Assembly (NCBI GenBank): GCA_001643675.2
Contig: LSRY02000003.1
Location: 930,001 to 994,000, forward strand
Direction: 5' to 3'
Source of the DNA: Monocercomonoides exilis PA203
Lineage: Eukaryota; Protista; Preaxostyla
Length of the DNA: 64,000 nucleotides
Under the pieces are notes generated by a model. It worked only from the letters and a program-made list of their open reading frames with translations. It ran no database searches and was not told the DNA's origin. Made by a program: the position numbers and the translations under genes. Position 1 is the stretch's first letter, and each line of letters begins with the position of its first letter. Below, in pieces: positions 1-64,000 of this stretch.

Positions 1-1
1 A

Positions 2-3000
2 TTTGGGCTTACGATTCGGGTGTGGTACACAACACAATTATTGAAAGTGATCAAAGACATTCAAGAAGAGAACTGGGAAGATGTTACAAAGGACTTCACA
101 CAGTTTCATCTGACAAACCACCGATGCCTCGCTTTTCTGATGACTCTGCAAAGAACAATCCAGCCATTTGATTCGCAGAGATTGTTTGTGACTCAACTCA
201 TTGATTCAGTTGTGTCCGACGAAAAAGAACAGGATGTCTCTTCAAAAGAAGGCGCTGTGGAAGGTTCGTTAAATGCAGACGACGAAGAAGCTACTGCGGG
301 TGATGGAATCAACAAACGATCCTCTCCACAAAGAGTTCTCAGAGTGTTTAGTGGCATTTCTACTCCAGCTTCATCCGAACAGATGGACGACACAACAACA
401 GATGCTCAGAGCAGTTCAAGTAGAGATCACACAGAAGCGAAAAGTGAGAGCAAGTCAGGCAAAAGCTCCTCAAGACAACAATATGGTCAGAAGCACATGA
501 GTGATGATGATGAAGATGATGAACAGATTTTTGAAGGTTTTGATGATTCTACACAGAACTCGGAGTACGATGAAGATGATATATCTGGCAGATCAGATAA
601 CGATGTTGACGATGCAAGTGAAGAAAGGCACAACTCTTCAGTTGTTGGAAGCTCTTTCATGAAGCGTAAAAACGCTCAAATAGAGCTTTTCAGAACACTC
701 GTAAAGAGACTTATCTATCTATTTTTTCTATTCTGTCTTTACGATATCGATCACTTGCGTCTTATCAAAGCTTCAGGCATCCCTCTCTCAAGAGATATTC
801 ACACAACACATATATTCACTAATTATACAGGAGCAACATTTAACGAATCACATAGCGAGTTCAAGCCATCCGACCTAAACAACTCGCAAAAATCACTTGT
901 AACAACATTGTCCAATAGACTTTTGTTCACATTTGACGAAGCTCAACAGAACATCTTGCTGACAGCAGCAAATACAGATCTCACACTGGATCAGAACGAC
1001 GAACGGCAGAAGTTGTGGTATGGACTTGAGTGGATCCCTTCCACAAAGGCACTACAGACGCTTCCTATTGTGTGGCCTACACAGCAGTGGAAAGACCAGT
1101 TAGTCGCCCTCACGTTTGATGCGAACCGGCCAGGCGCGACTAACAGCGGGCCTCTTGTGGTTGTCAAAGATGCACAGTATTCTCTGTGCATGGCGCACCT
1201 CAGAGACATCTCCACGCTGACGGGACACAATTTGAGGTCGTTTGAGTGCACGCCTGGAACGGACATCAACTCCATCAAGCGCTTTCTGCTTTCGATGTTT
1301 GTTGACTCCAGATTCATTGTCTTCAGCGGAATCGAGCTGTTGACTCCGTTTGTGAGGAGATCATTGGTTGATTTTCTGAAGCAGCTTTGGGACTGGCGCC
1401 GCTGCCAGGAATCGTCGCAGCCTGGTTTCGCACAGCTGAGTCTCGAAGGCCTCAGCGTTACAATTTCTGTGCCGCTTGGGAACTTTGTGGTGATTGGTGT
1501 GTATGTGTCGGAAACATCTCTCCAAAATTCACTTCCTGACGGAATCGATTCTGTTATGATGCCGATGATGATGCCAGACTTTCAAAAGAGTGATTGGCTG
1601 GCGCCTCTTTTTGCTGCGCAAGGTTTTGTGAGCTTTGCAAGTCTGTCTTTGAAAACTGACTCTTATCTTGATGCACTGAAAGAATTGCTTCTGTACGAAT
1701 TCAAAGAATCGAACGATCAAATTAATGCAAAGCTCTCTTCGTTAAGCTTTCTGGAAAGCATCACACAGTTGGCTGGTGATCGCCACAGAACATTGATTCA
1801 CTCAACTGCTGCGGCACATGGTGACAGAGGAAAGATTTACGAACGAACTTTAGCTTTTCCATTTGAATCTCACAAGCAAAGCTTTTTCATGGAGATTCAG
1901 TATTTAGAGGAGCTGACATGCCACGATGCACTGTGGGAAATAAGCGAGCAACTTTTCAGCATTTTAGCCCCACTTTCACTCATTGACCCAACGCATTCAT
2001 CACATCCATCTGCCGACGAAGACAAAAGAACGCTTCCTCCTCTGATTGACTCCATCAAGACACTTCTCGATTCACATTTTCCCGGACAACTTGTACCATC
2101 TATTGTGGAAGCACAGCGTTCTGCAGCATTGCAATACAGCGAACAATCAACACTCGGAACAGTCGATTCATTTGCAGATGCTGTGCAGACAGCTTCACAA
2201 GGAATGCTTCTTTCTATCGATCAATCTTTTGTAGAGAAATGCACTGAAGTTGCCAAAGCAATTGAAAGAGATTGGCTCGTCGTTTTGACAGGTCCCACCG
2301 GAAGCGGCAAGGCAACTGTGCTGTCTGTTGTTGCACAGGCTTATGCTATTACTGGCCAGCAAAAGCCAATAATTGTCGATCTTCCATCGTTTATGTTGAG
2401 CAAGCCGCAACCAAAAAATAACCCAGATGACATCGATGGAACACCATTCCCGCTCTTTCAGAAAATTGAGAAGGCATTTACAATGCAATCATTTTCAACA
2501 CGAAGAAATTCGACTTCCAATGAAGAAGAGATTACAGGTGAAGATCCACCAGTGTGGATTGTGATTCAGGTTATCAAGCCAACCTCGTTCCAGTCATTTG
2601 CTTCGTTGTTCCAAGAAAGCTTCCATTGCTCTGTGAATGAAGAAGGTGGGTATCTCGATTTGAACTTTTCAAATGTAGAGCGTTTGATTCTTCCAAAGTT
2701 TTCACGGTTCATTTTTGAAGTTAGTTGCTCAATTTTGGAGATCTCCTCAGCGTTGGCCATGCACGAATCAATCGTTCCACTGAAGTTCCCATTTTCACAA
2801 ATGATGAATTGGATGATGGAGACATGGACCTCCAGAATGGCTCATCATCTGCCAACAGAATACATCGAGTCAGCTCTTTTGCTTCTCCGGCAAACTTTCA
2901 TGAAAAGCGTGATTTTTCTCAGGTTAGCAGCGCATTCCGTTGAGCACTTGTCTATTTCTCGAATTCCTGTTGTTGGACTGCTTCACACAACGCTGTACAT

Positions 3001-6000
3001 TCTAACTGCTCTCATACGTCTTCATCCGAAGGCATCTCAACACAAGCTTGATGGCAATGTTTTGCGATTGTATATCATTTATTCTGTGATTTGGGGTGCG
3101 GCTGGCCATCTTCCGAACTGGAATCCTTCGCTTCGCACTTTTCGAACATGGTATGAAAGATGGGCAAAAGCACATCCAATGAATCGCGTGATGAATGTGC
3201 TTGAAATGTGGAAGATGGATCAGTTTGACTCTGATGCTGTTGGCTCTTTCAATGAAAATGAAGATGATTCCACAATTGAAGCTACAAAAACCATCTATCG
3301 CGATGATTTTGATGCGTGGTTCCGCAATGAGTTTGAAAAAGAAGTTGATTTCGGGAAAAGCGGAACAGTGTTTGATTATGTTGTTGATCCTGTACAGAAG
3401 AAGATGGTTCTTCTCAATGAAGTCAGGCAGTGGCCTCAGTCGATTGACTTTATGAACAATCACCTGGATACATCTTCTCTGATTTTGAACCATCTTCCGT
3501 TTAACCAGCTCAGATATGTTATAATGCTCTGCACATATGTTGGCAGGAGTGCAATTATTCTCGAAGACGAATTTGTTGATGGTCAGTCCATCGCAATGAA
3601 CGTTGCCTCATCAATTCCGGATGTTGTAGCTGCTTCAATGTCAGAAACATGCAAGCGTCTAAACGATTGCAAGTACCCTCAGCATCCACCTAGAGTAGCA
3701 TTCATTGGATATCATGAAGAATCACTTTCCGAACTGATTGACTTGTGTTCTGAATTTAAGAAATGCGGGCTGAATTGTGCTGAGCCTGTGTGTCCAACGC
3801 GCTGCAACCTGATTTATCTTTTGGATGATCACAAAATAGACGATCATTCAATTGACATGAAGGAAAGCGCACAACTTGGCTCAACTGTTGGAGCATTCCA
3901 TTATTGTGCTTCGAAGCGCCGAACATTGGACGAGAACTTATCTGAACAGGAAATCATTAACATCAACCCTGTTCTGTTTGTGTGCCAGGAAGATGAGTCC
4001 TTTGGGCTTCCAGAAAACATACATAGCACAAATAACATCTCCCTGTTCAGCTTGCAGAAACCGATGATCGAAGACTTTGTGATTATTGCAACAAACATCT
4101 ACCAATCAAGCGAAATGGGACAAATTCGCTTTCAGCCACAGTATAGTTCTACATCAACCGCCTTTGATGGACATTTTGCTTCCTCACAAACTCCATCCGA
4201 TAATGGCCTTTCAGCAAATAGATTAACTGCCGAAGCATCATCAACGCCATCTTCTCCATCATCCTTTACAACAGCAGCTTTTGGCTCATCAACTTCGGCT
4301 TCTGCAATGTCAACTCCGCTTCATTATCCTTATCCTCCTTCTCCTTTTCCTTCTTCTGCTCAACATCCTTCAACCAATTCTTCAGCACCAGTTTTTGACG
4401 GTCACTTTTCAGATGAATACAGCTCATTCTTTTTCGGTAACATTCTTCCTGCTTCAATAAAGCTACACTTGACTGTTCTCAATTCCAGACAGAAGGCAAT
4501 TCGATGCTCATTAAACCAGTTTATTGCTCTCATCCGCTCAATATGCGCTGCTCCATCTCTTATCTTTTCCAATCGATTAAAGCTCTCCGAGCTTTGGAGA
4601 TGGCAGTGTCAGAGGATTTATGTGCTGACGCAGCCCACGCTGCGACTGTCCAGGCATATTGAAGAACAAATCAATTCAATTTATCGCGCATTTTTCGGAG
4701 AAAACGAATATGACTCTGAAAGCTCACAGCCCTTTTCATTCGCATTACGCACTGTGGATCCAGAAAAGCTTCCTTATGTGATGGACGAGAATGAAAACCC
4801 AAGTAACGAGATTCTTCCAGATCTTTTGAGGGATTTTACACTTTCAAAAGATGAATTGACGCCATTTTCGCTGGTAATGATAAGCAAACTATGCACATGC
4901 AGGCAGTTTGCAGACTATTTCCTGAAGTGTCTTGAGACGTTGTGTGAATCCACAATTCCAATCGTGCTTATTGATACAGATGGTGTACTCATGCCACATA
5001 TCATGCTGTGTGTGAGACACATTCTTGGTTTTGATGCTCGAGTCACTGACTTCCCAACAACGCAAAAGTCAATGAGAGATCTTTTGGATCTTGTGGCTGT
5101 TGTTGCAATTACACATGGAGTTGGACACCATTTTGCGTTGGAGAAAAAAGTGGAAAGCACAATTTGTTTGATGATGGGAGAAATACTTCCTTCATTTTCG
5201 TTCTGCATTGTGTTTCTGAGCAGAATATTTGGCAACTATCCTAGAAAAGGAAGAGATATTAAAAAAGAGATTAAGCCACTGAGTTCAGAAGAGGCAAACT
5301 GCATGATTATTGACTCAATGGCTGACTGCGACGAGTATTTGTATCGTCGAATCTCATTTTTGTTCCACAAAAGAGGAAAGCAAAAGGTGACTGGGGATGA
5401 TGTTGAAGAGCTGCTTCAAGAGGCAGCTGGAGTGACAAGACTCGTTTTTTTGATGAAACAACAGTCGATGGACAAGTATCTGCACACTCTGTGTGTGCTT
5501 CAGAAAAATCAGTTTATAATCTTTCCACATACATTCACTCCACAAATGCACCAAGAAATCTCTCAGAACATTCTTGAACCTGTTTTCCATTCGCTTTCTT
5601 CGTTCATTTTCAACTGTGATGCAACTCTTCACTTGTCTTCAGTAACATCTACTGGCCTGTTCCAATCAACTCCTATTTCACAAAGTGTTTCTTCTGCTTC
5701 TCCTGCGACTTCAATGGCAAACAAAACAGCAACAAGAAATAACTTTCAAATGATAATTCCTCGAGTTTCAGCAAATATGTCAAAGGTTAATGAAGACAAA
5801 CTGCAGGACTACGAGGTTCATGGTTTTGCACCTGGGCAACCTTCTTCTCTAAATAGTACATCCATCCAAAGTCTTGAGGCTTATGATTCAAAACAGGTGT
5901 TCAAAGAAAACGTTGGAGTTTATAACGATCAACATCAATTGACTGACAACCGGTCAATCGAATCATCTGCTTATCCGTCGCAAGTAGCAACTCCTTCATA

Positions 6001-9000
6001 TGCAATGGCGGACACGCTTTCTTCAACGAATGCTTTTTCTCCTTCCTTTTCAGTTGCAAAGAGATCAAATTCAAGCACTGGATTGAGGCAACTGATTCCT
6101 TTCATTCTATCAAAGATCCATCAATCTATTCTGGTTATTTCGCACTCAATTGGAAACGAACACACAACATGGGGATATGCTGGCAATGACAATGTTGTTC
6201 CACTATTTCAAATGAGCGATCCATCGAGCTTAAACTTCTTGGAATTTGTGGAAAATTTTGCGAAGTTTCTTTTCTTTTCTGTGAGGTATTTTCAACAGTC
6301 AATTGCACAACGTGAGCTGATTCTGCTGTCTATTGAGGAGTTTCAGAGATCTATTGAAAAGCTGAGGCAGAGCATGACACAGATGCAAATAGTTTCACAG
6401 AAAAGTGACAAAGTTCCAATTATTCAGCAACGAATAGATGCAATTGATCAAGCAGTGAAGAAACACGAAGAGATGCTTCGTTCTTTGTCGAAACAAATTG
6501 CAGAAAAGGAAAGCGCCTTTTCCAACAGTCGAAGCCACATTCGACCAGAAGTGAAAATACTTGCTCGATATGCATTCAACGCACAGTCTCAGCTTATTGC
6601 AATCAGAAGCTATGAACTTATGGACTTGCATCTTCTATCTTCGAGACATCAAGCCACAAAAAAGCTGATTGAGAGTATTTTGTACATTTTGTCACCAAGG
6701 GAACTGAAGCTAATTGCCAAATCGACTTCAAATCTTCTTTCTGCGCTGTGGAGATTCGATCCGTTGTCTGTCCCTTATTCAGTGGTGAAGCGAATGCGGG
6801 AACGCTTGTCAACAGAATTCTTGATAAGTGACATCCCTTCCCATCCGCCTGTGGGGAGAGCACTTTATTTGTGGCTGGAGTGGATGATGGATGTGAAATA
6901 TCTTTCGATGAAATTGAAAGAAGGTGATCGAGCAACATTGAAACAGCTTATCCAACTGTCAAATCTGTATGTTCGATGCTATTTTTGCCAGCTGCAAATT
7001 CGGAGAATGAAGAAAGAAAGAAGCAAGTGTATGGAAGCTAAACAAGCACTTGTGAACAACCCGTACACTGCAGAAGATGCGTTTATGAGGGGAAGAGCTG
7101 CGCTTGTACTGGCTGAGAGGTTTGCCTGTTCTGTTGTCAATATTTGTGATGAATGCATGAAGGAGATTCAAAGAGGGAAAAGAGAGCTTCACTATGCTAT
7201 TGGTAACAGTATTATAACTGCTGCATATTTTGAATATGGACATCAGTTTAATTCGCACACAAGACATCTTCTTCTTCGAGATGCTGTCATTCCAATTCTT
7301 CAACAGAATCAGATCCCGTTTTCGTTGAATCATGACCCACTGCTGTTTTTTGTTAAGTTTCAGTTCAAAGAACTTTCGGCTTTGCTTATGCATTCAGCCA
7401 ACCAAAGAACGGACCAATCTTCAAAAGTACCATTAGCAAAAAGGAACACTGAAGGATGCATAAACATTTTCCCCTCAAAAGAAACTTTTTCAAAAATAAC
7501 AAAAGCGAATAATTCATCAGTTATTTATTTCTCTTCTCCTTCACAATCTCAAGCACCAACTCCTCCTCAACGAGATAAGTCTAAAGAAAGAAGGGATACT
7601 CTTCCAGCTGTTCCATTCAAAAAACTGACTTCTGCATCATCTGACACGTCGGCATTAATTTCAGCATCTCAAAAAAGACGATCACAAAATTCACCAGCTC
7701 AAAACGTACAACCAATAAACATTCATCAGAGTTACGACGAAGCAACATTTCCTCGAATCTTTGAGTCTCCTTTTTATTCTTCTGAGATGAATACGGACTC
7801 GGAATTCGATTTTTGCCCAGATGAAAGGGAGGAAGGGATCAGAATGCCTTATCCTCTGCTTTTTAATTCAGACTATTTCGACCCTTCTGCTAAAAATTTT
7901 GTGTCTTTTTCGGAGCAAAATGGAGTATCTGCCGCGCTTTCTCCACATTCGATCCACTTGACATCAAATGGACTGTGGGACAACTACCCAAGATTCACTT
8001 TGAATGACTTGCATTCATCATCATCTTCTTCTTCCTTTCTTCCAACATATCTTTCATTTAATGATGAGCTGTTTGCACATCATGTGTCATTTCTTGCACT
8101 TCCAACTTTTCTTGTTGATGTTCATTGCCCTCGTCTTGTTCCATTTTCCGACACATTCGGCGGTAATTCTTCGCTGTACTCGCGACCATACATGAACGAT
8201 GCGCTTCAAAGAAAGAAGATGGAAAGCATGCAGTCGTTTGAAAGTGGAAGGAGTTCACGAAATTTGAAATGGAATGGCTCCAAAGATGGATCGAGTTCAT
8301 CCCTTGGGCAATATTCGTCTTCATTCAATTCTTCAATGCAGTTTTCAGAAGCATCAAATTCTCTTCGTTTTAGCAATGCGCAGCAAAGAGGATTTGGCAT
8401 TGTTGATGGAAACTTTGGTTCTCGATCTCAAAACGTGCAGAATAATGGAGGAATGGAAAGTTCTAGTGGAATAACATTGTCAAATTGGAATTCTTCGGGG
8501 TTAGATATGAAAGGAGGTGCAAGCAAAACAACTGCAAATATTAATGATGAAGACAGTTCCCGTCCAACTAACTCTTCATCTGCAGCAGCACAAGGAATGA
8601 TTTCTTCGAATGTCACTGTGAACAATATCCTTCAACAAGGCGGAATTGGAGGAGGTGTGATGAACTCAAGTGGAGCAAGCATAGAAATGATATCACCAAC
8701 TTTGGGATTTAGCGGATCACAGCGAGGAGTTGCCGAACTGTTCATGATGATTTTGTTTGCTCGTGGCTTCACACACAAAGTGCTCTCAGCAAAAAATGTG
8801 AGAGAAATTCCAGAGTTGCTTTTTGGCTCACATTCACTTTTTGACAGAATGGTGTTTCGAGTGCGCTGCCCGCTGATATTTGATCATCTGGGGATAATGA
8901 CATCACCAATCTACGAAGGCACATCCAGCACACAAAACGATCTGTTTCATCTGTATGACATTGAGGACCCTGTCAGCTCTCCGTTTGTTATTTCTCTGGC

Positions 9001-12000
9001 TCAGTCTGATGCATATAAAAAGATACTCGATGCAATACAAATTTTATCTCCAAATCAGCCGAGCCAAACACCAAAGCAGGATATGATGAATCCGTTTGCG
9101 CACAGTAGCTCAAAAATAGAAGCTGGTCAAGAAGAAAGAGGAAAGAATGATGAGTTCCCAATTGTTGATAACTCCGGCGGAGGCTCAACTTCTTCAATGC
9201 ACACTTTAAACGAAAATGGAAGCAATAAACAAAATTCAGAGAAAATGAATAAAGAAGATTTATTATTCAACACACCAAATGTTTCTTCATCGCATTCGTT
9301 CGCAACTTCTAATGCAGAACAATCTCCCCTTGTGTCTGATCTCTATTCAAACAAAAGGAAAACACGAAAATGCATCATTTTAACTCATGTTGATGACAGC
9401 ACAGTTGACGAGAGGATCAAAAACTTCTTGTTTGTATTGACTTTGATGCAGGAAAAGATGACAATGGTTGACAATTCGGCAGCAGATCGGAGCCTTTTTG
9501 GATCGCAAACTTCATTTTCAAATTTATCAAATTCTTCAAGATTTTATTCAAGAAGGAATAAGCAGAAATTATCACGCACACGCAGCTATTCATCGCTTTC
9601 GCCACTGACTCCTCCACACTTTTATGAATATTCAAGCGCCTTGCAGTCACCTTTTCATTCATTTTCTCAGAACACTCCAATTTCTCCAACTTTTTGCTCC
9701 TCGAATACTTTTTCTTTTCAGCCTTCTTCTTCCATTCCATCGCTTTCTTCCATCGCTTCATTTTCTCCTCCTTCTTCTCCTCGCAATACTTCCTCTTCTT
9801 CTTCTGCATCAACTGCATCTCAATCTTCTCTTCAATCAGAATCCAACATGACTGTCAGTCTGCTTTCCCCAGACTACATTTCAACAGCAGATTCCAACTC
9901 TCTTATTAGGGTTACATTGCCAAGTGACGTTGATGTGATACTCGTTGCAAACATTCACAAAGGAAGCACATTTCTTGGCATGTGGACAACAATTACTTAT
10001 CCGATTGTTCTCACCCCAACAGAAGAGACGATTCGAATGGCAATGTCACCTGAAGTTGGGCAGGTGGTCTCAAAGTTTGTGCGAAGTGGAACAGCAGCTT
10101 CGCTTCTCGACAGCTCAGTGCCTTCACTTTATCCTAATGTACACTTGCTCGCCAATGAGGAGAAGAAAAGAGTGGAAATAAATGGGAAAATAGCTTTTCT
10201 GACACACTACAGAAATCTACTGAGGCATTTGCCGTTTTCTTTGAATGATGATTCACTTGATGATCGTAACATCTTGAACAATGAGAAAAATGATTTGCAA
10301 TCAGACGAAGAAAGAAATGAGGAGATGGACATATTGCAAAGTGAGAATGAAGAAAGCAGTGCTCTTATTTCCACCAGGAAGCTTTACAAAGAAGGGATTG
10401 GCTCTGAGAATGAGACAGAAGAAAGCGGAGAAGAGGAAGAAAAAAATCAGAAAGATGGCAAAGGAACACCAATTGAGATTCCTCCAATTGATTTTGAAGA
10501 AGAAAATGAGTTTTCATCTTTAACACCAAAGTCTTCTTGTGAAAGCAATGAAAAATTCTCAGAAGAACAAATGAATGAAAGCAAAAATAAGAATTTTAAG
10601 AGAAACAATTCAAAAGAAGGCAGAACAAGTAAACGAAATTCAATTCAAGTTGAAAAAACTGATCAATTTGAAAATGATGAAAGCAATCAAAGAAAGCAAA
10701 GAGAAATCAGTACAGATGAAACAGTGGCTGAAAAGAAATCTGTTCTTTTCCCATCAAACAATAATATAAAAAAGAAAAAGAAAAAGAAAGGTGGGAAAAC
10801 TTCTTCTGATGAAATGCAACAAACTAAAAGTGAGTTGAGTGAAAGTGACGAAAAATCATCTCAAGCACTTAAGGGAAACTTAAGCAGACGCAATTCAACT
10901 CAACTTCAAAGAAAAGGCTCAATCAGCCTTCAAACAGATCAAAGCACCTCTTCACCGAGAGTGCATCACAGCAAAGAGCGAAAATCATCAATATTTTCTG
11001 AAGGACGATTAAAATCTATTTCAGAAGAGAAAGGAGAAAGAGATAACAGCAATGACAACAACATCAAAGAAAGAAAATATTTTGAAGATGAAAAAATGTT
11101 GGATCAACTTGCAGATGAAGTGATAGACAGTGAAGATGAATACACTGAAGCAATCATCGACCCGACAGTGGTGCCGTTTGTGATGCTTCTGAACTGGTCC
11201 AAGCAGAAAGAAGACGAGTTTGCCTCGTTTATGAGCGAGTTCGACAAGCAAAGCACAGAATATTCGCTTGCCGAGTCATCCACCTTCGACACAATGCAAT
11301 GGATCAATCTGTGTTTCACATGGGAAGAGGAGGTGATAAGACCTGTTGTGGATGTGCTGTCGTTATTTTGCTTTACCTCCCTCAGGCTGTCTGGTGAACC
11401 TTTTCGTCGGCTGGAGCCTTTGTGCTTTTCTCGGAGAATGCTCCATCCAACCCTGCAGCGGTTTCTGACAGTTGTGCAGATGTATATCGACAACGAGTCT
11501 GGGAAAAAAGGAGAAAGAAGCTTTTCATTTGGAAAAGATGGACTGCCTTCTTCTGCTCCTGTCTCTCCAATGTCACCTATGTCACCAATGTCTCCCATGT
11601 CTCCAATTTCGCAAATGTCCGCCATCACTTCAATGAGAGCGTCCAATTTTGAAGACGGGATCTGGCCATTGCCTTCTCCATCGGATGAAACAAAGGGATT
11701 ATTCGGCTTCAAATCACAACAGCAAACATACAAGAAAACTGGTGACTTAACTTCATTGGAACCATCGCCTTCTCCAATATCAGCCATCCTCAAAGGCCTT
11801 GCACATCTTCCACAAGGTGCTAATGGTGCTTTTATGCTGTTTGGGCTGCAACCTCATCTGAAGCAGTCCATTTTGTCAGGCTCTTCGAGAATGTTCGGGA
11901 GAATGCTCCAGAACGAAACACAATGCGTCACAGATTACTTGGCAATGTGCCTGTTTCTGGCATTGAAGCTGTCAAATGATGCGGGAAATGGCTTATCTCC

Positions 12001-15000
12001 GATTGAAACGAACATCTTCATCAACTCTTCCATGTTTCTCATTCACGACTTCGACGATATGCCACATAACACCAAAACAGACTTACAGAATGTGGAATTC
12101 CCAACGTTTATGTGCTGCGAGCTGCCTCATCTGTTCCTCCCAATGGAAACAGCAGTACTCCAAACAAACGGACTTCTCCCTGCAAACCCCGCTTCCTCCT
12201 GGCTGCAGAGCCTGACGTGGAAGAATCTGTTTGCGCTTTCCGTGTGCTGCCCTCGCTTCCGCCCCATCGTGACCGACTTGGATCCACACTCGCACTCACT
12301 TTTCACAGTCATCGACCACATTCCAGTCACTCCTAATGCACGGACTCGCTATTCGATGATGAAAGTGATGAAACGAACTTCTGTCATTCCACAGCAGATT
12401 TCCCACTCTGCTCGCTCGGCTTTGAGAAGAGAGTCCCACAAGCAGAAGCAGAAGCTTTCGCTCTTATTTGACGGAAGAGATCTGCTCATGAATGAAGAGC
12501 ATCATCGGCACTCAATCAAAAACTTTGAGCCTTTCTTTCGCAGAGGATTCAGCTGGGGCTCTGCAGCCGCACCAACCTCAAACGGATCATCAGCACAAAA
12601 CTTCTCATATTCCACTTCTTCTCTGTCCTCTCTGAACTCTTCATTTCTGAATCCGTACTCAAACACAGAAAGCCAGCTGGACTTTGACAACGGCAGCTCC
12701 AATGCGCTCGAAGAAGACGACACTTCGTATTCCTTCCAGCGCCAGCACATAATCACCAACTGCCCTTATTCCAGCCACAATCAGCTGGACTCTTTTGCTG
12801 CCAGACAGCAGCAGCAGCAAGACGACAGAATGGCCTATTTGGCCAGTGCGCAGTCTTCATACAGCGCAGACGCTGGCTTTGTGCCACAGCTGTTTGACTA
12901 CGATGCGGGGCTGGAGACAGTTCCGGAGTATCCACAGCAGCAGATGGGTGCATTTCAAGGAACAGGGATTTATGAAGGAGGAAATGAAAGAGGGTTTTAT
13001 GGAGATGGAAGAAAGGCCATTGCACAGGGAAGAGGGAATGCGGGTGTGACAAGCATTGCGAGGCAGGGAGGAGCTATACAGAATCTTGTGGATTCGAGCG
13101 TTGCTTCTATTTTTGGACTGGGAGATTCCACTCAAAACACTCTTTCTCTTTCTGATGGTTTATCATCGTCGTCTTCTTCTTCTTCCAACATATCTTCCTT
13201 GTCTGCTTCCTCTTCCTCTTCTTCCTCGTCTACCATTAATCGCATAAAATTCGGTGGATTTTCTGAGTCAAATACATCGGCTGATTCTCAGTCAAATGCA
13301 CTTTTCCTAACGAACATTCAGAGAAAATGGGAAGAATGGTTCAACTGCGACGAGCCCGAAATGGCAGAGCTGCCAAACGAACAGTTGAAAACACTGAATC
13401 CATTCCAGAAGCTGCTGCTTATTTCAGCTGTGCGACCAGATCGGATGATGCAGGCAGCCATCTTGGCAATCATGTCCCAGCCGTTGCTCGGGGCTGAGTG
13501 TGCGTATTTTATGGGAATGATGCCATCGCATGTGAAGAGAGATATGACAACAACAGCAGCAGCGAATACATCAGGAACACGTTCATCTGCTAAAGCGCAA
13601 CAAACAGCTATTTCGCCTGCTTCTGCTTTAAGTGCTATTAATGCTTCTTCTTCTTATTCTCCGTTCTATACAGTGGCTCAATCTTCTTCCTCCTCATCGT
13701 CATCATCATCATCTTCTTCTTCTTCTGCTTTCTTTTCTTCCTCCATCTGCAGCCAAATTGAGCCCAGCCGTTTCTTCTACTGCGGAAAGGCTTCAATCAA
13801 CAGCATTCTGAACGAAACTTTTCAGACAGCCTATCCGAATCACGTCTCGATGCACCGGCTGACTCAGAACGGCTCAGCAATTGTGCTGTCGCTGATGGGG
13901 ACAAAGTGGATGGCGCCTGTGGCTGAGTGGAGGATTGCGATGGATCTGCAGTCGTTTGCACAGGAGAAGGACATCACGGCTGTCACACTGAACATCTCGG
14001 AGATTATTCGGAAGGCCAAATGGACGCTGGAGCAGTCAGCGCACAGCAGAAGACACAACCAGGACAGTTCTGCTGCTTATCCTCCGCCTCCTCAGACTTC
14101 GTCTTCCTCTTCAACTTCTTCTGCTTCTTTTATATCTTTGCTTCCTTTGCAAGATCAGGAGAAAGTGTCTTATGAGACATTGCTTTGGAGTTCTGTGTGG
14201 GAAATCACTGCAATTGAGCTGAGTTTGCAGCTGCAGAAAGGAGGCTGGATCATTCTGACAGGCCTGTCATTGGTGGACGAGTCATTTGCAAAGAGGCTTT
14301 CGGACTGGGTTGTTGAGAATCTCCCGTTTTATCACACTTTGAGAAGAGGAAACTCGCAATTCAATGCTTATTCCTCCTCCTCCCCTTCTTCTACTGCTAC
14401 TGCTACTGCTTCCAACATTTCATCGCCTTCTCGTTTTGTACTGTGGATGATCTTCGAAGAAACCTCAGTGCTCAACAGGAATTCTGCCATCAACACGTTT
14501 TCCCATTCCTTTGCAGCGCACGCCCATCTCTTTGCTGTCAGAGTTCCTTTGACATTTCGCGGCGTGCTCTCCGAAAGCCTCATCCGCGCGACGGACATGG
14601 CAGACAGCCAGACTCTTCTGGCGCTGGCACAGTTCTACGACAGCACCGCCACTGCAGACTCTAAAGTGGTCAAGCAGTTCTGCTGCTTCTTGTTCACCCT
14701 CTGCTGCTTCCACAGCCTCATCGTGGAGCACATCAAGTGCATTTCGCAGTCCAACAGCGGTCTGATCGTTCGGATCTCACCTGATTCTGTTGTGGACTTG
14801 CTGTCCTTGGTTGTCAACGTAAGCAAAACGACCTTCATCAAAAAAAGCAAACAAGTGAAAAACTCCTCTTCTCATCTGGATTCGTTCATTTGGAGTGTGT
14901 TCTTCCGGAACGTGATGTATCGTGCCTATCCGTTCATTGCCAACTCCATCGACCCTTCTGTTCTGATTTCTTTGTTCAACACTTTGTTCAACAACGATAT

Positions 15001-17644
15001 CTACACCTCTGTTTCTTCCCTCAAACTGCTCCCAGGAGTTCCTTCTCCTCTGCAGGAAACAGCATTCACTGAGCTGAGCCAGTTTCTTCAGTGTGTTTTG
15101 TCTGCGTCTCCGTATTATCTTCAGGCGCTTCCGGTGAATCTTTCTGCAAACGCTGCAGCAAATAGAGCAGCAATAGCACATGCTCACTCGTTTTCTGCTT
15201 CTTCTTCTGCTTCTTCTGCTTCCTCATCCCCAACTTCCTCTGGCTCTTATTTGACTCCAGTCTCTTCTTCGACGCTTTCCACTGCCTCTTTCAGTCCAAT
15301 TGGTATTATGTCTTCACAATCTTCATCTTCTTCTCTTTTGAATCCATCTGCTTCTGCTTCTTCCGTTTCCTCGGTCTCATCTTCGTATTTGACCAGTTCT
15401 TCTTCCATCCCTGCTCTTTCTGATCCTTCCTTCTCATCCTCCTCCTCTTCTTCCTCTTCTTCTCCGTCTTCTCGCATTCCCTCTCTGTTTGCCTCTGCCT
15501 CGCATGCATCCAAAGGCGCCATTTACGATCCACGTGATGCCTCCATTGTTGGCCACTGCCTGAAATACGTCGTCGGCAGCACCGAAACACTCGACCCTCT
15601 TTTCATCCTGCCTTTCTCTGGCATCCTCTGCGACACAAACTCTGACAGCCTGCTGCTCAATTCAGACTCGACCAATTTCTTAGCGTCATTGCGAGCGCTA
15701 AGTAGTTATGAGCATTTTTATTCTTCGACCTCTCGAAGGATGATGGCTACTTTATCTCCGCAGTTCACGTACCACCCAGCCATCGCCATCCGCTTCTGTG
15801 AGGAGATCAAAGAAATCATCCAGCCAAACTTCTTCAACATCGACGCCATCACCCAGGCAGTCATCGCCGTCTGCCTCAGCGACCACGTCGTCCCGCCAAC
15901 CGCAAGCTGCCTTTTGCGTGAGCTGAACCTGGTGAACTGCCTCTTGTCGCGCATCTACCATTTCCTCGACTCCGTGCCGTCGTACTTCCAGTCAGGCAAA
16001 GAGCAAACCGACTCGGCGATGACGGAAGAGGCGGCGGACGAGGCCGTATCGAGTTTGGAGTACATTCTACACACTACGATCAACAATCTTGTCAACATCC
16101 GCTCCACTGCATACTCCTCAGAGTTCATCAAGACATGGAACACGATCATCCGCGGCAAAGTGCCTCTTTCGTGGCAGTTCATCTCCTCGCAGAGCGACAA
16201 GCACGCTCTCTCGCGGAGAGATAAGCGGGACGGCTTGTCGATCATCGTGTGGCTGAACAGCTGCGTCGGGCGCACTGAGCAGCTGCACCGCGCTTTTTCG
16301 TTCATCCCGTTCACCCACCGCATCGTCGGGCTGACAGAAACGCCTCTTTCAACAGGGACAATTCTTTCAAAAGCAGAAATCGCGCTGAGATCGCCGATGC
16401 TCCTCAACCCGAACCTACTCCTCTCCGTCGGTGGGTTTCTCGCGTCGCTGCGGACGGAGCTTGCGCTGGCTGCAAATATCAGCCTGATCGCTAGGGCGAA
16501 GGAGACAGATGCAACAATGACTGTCTTTCCTTCTTATTTTTCGAGTCTGAACGAAGTGACTTCTGCGCTGGTGTCGTCAGCTACGTCAAGAATCGCCTCT
16601 TCTCTGTCTGTTATGTCACCTGGTATTTCGTCTGCTCATTCAGCTGTTCCTGCTTCTTCCTCTGCTTCTGCTTCTTCTTCAATTTCTGCTAATTCTGCTG
16701 GAATGGGTGCAACTTCCACTCAAGGTGCAGCAGCTGTTCTGTCTCTTGCCAGTCGAAATGCTCCAAACAGCACATTCTTCCCAGCACCGTTCTTTTCCCG
16801 CCACTACAACGAGCTGAATGCGATCAGCCAGGTTCATCAGCACAGCAGCCGAAAGCGGAAGCTGCGCCGCGCATCCCATTCGCATTCGCCTTCTTCTTCG
16901 CCATCTCCTCTTTTGCTGAGCTTTTCTGTGCACCCGCTCATCTCCACAAGCGCAATCTTCCTGGATCTTGTGCCTACGCAGTCGCGGAGCTGGGCGGAAC
17001 TTGCGTATGAGCTCTCTCCTTCGATGCATGTGAGGGCGATTTCCTCGTGCTATCTGACTGGATTGTGGCTGTATGACTCGACAGGAGGCATGTACGACCA
17101 CAAGTCCCTTTCGCTGGTGAGCCCGGCGGAGAAGTCGCACTCAGGAGCGGGCGCATTAACTGGAGCAGGAGCAGGAGCAAGCGCGGTGCATCGTGGCTTC
17201 TCTGTTTTTGCGATGGAGAAGAATACGAAAAACAGAAACACACATGAAATTCTGAGAAATATCGAGTTTGATCTCCAAAACCCGAATAAATTTGTGAAAA
17301 ATTACCCGCAGCCTGATCGTTATGATTTTATTAGTAGTCAAATAACTGAATTAAATCACGCTTTTGGCTTGACGAATTTGCGTGTTGTGCCTCTTGTTCG
17401 AACTGATGATGGTATTTATTATACGTTCAATGGATGCGTTATTGATGACAATACTCTTCAAAATGCTGGGCTATCTATAATAAAACTTTCTTCAAATCAG
17501 GAAAAGACTCTTCAATATCACACACTGGTATTGAAAGATTTGAGACAATCCATTCAACTTAGAGGCAGCCATGACTTAACTGTTTCTGTTCCAGTTGATG
17601 TGAAGCATTCACTTTGCCATATTTTCAATTATTTTCTTGTTTAA
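2..17644 (+). CDS. Divergent dynein heavy chain-like protein, 5'-partial (motor domain, stalk and C-terminal domain; >5,870 aa in window)
   Basis: Frame is open from base 2 (FGLTIRVWY...), so the gene starts upstream. Dynein motifs occur in the correct order: YGLEW (AAA1 YGYEY, ~1019), SFECTPGTD (VFNC..G.D), MMMPDF (MMVPD), AAA2 P-loop GPTGSGKAT (2291-2317), IIYSVIWGAAG, GTVFDY, coiled-coil stalk with MTBD-like LWRFDP...RALYLWL (~6350-7150), GNSIITAAYFEYG..F...R..L, WEEWFNCDEPEMAELP..LNPFQKLLLISAVRPDR (~13330-13444), GGWIIL/RFVLWM (AAA6), LCCFHSLIVE, GKVPLSW, CYLTGLWL. Long Ser-rich and acidic insertions. Confidence 0.85.
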   Translation, partial: FGLTIRVWYTTQLLKVIKDIQEENWEDVTKDFTQFHLTNHRCLAFLMTLQRTIQPFDSQRLFVTQLIDSVVSDEKEQDVSSKEGAVEGSLNADDEEATAGDGINKRSSPQRVLRVFSGISTPASSEQMDDTTTDAQSSSSRDHTEAKSESKSGKSSSRQQYGQKHMSDDDEDDEQIFEGFDDSTQNSEYDEDDISGRSDNDVDDASEERHNSSVVGSSFMKRKNAQIELFRTLVKRLIYLFFLFCLYDIDHLRLIKASGIPLSRDIHTTHIFTNYTGATFNESHSEFKPSDLNNSQKSLVTTLSNRLLFTFDEAQQNILLTAANTDLTLDQNDERQKLWYGLEWIPSTKALQTLPIVWPTQQWKDQLVALTFDANRPGATNSGPLVVVKDAQYSLCMAHLRDISTLTGHNLRSFECTPGTDINSIKRFLLSMFVDSRFIVFSGIELLTPFVRRSLVDFLKQLWDWRRCQESSQPGFAQLSLEGLSVTISVPLGNFVVIGVYVSETSLQNSLPDGIDSVMMPMMMPDFQKSDWLAPLFAAQGFVSFASLSLKTDSYLDALKELLLYEFKESNDQINAKLSSLSFLESITQLAGDRHRTLIHSTAAAHGDRGKIYERTLAFPFESHKQSFFMEIQYLEELTCHDALWEISEQLFSILAPLSLIDPTHSSHPSADEDKRTLPPLIDSIKTLLDSHFPGQLVPSIVEAQRSAALQYSEQSTLGTVDSFADAVQTASQGMLLSIDQSFVEKCTEVAKAIERDWLVVLTGPTGSGKATVLSVVAQAYAITGQQKPIIVDLPSFMLSKPQPKNNPDDIDGTPFPLFQKIEKAFTMQSFSTRRNSTSNEEEITGEDPPVWIVIQVIKPTSFQSFASLFQESFHCSVNEEGGYLDLNFSNVERLILPKFSRFIFEVSCSILEISSALAMHESIVPLKFPFSQMMNWMMETWTSRMAHHLPTEYIESALLLLRQTFMKSVIFLRLAAHSVEHLSISRIPVVGLLHTTLYILTALIRLHPKASQHKLDGNVLRLYIIYSVIWGAAGHLPNWNPSLRTFRTWYERWAKAHPMNRVMNVLEMWKMDQFDSDAVGSFNENEDDSTIEATKTIYRDDFDAWFRNEFEKEVDFGKSGTVFDYVVDPVQKKMVLLNEVRQWPQSIDFMNNHLDTSSLILNHLPFNQLRYVIMLCTYVGRSAIILEDEFVDGQSIAMNVASSIPDVVAASMSETCKRLNDCKYPQHPPRVAFIGYHEESLSELIDLCSEFKKCGLNCAEPVCPTRCNLIYLLDDHKIDDHSIDMKESAQLGSTVGAFHYCASKRRTLDENLSEQEIININPVLFVCQEDESFGLPENIHSTNNISLFSLQKPMIEDFVIIATNIYQSSEMGQIRFQPQYSSTSTAFDGHFASSQTPSDNGLSANRLTAEASSTPSSPSSFTTAAFGSSTSASAMSTPLHYPYPPSPFPSSAQHPSTNSSAPVFDGHFSDEYSSFFFGNILPASIKLHLTVLNSRQKAIRCSLNQFIALIRSICAAPSLIFSNRLKLSELWRWQCQRIYVLTQPTLRLSRHIEEQINSIYRAFFGENEYDSESSQPFSFALRTVDPEKLPYVMDENENPSNEILPDLLRDFTLSKDELTPFSLVMISKLCTCRQFADYFLKCLETLCESTIPIVLIDTDGVLMPHIMLCVRHILGFDARVTDFPTTQKSMRDLLDLVAVVAITHGVGHHFALEKKVESTICLMMGEILPSFSFCIVFLSRIFGNYPRKGRDIKKEIKPLSSEEANCMIIDSMADCDEYLYRRISFLFHKRGKQKVTGDDVEELLQEAAGVTRLVFLMKQQSMDKYLHTLCVLQKNQFIIFPHTFTPQMHQEISQNILEPVFHSLSSFIFNCDATLHLSSVTSTGLFQSTPISQSVSSASPATSMANKTATRNNFQMIIPRVSANMSKVNEDKLQDYEVHGFAPGQPSSLNSTSIQSLEAYDSKQVFKENVGVYNDQHQLTDNRSIESSAYPSQVATPSYAMADTLSSTNAFSPSFSVAKRSNSSTGLRQLIPFILSKIHQSILVISHSIGNEHTTWGYAGNDNVVPLFQMSDPSSLNFLEFVENFAKFLFFSVRYFQQSIAQRELILLSIEEFQRSIEKLRQSMTQMQIVSQKSDKVPIIQQRIDAIDQAVKKHEEMLRSLSKQIAEKESAFSNSRSHIRPEVKILARYAFNAQSQLIAIRSYELMDLHLLSSRHQATKKLIESILYILSPRELKLIAKSTSNLLSALWRFDPLSVPYSVVKRMRERLSTEFLISDIPSHPPVGRALYLWLEWMMDVKYLSMKLKEGDRATLKQLIQLSNLYVRCYFCQLQIRRMKKERSKCMEAKQALVNNPYTAEDAFMRGRAALVLAERFACSVVNICDECMKEIQRGKRELHYAIGNSIITAAYFEYGHQFNSHTRHLLLRDAVIPILQQNQIPFSLNHDPLLFFVKFQFKELSALLMHSANQRTDQSSKVPLAKRNTEGCINIFPSKETFSKITKANNSSVIYFSSPSQSQAPTPPQRDKSKERRDTLPAVPFKKLTSASSDTSALISASQKRRSQNSPAQNVQPINIHQSYDEATFPRIFESPFYSSEMNTDSEFDFCPDEREEGIRMPYPLLFNSDYFDPSAKNFVSFSEQNGVSAALSPHSIHLTSNGLWDNYPRFTLNDLHSSSSSSSFLPTYLSFNDELFAHHVSFLALPTFLVDVHCPRLVPFSDTFGGNSSLYSRPYMNDALQRKKMESMQSFESGRSSRNLKWNGSKDGSSSSLGQYSSSFNSSMQFSEASNSLRFSNAQQRGFGIVDGNFGSRSQNVQNNGGMESSSGITLSNWNSSGLDMKGGASKTTANINDEDSSRPTNSSSAAAQGMISSNVTVNNILQQGGIGGGVMNSSGASIEMISPTLGFSGSQRGVAELFMMILFARGFTHKVLSAKNVREIPELLFGSHSLFDRMVFRVRCPLIFDHLGIMTSPIYEGTSSTQNDLFHLYDIEDPVSSPFVISLAQSDAYKKILDAIQILSPNQPSQTPKQDMMNPFAHSSSKIEAGQEERGKNDEFPIVDNSGGGSTSSMHTLNENGSNKQNSEKMNKEDLLFNTPNVSSSHSFATSNAEQSPLVSDLYSNKRKTRKCIILTHVDDSTVDERIKNFLFVLTLMQEKMTMVDNSAADRSLFGSQTSFSNLSNSSRFYSRRNKQKLSRTRSYSSLSPLTPPHFYEYSSALQSPFHSFSQNTPISPTFCSSNTFSFQPSSSIPSLSSIASFSPPSSPRNTSSSSSASTASQSSLQSESNMTVSLLSPDYISTADSNSLIRVTLPSDVDVILVANIHKGSTFLGMWTTITYPIVLTPTEETIRMAMSPEVGQVVSKFVRSGTAASLLDSSVPSLYPNVHLLANEEKKRVEINGKIAFLTHYRNLLRHLPFSLNDDSLDDRNILNNEKNDLQSDEERNEEMDILQSENEESSALISTRKLYKEGIGSENETEESGEEEEKNQKDGKGTPIEIPPIDFEEENEFSSLTPKSSCESNEKFSEEQMNESKNKNFKRNNSKEGRTSKRNSIQVEKTDQFENDESNQRKQREISTDETVAEKKSVLFPSNNNIKKKKKKKGGKTSSDEMQQTKSELSESDEKSSQALKGNLSRRNSTQLQRKGSISLQTDQSTSSPRVHHSKERKSSIFSEGRLKSISEEKGERDNSNDNNIKERKYFEDEKMLDQLADEVIDSEDEYTEAIIDPTVVPFVMLLNWSKQKEDEFASFMSEFDKQSTEYSLAESSTFDTMQWINLCFTWEEEVIRPVVDVLSLFCFTSLRLSGEPFRRLEPLCFSRRMLHPTLQRFLTVVQMYIDNESGKKGERSFSFGKDGLPSSAPVSPMSPMSPMSPMSPISQMSAITSMRASNFEDGIWPLPSPSDETKGLFGFKSQQQTYKKTGDLTSLEPSPSPISAILKGLAHLPQGANGAFMLFGLQPHLKQSILSGSSRMFGRMLQNETQCVTDYLAMCLFLALKLSNDAGNGLSPIETNIFINSSMFLIHDFDDMPHNTKTDLQNVEFPTFMCCELPHLFLPMETAVLQTNGLLPANPASSWLQSLTWKNLFALSVCCPRFRPIVTDLDPHSHSLFTVIDHIPVTPNARTRYSMMKVMKRTSVIPQQISHSARSALRRESHKQKQKLSLLFDGRDLLMNEEHHRHSIKNFEPFFRRGFSWGSAAAPTSNGSSAQNFSYSTSSLSSLNSSFLNPYSNTESQLDFDNGSSNALEEDDTSYSFQRQHIITNCPYSSHNQLDSFAARQQQQQDDRMAYLASAQSSYSADAGFVPQLFDYDAGLETVPEYPQQQMGAFQGTGIYEGGNERGFYGDGRKAIAQGRGNAGVTSIARQGGAIQNLVDSSVASIFGLGDSTQNTLSLSDGLSSSSSSSSNISSLSASSSSSSSSTINRIKFGGFSESNTSADSQSNALFLTNIQRKWEEWFNCDEPEMAELPNEQLKTLNPFQKLLLISAVRPDRMMQAAILAIMSQPLLGAECAYFMGMMPSHVKRDMTTTAAANTSGTRSSAKAQQTAISPASALSAINASSSYSPFYTVAQSSSSSSSSSSSSSSSAFFSSSICSQIEPSRFFYCGKASINSILNETFQTAYPNHVSMHRLTQNGSAIVLSLMGTKWMAPVAEWRIAMDLQSFAQEKDITAVTLNISEIIRKAKWTLEQSAHSRRHNQDSSAAYPPPPQTSSSSSTSSASFISLLPLQDQEKVSYETLLWSSVWEITAIELSLQLQKGGWIILTGLSLVDESFAKRLSDWVVENLPFYHTLRRGNSQFNAYSSSSPSSTATATASNISSPSRFVLWMIFEETSVLNRNSAINTFSHSFAAHAHLFAVRVPLTFRGVLSESLIRATDMADSQTLLALAQFYDSTATADSKVVKQFCCFLFTLCCFHSLIVEHIKCISQSNSGLIVRISPDSVVDLLSLVVNVSKTTFIKKSKQVKNSSSHLDSFIWSVFFRNVMYRAYPFIANSIDPSVLISLFNTLFNNDIYTSVSSLKLLPGVPSPLQETAFTELSQFLQCVLSASPYYLQALPVNLSANAAANRAAIAHAHSFSASSSASSASSSPTSSGSYLTPVSSSTLSTASFSPIGIMSSQSSSSSLLNPSASASSVSSVSSSYLTSSSSIPALSDPSFSSSSSSSSSSPSSRIPSLFASASHASKGAIYDPRDASIVGHCLKYVVGSTETLDPLFILPFSGILCDTNSDSLLLNSDSTNFLASLRALSSYEHFYSSTSRRMMATLSPQFTYHPAIAIRFCEEIKEIIQPNFFNIDAITQAVIAVCLSDHVVPPTASCLLRELNLVNCLLSRIYHFLDSVPSYFQSGKEQTDSAMTEEAADEAVSSLEYILHTTINNLVNIRSTAYSSEFIKTWNTIIRGKVPLSWQFISSQSDKHALSRRDKRDGLSIIVWLNSCVGRTEQLHRAFSFIPFTHRIVGLTETPLSTGTILSKAEIALRSPMLLNPNLLLSVGGFLASLRTELALAANISLIARAKETDATMTVFPSYFSSLNEVTSALVSSATSRIASSLSVMSPGISSAHSAVPASSSASASSSISANSAGMGATSTQGAAAVLSLASRNAPNSTFFPAPFFSRHYNELNAISQVHQHSSRKRKLRRASHSHSPSSSPSPLLLSFSVHPLISTSAIFLDLVPTQSRSWAELAYELSPSMHVRAISSCYLTGLWLYDSTGGMYDHKSLSLVSPAEKSHSGAGALTGAGAGASAVHRGFSVFAMEKNTKNRNTHEILRNIEFDLQNPNKFVKNYPQPDRYDFISSQITELNHAFGLTNLRVVPLVRTDDGIYYTFNGCVIDDNTLQNAGLSIIKLSSNQEKTLQYHTLVLKDLRQSIQLRGSHDLTVSVPVDVKHSLCHIFNYFLV
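11563..11616 (+). repeat. Coding 9-bp tandem repeat (SPM)n inside the dynein-like gene
   Basis: tctccaatg tcacctatg tcaccaatg tctcccatg tctccaatt tcgcaaatg = SPMSPMSPMSPMSPISQM. Confidence 0.8.
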
Positions 17645-17808
17645 TTAATTTTATTATTTTGTTATTTTTTGGGGGAAAATGTGTGATTATATGTGAAATG
17701 TTACTTGAAGTTTTTTGTTGATTTATATTTCATTATTTAACAATATTTTGTATTTGGTTCAAATCAAAACTCATAAAATTTTTGTATTAAGGGTCTTCAA
17801 AATTAAAA

Positions 17809-20096
17809 ATGTTTTTCCTGATTTCTTCATTTCCTGGTTTCGCATTTCTTTTCTCATTTTACTTAAATTTATTATTCATTTTATTTTTTGCAAATTAATT
17901 CTATAGATCTTGGTGAGAAAGAAAGCGAACTAAAGGTTGCAAATGGAAAACTTGACCACAACAAAATAGACAAAAAATGCAGAGATGTTAAGTGTCTAAT
18001 TGCATTTATTGTTGTTGTGGTACTATTTTTAGCATTTTTCATTTACTCCGCAGTTGCCTCAAACTTTGAAAATTTAACTAGACCAACTGATTACCAGTTT
18101 GTTTTTTAAAAGAAATAATTTTGTTCATTTGAGAAATTTAATGAATGCTTTATAAAGAAATGAGATGTGTGGATTAAAGGGTGACGTTGACATGACGCAG
18201 AGGCCTAACTTGTTTTCTCCTTCAATTAATTATGAAAATAGAGGATGGTGCGTTAAGTCTTGTCCAACTCAGCAATCGTCATGCATTTGCATGGACTCCG
18301 AACCTTTTGAAGCAACACCAGAAACATGTAATTCTATGAATGAAACCTGCTATTATATGAATGAAGTTGAATTTATTGTTAAAGATTTTAGATGCATTCC
18401 TTCAAACGCAACAAAAGATTCAGAATGGAATCAAAAGGCAGGCTCTTTTATTAAAGATTTTGTTGCATCATTTTGGACAATTATTGTTGGAGCTGCTATT
18501 GCAATTGTCTTGTGCTTTTTATACATGGCTTGTATGGGGTGCTGTGCTCGTGCATGTGTTTGGGGTTGCATCGGAGTTTCTATTGGTTTCATTTTCCTGG
18601 CTGGAGTTGCGGCTATTATTATCGGAATTGTATTTATGTCGAAAAGCGATTCTTCAGAAAGGTCAGCATTCTATGCGCTAATTGCGGTTGGGTTAGTAAT
18701 TCTATTAATAGGACTCATATCCAGCTGTTGTGCATGCTGCTGGAAGGAAAGAATAACTTTAGCTTCTTATATAATTGAGGCAGCAGCTAATGCGGTGAAA
18801 TCAATGCCTTGTTTGCCGTGCTGCACTGTACTCTTTTCTATTATTTCAGCTGCCGTTTCAGTGATGTGTTTCTTTGCAATTGTGTTTTTCATTTCTTCGC
18901 GTGATTTTGTAAAGGAACAAGGATCATGGACAATTTCTATTCCTGGATATGCTTGGGTATTTTTCATATTTGTTCTTATTGCATATATATGGATGATAAT
19001 GTTTGTTTTCGGGATGAATGAAATGACGATTGGCGGTTCAATTTCTTCATGGTATTTCACTCGCGACAGAAGCAAACAGACTGGAAATTTGGACAAATGG
19101 CCTGTGTTCTCTGCGTTCAAACGTGGCGTTCGGTACCATTCTGGTTCAGTGGCATTTGGCAGTGGACTGATTACCATATGCACAGTTCTTCAAATCCTAA
19201 GCGAAATGATGGCTGATTCAGCGAGTGACACGGGAAATGACGTGATTGCTTGTTTATGTGCATGCATCTCTTGTATTTTGCAGTGCATTTCTAAATATCT
19301 GGAATTTGTTACATCTCGTGTGTATGTCTTGATTTCAATAAAGGGCACTTCATATTGGAAGTCAGCAAAGCAAACTCTGTTTTTGGTATTGAGGAACATC
19401 ATACGTACAGCAGTGTTAGAGAATGTGGTTACGTTGATCTTTGGAATTGCAGAATTTTTGATCGATATTGTATCTATTTTCTTCTTGCTTATGATGGTGC
19501 GTCCGGATATATTTGGGTTGACATCGAAAAATGTGGTTTATTTGCCAAGTCAGTCATGGTGGCTTTCTCTTATTTTGGGATTTTTGCTGATTGTATTCGT
19601 AGTGGATACCATATTTGATACGTTGTCGTTTAGCGTTACTTCTATCTTCATGTCATTCTTGCTTGATGATGAAATGTGTCAGACTCATCCAGAATGGAAT
19701 CCATTCGGAACTCCTGAGTTAAGAGAAAGAATGTACAAATGCTCTGTTGCAGGTTATCAGATGGCGCAGAAATACAAAGACAAGCATGAGGACTTTAACT
19801 TAGCATATTTTGCAGAACCTCCCCAAACATATGTTGATCCTTACATGAACAGAGGGAGTATGGAAAGCGGAGGAGGAATTGAAGGATACAATCAGCCGAC
19901 GACTTATCCCACTTCGGTAGCTTTTGAATCTCCTTCTACACAGCCTCAGATTCAGCAAATGCAGACTGGGCCTCAATACGGAGCCGCTGGTTATCCAGTT
20001 GCAAGCGCTTATCCATCTGTTAACAATCCATATGAATCTGCGGCAATCAACAATTCTCAGTCTTCATTTGTACCATCAAATAGTTACATGAAGTAA
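17809..20096 (+). CDS. Choline transporter-like (CTL/SLC44/Pns1 family) membrane protein, ~718 aa; exons 17809-17836, 17907-18096, 18158-20096
   Basis: Family motifs KKCRDVKCL (R.C.D), PTDYQNEMCG (P.D...CG, formed only after splicing), CVKSCP, SWYF, RYHSGSVAFGSGLI, YLEFVTSRVYVLISIKGTSYWKSAK, DTLSF...FLLD; about 10 hydrophobic segments. Introns 17837-17906 and 18097-18157 are GT..AG and restore frame (2157 nt = 719 codons). Confidence 0.9.
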
Positions 20097-21414
20097 ATGG
20101 ATATTTAGCTGCAATTTTTGCTTTCTAAATCCATCATTAGAATATCGCATTTAATCAAATTTTAAAATTTCGATGAATGGATTAGTTTTATCACAATCTA
20201 CTTTGCATCAAACATTTTCATTATGAATTAGCAAAATGAGATGCAAGTTTATGAAATTTTGATTTGGTGTTAGACATTTGTTAATCTTAGTGAACTTTTA
20301 ATTATAATATTTTTCTTTTGTTTTATTTTATTTATTAATTTATTTTTAGCAGTTTGATCGAATCAAGTTGATTGTTAACTTTTAGACTTATTTTCAAAAA
20401 CTATTTCTTTATTTTTATTATTGAAATTGTAATTATTTTATTTTGCAATGTACTTGTCATTTTCTGGATACGAAGTTCTTGAAATACAACATTTATATTT
20501 TCAATAATTTGTTCCATTCTTGTTCTTTTATACAAAATTTTACAGTGCCAATGTTGTGAAAATGACGAGCCTTTATATAACGAATTATTTTAATTTTCTT
20601 TAATGAATTTATTTATCATTTATTTGTATTTTTTTGGAGAAGTATTATCAAATAATTCTTGCTTTAAAGAAGATTTTTATTCATGAACAGGGAAGCTTAT
20701 CAACTTCTTTGAACAATTTTATTTTTTTCTTTTTCTTTTTCTTTTTGTTCTTTTCTCTTAGAAGTTACATATCTCATTTTTTACTGAGAATAACGACACT
20801 TTCATTCTTATTAATCATGATTTAAGGTTGATAACATAGAGTGTTAAATGATAAATTGTTTCATAAAAAGGTTATTGTTAATGGCAATTTAAAAGATGAA
20901 GTTTATAAGTAAATACATAACAAATCTGATTGATATTTGAAGAATAAATAAGAATGGAATATTTCTTGAAAAGAGAAAAAGAACAGTTTGGAATTTGACA
21001 GCAATCATAAAAACAAAATTAAAATAGCATTCATAATCTTAATTTATGTTCACATTATTTAACATGCACAAATAAACATCAAATAAAAAAATATTACAAT
21101 TGAAAATTGCTCATTTCAAATGAAAAATTACATATAATTTGCAAACATTTTCTTTTTAAATTTTATTAAATCGATTTGGCAATATCAAATAAAATAGGGA
21201 CAATAAATAAAAACAGTGCATCACATATTTGTAAGTTCGTTACATAACACAATAATAGCACAATTCAAGTGTGTCGCAAAGGATACTGTTAATTCAGGAA
21301 AACAAAATCATCGTTCAACTGAAAGCTTTTCGATCATCTGGCATCACAACTTTTCCTGTTCCGAATAAAAATTCATGGAGCACTCTTTGAGAATACAACT
21401 GATGTTGGTCTGCC

Positions 21415-24400
21415 TCAGACTTGCTCACTCTCCTCTATTTCTGTCAACGATTGAATCACTTCACCCAAAGTGAGTCTGCAATCTGGTTCATCTGCCCACA
21501 TCTTCTCCATCAGTTCAATCAACTCTTCCCTTTCGATTCCTTCTGTCAGCGGTCGTACTCCGTCTCTCATCATCTCCTGTGCTTCCTCAGCATCACACTC
21601 GCTCAAAGGTACTTCCCCAGTTGTCATTTCATGGAGAATCAGTCCAAGTGTGAAAGCAACTGCCTGTTCAATTCCCTCATCTTCGTTTCCCACTTCTGGT
21701 GCCTTCCATCGCTTCATTTCCTCTTTCTGCTTTTCATCCTCCAATTCCTCTGCCAAAACAAATATTTCATTTGTTTCTTCCTCGACAAAGATTGTATATG
21801 GGCACAGCTGCCTCGCCATCATTTCCACTCTTTCATCATCAACCGAAATCAAATGCTCAAATAGCTCTGCCACTGCCAAAACCACCTCTTTTCCATCAAC
21901 AAGATCCATCGCTCTTGTTCCCAATGTGAAATTGCCTTGCACTGAATGAATCACTGAATGCAATGTTTTGATATTCTTCTTTTCCTTCTCTCGAAATGGC
22001 TTCTTCGCTGATATTACATTGAATGAATTATTTTGTTGAACATCAGAAACAGAAGCATTCTCTGAAAATGGCAATGGAGGTTCCAAATCTGGAAGATCAT
22101 TTTCATTCAGAATTTCATCCTTGCTCATTGAAGGAGGCTCTGGAAGATCTTCTTCATTGTCAATGAGAAGTGGAATTTGGCTCGTCATTCCTTCCAGTAA
22201 TGTTGATGGCATTTCACTCATCTCAAAGCTCCCTCCGTTGTTTTCCCTTCTTCTCTTCTCAATCTTCCCCATTATCTGCTCATTTTCTAATCTCTCTTTT
22301 TCAACTTTCCTTTCAACTTCTTTCAGTTTTTTTTTCATCAGCACAACAACCACAACAAACAAAGCAACAAAAATTAAAAGAGCAACAACACAGCCAACAA
22401 ATGCAAATAAGCTCCATTCAATTTTGTTTTCTCCTTTTGAGATTATTTCATCATCTTTTGGTTGAGTAATACTTGCATTCTTCAAGATGAATGATTGCGT
22501 TGATGAAGGAGATTCCTTATTTCCAAACAGAACGCACACGCTCACTTCTATTTCATTTCCACAACCACTGATCAGATCTCTTGCCACACTTCCTTCTGCT
22601 TCTCTTTCTGATAAAAATCCATTTGAATCAAAATCATAATGTTCAATCTCTTTCTCTTCTCCTTTCCTCTTCACAACTGAGAATGACAGATTGCATGGAA
22701 GAAGAAGCATTCCTTTGAATGTCAGCTTCATTCTATTTGTCTCTTCTTTTGCTTCCACACTTTCCAGCACAGGAATGAAGAATGATGAATCTCTCTCAGA
22801 AACAATCCCTTCAAAATTGCACCCTTCATTCAACATCCAAAGTGATGTGCTTCTCTCCAATCCATCTCCTCCTTTCAAACTCACCACATTCAATGTTCCT
22901 GAATCTGAACAAATGATATTCCTTCTCAGTGATGGATATCCTTCAATTGATGGATTATTGTTCTCAAATCTTCCATCATTAACAGTCATTTCCCCTCCAC
23001 TCATCGTAATTCCACCTTCTGGTGAATTCGACAATGTTGTATCTTTCATCATCACTGAACTCTTCACAACTTCAACAAGAGATCCTTCCCATCTGCACAT
23101 CTCTTCTTCCTCATTCGTTTTCCCATTGATTTTCTTTTCTCCGCCTTCACCTCTTTCTCCATCAAACATGCATGCCTCAAGCTGCACTTCCCTGCTTTCT
23201 CTCATCTCCATCATGCTTCCTTTCCCATTCATATTCACGCATTTCGCAAACGAGCAATTAGTCACTCGTATCTCTTCTTCTGCTCCATCAATCACCATCA
23301 CACATCCATCCGTCAACAGAGAAATATTCTCAAACCTCATTTCTTTCATCTCAAACTCTGCTTTCCCTCCAACAACAACAACAACATCTGCATCTCCTTC
23401 ACACATCACGTCCCAAATGTTTGTTTCTCCCATCAGCACTTTCGACTCTTCACACAATACAATCAATGATGCTCTCACATGCAAACTGCTGAACTCTATT
23501 CCCCACATATTCAATTCTCCACTTTCCACACTCACAATCGTGTTGCCCAACTTCAGCTCAACAGCAGATGAAATAAACTCACAACTTCGCATCTCCATTG
23601 AGCCATTTTTCACTTTCAAAATGAACTTGTGACTTGCCTCAAATTCACCTCCAAACTCAAATGAGCATCTTTCCACTGCACTCTCATTCACAAACTTCAT
23701 GATGCTGTCCTCCTCTGATGTTTTTTCTATCTTCCCATCAAAATGGATCTTCCCCTTTGCTTTCTTCACAGGCTCCATCCTCACATCCCCAATCACACAT
23801 TCTCCTCCTATCTTCCCTTCTCCATCAATAAGAATCATATTCACAACACTTCGTTGAATGTGTTGCACGCCATTGCTGATGCTCTCACATGGCGCATCCT
23901 GTCTTCCACATTGCACGCTGTCGCTCCCTTTCACTGAGACAAACACCTGTGCAGAATAATAGAATGTGATCAGCGGAATCAGATCAACATCAATAGTCCC
24001 TTCTCCATCACTCCCACACATCGAGTTGTTCAACTTCAATGATTCCTGACTGAAGTCCAGCAAAAACAGTCTTTCATTGATCTGCGAGGCAATCGAATCA
24101 CATCGGATGAACACATCCTTCCCCACAAACGCATCATTCATCATGAATCGGATATTCTCCAATCTCAGCCCAAGTGGTGGTATTTCCTTGTTGGAGCATT
24201 CCACATTCGGGTCAAGTGCATCAATCATCATCCCTCCTCCCCTACCATTCCCTGTCGAGCACACACACATCCCAAATGAGCATCCTCTCACTTTCACCTC
24301 TGACTCCCCTCTCTTCATCAACATCTTCATCCCTCCCCCTTCCAAGCTTCTCTCGCTCATGCACTTCGTCACCACGCACCCTTCGATCTCACATTCCATC

Positions 24401-27400
24401 CCAGATGAAAATGATCCCACACTCATCACACATGCTCTGCTCTCTGAACATGTGATGTTTGTGAACGAGGAGTCGTTCACTCTCACCCTTTGCTCTGTGT
24501 TTTCTTTTGCTTTCTTGATCAACATGTTTGAAGTGGATGGCTGACTCAGCGAAATCAAACTGTTTCCTGATATTGTTGTGTTCGATATCGTCATATTCAT
24601 CACATCAACACTTTTCACATCTGTTGTGAATTCCACAAACCCTTTTGCCAAATTAAATTGAGAAAGGGTGCAATCCTCAATCACCACACTCCCTCCATCT
24701 GCTTTCATTAAACAATATTTCGTTTCCTTTGTTGCATCCTCACAAATAAATGAGCATCTCATGATGGAAAGTGATGTTGCTGAGGATGAAGTTGAGTGAA
24801 TGAGCGAAGAGTGATGCAAAAGCTCGTTGGGAAGAGAAAATGAAATATTGGTGAATGAAAGACAAACATTCAATGTTATCATTCCTCCTCCTTCTTCTTC
24901 TTTGCCTTCATTTCTTCCCCCCTCACTCACTTTCAAACCTGTGCCTTCTTTCTCTCCCTCAATTGATACAACTGAAGTTTTTGAAGAAGATAATAACAAA
25001 AATGATATTGCTTTCTGGAGCAATCCTGATCCCACAATGTTGACGTGTGATTCACCTTCTCCAAGTGGTTCATATCTCAGTGAGACAAGATGATCAATCG
25101 ATGAGCATGGTGCTTCAGAAAACCCACACCCACTGAAGTCTCCTCCTTTTTCCTTCGAAGCAAACCCATACCCACTCCAGTTAACCCACAAATACACAAC
25201 CAGTGGAATCACATATCCCTCCTCTCCTGTTGTCTTCCTCTCCCATCCACACAGCTCATCCAATGACTTCAACTCCCCTTCACTCATCTCCCATTTGAAG
25301 TTCCCTTTGTTCACAACCTCACTCAGATCCCATCCTGAAACAAACATGTTCTTCCCTTTCCAAGCATTGCACCTTTCAAATATCATTTCTTCAAGCACAA
25401 AGGATCCAATCTCTTCAGGAAGCTCAACGAATATTCCTCCTCCCATTCCTCTTCCTCCATCCTCTCTATCCTCTGTTGGCACTTCACATTCTGATAATTT
25501 CACATTTTTCATTTCCAAGTTCCCCACATTCCCCACTGATATCATCATCCCTCCCCCTTTCATTCCACTTCCACCTGAGCATCTTGATGAAAAATTGCTT
25601 TCTTCAATATTCACATTTCCTCCTTCTTCATTCATCCCAACATTCAAACATCCTCCTCCACTCCCACCAACCATTTCCACCTCCACTCCATTCACTCTGC
25701 TATTCATAATCTCCAATTGAGCTCCACTTGTCATTGTGATTGGTGATTTCCCATTCACCTTCAGTGTCACTGAACCTTCCATCACAAATCCATCAACAAT
25801 CAGATTCCCTCCTGCCATCTCAATGATGCTGTATCCTATCTTTCCATCTGTCATTGCCCCACTTTCAAATGAGACTGAACAGTTTGTAATTTTGAGTGTT
25901 GATGTTGAGTGAATGAATGCACTTCTCCTTGAATTCAACTGACCTTTCACAACAAATGAAAGTCTCCTCATTGTCAGTGAACTCGAACAGCCAACAATAT
26001 AATCTTGTGCAGCCGATCCTCCATCACTCACATTCACTCCTATCCTCTCTCCATCGGATGACATTATTCTGCCTGAAATTATCACATCAAATGATGGTCC
26101 TGTAATTTCCTTGGTTATTGACGAAGATGAGACAATTTCTATTTCATTCACAGTGCTGCTCATTCTCGAGTTCGCACAATAATCAACTGTCAAACACCTG
26201 AATTCATCAAATCCACAATGATTGTGGTCCTTCCCATATCCTCCACTCCCATCAACAATCACCTTTGTTCCCATTGTGCACAAATACGCAAAAAGTGGAA
26301 TCACTCCACTTTCATCCCCATTTTCACTCCCGCACAGTTTCAACACATCTGATGGAATGGTACTTGTGTCAAAAAATGAAAATGAGCTGGTATTCACTTT
26401 TGACTCCAAAAGCACACCACCCCCACAATGAACAAACACATCCTTCCCATATTCTGCCACATTCTCATTCAATTTCGAAAACTCAACATCTTGTCCAATT
26501 GTCAATCCACATCCTCCACTCTCCATCAACACAAACATCCCTCCCCCTCTCCCTCCATTTCCCCCATAATTCTCTGCCTTATTCCCATCAATCACACTCG
26601 ACCCATTCACAACCACTTTCCCATTTCCCTTCAATCCAACATATATTCCTCCTCCCTTTCCACCAACACAACTGCACCCATTCACATTGCATCCATCAAC
26701 TGTCAACGTTCCACTCGTTCCAACTGTTCCTTTCATCCATCCTCCATCTCCCTCATTCTTCACAACTCCACTGATATTGCATCCTGAACAAATCACACTC
26801 ATCATTCCTTCTGAAAATTCAATCGCTGAATGATCATTGAATGTCAGCCCTTCTTCAATCACAAATCGTTCCATTTTCAGACTCCCGCTCTGCGCATTCA
26901 CAAAACTGTATCCAAATGATACACTCGATGTGCTCTCTGATATATGAGCAACTGAGCAGTCTGTGAGTGTGAGTGATGAGCTGGTTAAAGAAATGAGTGA
27001 TGTTGCACTCGATAACGAAAATGGAATTTGGAACGCAATGTTCTTTATTGAACTCGCACTCTGAACATTTATCAAATACGAAGATGTCATTCCGCTCGGC
27101 ACCCTCACACTCACATCCGTCTTGTTAATCCCACAATACACCTCCCATTCATATAACCCCGCCATCGACACAACTTCTCCCAACTCAAACCCCGAATCCA
27201 ACACAATGTTCTTCTTTGACGAACTGAATCTGTTCTGTGAAGCAAACGCGATCGTTTTGCATGGAAAATACCCAAACCCACAAAACCACGAGTCATACCC
27301 TCCATACCCATTAACCACATTCCCCACATGTGCTGCTCCTGAAAATGCATCAAAAAACACATTCAATGGGAATATTCCCATCCCTCCCTCATTCCGGTCA

Positions 27401-30197
27401 TATCCCATCAGCTCATCATAAACAGACACATTTCGCGAGAAATTCAGCTTTGTGGTTGTTATTGTCCCACTCACTAGCCTGCTCCCATTCACAAACACAT
27501 CTTTCCCTCCCAATGTTGCACTGCAACCAACAAAACTCACTGATGTTATTGCAAAATCAAATGAGTTATCTGCCAGCCACAGCATCACCCCTCCTCCATA
27601 TCCACTGCACTTTGTTTTGTTGAATTTTGTTGTTCCTCCACTGTGTGATGTTGATGTTCCAATTCGAGCTTTGCTTGATGGCGCTTCCAACTCAACTTTA
27701 ATCCCTCCTCCATTCCCATTCGCACACTCACACCCTTCCATCGTTGTATTCCACACCACAAATGTCTCTCCACCCTTCACACTCTTTGCTATCACAACCC
27801 CGCCCCCTGTTGTCCGATTCACATTCCGAATTGTCACATTCCCCAGCAAACTTTCTCCAGATGAAGATCCTGCTGATGATGGCTCAGCAAACAGAGGTTG
27901 ATTCATTTTCATATTTTTGATCTCCACATCAATCATCTTCAGCTGCTTCAGTGCAACATCAAACACAGATGACGAAATTCCACTCCCTCCTGATGTGGAA
28001 GAACTGATCGCCACATCCTCCAGCAAAAGAGTCCCACTCCCCACAGACACCACAAACACACTCGGTGATGGGCTTCTCATCGAGTTGTGATCGATCCCCA
28101 CATGCCCCACCTCCAGTTTACCAGTAGATATGCTGAACAGCGTTGGCGAAGAGGTAGAAAGCGCACTTGTCCCAATCACGCTCACTGTCTTCCCTCTCCC
28201 AACAACAGAAATCTTCTTTTCCCCAACATTGATTGCCGCCCCTTCACTCACATGCCTCCCTCCCTGCACCGTGACTGTCGAGCTCAGCTGTGCCATGCTC
28301 GACTCCACTGCATGCCCCACTGTCTTGCAAGGAGTTGCCTCGCTCATTCCACACAGATTGCTCGTGTCACTTCCACCCACCCCAACATACCGATCCTTCA
28401 TTCCTTCCTTCAGCCAGTCCTTCTTTTGTGTTTCCTGATACACCCAACTGCTTGAATAATATCTATGGCACACCCTATAATCATTGCTGTTCGTTGTATA
28501 TGATTCATAAAAAGGATTGCTTGATGAGAAGAGATTGTAATAGTCCTGGAAAAGCACATCATGGCCATATGGAGTGGAAGCGTTGCAACTGCAATTATGG
28601 AAGAAGAAGAAATAGCAATAATGATAGTTGCTTGGAAGTGTTGATTGACTTGGAGCGAAGTTCATGCCTCCACCATATGATACTGCTGAGCATGAAATGA
28701 ACCGCATGCTACTCATTTTGAATGCAGCTGGAACATTGTAGAAGCACATTCCTCCGCCAGAATCATTTGTAAGTGAGCACAAAGTGAACAAGCACTCAAA
28801 TACACAAGAACTCTCCCCTTTGCCACTTTCCGTTCCAATACAGGTAGATCCAGAAACCTGAAAAGATGCCAGATAAAGTCCTCCACCATTATTTTTTCCA
28901 TTGCAGCTCGTGAATTCACACCCACTGATCCTGACACAAGAAGCTATCGAATAAACATACATTCCTCCACCACCATAATTTCTGGAAGAACAATCATTGA
29001 ATGAGTTGTTCTCAATCTTTATTGAATTAATTGCATAGCACATGATTCCTCCCCCATCATAATATGCAGTGCAATCGTTGAATGAGCAATATTTCACTGA
29101 AAGAGTTCCCGATGCCAGATTATACATGTAAATCGCTCCACCATTTGAAGTTCCATCTGAATAAGAACTACTTGTCCCAGTAGTTTTCGATCCATTCCAC
29201 TCGCACCAAGTGAACGAATTTGCCCCATTGTTTGTCTGATTCTGTCTCTCTGGTCTCGAAGGATTCCCATCACTCCCGCTGACTGCAATGTTCTCAGATC
29301 GAAAACATCTGACAAATGAAGTGTTTGAGGCAGATAATGAAGATGAAGGGTTGTTGAGTGAGGAAACAATTCCCCCATCATACACATCCCAAACAGATGA
29401 AAACGAACAACAGCCAATAAAAGTGGAGCTGGCTTGCATGGGAGCTGATTGGGGCGGTTGAAATGGATGAGGTGATGAAATGTTTGCGAACAAAGAATGC
29501 TCCAAGAAAATGAAGCTGCTGCCAGCGCACCCCACAAACGGACAAGAAGCAACAACGAACGAAGAAAACGCACAAAGCGCAACAGAAATGGTTGTTTCGG
29601 ACACAGAGTGAAATGGAGGTTGGCACGCCTCGACAAGCGAACTCACAAGCCCATTCGCCAATGATGGAAGCACACTGACGTTGCAAAGCATAACCCGGTT
29701 GCCTCCTGCTGCCGAAAGGATCGGAGATGAAATGCCAAACCCTGTGCGAGAAGAGACGACCAGGCACGACCAAACAGCCAAAGACGATGAATCAACAACT
29801 TCGCAAATGTGTTTCTCAAAAGTCGGCTCCAAATTCAGGCTTCGCAATTCCAGGCTTGTATTCGCTTCAATAATAGCTGTGCGTATTTTGTTGGAGCTAC
29901 TGACGCAATAAGGCACACAACCGTCTGCCCAAGGCTCCTCGGCTGCAAGTTTTCTATAATTTTCATTAACGAAATGAAATGTGAGATTTAAACTCAAAAA
30001 ATAGGAATATCACTCTTGACACACGTTTTTCGTGCGTGTAGAAAAATATCGCTTCCCGACCCTTCGGTACCTTCTCTAAAAACACATTCGTTGCTATTTG
30101 AGAATACTCCAACATAATTGCAACTAAACTCTGCATACTCTTTGCTATTGCACTTTAAAAATAGTAGTATAGTCAGCAATAAATATGCCATTCTCAT
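21415..30197 (-). CDS. Large single-pass surface protein: signal peptide, beta-helix (pectin lyase/Pmp-like) repeat modules, TM helix, C-terminal kinase-like (pseudokinase) domain; frame break near 29996
   Basis: N-terminal ORF 30197-29994 (MRMAYLLLTILLFLKCNS, signal-like) overlaps the 2860-aa ORF by 4 nt. Five G.D...CG....(P)C.T/S caps, many GGG(I/M/V)(Y/F) and F..C.A..G.DVF repeats, TM WSLFAFVGCVVALLIFVALFVVVVVLM followed by KKK, kinase C-lobe RWKAPE...AFTLGLILHEMTTGEVP...P..RLTL without HRD/DFG. Confidence 0.8.
22478..23109 (-). repeat. Copy A of a 632-bp coding repeat shared (inverted) with 57296-57927
   Basis: Reverse complement aligns without length difference to 57296-57927. Four 60-nt windows checked by hand gave 78-90% identity. 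Encodes EEEMCRWEGSLV...SFILKN. Confidence 0.92.
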
Positions 30198-30882
30198 TTA
30201 TCGCTTGTTTGGAGCAAAATACAGATTTTATTAATGCGATGATCTTTTGAAGCATATAATGGGGATCAAAAAAATGATGTATCTGAAAAAATTCTTCAAA
30301 CGTTGAAAATCACTTTTTAACTTGTTTATTATTCAAATATTTGACAACATAATTTATCCTTTTTTCATGGTAAACACTTATTTTTCATTATTGTCAATAA
30401 TTTTTTTAAAAAATAAAAATATAATAAAATTGTTGTTCAGCTTAGAAAATATTAATTATCGATGAAGTTTTATTTTTATAATTAATTTTCAACTTCTTTT
30501 TAGAAATATTGCATTTTGAATGTTCAAAATTTCAACATAATGAAAAATCGATAATTGGCTGATCGTCTAAAAGTGCAAAAATTGTATCGTTTAATCAACG
30601 TTTGTGAAAAAATTAAAAAATTCAACCCCCAACATATTTTTTTCGTAAATAAACATGAAAATGTTATCTTTTCGGAGAAATGTCTTTTGAATAAAAAAAA
30701 CAGATGATTGTTTTCAGATTATTAACTTTTTTCATTATGTTAATATTAATGAAGTTTTTAATTTTTGGAAAGGAAATTTACATTCTTAAGTTGAATTAAT
30801 ACCAGTTGTTTGAATAATTTATGTTTCAGATGAGTGCAAAACAAAAACTTTATATATTTATCATTTTTTCTGCACCAAAAAT

Positions 30883-31165
30883 AATTCTCAAAATATATGT
30901 GGCAAAATCTTTTACTTCAAACATTTTCATTGAAAAATTATGAACTTTTTATTGACTTTTTGAGATCAAAAATCACAATAAAAATGAGTCCATTTTTTGA
31001 CATTCGTGAAATATTAAAAACCTTTTTGTTTTGATTTCAACAATGCATGTTTGCAGATATGAAAATCAAATTTTTTTGAAATATGAGGGATCAAAACAAA
31101 GTTGTGAGTGAAACAATTTTTCAATCCATTGTGCAAAAAAAGCTTGAAAGTCCATATTTTCCCAC
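30883..31165. repeat. Non-coding dispersed repeat, inverted copy at ~62063-62340 (probable transposon-derived relic)
   Basis: gatcaaaaatcacaataaaaatgagtccattttttgacattcgtgaaatattaaaaacctttttgttttgatttcaacaatgcatgtttgcagatatgaaaatcaa matches the reverse complement of 62161-62265; flanks ttgtgcaaaaaaagcttgaaa and aattctca also match. Confidence 0.85.
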
Positions 31166-31167
31166 AT

Positions 31168-31411
31168 ATGTCCGAATATATTTGAAAAGTTCCTTTTGTT
31201 TAATTTTCAAATAAAATAAAAGATTCATATTTCGATCAAATTTTTGTTCCCACTTATGAAACTTTTCCAGAATGGAAATAATAACATTTTCGTAATTTTG
31301 TTTTCTAATACCAAAATTTGGTGAGTGGGAACAGATATTTGATCGAAATATGAAATTATTATTCTATTTGAAAATTTAACGAAAGGAACTTTTCAAAAAA
31401 AATTTAGACAT
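31168..31411. mobile_element. Palindromic (foldback/MITE-like) element, ~88-bp arms and ~65-bp spacer
   Basis: Left arm ttgaaaagttccttttgtttaattttcaaataaaataaaagattcatatttcgatcaaatttttgttcccactta (31182-31256) vs reverse complement of the right arm (31322-31395) ttgaaaagttcctttcgttaaattttcaaatagaataataatttcatatttcgatcaaatatctgttcccactca; pairing extends outward to atgtcc/agacat. The MITE label is inference. Confidence 0.7.
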
Positions 31412-31429
31412 TTATTTATCGAAAAAAAT

Positions 31430-31801
31430 GGTGGACACTTTCAATAACGGTGGACAGTTGCATTTTCTCAACAACCATTGATAGTTGCATTTGTATAATA
31501 AACCCAACTATTCCCTCATAGAATATGAAATAATATGAATTGTTTCAATCACACATCAAACACAATGAGTAATAATAATTTTTAATTTTTATTTCCAGAG
31601 AAACTCGGAGTAATAAATTTCTCCGAGTCTCTCTGAAATTTTAAAACGTTAAGTTTTTTATCCTTGGGAGAAAGCTGTTTCATTTTTGTATGACTGATAA
31701 GTTCATATTCAATGAAGGAATTGTTGGGATAATTGTTGAATGTCAATTTTCAACGGTTGTCGAGATAATATTGCTATCCGCAGTTGTTGTAAACGTTCAC
31801 T
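31430..31801. repeat. Second, more decayed ~370-bp imperfect palindrome with a central hairpin
   Basis: Arms ~31430-31534 and ~31697-31801 are about 70% complementary (e.g. cccaactattccctcatagaatatgaa / ttcatattcaatgaaggaattgttggg). Inner hairpin atttccagagaaactcggag-taataaattt-ctccgagtctctctgaaat (31591-31639) has the same axis (~31615). Confidence 0.75.
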
Positions 31802-32544
31802 ATAAAAAACACTTACAAAAATTCGTTCAAACAAAAATAAACAATAATTATTATTTTTATCATCATAAATTGCAACAAAAAATATTTACAAAATAAAATA
31901 AAAATTGATTGTCCATATCAAACGTTATTTCATAAAAATTCATCAATTCCACGATTTGATTTTTCTTGGGAAAAGTGAATATCAATGTGTTTGTTGACAA
32001 ATAATATTGTTCGAAATTCAAATTCTCATCCTTTTCACGAATAATGATAAAATATAACATTTTAATCGCTTTCCAATACTCAGCCTAAAACCTATTTTTC
32101 ACACAAGATAATTTTTTTTTCCGAAAAATTATCAATTTTTATATTTTCGAATAAATAGTTTAACAATTTCGAATAATAAATGGAAAAATGAATATTTGTT
32201 TTTGATCTGAACTTGTCATTCTTTTGAAAGCACAAGTGAACGAAAAGTTAAATTAGATATATTTTGACATTTATTAATTTTTTAATAGAAAATTTTTTTC
32301 GGAGAAATTCGGAGAAATCATATTGTTATTTCTCTAACAATGAAAACCTATAATGGGTATTTCAAAAAAAAATATTCTTGACAAAATTATATGAAGATAG
32401 TGAAATCTTTGGTATTTTCATTTGAAATTTGGAAAAAAGAAACATTCTATCGCTCAGAAACACAACAACCATAAAAAATTTCTTTTATAATTATTTGATT
32501 CATTGCATTTTTTGCTTTTTATTTGAAAATTAAACTGAAGACCG

Positions 32545-34605
32545 ATGATGAAAGTTATAGTTAAGAATAACAAAAATTTTGATGATGAAACATTCAGAAT
32601 AAATAGCGAATTTAATGTGATTGAAGAGATTGAGGTTCTGAAAAGAGGTAAATTTGATTGTTGTTCAAAGTTAAGGCGAATTATTATTTAATAAATACTT
32701 TAACACTTCAATTAGAAATCATGACGAAAGAAGGAGAAAAGATGAAGCGGTCGTTGAAAAGGCTTTATCATCTTTCGAAAATTGTTGATCCAAGGGACTA
32801 CGCAATTGATGATTGTTTTTCGGATGAAAACTTCAAACAAAAATTGGAAAATGATTGTGGGTCTTTTCTAAAACCTATCGAACTTGTAGCAGCGCGTGTA
32901 CTCGGACATATTAGCAGGATTCTATGTTTTGGAGGAGGCGATGAAGAAAATGAATTGCCCTTATATGCTGATAATCTTTCTGAATCGACAAAGCTTCTCG
33001 TAAAATCTATACCATATTTTTCATCAGAAGATAGATATGAAACAATTGAAAACGAACTTTCAGCTTTGGGAAAATGTAATGATGAAGATATTTGCACTTT
33101 CACAACAGCATGTATTAGACCGTATTCAGTGGATTGTGGTTTGTAGTACTGCAAAATACACATTTTCTTTATTTAAAAATTTTATTTCGTTCATTTAAGG
33201 AGCAACTCCACTTATTGGATGCGAAACTCCAGCAAAGATTTGGAAATGGCTCAATGGATATTTATCCAACAGCAATATTTCAGTCATAGCAGATGCTTTA
33301 CAGCTTGCCAAAAGTTTTTATTCTTTAGAAATCAAACTGAAACTTGGCAAAGATGTCAAAACCAACAACCTTTTAGCAGTTGATTCATTTCTGCCATTTC
33401 CATATCATTTCATTTCTTTGAAATCTCCATTTGAAGCGACCAACTGTGACTCTTCTGACTGGATTCCTCCTGCATATCATCGGGGGCCAATTTGCTCGGT
33501 TGCAATCAAAGCATTCAGATGTCTGGGCCGTTTTGCAGAAAGTTGCGAGTCAGTTTACATTCAGCTTTTTACGCTTCACGACGGAATTGTGGAGAAAGTG
33601 CTGAGTTATTTGGATTCCAGCTGGACAGAAGACGAATGGAAGGCTATATTTACAGGGAGTAAGTTTTTTGGCGCAGATTGCATCGACATATACTCTTCAG
33701 GCGGAGCAAACTTCCAGAAAATGGCGGATGGGCTGTTTTGCGAAGAGGAAAGCATCAAGCAAATGATCTCAAAATTTCAGACAGCGGCTGTTAAATGTGT
33801 TGGATTTTGGCTGTCCAAGCAAGTTTATGAAGTCATTACGAGAATTACAAAGAAAGATTTGCTGAGGCAAATAGCATCGTTGATGTGCAATGCAACAAGG
33901 GATAAATTGCGATCGGAAAGTATGGCAACGCTTTTATATGCATATGCTTCGTTGTCGTCAGGTGCAAATGTTCGTCCGCTTCACAGAAATAAGAGCAATG
34001 AGCAAAATTTTAACAGAGAAGAAAACAAATGCCTTCCTCAGCCTCTGAGAGGAAAGTTGCTAGCTGTTTTGGCTGAGGCGTGCGAGGAAGAAGGTGTCAT
34101 TGACTTTGCCTACGCTCAGATTGCTCCTGTAACTTCGGAACATGCACGCTCTTTTGAAGCAAAAGAAAGTGAGAAAATAAGAAGAAGATTGAAAGCTAAA
34201 TGCGATCCAAAGATTTGTCCAGTTTGCGCTCTGCTTGAAAGCTCAGATGCTGAAGACGATGGGACTGAGCCAGACACTGAGCCAGACTCTGAAGAAGATG
34301 AGGAAGAGAAGGAAGAGAAGAAAGATATAAACAAACACAGATATAAATACAACAACAATCACATTGATGAAGGAATTAATACCAAAGCGATTGAAAAGGA
34401 AAAAGAATGGAAAAAAGTTCTTTTTGAATGCCTAAATAGAGGTGAGATGTCCGCAAATGATTTTTCAAAGTTTATATATTCGAATTATGAGGTGAATGTT
34501 TCATTCGTAAATGAAGCTGAAGAATCTGAGGGTGAAGAAGAAGAAGAAGAAGAGAGAGAAGAAGAAGAAAATGATGATAATGAAGGGGAAGACAAAGATG
34601 ATTAA
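32545..34605 (+). CDS. Hypothetical protein ~643 aa, possibly ARM/HEAT-like helical, with acidic C-terminal tracts; exons 32545-32647, 32716-33138, 33200-34605
   Basis: GT..AG introns 32648-32715 and 33139-33199 join the two listed ORFs and an upstream ATG exon into one frame (1932 nt = 644 codons). Amphipathic helical pattern; ARM assignment is tentative. Confidence 0.7.
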
Positions 34606-34860
34606 GGAATTTATATATTCTTCGATGAGATTCATCGACAGAAGCCAGAAAGCGATGCTTCAACACGAAAATGATAATTCCTTTATTGTTTGAGCAACTT
34701 TTGTGAGATTGATCATTTTTTCTTTGTTATTTATTTATTTTTTTAAAGAGGTATTTATTAACACATATATTTTAATGGAAATTCGTACAGATTGAAGTTT
34801 GGATGTTTCGTTATACTGTTAAAATTGCCTGTTTCATGCTTGTTTGAAAATGTCGGGACC

Positions 34861-34925
34861 TTTCTTTTCTTTTCTTTTCTTTTCTTTTCTTTTCTTTTCT
34901 TTTCTTTTCTTTTCTTTTCTTTTCT
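34861..34925. repeat. (TTTTC)n microsatellite, ~13 units
   Basis: Perfect pentanucleotide run in the intergenic spacer. Confidence 0.95.
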
Positions 34926-35613
34926 TTTTTTAAAGATTGAATATATACAGATAAAGAGAAAGTTTAATCATTTTCTTTTGTTTTTGATTCTGTTTCATTA
35001 TTTTTGTTTGTTTGTAATCTGTTTGCAAAATGTGTATATATTTCAATTCCTCCACCCCCCTAAAAAGCAAAAAACCTTACTTATTCATGATGTATTTCAA
35101 TATTTCCCAGAGAGAATTTCTCTGATTTTTTTTATCTCCGTGGAAATTTGATTGTTATTCTTTTTTTTTTTTTTTTAATTTTTCGTTTTTATTTTATTAA
35201 TTGATTCGAAAACATGAGAGTAACCGCAACAGTTTCAAAGACTACAATATTCATTCAGTATCCAAAAATATCCAAAGCAATTGAGTATTTCACATTGAAT
35301 GCAATTTGTTTTATGATAACAATCAATTGAAATCAATATTTCTTTTAAAAAGATGCCCGTGAACGGACTTTATGCTATGACTTGCACTATTTGATTAAGC
35401 GTTTTTGAAAATGGATTCACATCAAGAAATTCAACCTTTGTTGCAAATTCAAAATATCTAAAAAGTCAATCAAAACAACATTTGATGATACGCACATTAT
35501 GAGTGGTTATTATGCAGTAAACAAATTATTCAATTGAACAATTTTTGTTGTGAAAAATATAATAGTTACGATCAGAAGATTTTTTGGGGATTTATAAATT
35601 TCCCCACTGTTAA

Positions 35614-38600
35614 ATGCAGATTGCAATACCTCCTTCTTCATTTCCACTTTCAACTTTTTTGCACGTAGATTTTTGCAAATATGGAGAAAGAATGCGATTG
35701 CCAGGACTCATGTCAAATATGAATAATTATTTTTCTCATATTCCTAATTTGACTCAAAAAAGTTCCACCCTGCGTGGCAACGAAGAGACATCAAATAAAG
35801 ATGTATTGTATTTTTAATTGGATAAGTTTATGCTTTTTAATACTTTAATCAATTTAGAAAAAGAATGTTCTTCACAAGCCGCCGCTTATCAAGGAATTCA
35901 ATTTGTTCTTTTCGAGCAATTTTTCAAGCATTAAACAAAATTTAATACAGAAATATTGCTCCCAACCTCAACTCGTGAAAAATACTGTGTTTTCAACTCT
36001 TCGAATTTCACCTTTTCCAACGTCAAATCCATCGCAGAATTTTGAACATCTAAAAATTTCAAATCTTTCAGCATCGTATTTTCAGGGATATTACACTACC
36101 AGAGAATCCTCATCAGTTTGAAACACACCTTTTTTCCCAAAAATTGAAATATAAACACGTATTTTTGAAAAGTTTTCTTCAAGAACATGCTCTGCAATTG
36201 GGCGCTATTCTCCAATTCCTATTTTTTCTACTGCAGATCCCGAAGTTCCACTCATATTTCCGTTTGTGTTACAGTTTATTTTCAGATTTTCAACTATTTG
36301 TTTTATGGTTTTAGTCTGAATGATTATCTTCTTTCACTAGAATGCGTATCTGTATCGTTTCCTTACGCCCCATGCGTTTTTGAGCCCATGTTCTTCAGTT
36401 TTTGCTTGTACGACGTGGACAAAAAAGAAAAGCTCAGCGAAGATTTCTATTACGACTTCGAACCTGATTTCCTTCGAATGGATGACAACGATAATAAATC
36501 CGCTGCTGCTCCAAGCTCTTCAACAGCTCCAAACCAGAAGCCAAAGCGTGTGATATTCTCGTTCGACCCGTTTTCTGTGTCAAACGTCGTGCTTGTCGTG
36601 AAGGCATCGACAGTTCTGACTCCCTCTGCGGGGCAGACTGCCTATCAGGACTATCTGACTGAAGAAGAGGTGCTGAATGAGCTGCAAGACGGAGAGAGAG
36701 AGGCAACAGCACTCTATCAGCAGTCAGCAGCAGCCCAGTTTCACACTCAAAAGGGAGGTTCTGGGTCATTTTTCGCATCATCATCATCATCTTCGCCTTA
36801 TTCTTCACCTCAGAGCAAAACTGGGATGATGGGGCAACCAATGAATTCTTCTTCTTCTCCTTATACTTTTTCATCAGTTCCCCGCCAACCTGCTTCTACT
36901 GCGCCTCCTCAGTCTGCTTCTCCAATGACGTGTCTTCCTTCTCCTTTTGCTTCAGTTCAATCGAATTCTGTCGCAACAGCACGAATTTCTCAAGTCAAAC
37001 AAACTTCTTCCTCCTACTCCTCCTCTTCTTCTTCTCCATCAATATCAACAACGTCATCTTCGCCTTTGCCTTCTTCTTCTTCTGCTCGTCTTCCTCCTCC
37101 ACTTCCTCCTCCTTCGCGTGATTCACTCATCATCACTGATACTTCATCATTGTTTTCTTCTTCTTCTTCTTCTTCCTCATCTTCCTCTTCTCCTCCACCT
37201 TCCTCTTCTTCCTCACCACATCCACACAGAACAATCTCTTCCCACTCTCCTTCTTCTTCTCCTTCTTCTCCGCTTCCTGCTCCACTTGGCTCTGCAAATC
37301 AGAATGAAAACGCTGTTTGTCAGTCAGAATCTGCTGATGATGTCATTTCATCATCATCATCTTCATCATCATCATCTTCTTCTTCATCATCATCTGCACC
37401 AAATTCCACCTCATCTTTCAATCAGTTCCCATCCGATTCAAAGCAACAACCACTGCAACAGTCACAGCAACAACAACAATACAGCTCAGAATATCCTCAA
37501 GATGATTCAACTTCTTCTTCCTCTTCTCCCTCTTCTTCTTCTCTCCTCTCCTCTGGTATTTGCTTCTCCCCCGCCCTCGTTGCCCTTCAACAGCGCCACC
37601 GCAACCGCCTCGCCGCCTTCAAAGCACACAGACAGCCGTTTGGATGGACTTCCTATCCAATCTTCAACAGAGCCCGCCCCTTCTCTTCTTCTTCTTCTTC
37701 TTTCTCTTCTTCCTCTTCTTCTTCATTTCATTCATCTTCTGGCTTTATTTCTGGCTCAGGCAGTGTGAGTTCAGACGAGGCGAAGGAGATTGAGGCGCAG
37801 AGGAAAGAGAACAGACCCCAGATGTTTTCGCTGCTGCTTCATCCGTCTTCATCTGATCCTGCTCTTTCTTCTGCTATGCCTTCTTCTTCTTCTTCTTCCA
37901 ATCCAAATGGAGAATCAGCAACAACATCATCATCTTCTTCCTCTTCCTCCTCTTCTTCCTTCCCCTTCTGCCGCATCCCATCTGTCGAAGAGCCAGTTGA
38001 CATTATTCTCCCCACTCTCTTCCGCTCCACAGCTTCTTCTCTTTCTGAAGACGATTTGTTAGCCATCGTCGACAAACACACAAAAGTGCAGACAAAACGA
38101 AGGCTTCTTCGGATGAAGCAGGAAAACGCGTTGAGGAGGCAGATGATGTATGCTGAGCAGATGGCAAAGGCAAATAACAATAATAATAACAATAACAGTA
38201 ATAATAATAATATAAGTGGAGGTGGCTTTAATAATGCAATGAATGGAGCAGGCGACGGAAACAATACACTTTCTGGCTCTTCTTCTTCTTCTTCTGCTAA
38301 TTTGGGAAATTATCCAGGAGAAGGAGAAGAAATACGCCATCAATCTCAACAGAATGAATTATCTGGATCTTCTCAAAGAGAAATGTCTTCTTCTGCTTCT
38401 TCGAATTTTTCGTTACAAACACACGAAGCTGCTGGAATGAGTGGTTACATATCATCACAGTCAGGTGGAATATCAAGTGGATTTTCATCTTCTTATTCTG
38501 TTAATTCTCCAAATTCAATTTCATCATCACCTTCATCCTCCTCTTTTTCTTCCTCGTCCTCTTCTTCTTCTTCTTCTCTCTCCTCTGACCCCACACGCCC

Positions 38601-41600
38601 TGACCTCTCTCGCCTCACCAAGCCCAAATCAGCCTCCAAAAAGCTCCATTCTGAACTCGATGCCCTGTCTGACGAGGAAGAAGACGAGATATTCGGCGCC
38701 GACGGATTGGGCGGTTCATCCGCTGCGTCTGCCATTGCCAATGCTGATTCGCTGGCTGCGTTGGCGATACCGATGAGGCTGAAACTTCGAGTGTGTCTTG
38801 TCCAGAAGGCGAAGCTGAAGGAAGGGCTGCTGCTTCCAATGAACAACATCTTCTTTCCGGCGAGTAATTACGCTACTCAGGCGTTTAATGAGGCGGAGTT
38901 GAGTTATCCACCTCCAATTCCTGCTTCAATAGGCTCATCATCATCATCATCTTCTTCTTCTTCATTGCCTTCTTCTTCTTCTTCTTCTCTTCTTGCTGTT
39001 CCTCTTTCAATCTCTCCATTTGCTGCCCAATCGTCCTTTTTGCAGCCGGCGCCACCGCCTTCAGTGCCAAACCTTATTGCCAGTAAAGACAGCACTTTGC
39101 AACAGCAGAAGAAAGATAAGGAAAAGAATGAGAAAGAGAAAGAGAAAGAGGAAAAATTTGAGGAGATGAAAGGAAATGATCTCAAAAATGACAGTTTTTC
39201 ATCAATAACGACATCTTCATCATTCTCTTCTTCTTCTTCCTCCTCTTCCTCTTCCTCTTCTCCTCTTTCTCTCTCCTCCCACTCCCACACCCGCCTCGCT
39301 CTCGCCTTCCCTTCTGCCAACCCTGTCCTTCCTAACCTCACTTTCCTCCATCTTCTCTATTTGTACCCGCAGCGCGTCTCCTTCTTTGGCATCTCTTTTC
39401 CCCGCGACGTTTCTTTCCGAAACGTCCAGCTCGAAGTGCGTTTCCGCTCCACCGACACAAATTCGGGTGCATCTTCCATTGCAAACGGTGTTTTTGACCC
39501 GAAAGACGAGCAGGAAAACAGCCTGCCGCTGTTTTTCAGTGCTTCTGAGTCGCATCAGCTCATCCGGACACGCAAGTGCTGCATGATGTACCACTCACAC
39601 CCCGCCTCCTTCGGCGACGAAGTGAAAATCCGGCTGCCTTTCTTCCTTCTCCCCACACACCACATCCTCTTCACTTTCTACCACATCACCTGCAAACTGG
39701 TTAGGAAATCACAGGCGGTGGTGAAGAAGTTCCTTGCTCATGCTGTTTTGCCCTTAACACCAAAAGGCGGGTTCTTCTCAAGAGAACATCCGGCTGTGAC
39801 TTTGCCCTTGTACCGCCAGCTGCCTCAGAACTACGTGGCGAGTGTGATTGCTGACGCAGTTAGCTTGGCTTCAACAGGACAGTCGCCGTATTCTTCATCT
39901 GGTGCATTATCTTCTTCTTCTTCTTCATCGATATCTTCTGCTTCTTTGGTTTCTTCTTCGATTTCTTCTGCTTCCTCTTCCCCTCCTACTTCTTCTTCTG
40001 GTGGCCTGCACATCCAACAGCCTCCTCCTCCTCCTTCTTCCTCTTCCTCTTCCTCTCTCATTTCTCCTGTTGCCTTGCTCCATCGTGTTTCGCAGAAGAA
40101 AGTGGCTTCTTTCTCTCTTCGCCATCGAATTGTCTCTTCGCTCCTGCCTAACAACACACCCGTCGCTGACTTCATCGCCAATGCTTCGTCTATCTCGACA
40201 ACTGCCTTATCTGCTTGCTCAGTGCTGCCTTCTCCTTCCCCTTCTTCTCCTTCTTCCCCTTCTTCTTCTTCTTCTTCTTCTTCTTCTTCTTCTTTGAATC
40301 ACCGAAATTCGTCATCAGCTTCAACAAATTCTATTCCATCGTTATCATCATTACCATCATCACATTCCTCTGACTCTTCCATTGGAAGCCCCCGTTTCTC
40401 TACAACCACCGCCAATCCATCTGACTCATTAAAACTAGAAAAAGCTCTCCATCAGTTCGATTTGAGCATGCGTTCTATGCCTCACATGGAGCTGGCGTTC
40501 CAAAGAATGCTCGATGAACACCGAATGAAATGCTACGAAAGAATTGAAAGACCTTCTTTTTCTTGTTCAGATCGCGTTGTTGCTTCAGGGGAGAATTCAG
40601 GATTTGCACAAATTCCATTGAATTCCAGTCAGAACACTCAACAGCCGCAGCGCACAACTTCTCCACTCCCGCCTTATTCTTCGACTTCATCTCCTGCTAA
40701 TCGTGCAGCTTCTATTTCTCCTTCTCCCTCTTCTCTTTCTCTCTCTCCTTCTTCCCCATCTTCTCATTCTTCCTTCCCCCAATCCCTTCCCTCTGCTGTT
40801 TCCATTGTTCCAATCACTCATTTGCTTCAGCTTACCATCAACACCCTCGTCGGCGGGCCTTTCACCTCCAACCGCTTCTGGCAGCTTGTAGAGGATTCAG
40901 TTGCATCTGGAGGCAGTTTGAATGGCAATTCTCAGTTTGGAGGAGGAGGAGGAGGAAACGGAAGCATGTGGAGAAGGGCCAGTGAGGCGTGCTTGAAGGA
41001 GTCTGTGCCTTTCTTCCCGGTTCTGCTGAAGATGATGCTTGTTGGGCTGACAAACGAGTTTGTGATGCAAAGAGAGGAATATGCAAAGTTCACAAAAACA
41101 GATTTTAGGAAAGAGGAAGAAGTTGAAAAAGAGGCAAAGAAAGATGAGTTTGATCAATCAAATGTTTTGTATGAAAGCAAAAAATGTGTTGTGGATAATC
41201 GGCAGCTTTCTCTACTGGAGACAATTCCTTCCACAAACATTCACACACTCTCATTGTTTGCATATGCTGAGGCAACTCCTGTGAATGTTATTTCTCAAAT
41301 TAGCAATCAAATGACCTCTGGTACATCACAAACAGCAGCAGAATCTTCTTCTTCCCCATATTCACCACCTCCTTCCCTTTGCTCCTCTCCTTCTCTTTCC
41401 TCTCCCTCATTCTTCCACAATCGCGTTGGCTTCAACACATTTGCTTCAATGCTTAGGTTATTGGAGTATACGCTTGGCCCTCTTGTTCCTTTTTGGGAAC
41501 GCGGATTTGACCGAAAGCTGAACAATGACTTCAAATCGTATGAGGCAACTGACTTGGAAGAGGAGATGATGGAGAGCAAAGAAGAGACTAAGAGGAAAAT

Positions 41601-44600
41601 AACCAACAATAACAGCAAAACGATTGTGATGCGCCGTCAAGGAAGAAAAGGAGAGGCAGATGGGAGTGGTGCAAGAAGAAAAGGAAACGATGGCTTTAAA
41701 AGCAGAAAGAACAGCAAAAGCACCAAAGTTAATGAAAATACGAATCAACAAGCAGAAGGCAGTGCAGACGCTGCTGTTGATCCTGATGATAGCAGCTCGC
41801 TTTTGCAGGAATCGAGTTCAGGTGAAGAAGGTGTTGATGATGAAGATGATGAAGAGATTAGGAGAGATGCGAACAAGATAGGAAAAGGGGAAGAAGCTGT
41901 TGGAGCATCAGAGATGGATAAGAAAAAGGAGCTGTATGGAACAGATGAGGAAGGAGACGAAGAAGGAGACAAAGAAGATGAATACGAAGAAAATAGAGAT
42001 GAGAAAGGAGAAGAAGAGAACGATGGAGAAAGCGAAGAATATGAGGAATATGAGGAATATGAAGATGAAGGAGAAGATGAAGCAGAAATGGAAGGATTTG
42101 AAAAGGAAGGAGAAGAGGAAGAGGAAGAGGAAGCGGAAGAAGATGGCATGAACTCTTTGCTCAGAGCAGCGACCATTCAAATCCAACCAAATCAACAGGG
42201 AAGAGGCAATACATCAGCAGACAGCAGTTTGGACAGGGCAGATTCAATTGAAGCAGAATACGACATAATCGATCTGAAGGAAGGGGTGCCTGACAATTCG
42301 AAGAGCAGAGAGATCAAAAGGAGAAGAGGCAAAGCAGCCAACAATGACTCATCGTCTTCTTCTGAAGGGGAAAGCGGAGAAAACGAGTCTGTTAGGAGGA
42401 ATGGGAAAGGAAGCATCATCGAAGACGAGGATGAAGACGAAGAAGACGCCATTGCAGCAGCAGTTCGACTAGCACACAGGCAGCTGAAGAGGAGGCAGGA
42501 CAATCGTGTTCAGTTGGGCAACTTCCGCTTTCGGCCGAACCAAAACACTCCCGTCACGAATGTGGAGATGATTCCGCAGACATTCACGCAGATGGTGCTG
42601 AACAAAGGAGCACCAATCACTCTTTCACACATCTTCATCTCGAAGCTGTGGCAGATCCATCCGTTGAGGCTGTTTGTGAGCTCGTTTGCAGACAACTTTT
42701 TGAGGGAAAAGGGAGTGGCACAGTCGATTGCAGAGCCTGTGCTGTTCTTCTGGATGCAGATGATGGAGGCAGCAGTCATCGCGAAGCTGTCGAACTTGGC
42801 AAGGAGCAAAACAAAAGGGAATAAAAACAATGAAGTTCAATCGATTCCTGGACACATTCATTCTGAGTCTCCTTCTCGCTTCAGTTCGCAATTATCTCAG
42901 CAGCATCAGCAGCATCAGCCTCCACAATCACCTTACAAGTCTCGTTATGTTCCACCTCCTTCTGCACAAAGCCACTTTTCTGGTGTTAAACAGCCAGTTG
43001 CACTGCCTTCGCTTTCATCTGGCTTGTTTTTATCATCTTCACCTTCTTCTTCAAATGCGTTTGTTTCTTCTTCTTTCGAGTTCATCCCATCTGTTGATGC
43101 ATCACCGAATGATATTTTCCGCTTTTCGTGGTTTTTGTTTTCGCTTGTGTGGAAGTCACTTGCTATTATTGCCTATCAAAAGAGAGAGGAGAGAAAGAAA
43201 GATGCCAAATGTGATAGAATATCAAAAATTAACACAGAACAAACAACTTCTCCAGATGAATCTTCAAGCAATGCATCTGTTCTTCCTCCTGGTTTTTTCA
43301 CGCTACTTTCTTCATTCGCATGCACTTCTTTGCATCTTATCCACATTTTCTTGAATGAATGCAATGGTTTCCTCGACCCCTGCATTTACTCGTTCATCGG
43401 CTCTTTCTCTTTGTTCCTGACTGATTTGTGGGGATTAGTGGAAGATTCCACCGAACGCTGCCAGGTTACGTCGATGGTGCTTCTGCTGCTGAAGCTGCTG
43501 GATGAGAACAGCGCTGCTGAAATCATCGGCGCGAAGATGAAGAGCTGGTTTGTGAAGGAAGAAGGATGTGCAAGTGGTTGTGTGGATGTTGTGAATAACT
43601 CTGTTTGTGGATCATCATCATCTTCTTCTTCTTCTTTATCAGCATCATCATTTGCCTCGCCTTCTGTTTTTTGCTTATCAAACAAGCCAGTTCCAATCAC
43701 CACAGTTGCACAGCAGAAGATGAAGAACATGAAAGCGCTTTCTGTTCTGAAGACGGCTGCTCTGCGGATTCTGATGCAATGCAATGGATGGGTACAGGAG
43801 ATGATGGCAGGAAGCATCGACGCTTGGAATATCATCATGAAAGGAACAGTTGATCAATATTCGGAGAGAGAAAAGAAAGCAGACGACAAAATGTGTTTCA
43901 GTGCAAATGGAAAAATTAATGAAAAAATTTATAATAAAGTGAGTGATTCTGCTGAGTCATTATCTATTTCTCCGCTCCATCTTTCTCCTTCTTCTTCACC
44001 TCTTTCTCCCATTTCTCAAGTATGTCGTTGGTGGAGCCCTTCCATTCATCCAGACGCTGTTTCTGATTCTTTGCTTCTTGTTCACTCAACTATTTTGATT
44101 CTCTGGGAGATGTATTCGATAAGCCTGGGTTATTATTACTCTCCTCGCAATGCGTCCAGTGCAAGTCCGTTGCCTGCTGCTTCTTCGACTCCTCTTTCTT
44201 TCACTTCTTCCTCTCCCTCTTCTTCCTCTCCTTCTGATGCAGATTCTGATATAACCTCAATCCAGAATGTAACAACACCCACAGAAAAGCTAGAAGACAA
44301 AGAAGATAAACCAGAGCCCCTGCGAAAGGTATCGACGTCTTCTGTTCCATCCTCTCCTTCACGAAGCACATCCGTTTCTTCAACTTCTCAATCAACTGCC
44401 TCAACATCATTGTCTTCTTCATCTCAAATTCCAATGAAAGAATGCCCAGTCACAGTGTTTGACTTGGTTAATGCATCAGACGTGCCTTCTCCTCCTTCGC
44501 AGTCACCTTCTTCTTCTTCTTTCGGTTCGGTGCCTTCAAATAACAATCCTCAACGCTCAATCTCTGACTCATCGCAGGATTCAATGAAACAGAACGAATT

Positions 44601-47600
44601 GTCTGATAAGTCGGATGCATCAGCCGGTGCATCTTCATTATGTTTTTCATCATCATCATCATCTTCCTCTTTATATCCTTTCTCACTTACAACTTCTGTT
44701 CCCTTGAATCAATCTGAGATTAAGCAATACACCATTTACGAGCTGCCTACAGGAATTTCTCTCAAATTTTTAAGTTTGCATCCGTTCCAGCTGCTTCGGA
44801 TGTTTTTGGTGAAGATTGACACATTCACTTTGCCTGCTGGCTGCTCGTTTCCTTCTTCAAAATCAATAAACTCATTTTCATCATCATCATCATCAACAAC
44901 AACAACATCATCTTCTTCTTCCTCCTCCTCTTCTTCTTCTCTCTCCCCTGACTTTTCTCTTTCTCTCTTCTTCCCATTCAACATGAGCGATAGTTCTTCC
45001 ACTTCATCTCCACTCCCACTCATTTCCACTCATCCAATAACTGTTCCACAAACATTCCGAATGGCACTGGCAAACAGCCTCTTCTTGTTCTTTGCTGTCA
45101 CAATCGGATGGATTGATCAGCTGGAACTCCTTTTGCAGCGTTCTGCTTCAAATTCATCATCATCATCATCTTCTTCTTCCTCCTCTGCTTCTTCTGCTTT
45201 CTCAACCACCACATTTTCAGCAGAGGCTGATGACTTGTATGATTGTGTGCTTTGCTGCCTGTGGATTTTAAGAAACGTTCCAATCTCCACCTTCAGAGCT
45301 TGGCTGGCTGACAATCCGACTATCAAGCCTTCCTATTCAACTGCTTCTCCAACCTCACATTCCTCTTCTTCTATTTCTACTTCGTCATCTTCATCCTCTT
45401 CTACATCTTCTTCGAGTTCATTCACTTCAGAGATCTTTGAATCATCAACATCAGCTTCTTCTTCCTCTTCCTCTTCCACTCCTTTCCTCACAAAAGAGCA
45501 GAAAGTCAATGGAATTTTGAAGTTTGTGGCGGTCTGCTTTTCTCTCTTCAACGAAGGTGCCATCACCAAGCGGCTGAAAAAGGAGTACAGGAAATGGCAA
45601 AATAGTATCTATAGGCCAAATTCGTCACTCAAAGCGGAGGCGGTTTTGGGTGTGGACATGCTCTTTTATCCAGCAATCACCTCGCCAAACACAGTGCATC
45701 CGATGTATCCTTCTTCTATCACTTTCAATCAGTCGCTGTCTTCTTCCTCTTCTTCTGCTTCTTTGAGCACAGCTGGCGATGTGATTGCAGATGGCACAAT
45801 GCCAAAGTTCCAAATGTCTGCCACTCTCAATCCACAGCTCTTGTCTTCTTCGAATGCATCTCTCTCCTCTTTTCGCTCAACTTCTCTGCGAAGTGTAGCG
45901 TCTAGTGCAGAGTTCCAAAGGTATTCTGGAATGTCAACTTTGTCGTCTCAATCAACAATGCGGCAGACAGCAAAGAGAAATGCACAGAGAACGATCAGCC
46001 AACAAAACTTGAATGGATATGAAGAGACAGCAACAACAGCAGTCGGGACAGTTCAGTGGATTCTGTTGCATTTGTTGCATGAAACGATGATTGTCGCATT
46101 CTACGGAAGGTGTTTTGTGGAGGAGCTGAATGAAAACACACTGAAGAAGGCGAAGGATATTGAAAGTGCACTCAAACTGAATAGCAGAAATGGTAAACAG
46201 GAGAATAAAGAAAGCTTTGCAAAGAGTGGGAAAGAAGCAAACACAGAAAAAGATACTAAAACAAAACATAAAGCGCAGTTGGATGCTTCTGATGTGCAGT
46301 GGGGTTTGGCAGAATTTGTGTCAGACACTCACTCTCAAAACACTATGCAAAAGCCGAAAACACACAATTTGCTATTGGAGAAGAATGCTTCTTCCGAATT
46401 TTCAGGTTCAAAGACGCTGAGTGGGGCTGGAGAAAAAGAGCGATCTGGAACAGCCCTCTCAACACTCGGCGGCACATCGAAATTGACTCATTTGGCTTCC
46501 ATTTCAGGTCCAACCCCATCTGCAGCCCCAGCTTCATTTTCTGCACATTCACTTCAGAGGCTGTCATCGACAATTGAAAAGAAACACTTTATGATGCAAA
46601 AAGAGGAAGAAGCTAAAAGGCTCGATGGGTTGTGGATGAACCGTGTTCTGAGAGATGTGGCTGATGAGATTTTGAGTTCGTCTTCAAAAGGCAACAATTC
46701 TTTACACTCATCAACTCAACAACAAGCATCTTCAATCTCAGTTTCGTCAGTCAGAAGCACTTTTGAGAAGAGCAGCGATTCACGCACACTTTCTTCTACT
46801 TCTTCTCCGTCGCCTTCTTCTCCTTTCGTCCAATCTTCATCTTCAGTTCAAAACTTATCTTCGCGTCTGCCGATTGATCATTTCACTTCTCCGATGTCGG
46901 TCTTTGTAGATGAAGCAGAAACACTCGGAACGTCACCAGCTGTTGTCACTGTGCTTCGAAGGGGAACTTATCTGCTTTCAGCTTCTTCTGCCAATAAAGT
47001 TAGTGCTGTTAAGTTACAATTATCAAAGAAGGCGGGATCTTCAGATGGAAGCAGTGAAAGAAGGCTGATTGCAGCTTGCGTTCCATCTCCAGATTCATCT
47101 TCCTCTTCCTATTTTTCTGCTTTTTGGACTTTATTCAACAAAATGCTCTCTCTTTTCATCTCTTCTGCATCTCAGCTTTCATCATCATCTTCAAGATTCT
47201 CTTCTTCTTTCGCTCCTTCTTCCATCACTTCATCCTCATCCCAGTCTCTTCACGAAGCCAGCGATCGTTCAAGCATCGCAGCTCTGCTTTCACCTCTTTT
47301 ATTTGCACTGGGACGTCTCTTGGCGAGCCATTCAGGCCATTTCCTCTTCGAAGAGCAGCATTTGGAACAACACTGTGCTTTTCTGTGCTTCCAGCTGGTT
47401 TATGCGCTCACTTTGCCAATTCCTATCATTCGTGATGGCGCAGGTTCATTGCTTTTGCTGCTGTTTAAGCTCAACATGCACACGAGTCGCACAATTCTGC
47501 GGATGAAGACTCAATTGACAGTTGCATTGACACAATTACAGAATGTAGGAGAAAGTGAAGAGGCAAGATTATCGCAGTGTCTGCTGGAGATGCGCAACTT

Positions 47601-49642
47601 TGTTCCTTCGCTTTTCATGAAAAGTCAAAAAGTGCAAAGCATTGTGAAGATGTATTTGAAGAAAAAAGGAGCAAAAGAGGCAGAAGTTTCGAATGACAAG
47701 GATAAATCAAACATTTTTGTGCCAAAACGAGAAATCAACAAATATGAATCTATTCGTCTTCTGCGGAAGCTTGCACGTGAGTGGAGTGTGACGATTGCGA
47801 TGCAGCGGCTTATGGAGAGTGGGAAAGAAATAGTATCAAAAGTGGCGACTGTCTCTCGAATGGGCAGAAACGAGGTGGAAGAGAAAGCAGCCATTGCGTT
47901 TGAGATTGCCGAGTCCTGTGTGGGGAATCCTGTGCAGAGGCTGGCTTGGATGGAGCGTGTGGTGATGATGCAGGAGGAAGCTGGCTGCATCGAGCAGGCA
48001 GCTATTGCACAGGTGATGCGGTGTGCTATCATCTTGGAGATCTACACTGCTCTTGTTGCTTTGGGATATGCGGAAAAGCCTCCATTTTTTGATTTTGCGT
48101 TCAATGTGGAGACACTCACGAACGTTGCATCTCAGACAAGTTTGACTTCAAATCAATCACAAACTTCTTCATCCTCAATGAACCCATTGGCCTCTCATTC
48201 TCCAATGTCATCACCAGGCACTGGCTCAGGAACAGTATCAACTCTCCAGTCCGCAAATTCGTCTGTTTCTTCCTCATCCTCTGCTTCCTCTCAGAGCTAT
48301 CGTTTCTGCCCTTCCTCTGTCTTCTCCCCGGCCATTGCCGTTGCATTCAGCAGGGCGATTGTTGGGTGGGAGGCGCATAGAAACCAGAGCGCTGCTGTGC
48401 TGCTGAGCGGAGACTTGCTCGCGGAGATTATCCAGAGCGGCACATTCACTTTGGACTCAGCAAAGGCAGAGATGGAAAGATGCTTGGCTCTGCTGCGCCG
48501 GGCGATGCTGTATGAAATGGAGCTGAGCCTCTCAGAGGTGCTGCTGAAGCTCATTCAGTGCACTTACGACATCCGGCAGATGTCAACGCTCCTCAAACAG
48601 ATGCAAACAGCTGCCGAGTCGCTTGCTTCCAGCGAGGGATCTACAAGAACGGTGCATTCGTTCTATCATCTGCTCTTTTTGGGAAAGCCGTTTGATGCGC
48701 TGAACCTGAACAAGCGGAGGTTCATCTGGTGTGAAAGTGGGATTGTGCGTTTGGGGGAGATGATGGAGCTGCTGAGGAAGAGATATGAGACAAAGCTGTT
48801 TAAAGAAGGTGCTTATGGGGCAGGCACGAAGGGAGGAGAAGAGAAAAAGAGAACGATTACAATAAAAGGTGAGATCAGGGCAAAAGAAAAGGACAAAATT
48901 ACTTCAGAAAGCGAAGAAGCTTACATCATTCTAAATGCAGTGTGTCCTGAGAGTGCAGTGGGCGAGGAAATGAAGAAGCTCGACTCATCACTCAACCAGC
49001 AGATCGTCAGGAAGTTTTCATACGACCGAGGCTACACAGCCTCAGGCTTGCCTGCCAAGTCGATGGCAGATGCCTGGCTGTGTCGCACCACTCTGAGTGT
49101 CCAGGTTTCCTTCCCGTTTCTTAGCAAGCGGCAGGAGGTGGCTTCAGACGGCGTGTCGGAGGTTCATCTGAATCCAGCGCAAAATGCGGAGTCTGACGTA
49201 AGGCAGAAAATGAGGAAAATACAAGAGGCATACAGCGAGCAGCCTTTTCTTATTTCGAAGCTGGAGCCGTTGCTCAGCGGATCATTGACTCCACGTTTGA
49301 TTTTATTTATTTAATTTTTTTCATAATTTTATTTTATTTTATTTTATTTTGATTATTTCTTTGTGAATAAAATTCTTAGAGGTTAATGCAGGGCCTTTGG
49401 CGATATGGGAATGCTTCTTAGTGGAGAAAAGGGAAGAAACGAGCGTTGAAGATCGGAAGCGCATCATGCAAGTGTTTGCCGAGTTTATGGAACTGTGCCG
49501 AATTTGTCTGGATAAGCACGGACGTCATTGTGCCTCAAAGGAACTGCACGATGTTTTTGTTGATGGCTTTAATAAATACGCTGATGAGCTGGAGAAAGAG
49601 GAAGGAATGTGCCACATTCGAAGAATTGATCACATTCTTTGA
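35614..49642 (+). CDS. DOCK-family (DOCK-C/D, zizimin-like) Rho/Rac/Cdc42 GEF, ~4,590 aa; exons 35614-35802, 35858-36115, 36173-36261, 36315-49294, 49380-49642 (true start uncertain)
   Basis: EPMFFSFCLYDVDKKEKLSEDFYYDF (DOCK-C/D N-terminal motif), RQPFGW, DHR-1 C2 (LLYLYPQ...RNVQLEV...YHSHPASFGDEVKIRLP..L.PTHHILFTFYHITCK, ~39350-39700), FSWFLFSLVWKS, DHR-2 (NPVQRLAWM, RKFSYDRGYT, RTTL...SFPFLSKRQEV, LNPAQNA, LSGSLTPQVNAGPL, the last formed across intron 49295-49379). Four GT..AG introns keep frame (13779 nt = 4593 codons). Confidence 0.9.
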
Positions 49643-50230
49643 AAAATTTTTAAAAATTCAAAATATAAAAGCAGAATTGTTATTTGTTTGAATGATGGAA
49701 AGAATGAGTAACTTTATTTTTAATTCGTGTTTTGTTTTGTTTATGAAATTTCTTTGATACTCTACTCAAATTTTATTTTTAAAACAAGAAAAAAAAATAA
49801 TTGAGTTTTATTGAATATAATTTCAGAAAATTTAAATTTTTTTATTGTAAATGTTGCTTTGTTGGAACAAATGATCAATAAAACGCAATGAATTTTTTAA
49901 AACTGAAAACTCCACATTAACAAATTCATGAAAAGACAAACATATTTAATAACAGAATCTTACTCATTCAAACTACAAAACATGTTTCTGTTTCTTTGAG
50001 TTTTTTTTTTTTTTTTTTTTCAAACTGAAACGGCACAGATACAAAATCATTCATTGTTCTAGTTCAAATTGTTCTTTATGAATAGAAAATAATTTTTCAA
50101 ATTATAAAAAAAATGTTGTTAATTATTGTGTTTTGAAAATATATTCATTTCAAAAATAATATGGGCCGCAGGAATTTTTCATTTCCCCATTTTTCCTGCA
50201 TCCGCAATTGTGTCGAGGAGCTTCCCCAAC

Positions 50231-53200
50231 ATGAAAGCCGCATGCAATATTGTTGCGTTGTTGTTGCTTGCTGCTTACTGCTTTAATGGAGAAGGCATCG
50301 CAAAAAGGCAATATCATCAAAAATGGAACAAAGAGATGCAGGAAGGCAAGATCAGCATTGCAGATAAAAATCACGATTACAACTTTAATTGTAACAATTC
50401 ATTTACAAAAGTTATAAAACCAGCTGCCAATCACATTTACAGTGTCCAAACAAGTCTAAATATCATCAATACCTCCTTGTGTGTGAGCCATCTCAACATC
50501 ATCCCTCTCGGTGACTGTCCACTCCTCACTGCCCAACACCACTCCGCTGCCTCCATCTGCTCCTCCACTTGCACCATCCACCCACCTTCCCTCACCAACA
50601 GCCACCACCACCACTGCCCCCTCTTCCTCTCTGCCCATGCCTCCCTCGCCCTCACAAACTTCTCCCTCACCACCCACCAACCTGCCATCCTCTCCTTCCC
50701 CCTCTTCTCCACCCCAAACAATCTCTTCCCAGATGCCCACTCCCCAATCCCTGCCTCCTTCTCCATCTCCCACTCCTCTTTCTCCTCTTTCGTCTCCCTC
50801 ATCCAGCCCTTCCTTTTTTCTCCTTCTTCCCTCTCTAACCCATCCCCTTCTCCATCTCCTTCCCTTTCCTCTTCTCCTTCATCTTTCTCATCCTCATCCT
50901 CATCCTCTTCTTTTTCTTCCCCTTCCCCTTCCCTTTCCCCTTCGATTTCCTCTTCCTCTTCCCCTCTCCATATCCATCACCAATCCCATCCCCACCTCCA
51001 AATCCACCTCAATCTCCATCTCTCAAACACCCTCTTCTCCAACATCTCCTCTCCCCAATCCCCTCTATCTCTTCCATCCCTTCCCTCCCACTCACTCAAT
51101 TCATTCATCTCAACCACTTCTTCCTCTTCTCTCTCTTCCACCAACACCAACGCCAATTCAACCCCCTCCTTCTCCCTTCACTCATCTCTCTCCTTCCACT
51201 CAACCATCTTCAAACACACCCACAACCCCATCGATGGAACCATCCTCCCCAACCTCAACAGCCCATCCACATCCCTCTCTGCCTTCAACACCTCTTTTCT
51301 CCACCAAACACGCTCTTCACAAAATGCTGCTGTTGTATATGTAGGAAATGAAACTCACAGAAAAACACCTGGAAGATTGACTTCGTTTGATGTGAACAGT
51401 CATAAATTTGAATGGTGCGAATGGAATGATTCAAATGGAGGAAACGATCATGGAGGAGCACTTAAAGTTTTTTGTGTAAATGCCAATCTCACAATCACTT
51501 CTTGTTCATTCAACAATTGTTCAACAAATGGGAATTATGGTGGAGCGTTATTCAGTTACTGTTTGCAAAATGAGAATATTGCAAAATCCAATTTTACAAA
51601 CTGTTCGGCATTGCACGGAGGGGCAACTGCTATAGATGGTCGACAATCATCTTTTATTTATTCATTTTCTGATAACAGAGTGGAAAATTGTTCAATAACT
51701 AGCATTTATGGAACTGGATGGTATTTCTATATTGGTGATTTTTCTTCAAACGGTCAATTCTTATTCACTAAATGCAAGTGCATCTCAAATTCTGGTGGAG
51801 ACTCTACGGGTGCTTTAACATTTTATAATCCTCCAGGAAACAAACCAAATCAATTTTTGGTTAATGATTGTCGGTTCATAAACAACAAATTGACAAGTGC
51901 ATCTTCCACACGCGGTGGTGCAGCAATGTGTTTTTATCCTCCTTATTCCTGGATGAATGATGTAAAATTCATAATTTTCTGCTTTTTTGATGGAAATACC
52001 GCAACTAATGGAAGGGGCAATGATGTGTTCTTCAATGGCAGCAGCATCACCCAATCTCCTTTCCAGCAATGTGGATCAACAACAGAATCAAAAAGAGTCT
52101 GGAATAATGGACAAGCAGATAATACCGTGTATAATGGCTGGCTTCCGATCATCGACCAGAACAAAATAGTCTCAAATGGTGGAAGTGATGTCGATGCCTG
52201 TGGCAAAACACAGCAAAGTCCATGTGCCACAGTGGAGTATGCTCTCGGATGCGTTGCTCCCTTCAGCGATGCCTCCCTCTCTCTTCTCATATCCACTTTC
52301 ACTCCCACAAAGACTCTCACATTCCGTGCCCCAAATACAAGAATCACAGGAAATGGCACAGATACCACCATTATCGCCTCCAGTGGCATTCACCAACCAC
52401 AAAACCCACATTCACAGTCATCACAAACAACATCATCATTTTCTTCATTTTCATCAATATCAGCATCTTCTTCACCAGATCCATCTGCCTCGTCTGCCCT
52501 CTTCCAACAGACCCAGGGCTCCCTCACAATTTCTGCCCTCGCCCTCGCCCACAACTCCACAAATCCCATCACCCCCATCCTCTTCCACCTCTCCCAAAAC
52601 TCCCCTTCCCTCAACCTCAACACAACCACCATCACCGGAACAACCTCCATAACAATAAAAACACCCCTCTTCTTCCTCACTGCTGGCTCCCTCGCCCTCA
52701 ACCACACAGCAATCACCAGTCTCGCCCTCAACAGTCAAAGCATCTTCCACCTCACCTCCCTCATCGCTCCTCTCACCCTCAACTCCTCCAACATCACCCA
52801 CATCACCTCCACAGCCTCCCCCACCAGCTGTGTCCTCTCCTCTGCCACCTCCCCTGCCCTCTCCCTCTCCCTCGCCAACTGCACCATCACAAACATCAAC
52901 TCAGCTCCACAAAACCAACAGACTGCCACAGATGGCGGGTGCATCTCATTCGCCTCATCTGCCCCTGCCAACTCCTTTTCAGTGAGTGACACAATCTTCT
53001 CCACCTGCTCTGTGAGCGAGGATACAAGTTCTGGAGGAAGAGGCGGTGCTCTCATGATCGAGTTCAATGAAGGCTCACAAGTGTCAGAATCCTCCTTTTC
53101 CATAACCAATATTGTGTTTTCAGCCAACAAAGCGAGTGTTGGAAGAGATATGTATTTTGTGTGTGAATCATTTGTCGCTTCTGTGAAAGAGCCCTTGTTC

Positions 53201-56200
53201 GCCTTCATGAGAAGCATCACTCAGAAAGACAACTCAGTTGTTGGACATGACAGAACAGAGGCATTTGGCGATTGGGACGTTGATTTGTTCATATTTTTTG
53301 ACGGTTTCTTTGATGATACAATATATGTTGATGGAACATCTGGAGTGGAGAGGGCATATTGTGGACTGGAGAAGGTGCCGTGTTTGAATGTGAATTATGG
53401 GATGGAGCGTTTGAAAAAAACGCTGAATGTTAAAGAGGAGATTGTTGTGTGCGAAAAATCGTCTTTAACTGGATGTGTGGATGTGGGGGAAATGTGTGTG
53501 AAAGCAAAAACTGAGGCAATTGTGGAAATTGAATGCCAAGGACAAGTGAGTGGATCAGAAGTCTGTATTCTGAAATCATCATCTCTGACAGAAATGGAGT
53601 TCATTGGAATTGTTATTCCATCGAGTTTTAACAGAACAATCACATCAGTGATTGAATCAAATACTCAAAATGGTGAATTGCGCATGAAGAACTGCGCAAT
53701 GAGTGTGATTGGAGGGAAGGGAAACACAATTGGGTTTTTCTTGATCAAATCAACAGGGAAGATGATTGAACTGGATTCTGTCACGATATCAGATGTAAAA
53801 TCCACTGTTTCATTGTTTTCAATTTCGCTTTCGTCTGGAAATGTGAATGATCAGAACTACAAGATGAAACTGTTGAATTGCACACTGGAAGGTTTAGAGA
53901 TTGATGGAGGTGAAGAGGCAACAGTGTTTGGAGGGAGTGTGGGAGTTTGGATGGTGATGAATGGAAGTACAATTGATGGGGCATTGTCGGAGAAGAGCAA
54001 AGAAGGAGGAGCACTGAAGATAGTGTTGAGTGCAGAAGGATACATTACAATTGAAGAGAGCTCATTTGTTGGATGTGTTTGTGAGAATATGAGTGAGGGA
54101 GGTAAAGGAGGAGGGATATATCTGGATTGCAGTTCATATGAAGAAGCATTTCAACTTTCATCGATATCATTTTCTGGATGCTCAGCAACAGTTGGGAAGA
54201 ACATGTTTGTGAAGAGTGGGAATCTGGTAAACAGTGTGAATGCAGAGCGTTTTGCATTTGATTGTTCAGATTTCGAAGAGGATGGGAATGCATTTGTTGG
54301 GGAAGATGGGAAATATGGAGAAATGGATCTGCGAGTGTTTCTTGTTTCTTTGAAGTGGATGGCTGTGTCTGTATCGACTGGTGGACACGACACATTGGGA
54401 TGTGGAAGTGAAATATTCCCATGTGAATCGATGAAAAGTGGAATTGACCACATTGACAGAAGTGGGACAGAAGGAGAAAGGAAAGTGAAAGTGAAAGATG
54501 AAGTGACAGTTGAAGATATTTATTCCTTCACAGATGCACTTGCGATTGATGGATGTGTGAATGAGGGAGATGAAACCAAGCACAAGCCAATTCATTTTGA
54601 AGGTCCAATCAAAGGGAATTCTGCATCATCTGTTATTTCATCAATTCAGCCACTCGGCTTGTTATCTTTGAAGTTACAGATTCCAAGTCAATTTGAGCCA
54701 AATATGAATACGCTGATCTCATCGAGTGGGATTCTTCAGCTCGTTAACTGTTTATTTGAAATTCAATCAGCAACAAATATTATTCAATATTCGTTGATAA
54801 CCACAACAAGTGGAAGTTGCACATTGAATGGATGCAGTTTGGCGGATTGTTCGTTTGTCATATCTCCATTGGTATTAGCTTCTTCTGTTATATTTGAAAA
54901 CATCAACTTTACAAGTATTGCAAACACTGGAAGCGGTGAAGGAGGTGTTGCAAAAGTGATATTGCAAGGGAATGAAGATTTGATCATTAGATCAACAAAT
55001 GCATCTTCTTGTTCGCTTTCAACAGGAAATGGAAAAGGAGGATTCTTGTATTTGGATTGTCAAAATTGTTTGAATGAAAATCCATTTATTTTTGATACTG
55101 GCGTAACATTTGAGAACAACAATGCAACTTTTGGAAAGAATATGTTCATTTTGGGAAAGGATTTTAATTCTTCTGTAACAAATGAGTCATTTGCCTTCGA
55201 TTATTTATCAATGATAAATGATGACAATTTGTTTGTGGGAAGTGATAACTTTCACTCAAACAAAGATTTGTTCATGTTTCTGATTCCATACAACTCAATG
55301 GAGATATTTATCTCATCAGAAGGATTTGATGTGGCGCGTTGTGGAAGTGAGGAAGAGCCATGCAAAACGATGTGGAAAGGGATGAAAAATGTGGAAAAGG
55401 AGATTGGAAATAAAACAATTCAAATATCAGGATCAACAATTATTCAAGATTCATTCAACATGTCCAATTATCAGATCAAAAAGGGTGTAAAGATGGGAGA
55501 GGAAGATACAAAAGCAATGTTGAATTTTGAAAAGGCAATTGGAAGTCAACTGGAATATATCATGGTGAATGATGTTCATCTTGAATTGGCAAATATCAAA
55601 CTGCAACTGTCATCTGGGTTTGGCAACTCAGCCAAAACGATTATTTCAAATAAAAATGGAGATTTGGTGATAAGTGGATGTTCATTCTATTCAGAAGCAG
55701 GAGTGAACAATGGATTTGATTGTGTATTTGTGGATGCGATTGGAGGCAGTGTGGAAGTGAACGATTTGTCAATTGAATTGTGCAATGTTGGAAACAGCAT
55801 TTTTGTCATTCATGATGCTGGAGTTTCTTGTTATTTCTTGAATGTTCGAGTGGAATTGTTGAATGAAAGTGGAGGTTGCATTTTATCGATCAAGAAATCT
55901 GAACAAGGATTGAAGATAAATGAAGGAGTAAATGAAGATGGTGCAAATATTGAGATTGGCAATTCATCATTTTCAGGAGTGAAGAGAAGTGACAATGGAC
56001 CAAGCATTTTAGAATCGAAGAGTGACAAAAAGATAGATTTGGTTGTGAAGGAGAGCAACATTACAGAAGACAAATCAGAAAAAAGTGAAAAAGGAGGTGC
56101 AATATACTTCACATTGGGATCGTCTGGTTCAATGAAGATGATTGACTCAACAATCACTAATTGCAATTGCAGTATTAGTGAAGGGAAAGGAGGAGGGGTG

Positions 56201-59200
56201 TATCTGGCAACAGATGAAAGAGGAGAATTGAATTTTTCATTTGTGGGTATGAAATTCAGTGCAAACACAGCAAAAGTGGGGAATGATATTTTCATTGAAT
56301 GCTTCAACATCACATCGCAGATCGATGAAACCCAATTTCAATTTGATCTTCGAGAGAATCATTATTCACGAATTAATGCGATATATGGAATTGATAGTTG
56401 CGAACACAAAGAAGATACAGATCTGATTGATTTTGTAACGATTCATCAGAGTGATACAATTGTTGTGAGCAGTGCGGTTGGATCGAATGACAGACAATGT
56501 GGAACAAATGCTCTTCCATGTGATTCAATTGAGCATGGGCTGGTGCATCTGACATCTGAATATGTGAGTCTATTGTATGTTGACGCTGAGAGTGTGATTG
56601 GAAGAGAAATAAATCTGGAGGAGATGAGTTTGAGCTCGAAAAGCAGAGGTTTGTGTGAAGTTGAAGTGAAATCAGGAATTGAAAGAACGAGAGAGACTTT
56701 GATTTCAACAAGAGAAACAGTCTCATTGGTGAGAGTGAACTTTGTATTTGATTCGAATTTCATCTCTTCTCATGAATCATTTATATCACCAGAAGGAGGA
56801 ATCCTTGAAGTGATGAATTGTTCATTCAGTTCAAAACTACTGGTGGAAGATGGAAATGCAGAATTTGCAAACATTCCATTTCGCATAATTTATATGGAAA
56901 AAGGAGAATTACAACTCGATGGATGCACAATATCAAATCTTATTCTTCATGAATCTGCATTATTTCTCTCATCACCACTTTCATCAGTAATCGATTCATT
57001 AACGATTTGCCATTCGACAATTTCAAAATCTCTGGTAGATATTAATGAGTGCGGGCAATTGAAAATTGATAGACTGCTTGCTGAAAATATCACAGTTGAT
57101 GGAAATGAAGAATCATTGATATATTGCCTGTCAATGAAAAAGACAATTCAATTGGCAAATTGCACAATGGAGAAAACAACTTCAAAGGCCACAAAAGGTA
57201 AATTGATGAAAATGGAGAGTTGCGCAGATGTGAAAATGGACAGCTGCATTTTTGATGGGAGTTCAAAGGAAAGAAATGAAAAGAATTCAAATACAGAAGA
57301 AGAGATGTGCAGATGGGAAGGTTCTCTTGTGGATGTTGTGAAGAGTTCTGTGATAGTGAAAGATACAACAATTTCGAATTCATCAGAAGGTGGAATAACA
57401 ATGAGTGGAGGAAGTGTGATAATTGAGATGGGGTTATTTGAGAACAATAATCCATCGATTGAAGGATATCCATCATTGAGAAGAAATATCATCTGCTCTG
57501 ATTCAGGAACGTTGAATGTGATGAGTTTGAAGGGAGGAGATGGAGTTTTGCCAAATGCATCACTTTGTATGTTGAATGAAGGGTGCAGTTTTGAAGGGAT
57601 TGTTTCAGAGAGAGATTCATCATTCTTCATTCCTGATCTTGAGAGTGTGGAAGCAAAAGAAGAGTCACACAGAATGAAGCTGACATTCAAAGGATTTCTT
57701 CTTGTTCCATGCAATCTGTCATTCTCAGTTGTGAAGAGGAAGGGAGAAGAGAAAGAGATTGAACATTATGATTTTGATATGGAAGGATTCTTGTCAGAAA
57801 GAGAAGCAGAAGGAAGTGTGGCAAGAGATCTTATCAGCAGTTGTGGAGATGATGTTGAGGTGAGTGTTCATATTTTGTTTGGGAATTCAAATTCTCCTTC
57901 ATCAACAAATTCATTCATTCTGAAGAACAGAAGTGAGGTTGAACCAAAAGGAGATGAAAAACTCGTTGAAGGAGGAAAAGAAGGAAAATCTTATTGGTTG
58001 TTGATTGTGATTGTGCTTGTTGTGATATTGTTTATTATTCTGATAGGATTTGTTGTTGTATCAATTCGATGGAGAAAGGCAAAGAATGAGAACAAAGATC
58101 TGAGAGAGATTGTGAACGATAACATCAGAAAAGATCCGAAGGCATTTGAAATGGTGACGATGGAGATGTCGCCTGAGGAGCAGTGGAGGAGGGCAGAGAG
58201 GGAGGCAGAGAAGAACAATGAAGAGAGGATAAAGAAGGGAATTTATGGAAAGAAAATGCATCATTCTGAGTCTTCGGAATATCTTTTGGCTGAAAGTGGA
58301 TCAACGGAATACATTTTTGGAAAAGATTCTGATAAAAATGGAGAATGGGATTTGGAGAAGGAAGAAGAAACGAGAAAACAAACTCCATCACTATCAATCT
58401 CATCAGCAGATACAGACACAACATTTGTTCGGAGAGAGGATCTGTGCCCCACCACTTCATCGATGTCGAATCTGGTGGATGCAATGGCCTGTTCATCGCC
58501 TTATGAAAAGCTGATTGTGGATCTGCGAGATTCGTTGTTCATGTTGCTTCATGGGAGGAGTGAGAAGAAAGATCTGGCGATTGGCACATTGAAGGAGAGG
58601 GAGGTGACAGGAGCGCAGATGCTGTTCTGGGTGGCGAATGGAGCTTTGCACTCGCTTGAAGATGAGGAAGACGAACTTCCCTCTTTGCGAGAGCTGAGTC
58701 CGCACATTGTGCTGTTCTCGGAGCACATGGTGATCTGCATTGCGCTCCACTCCGACTGCTCCTCTTCATCTGATGATTCGGATTCTTCCTCAATCTCATC
58801 ATCAACCACGATTGTGACATCTGCAAGTGATGGTGGTGATGATGATGATGATGAAAGTGATTCTCTTCCACCATCAGCGTTTGAGGATGAGGAGGATAAG
58901 TGGAAGGAGTGCTTGAGGTGGAAGGCGCCAGAGCTGGTGATGAACAAGAAGATGGGAGCAACAGAGAAGTCTGTGGCATTCTCGATTGGGATGATGCTGT
59001 GGGAGTGTGTGACACTCGAGATCCCGTTTGGAGAATACGAAGGGGAAGTGGCAGGGCAGAAGATTGCTGATGGAGAGAAGCCGGATGAGAGGGGGGTTGA
59101 AGAGAGCGGATTGAAGAATGTGGTGAATGCGTGTCTGTCAGCAGAGCCATCGAAAAGGCCGACACTCACTGAAGTGAAGAAAGAGTTGGTTGGGCTGTTT

Positions 59201-59350
59201 CCTTCTGGGACATTTGTTGTGTCGATGACAGATGCCATCATGCTTGAAGAAAGCAGTGAAGAGCAGGATGAAGACAGAGGGAGCAAAGAATGTGAAAAAG
59301 AAGGGAAAATGGAAGTGAATGAGATGAAAGACAAGTTTGGCAATGGATGA
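50231..59350 (+). CDS. Large single-pass surface protein (~3,040 aa): signal peptide, beta-helix repeat modules, TM helix, C-terminal pseudokinase; paralogue of 21415-30197
   Basis: ATG at 50231 gives MKAACNIVALLLLAAYCFNG (signal-like). Five G.D...CG....PC caps, GGA/GGG repeats, TM YWLLIVIVLVVILFIILIGFVVVSI followed by RWRK, kinase C-lobe LRWKAPE...AFSIGMMLWECVTLEIPF...PSKRPTL with no VAIK/HRD/DFG. Confidence 0.85.
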   Translation: MKAACNIVALLLLAAYCFNGEGIAKRQYHQKWNKEMQEGKISIADKNHDYNFNCNNSFTKVIKPAANHIYSVQTSLNIINTSLCVSHLNIIPLGDCPLLTAQHHSAASICSSTCTIHPPSLTNSHHHHCPLFLSAHASLALTNFSLTTHQPAILSFPLFSTPNNLFPDAHSPIPASFSISHSSFSSFVSLIQPFLFSPSSLSNPSPSPSPSLSSSPSSFSSSSSSSSFSSPSPSLSPSISSSSSPLHIHHQSHPHLQIHLNLHLSNTLFSNISSPQSPLSLPSLPSHSLNSFISTTSSSSLSSTNTNANSTPSFSLHSSLSFHSTIFKHTHNPIDGTILPNLNSPSTSLSAFNTSFLHQTRSSQNAAVVYVGNETHRKTPGRLTSFDVNSHKFEWCEWNDSNGGNDHGGALKVFCVNANLTITSCSFNNCSTNGNYGGALFSYCLQNENIAKSNFTNCSALHGGATAIDGRQSSFIYSFSDNRVENCSITSIYGTGWYFYIGDFSSNGQFLFTKCKCISNSGGDSTGALTFYNPPGNKPNQFLVNDCRFINNKLTSASSTRGGAAMCFYPPYSWMNDVKFIIFCFFDGNTATNGRGNDVFFNGSSITQSPFQQCGSTTESKRVWNNGQADNTVYNGWLPIIDQNKIVSNGGSDVDACGKTQQSPCATVEYALGCVAPFSDASLSLLISTFTPTKTLTFRAPNTRITGNGTDTTIIASSGIHQPQNPHSQSSQTTSSFSSFSSISASSSPDPSASSALFQQTQGSLTISALALAHNSTNPITPILFHLSQNSPSLNLNTTTITGTTSITIKTPLFFLTAGSLALNHTAITSLALNSQSIFHLTSLIAPLTLNSSNITHITSTASPTSCVLSSATSPALSLSLANCTITNINSAPQNQQTATDGGCISFASSAPANSFSVSDTIFSTCSVSEDTSSGGRGGALMIEFNEGSQVSESSFSITNIVFSANKASVGRDMYFVCESFVASVKEPLFAFMRSITQKDNSVVGHDRTEAFGDWDVDLFIFFDGFFDDTIYVDGTSGVERAYCGLEKVPCLNVNYGMERLKKTLNVKEEIVVCEKSSLTGCVDVGEMCVKAKTEAIVEIECQGQVSGSEVCILKSSSLTEMEFIGIVIPSSFNRTITSVIESNTQNGELRMKNCAMSVIGGKGNTIGFFLIKSTGKMIELDSVTISDVKSTVSLFSISLSSGNVNDQNYKMKLLNCTLEGLEIDGGEEATVFGGSVGVWMVMNGSTIDGALSEKSKEGGALKIVLSAEGYITIEESSFVGCVCENMSEGGKGGGIYLDCSSYEEAFQLSSISFSGCSATVGKNMFVKSGNLVNSVNAERFAFDCSDFEEDGNAFVGEDGKYGEMDLRVFLVSLKWMAVSVSTGGHDTLGCGSEIFPCESMKSGIDHIDRSGTEGERKVKVKDEVTVEDIYSFTDALAIDGCVNEGDETKHKPIHFEGPIKGNSASSVISSIQPLGLLSLKLQIPSQFEPNMNTLISSSGILQLVNCLFEIQSATNIIQYSLITTTSGSCTLNGCSLADCSFVISPLVLASSVIFENINFTSIANTGSGEGGVAKVILQGNEDLIIRSTNASSCSLSTGNGKGGFLYLDCQNCLNENPFIFDTGVTFENNNATFGKNMFILGKDFNSSVTNESFAFDYLSMINDDNLFVGSDNFHSNKDLFMFLIPYNSMEIFISSEGFDVARCGSEEEPCKTMWKGMKNVEKEIGNKTIQISGSTIIQDSFNMSNYQIKKGVKMGEEDTKAMLNFEKAIGSQLEYIMVNDVHLELANIKLQLSSGFGNSAKTIISNKNGDLVISGCSFYSEAGVNNGFDCVFVDAIGGSVEVNDLSIELCNVGNSIFVIHDAGVSCYFLNVRVELLNESGGCILSIKKSEQGLKINEGVNEDGANIEIGNSSFSGVKRSDNGPSILESKSDKKIDLVVKESNITEDKSEKSEKGGAIYFTLGSSGSMKMIDSTITNCNCSISEGKGGGVYLATDERGELNFSFVGMKFSANTAKVGNDIFIECFNITSQIDETQFQFDLRENHYSRINAIYGIDSCEHKEDTDLIDFVTIHQSDTIVVSSAVGSNDRQCGTNALPCDSIEHGLVHLTSEYVSLLYVDAESVIGREINLEEMSLSSKSRGLCEVEVKSGIERTRETLISTRETVSLVRVNFVFDSNFISSHESFISPEGGILEVMNCSFSSKLLVEDGNAEFANIPFRIIYMEKGELQLDGCTISNLILHESALFLSSPLSSVIDSLTICHSTISKSLVDINECGQLKIDRLLAENITVDGNEESLIYCLSMKKTIQLANCTMEKTTSKATKGKLMKMESCADVKMDSCIFDGSSKERNEKNSNTEEEMCRWEGSLVDVVKSSVIVKDTTISNSSEGGITMSGGSVIIEMGLFENNNPSIEGYPSLRRNIICSDSGTLNVMSLKGGDGVLPNASLCMLNEGCSFEGIVSERDSSFFIPDLESVEAKEESHRMKLTFKGFLLVPCNLSFSVVKRKGEEKEIEHYDFDMEGFLSEREAEGSVARDLISSCGDDVEVSVHILFGNSNSPSSTNSFILKNRSEVEPKGDEKLVEGGKEGKSYWLLIVIVLVVILFIILIGFVVVSIRWRKAKNENKDLREIVNDNIRKDPKAFEMVTMEMSPEEQWRRAEREAEKNNEERIKKGIYGKKMHHSESSEYLLAESGSTEYIFGKDSDKNGEWDLEKEEETRKQTPSLSISSADTDTTFVRREDLCPTTSSMSNLVDAMACSSPYEKLIVDLRDSLFMLLHGRSEKKDLAIGTLKEREVTGAQMLFWVANGALHSLEDEEDELPSLRELSPHIVLFSEHMVICIALHSDCSSSSDDSDSSSISSSTTIVTSASDGGDDDDDESDSLPPSAFEDEEDKWKECLRWKAPELVMNKKMGATEKSVAFSIGMMLWECVTLEIPFGEYEGEVAGQKIADGEKPDERGVEESGLKNVVNACLSAEPSKRPTLTEVKKELVGLFPSGTFVVSMTDAIMLEESSEEQDEDRGSKECEKEGKMEVNEMKDKFGNG
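57296..57927 (+). repeat. Copy B of the 632-bp coding repeat shared (inverted) with 22478-23109
   Basis: See copy A; same length, same reading frame, same position just before the TM helix. Confidence 0.92.
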
Positions 59351-59691
59351 GAGATGAAAACAAGAAATAAGTTCAAAAATAAATGTTTAATAAGAATGAT
59401 AGTTTTTTCATCACGTTTGCTGAGATTTTGATTAAAATTAAAATAGACTTTAATAAGTTTTGATATATATGTGATGGTAAGTTGAAGGCTAATGGTGATG
59501 TGAATTTTGAGATTTGAATGTTTTAAAGTGAGTGTAAGATGATTTTTTATGGATGACTTTTGAAAACTTTTTCTTTATAGGATCATATTTTTATTACATC
59601 CTATTTTTTTTAAAATCAATTATTTAGCCACCTACATTTCGATTAATTAATAGTTTTTTTTTTGTATTTAAGAAAAATTTTATCAACTGAA

Positions 59692-59795
59692 TAAATACAT
59701 TTAAATGCATAACCTGTTTCTTATGGGAGGGAATGGGGCGGTTTAAAGCCTCCCGTTGAAATTCTATCAGTAACAGGTTGGTTCAAATGTATTTA
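59692..59795. other. Three-stem imperfect hairpin upstream of the pogo-like transposase relic
   Basis: taaatacattt/aaatgtattta (59692-59702 / 59785-59795), aacctgtt/aacaggtt (59711-18 / 59772-79), gggagg/cctccc (59725-30 / 59749-54). Confidence 0.55.
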
Positions 59796-59908
59796 ACACA
59801 AAAAAATATGCATTTAATGTGCAAAAAATAAAATTTCAATTTTCATTGAAATTTATAATTATAAAATAAATAAATTGGCTTAATGATCATAACCCAAAAT
59901 AATAAAAA

Positions 59909-61501
59909 ATGGAAAAGGAAGTTGCAAGGAAATCTACTGTGGGTCAGCTGAAGCTGCGGGAGGCGATACTATCATTCATATATCGGCAATTTTTAAATCC
60001 ACTGGAGCGAATGGTACATATTGTTAACGATGGAACTGTGCGTATGGTGGATGCAAACAACAGCAAAAAATTCTGCAAAATTTGAATCAAGCATGCGGTG
60101 AAGGTTGTTTGGCAAGGATGATAGGTATTTGAAATTGGAAGACCTGCTGTGGAAATTGGCGAAAAAGAGCAAACATTGCTGGACGAAACAAAAATTGAAT
60201 CACTGTCTGGAGCAAGCTTAACCATCAAGAAAATGCGTGAACTGGTTTGCATAAATATTCTTTGAAATGTATTAATTAATATCAAACGGATCAAAAACAT
60301 TGTTTATGTTTGTCAACCAGAAAACAAGCCAGATGTCAAAGCTTCTGCGTCAGTTGCATACGATTTCATCAAAAGACATCCACAGCTGAAGACTTCAAAG
60401 CTTAAAATTGTTTTGGCAACCAGGTTTACCGTTTCATGCAAACAAGTTCTGAGGACTTGGAATGACATGCTCAATGGATTTCATCAGAACAACAGTTATA
60501 ACAACACCCTTATCTTCAAATTGGACGAGAAATCACTCAGGGTTCCTGATAGCTCCAATCGAAATGTTGAATATCCAACAAACGAAAAATAAGCTTTCAC
60601 AAAATCTGCAGCACGAATAACATGATCCACATTGATTGCGTCGATTGCTTCTGATGGTCAATAACTGAAGGAAGTGATACTGCGGATAAGTCATAGACTT
60701 CCTGATGACTTGAAGCCTCTTCAGTCTTCAAATTTTGAGATTTGGCTGAACAAATGCGGATGGATGGAATCTTCAACATTAAGGAAGAATGCACTTTCAA
60801 TTCTTCTCCTGTCAATCAAAGATAGAAGGCAACGCATGTCACTCGACGAATAGCACTGCTTGCTTCTAATCGACTGCCACATTTCTCGAGCTGATCCAAC
60901 AGTCTGGCGAGAGTTCAAAAAAGAAAATGTGAATGCAGTGACATTCGTCCATCACAGCACATACATCTCTCAGCCACTTGGCCAAGGCATATTTGCAGTT
61001 CTGAAGTCAAAAATGAGTTCTCGGTACGAAGCATCTTCGTCGTCGTCTTCAGCAGCGAAATGAACAGCTCTTGTTGAAGCTCTACAACAATCAATTCATT
61101 CGGCGCTATCACCTTCTGCCATCAAAAAAGCATTCAAATGCAGCGGAGTGCTGAAAGACTCGTCTGGGGCAGTTCTTATGAAGCTACCTCCATCATCCAC
61201 TTATCCTCTTCCTTCACATAAAAATCGATTTGACTTCTACGGCAGAGAAATAACAGAAGAAATGGTGCTAAATGAGTGGGATAATTATTTGAAAAAGAAA
61301 AGTGAAATGGAAAATGAAAAAGAAAACATTTCAGATGAAGAAAATGATGAAACAATGAATTTCACAAAAAAGTTGAAAAGAAAATACAAAATACTTCAAG
61401 ATGAGAACGATATAGAGAAAGAATCATCGGATGAAATTGAACGAGGAAAGGGAAAAAGAAAAGTCATTCACAAATTTGATTCGAGTTTTGAATTTTTTTG
61501 A
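59909..61501 (+). pseudogene. Decayed pogo/Fot1-like (Tc1-mariner, DDE_1) transposase
   Basis: Fragments in order: IFKLDEKSL (IFN.DET, ~60512), CGWMESST (GWM), LLLIDCHISR (LL.D.H.SH), FVHHSTYISQPLGQGIFAVLK (LP.HSTH..QPLD..F..LK; D replaced by G), IKKAFKCSGV, then a charged tail. Several stops and frameshifts. Confidence 0.82.
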
Positions 61502-62062
61502 TTTTTTTTTTTTGAATTTTTCATTTCGAAAAATTTGGGTACTAATAAAAAAAAGAACACTAATAAAAATATGACACTTTTCAAATTAAAACAAATCATA
61601 CACAAACATGAAAAAAGAATTTGAGAAATTATATTTTTATCCAGCAAAGGAAAATGTTTTCTTGAAGTAGAAGAATTAGAAAACAATAAAACAACCTTTA
61701 AAAGAATATTATTCTCGCTTTAAAAAAAGTTCTATTGTATTCTTGGCATATGGGACAAAATTTTTTGCTTTAAAATATTGTTCCATTCGACACTCTTAAA
61801 TATTTTTGTCATTAATAAAAATTATCTTCTTTTTTTCATGGGAATGAAAGACATATAATGATAAGGTTGAAAAAAAAAGCATGGAACAAATCTCAAATTT
61901 TTTCTTAAATGCAAGAATTTTGCCCCATTTCACAACTTTTTGAAACATTCAGAAACTCATTTTTATTCGGATTTTCTCCAATAAATAATATTAATGTAAC
62001 ATAATAAACATATAAGGGGTGAATTTTTCGTTTTTGTCACTGACACCAAAAATTATTCAAAA

Positions 62063-62340
62063 TGGGGGAAAATACAAATTTTCAAGCTTTTTGTGCACAA
62101 AGCATGAAAAAATTATATAGCTCATAACTTAATTTAGCTTTCTTAGATTTCAAAATAAATTTGATTTTCATATCCGTATACAGGCATCGTTGAAATCAAA
62201 ACATGAAGTTTTTCACATATCGCGAATGTCAAAAAATGAACCCATTTTTATTGTGTTTTTTGATCACAAAAAGTTCATCTAGAATGCATAATTTTACATG
62301 AAAATGCCTCAAGTCAAATATCATGTCCCAAATGAGAATT
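62063..62340. repeat. Inverted copy of the 30883-31165 dispersed repeat
   Basis: Reverse complement matches 30883-31165; core roughly 80% identical by eye. Lies between two transposase relics. Confidence 0.85.
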
Positions 62341-62699
62341 TTTACATTCGAAAAAACAAAATTTGCATGCAAAATAGTAATATATGCATTCATATCAATT
62401 ATTGTTTAAAACCTTACAAAAGTCTATTCACTTTCTCATGAAATTATGTGAAAGTTTTTTTTTTTTTTTTTGAATAAGAGGAAGAAGCACGTTTGCAAAT
62501 TCCCTTCCAACCAAAAACGCTGTATATGGGTACAATATGGTGATATGAGATTTTTCTTTTTCCAACATAAAGACAATTTTTATGAATTATAATGTTGTTG
62601 TGTGGTGCCATTTTTTCAACGAAAATTGTTTGCAACAAAATATAATTTTTTGAAAAATCTCTCTCTTTCATATATTTATGGGTTTGATCGAAACAAAAA

Positions 62700-63679
62700 A
62701 TGGAACTTGTTCCTATTTATTTTGGAACAGAAAGTATTTCTGAACAAAATAAGGTGTTCTATAATGAGTATTCAACGTGGACTTGGTTTCTCACTCATAT
62801 TCTGGAAAATAAAGTCCCTATATGCCCAAAACATCGAATCCAAAAGAATTGTTATAAGACAGTATCAAACAACAGATTTTGGAAGTGCCCAAAATGCACA
62901 GAAAAAACATCAGTCTACAACAATACTATTTTTGAAAATATGAAGACTCCATTAGGAACAACATTCTTAATTTGTTTGTACTACTGGCTAAAAATTCCAA
63001 TTATAACAATATCAACAAAATTTGGAGTTGGAAAAAAGATAGTGGGATTTTGGAGGAGTGGCATTCGTGTGTGCAATTCAAAATTGTGGAATTCTTCGAA
63101 GAAAGTTGTTGGTGGAGAGTGAAAGATTGTAGAAATAGATGAGGTGATATGGAGAAAACGAAAATATGGAAATGGGAGCAAGAAAGATCAGACATGGATT
63201 TTTGGAGTCGTTAAAAGGCTCGAAGGCGGAGGAGCAGAATCTCCTTTATGACCATTGGACCAAATAGAAAAAGAGATTCATTGATCCCTGTAATCCAAAA
63301 ATTCGTTCTCCAGAAAACAATGATCAATTCAGATGAATGGAGAGAGTATTTATGTTTGGAATCTATTGGATATTGGCATAAAACCGTCGGTCATAAGAAA
63401 GAATATGTGAACAAATAGACTCATTCCTTCACAACCATTATTGAAGACCTATGGTCTCATTTAAGAGCGTCGTTCACACGTCTTGGAACAAGATAATAAT
63501 TTATTTCTGATCATATCGCAATGTATTTTGTGAAATCCTCGATGAAGTTGAGCTTTTTGGAACTAATGAAGCATGTTTCAAAATATAAACCAGAAAAAGA
63601 AATAGAAGAAATGGAACATGAAGAAGAAGAAGAAGATGATGATGATGATGAAATTGACGAAGATGTGCCTTTTATTTGA
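62700..63679 (+). pseudogene. Decayed Merlin (IS1016/IS1595-ISXO2-like) transposase
   Basis: Zn-ribbon CPKH...WKCPKC, TSVYNNTIFEN, HTH-like segment, VGGE*KIVEIDE, KRKYG.G, WIFGVV, PNRKRDSLIPVIQ, INSDEWREY, HKTVGHKKEYV, IEDLWSHL, acidic tail. In-frame stops (e.g. 63120) and a frameshift near 63245. Confidence 0.88.
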
Positions 63680-64000
63680 AGATACAGTTTGTGCAAAAAA
63701 TACAGGACAAGATCGATATTTCAATTACCGCAAGAAGAAAAATTCTGATAATTTTCCTCAATATTCATCTCGTCTACACAAACTCACGTGTCATACCAGA
63801 CTTTTAAAATCGCCTCATTCGTACTCAGAGAAATCAATATTTAATATTTCGGAGAAATAGGATTTCAAGTTTCTCCGAGATTTTAATCATTTGTTTTTTC
63901 TGAGCATAAACGAGGAAGTTTGGAAAGTTTTGTATATCAATTGAGTTTGTATAAATGAGATATATTTTGAGGAAATTTGTCAGAATTCTTCTTCTTGCGG

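Follow-up and report, generated by a model that had tools for sequence, protein, structure and literature searches.

Two divergent genes share an inverted coding block

The window, a stretch of 64,000 nucleotides from Monocercomonoides exilis PA203, carries two giant genes for receptor-like proteins, hereafter A and B, which point away from each other (Table 1). The product of gene B counts 3039 aa from its ATG and includes a signal peptide. In gene A, the signal-peptide exon lies in a frame other than that of the main ORF, which fits the short intron that probably follows it. The start proposed for gene A in the earlier note is plausible, since this exon begins at that very position. The ectodomain of A gives a Beta_helix match (Pfam), and the ORFs of at least 250 aa in or beside the A–B interval include one for a choline-transporter-like protein (Pfam).

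Table 1. Features of the A–B locus (positions in the window)
Feature	Position	Strand	Basis or remark
Gene A, giant receptor-like pseudokinase	21415–30197	minus	ORF list, Pfam kinase C-lobe, 5' exon
Gene A main ORF	21415–29997	minus	ORF list
Gene A kinase C-lobe remnant, WKAPE onward	21445–21744	minus	Pfam PF07714
Gene A transmembrane segment, IEWSLFAFVGCVV...	22339–22422	minus	read from translation
Gene A repeat arm as detected	22427–23122		repeat finder
Gene A juxtamembrane block copy, 213 codons, NEEEEMCRW...SFILKN	22477–23115	minus	
Gene A signal-peptide exon	starts at 30197	minus	frame differs from main ORF
Interval invertible by block-to-block crossover	23123–57282	none	ectodomain parts of A and B inside
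DOCK-family GEF gene	36187–49314	plus	Pfam; within A–B interval
395-aa ORF			no Pfam match; within A–B interval
Gene B, giant receptor-like pseudokinase	50231–59350	plus	ORF list, Pfam
Gene B repeat arm as detected	57283–57978		repeat finder
Gene B juxtamembrane block copy, 213 codons	57290–57928	plus	
Gene B transmembrane segment, SYWLLIVIVLVVILF...	57989–58066	plus	translation
Gene B kinase C-lobe remnant	58892–59188	plus	Pfam PF07714

Just outside their membrane-spanning segments, the two genes share a block of coding sequence. The repeat finder reports it as two pairs of inverted arms, 22427–22969 with 57436–57978 (543 nt, 85% identity) and 22994–23122 with 57283–57411 (129 nt, 87% identity), spaced by ∼34.2 to 34.5 kb. 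Pairwise alignment is free of gaps from EEEMCRW to SFILKN, and the codon alignment over these 633 nt yields 85.3% identity, a dS of 0.39 and a dN of 0.11, the longest exact match being 38 nt. The edges are sharp, since similarity to gene A begins no more than about 20 codons from EEEMCRW and stops no more than about 20 codons past SFILKN. The description of a collinear, inverted block of equal length with abrupt ends, as made in the earlier note, is thus accurate, and so is its view that the rest of the two proteins differs. Over their whole length the proteins are only 28% identical, the flanks of the block reach this identity or are unalignable, and the transmembrane segments and cytoplasmic tails are of different kinds. 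In the classification of 117 family genes presented below, A combines upstream class U4 with tail class T1, and B upstream class U2 with tail class T2, the commonest combination.

The block recurs across the largest gene family of M. exilis

What the earlier note omitted is that other genes carry the block too. A search of the genome with the gene B block, as that note had proposed, returned 910 first-look candidates; the best 40 of them, which were scored, are 85–88% identical to the query (self-match aside), and the gene A copy is absent from these 40 best-listed matches. For a 22-nt core of the block, the genome contains 159 forward and 157 reverse occurrences (0 for a control pattern), which amounts to at least 316 copies, family-wide, on both strands and on many contigs. 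At the protein level, the block finds 470 matches at E ≤ 1e-5, and the 120 best listed all bear M. exilis names, most of them carrying PF07714. A and B belong to the largest gene family of M. exilis, which is tyrosine-kinase-like, and are simply ordinary members of it that happen to point in opposite directions at a distance of 34 kb. In print, this family has been described merely as 'tyrosine kinase-like' (PMC6759080) and otherwise as overlapping unclassified repeats (PMC8767320). With >300 to ∼470 genes of 5–12 kb each, the family has an unusual size.

Divergent homologues of the block are found in other M. exilis proteins and in Blattamonas nauphoetae, indicating that it is an old protein domain. 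A transposon origin was considered and rejected: the block is in frame, under purifying selection and always in the same place within the gene, and the divergent protein homologues, one of them in Blattamonas, further contradict such an origin. No introns were seen at the block edges that would point to exon shuffling. Two disrupted loci (L013 and L017) display simple nonsense or frameshift changes.

A membrane-proximal domain followed by a dead kinase tail

Judged from the sequences, the family layout consists of a predicted beta-helix ectodomain, the block, a transmembrane segment and the C-lobe of a dead kinase. On this layout, the block would form the final domain outside the cell, next to the membrane, in surface proteins that cross the membrane once and make up a very large family. 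It spans ∼210 residues, is mostly beta-strand by prediction, contains five (nearly) invariant cysteines and may start with the final turns of the beta-helix. Leads on its fold are weak: an AlphaFold2 model built on a low-diversity alignment of 60 sequences has a pLDDT of 40, the Atlas feature search proposes a beta-helix/Ig fold with a score of 0.77, and Pfam gives Beta_helix at an E-value of 0.054. Its fold is accordingly tentative, and its role as a stalk or coupling domain putative. Constraint on the gene is strongest in the block, which has the lowest dN (0.07–0.1) and a dN/dS of ∼0.15 to 0.25.

Kinase matches in the family cover only model positions ∼145 to 260 (Pfam PF00069 or PF07714), and those of A and B are confined to positions 158–258 and 161–258 of PF07714, respectively. 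All 117 tails examined retain only the C-lobe, and their motif census gives HRD 0, VAIK-like 0, GxGxxG 7, DFG 4 and APE 113. With HRD and VAIK-like motifs in none of them and the glycine loop and DFG in few, the tails do not have the make-up of active kinases. The term pseudokinase, already used in the earlier note, suits both A and B, whose tails are reduced to the C-lobe and lack HRD, the VAIK-type lysine and the glycine loop.

Upstream and tail classes combine almost independently

The protein sample comprises 117 genes drawn from the best 120 matches to the block. This best-match sampling, which also applies to the DNA loci analysed below, captures the core type of block only and is biased to similar blocks. 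In this sample, the block forms one cluster (77–85% aa identity), as against 5 classes for the 400 aa upstream of it and 4 for the tails. Upstream and tail classes combine almost independently (Fisher p 0.62), with 86 genes of combination U2T2, 11 of U4T2, 9 of U2T1 and 2 of U4T1. Variation inside the block has no association with the class of either flank, its pS being 0.30–0.32 both within and between flank classes, and the core block keeps ∼85% DNA identity in more than 300 genes with any ectodomain class and any tail class.

Trees convey the same decoupling. On the T2-tail tree, where SH-aLRT reaches 80 or more on 72 of 98 branches, the U4 label requires 8 changes, compared with 8–11 for shuffled labels. 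On a 101-gene tail tree, the core and divergent block types alternate with 21 changes, and an AU test on a random 14+14 subsample of this tree rejected the placement of the core-block genes in a single clade (lnL difference 120.6, p-AU 0.005). Separate segment trees, which the earlier note had asked to be compared, are thus incongruent. Individual genes are chimeric as well: P0104 joins the upstream part of P0117/gene A to the tail of P0048. Besides, some U4 and U2 genes have tails that share 85–90% aa identity versus a class median of 68%, implying that these re-associations are younger than the radiation of the tails. Taken as sequence patterns, these results support the view that ectodomains and tails have been re-paired across the block many times in evolution.

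The breakpoints of the chimeras were located to the block plus or minus ∼20 to 30 residues, a resolution too coarse to place them inside it. In addition, T2 tails, the commonest tail type, also stand behind blocks that are merely 37–60% identical to the core, so that the core block is not the sole junction. The proposal of the earlier note that the block is a family-wide hub for shuffling consequently holds as an evolutionary pattern, in view of the independent classes, the chimeras and the discordant trees, but not as a claim that every junction falls there.

Low synonymous divergence of the block, and mosaic tracts in the family

DNA-level tests were performed on gene A and 30 loci, the best matches to the B block, each with 1.5 kb on either side of the block. 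For 19 genes that share a tail class, the block has a dS of 0.41, compared with 0.54 upstream of it and 1.2 in the transmembrane segment and tail; dN in the tail core is equal to or below that of the block. Since the codon identity predicted from codon usage is similar in all regions (0.41–0.52), whereas the observed identity is 0.77–0.80 versus 0.60–0.63 across regions, codon usage does not explain this step. The comparison of dS inside and outside the block, also advised in the earlier note, therefore reveals an unsaturated block next to a far more diverged tail.

These values weigh on an alternative in which protein constraint preserves the block as an essential stalk domain through whole-gene duplication, with no exchange between copies. 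Its low dN and dN/dS and the existence of divergent homologues in both M. exilis and B. nauphoetae agree with such a scenario. However, constraint on the protein does not account for an unsaturated dS of 0.4 beside a tail at 1.2 whose dN is equal or lower, nor can the difference be attributed to codon usage. Block divergence is also equal for gene pairs with unalignable flanks and for pairs with like flanks, the flank classes assort independently and a common tree is rejected by the AU test. We consider constraint alone a very improbable explanation.

Signs of segmental exchange come from the recent duplicates L015 and L030, which are separated by 27 kb. Outside two patches of 1.07 kb and 0.13 kb they differ by only ∼2 to 4%, whereas inside the patches the difference rises to ∼14 to 16%. 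In the large patch, 62% of the differing sites have both alleles represented in other family members; no single donor was found, the best matches being 84–87% identical. Identical tracts of 60 nt number 14 in the block and 23 upstream of it, versus 4.1 and 0.1, respectively, under a per-column permutation null. Our own version of a Sawyer-type runs test gives z values of 21–79. Within the block, the excess of identical tracts is modest, ∼2- to 3-fold. Finally, linkage between variable sites falls to background within ∼10 residues, which was not counted as proof of recombination because a star-like burst with recurrent mutation produces the same linkage and four-gamete pattern.

Such a burst is a rival in its own right: the core block and its ectodomain would have been copied onto diverse tails once, ∼0.2 dS per lineage ago, with no exchange thereafter. 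One old spread of this kind could account for a large share of the uniform dS of 0.4, as pairwise block divergence is narrow (pS 0.25–0.38 for the 5–95% range), linkage equilibrium is reached past ∼10 residues at synonymous sites too and the L015/L030 patch has no recent donor. A burst without later exchange is nevertheless unlikely, since it leaves aside the strongly divergent patches in the nearly identical background of L015 and L030, the excess of identical tracts in genes otherwise 80–85% identical, strongest upstream of the block, and the closely related tails shared by some U4 and U2 genes. Discordant trees, mosaic tracts and a low block dS are together what would be expected from a mosaic family subject to ectopic conversion.

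Probable ectopic exchange rather than a programmed switch

Ectopic gene conversion and recombination within a modular family of surface receptors is the reading that we favor, with good confidence. It brings together the family-wide copies of the block, the decoupling of segments, the dS step, the chimeric members and the mosaic recent duplicates. Non-allelic conversion and recombination between dispersed paralogues would act on the family and keep synonymous divergence low and uniform in the part of the ectodomain next to the membrane, including the block. The block would provide the stretch of homology through which unrelated ectodomain and tail classes are rejoined in frame. Past its 3' edge, lower DNA identity would make exchange rarer, letting the tails diverge up to a dS of ∼1.2. 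The mechanism is presumably homologous repair between paralogues and is probably still under way, the block itself serving as a putative stalk or coupling domain. Congruent trees with a saturated block dS, or a lack of chimeric members, which the earlier note had named as evidence against its hub, are not what was found: the trees clash, dS is unsaturated and chimeras exist.

Concerning the A–B pair itself, the earlier note was right about the geometry: a homologous exchange between the blocks would turn ∼34 kb around and leave each ectodomain in frame with the tail of the other gene. It had compared this arrangement to a shufflon. On such a reading, programmed or frequent somatic inversion would re-pair the ectodomains and tails of the two genes among the cells of a population. 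Inverted, collinear and in-frame blocks of equal length, from which exchange yields two intact chimeric genes, are compatible with such a system, as is the existence of chimeric members in the family. Nevertheless, we regard it as extremely improbable. The two genes have no special relation, since the block is dispersed over many contigs in at least 316 copies, in either orientation. Nor does the copy of A figure among the 40 best-listed matches (85–88%) to that of B. No recombinase was found by Pfam among the ORFs of at least 250 aa in the interval, which holds the DOCK GEF gene and the ORF without match, and the two receptor genes themselves match only beta-helix and kinase C-lobe models. 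Likewise, no short crossover sites bound the interval; the repeats are coding blocks of 633–696 nt with 85% identity, in which the longest exact run measures 38 nt. No inverted junction appears in the public runs, which come from the same sample as the genome, but these consist of short assembled contigs (70–130 nt), too short to show one, and none of them spans a block.

A broader variant is that the core block owes its DNA similarity to a role as a recombination joint, with frequent mitotic exchange in clonal populations, including inversions between nearby inverted members such as A and B. This is very doubtful. If true, new combinations of ectodomain and tail would arise on ecological time scales, and the family would represent a homology-driven eukaryotic counterpart of the shufflon for a whole receptor repertoire.

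Significance and comparison with known systems

M. exilis is the model for a eukaryote that lacks mitochondria. The gene family in question, the largest in its genome, was published as a mere count of 'tyrosine kinases' and now appears as giant putative beta-helix receptors with dead kinase tails, whose genes are made of modules with separate histories. Across hundreds of genes, the juxtamembrane module has a synonymous divergence much lower and more uniform than the adjoining tail. On the favored reading of ectopic exchange, the family offers a handle on how a gut protist regarded as commensal diversifies its surface repertoire and a natural setting in which ectopic gene conversion can be measured as a function of sequence identity. 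A programmed inversion switch at the A–B locus, which lacks support, is removed from consideration.

The var genes of Plasmodium falciparum (PfEMP1) are mosaics that arise when ectopic recombination takes place in conserved blocks of homology; their transmembrane segment and cytoplasmic exon are conserved. The M. exilis family is similarly a large and dispersed set of giant, putatively single-pass surface proteins with a variable modular ectodomain and more conserved membrane-proximal parts, and its segments have separate histories with short shared blocks as junctions. Unlike in var, conservation is highest in an extracellular element beside the membrane, the cytoplasmic tail is more diverged at synonymous sites and the ectodomain is a predicted beta-helix instead of DBL/CIDR domains. 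As a further difference, M. exilis is regarded as a commensal (PMC6759080). The parallel with var and VSG is drawn at the level of gene architecture and sequence.

In Trypanosoma brucei VSG and Giardia VSP, a variable N-terminal domain precedes a conserved C-terminal or membrane-proximal part that bounds segmental conversion. A variable head on a conserved base, DNA-level similarity over hundreds of genes and mosaics probably generated by segmental conversion are common to these families and to that of M. exilis. The latter differs in its cytoplasmic pseudokinase, and the locus gives no sign of an expression site, of silent-archive logic or of switching within a clone.

Expanded transmembrane kinases occur in Entamoeba (TMKs), and plants possess clusters of receptor kinases (RLK/RLP). 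A TKL expansion is documented in Trichomonas (PMC6759080). As in these groups, receptors that apparently span the membrane once and end in a kinase-like tail have undergone a lineage-specific expansion in M. exilis. Some of the tails in such expansions are dead, and plant RLK/RLP clusters likewise exchange sequence between paralogues. Unlike these groups, M. exilis has kept only the C-lobe in every one of the 117 tails, and its ectodomain appears to consist of stacked beta-helix modules resembling chlamydial Pmp proteins. Finally, the shufflon of IncI plasmids relies on the Rci recombinase and sfx sites. The resemblance to it is limited to geometry, with inverted repeats between which exchange would swap protein ends in frame, whereas the M. 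exilis family spreads over many loci on eukaryotic chromosomes, has no short specific sites and shows neither a recombinase among the ORFs of at least 250 aa at the A–B interval nor, in the short public contigs, an alternative orientation; its members would recombine through the homology of the genes themselves.

Results

The longest inverted repeat of the window consists of two adjoining arm pairs, one set carried by gene A and the other by gene B, the two giant receptor-like pseudokinase genes (see table). The nucleotide alignment of the arms is gap-free from the EEEMCRW to the SFILKN codons, which delimit a juxtamembrane module (hereafter the block), and similarity fades on either side. In a codon alignment of 633 nt, both blocks are 85.3% identical (dS 0.39, dN 0.11), with longest exact runs of 38, 37 and 36 nt; the complete proteins share 28% identity across ~2,860 residues. 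Repeat finder and alignments thus bear out, in every checkable respect, the inverted and collinear block described in an earlier note. The start that it placed at 30197 for gene A is also plausible: a signal-peptide exon begins there (MRMAYLLLTILLFLKC...), and the difference between its frame and that of the main ORF would fit a single short intron. Beyond this 5' exon, the coding region (8.6 kb) is uninterrupted. Both proteins abound in glycine-rich motifs and give weak Pfam matches, to Beta_helix in the gene A ectodomain and to the C-terminal half of protein-kinase models in both tails. For the block itself, AlphaFold2 returned a pLDDT of 40, a sub-threshold Pfam match to Beta_helix was obtained at residues 19-58, and the Atlas contains weak beta-helix/Ig neighbours.

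Sequence features of the window (window-based positions)
Feature	Position	Strand	Remarks
Inverted arms, pair 1	22427-22969 with 57436-57978		543 nt, 85%; repeat finder
Inverted arms, pair 2	22994-23122 with 57283-57411		129 nt, 87%; repeat finder
Region with gene A signal-peptide exon	29998-30197	minus	exon starts at 30197
Gene A main ORF	21415-29997	minus	ORF list; carries one arm set
Gene B ORF	50126-59350	plus	ORF list; carries other arm set
5,874-aa ORF	20-17644	plus	
Choline-transporter-like protein	18165-20096	plus	
DOCK-family exchange factor	36187-49314	plus	4,375 aa; DOCK-C2 and DHR-2 matches
Second inverted-repeat set	30900-31420 with 62062-62298		dispersed-element copies, unrelated to receptor block
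Dispersed element, internal hairpin	31181-31265 with 31313-31397		

The dispersed element of the second inverted-repeat set has a unit of ~270 nt and resembles a MITE or the end of a transposon; a genome search with it gave 2,064 first-look candidates, most scored hits being 74-87% identical.

The genome search with the block that the earlier note had proposed was performed with the gene B copy on the 82.3-Mb assembly of 101 contigs (PMC8767320), in which the window lies on contig 25 (930001-994000). Among 910 first-look candidates, 40 were scored and, the self-match set aside, all are 85-88% identical, on many contigs and on both strands. With up to three mismatches allowed, a 22-nt core of the block occurs 159 times in forward and 157 times in reverse orientation in the genome, for 0 occurrences of a control pattern. 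At the protein level, 470 proteins matched at E <= 1e-5, and the 120 listed are all named Monocercomonoides exilis. Equally similar copies are therefore found genome-wide in both orientations, and the A/B pair is not special.

The modular organization of the family was examined in 117 proteins (115 database hits plus A and B), each divided into the 400 aa before the block, the preceding 400 aa, the block and all that lies downstream; these protein tests drew on the best 120 of the 470 hits, all of the core type, i.e. the main version of the block. The block forms one cluster with pairwise identities of 77-85% (5th-95th percentile), while the upstream 400 aa fall into five mutually unalignable classes (U) and the tails into four (T). 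For the two main classes on each side, all four combinations occur (86, 11, 9 and 2 genes), that of gene B (U2/T2) being the commonest and that of gene A (U4/T1) the rarest, and upstream and tail classes show no association (Fisher p 0.62). In the same vein, variation within the block is unassociated with flank classes, the one exception being its first 30 residues, where the effect is 6.5%. In the DNA sample, the similarity of gene A to every other member starts within ~20 codons of EEEMCRW, and between genes with unlike tails similarity ends within ~20 codons past SFILKN. Protein P0104 is a chimera, whose upstream part and block track the closest relative of gene A (P0117; 67-97% identity per window) and whose tail tracks P0048 (up to 100% per window), a protein with an unrelated upstream part. 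Breakpoints could be resolved no finer than the block plus its edges. As for the tails, the lack of HRD and VAIK-type motifs in all 117 examined, together with the nearly constant absence of the glycine loop, justifies on motif content the label of pseudokinase; the APE motif is kept in 113 of them.

A profile of the block searched against 1.84 billion representative proteins retrieved 624 clusters (E <= 0.001), of which the best 150 scored between 423 and ~115 bits. Ten lower-scoring hits were sampled, nine from M. exilis and one from the related oxymonad Blattamonas nauphoetae; the divergent M. exilis blocks (P0137-P0262) are 32-60% identical to the core type, and the Blattamonas homologue (P0264, BLNAU_8207) is ~31-33% identical. 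Given the Blattamonas homologue, the block domain probably predates, as judged from sequence, the Monocercomonoides/Blattamonas split.

Many M. exilis genes have a block just 37-60% identical to the core type and yet a T2 tail. The identity of these tails to those of core genes (median 66-72%, with best values of up to 83%) is as high as that among the core-gene tails themselves. On a tail tree of 101 genes, core and divergent block types require 21 changes (shuffled labels: minimum 24, mean 34), and an AU test on a random 14 + 14 subsample rejected a single core-block clade (lnL difference 120.6, p-AU 0.005). Block and tail have therefore been re-paired many times. In the T2 tail tree of 100 genes, SH-aLRT is at least 80 on 72 of the 98 internal branches; its 11 U4 genes imply 8 state changes, within the shuffled-label range of 8-11, and for several of them a U2 gene is the first or second closest relative by tail (85-89% identity versus a class median of 68%).

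Synonymous divergence was compared in 19 genes sharing one tail class. It is lower in the 1.5 kb upstream of the block (dS 0.54, dN 0.16) and in the block (dS 0.41, dN 0.11) than in the TM and juxtamembrane part (dS 1.17, dN 0.21) and the kinase-like tail (dS 1.20, dN 0.19). Protein constraint was considered as the cause of the difference between block and tail and ruled out, since the conserved core of the tail, at a dN of 0.07-0.12, matches the low dN of the block. The chance identity of synonymous codons predicted by codon usage is alike in all regions (0.41-0.52), and the observed identity is 0.77-0.80 in ectodomain and block versus 0.60-0.63 in TM and tail. Third codon positions shift at the 3' edge of the block from A/T-rich to G-rich; from window position 57930 onward, and at the same boundary in the sampled family loci (L001-L030), they change from A 0.35-0.38 and G 0.20-0.22 in ectodomain and block to A 0.24-0.28 and G 0.36-0.43 in TM and tail. 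Ectodomain/block and TM/tail of one gene thus seem to have had different mutational or exchange histories. Block pS is 0.30-0.32 irrespective of shared flank classes, including gene A versus all others. The DNA tests covered the block +/- 1.5 kb in the 30 best matches to the gene B block, of core type throughout, and the dS of ~0.4 applies to the core subfamily only; for segments with a common history, selection by block similarity alone would not produce the dS step. As to the dS comparison and trees that the earlier note had suggested, block dS proved unsaturated and the trees incongruent.

Exchange after duplication is illustrated by L015 and L030, recent duplicates located 27 kb apart on contig 15 and differing by ~2-4% over most of 3.3 kb. 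Two patches are ~14-16% divergent: a large one of 1.07 kb (L015:667-1740), which starts 0.84 kb ahead of the block and takes in its first 0.24 kb, and a small one of 0.13 kb inside the block (L015:1886-2014). In the large patch, 62% of the differing sites have both alleles present in other family members. A genome-wide search found no single donor above 87% for either version, in the large patch or the small one, which makes the large patch resemble a series of small imports more than a single one. Under a null in which residues were permuted within alignment columns, keeping site position and variability, pairs of genes below 90% identity share more identical 60-nt windows than expected in the block (14 versus 4.1), upstream (23 versus 0.1) and in the tail (4 versus 0.0). 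Our Sawyer-type runs test gave z values of 21-79 against permutations, which clustered site variability can inflate. Linkage between variable sites reaches background level within ~10 residues, synonymous sites being at background; since a star-like burst with recurrent mutation would look identical, this decay was not counted as evidence of recombination. A large share of the uniform dS (0.4) could stem from one old spread. Reading frames are disrupted in five of the 30 sampled loci (L011, L013, L017, L027 and L029); L013 and L017 carry TGA nonsense mutations at adjacent codons ~360 nt upstream of the block, and L013 also a 1-nt frameshift directly after the TM segment.

Discussion

The inverted A and B blocks had been proposed to act as a shufflon-like joint, a view that our results do not support: no recombinase is found among the interval ORFs of at least 250 aa, the arms are diverged coding DNA and not short sites, and like copies occur genome-wide in both orientations. 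Between the blocks lie the DOCK-family gene and a 395-aa ORF without a Pfam match. Public runs containing window DNA derive from the assembly's own sample, with contigs of 70-130 nt, too short to reveal an inverted junction or to argue against one. Altogether, we regard frequent or programmed inversion at this locus as very improbable. The broader proposal of a family-wide joint stands as an evolutionary pattern, but the core block is one of several junctions, as T2 tails also follow divergent blocks.

To conclude, the protein domain represented by the core block is old, one version of it having spread through more than 300 genes, and the family as a whole has been pieced together from at least three kinds of module. 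"Protein tyrosine kinases" have been reported as the "largest gene family" of M. exilis, 320 of the 332 being assigned to the tyrosine-kinase-like group (PMC6759080), and family genes overlap "unclassified repeats" (PMC8767320). Block, ectodomain and mosaicism are unmentioned in both papers, in the Preaxostyla genomics paper and in a text search of the literature; the literature searched does not describe the evolution of this receptor family by segmental exchange. The M. exilis family is a surface multigene family that probably evolves in this way, which is itself a known kind.
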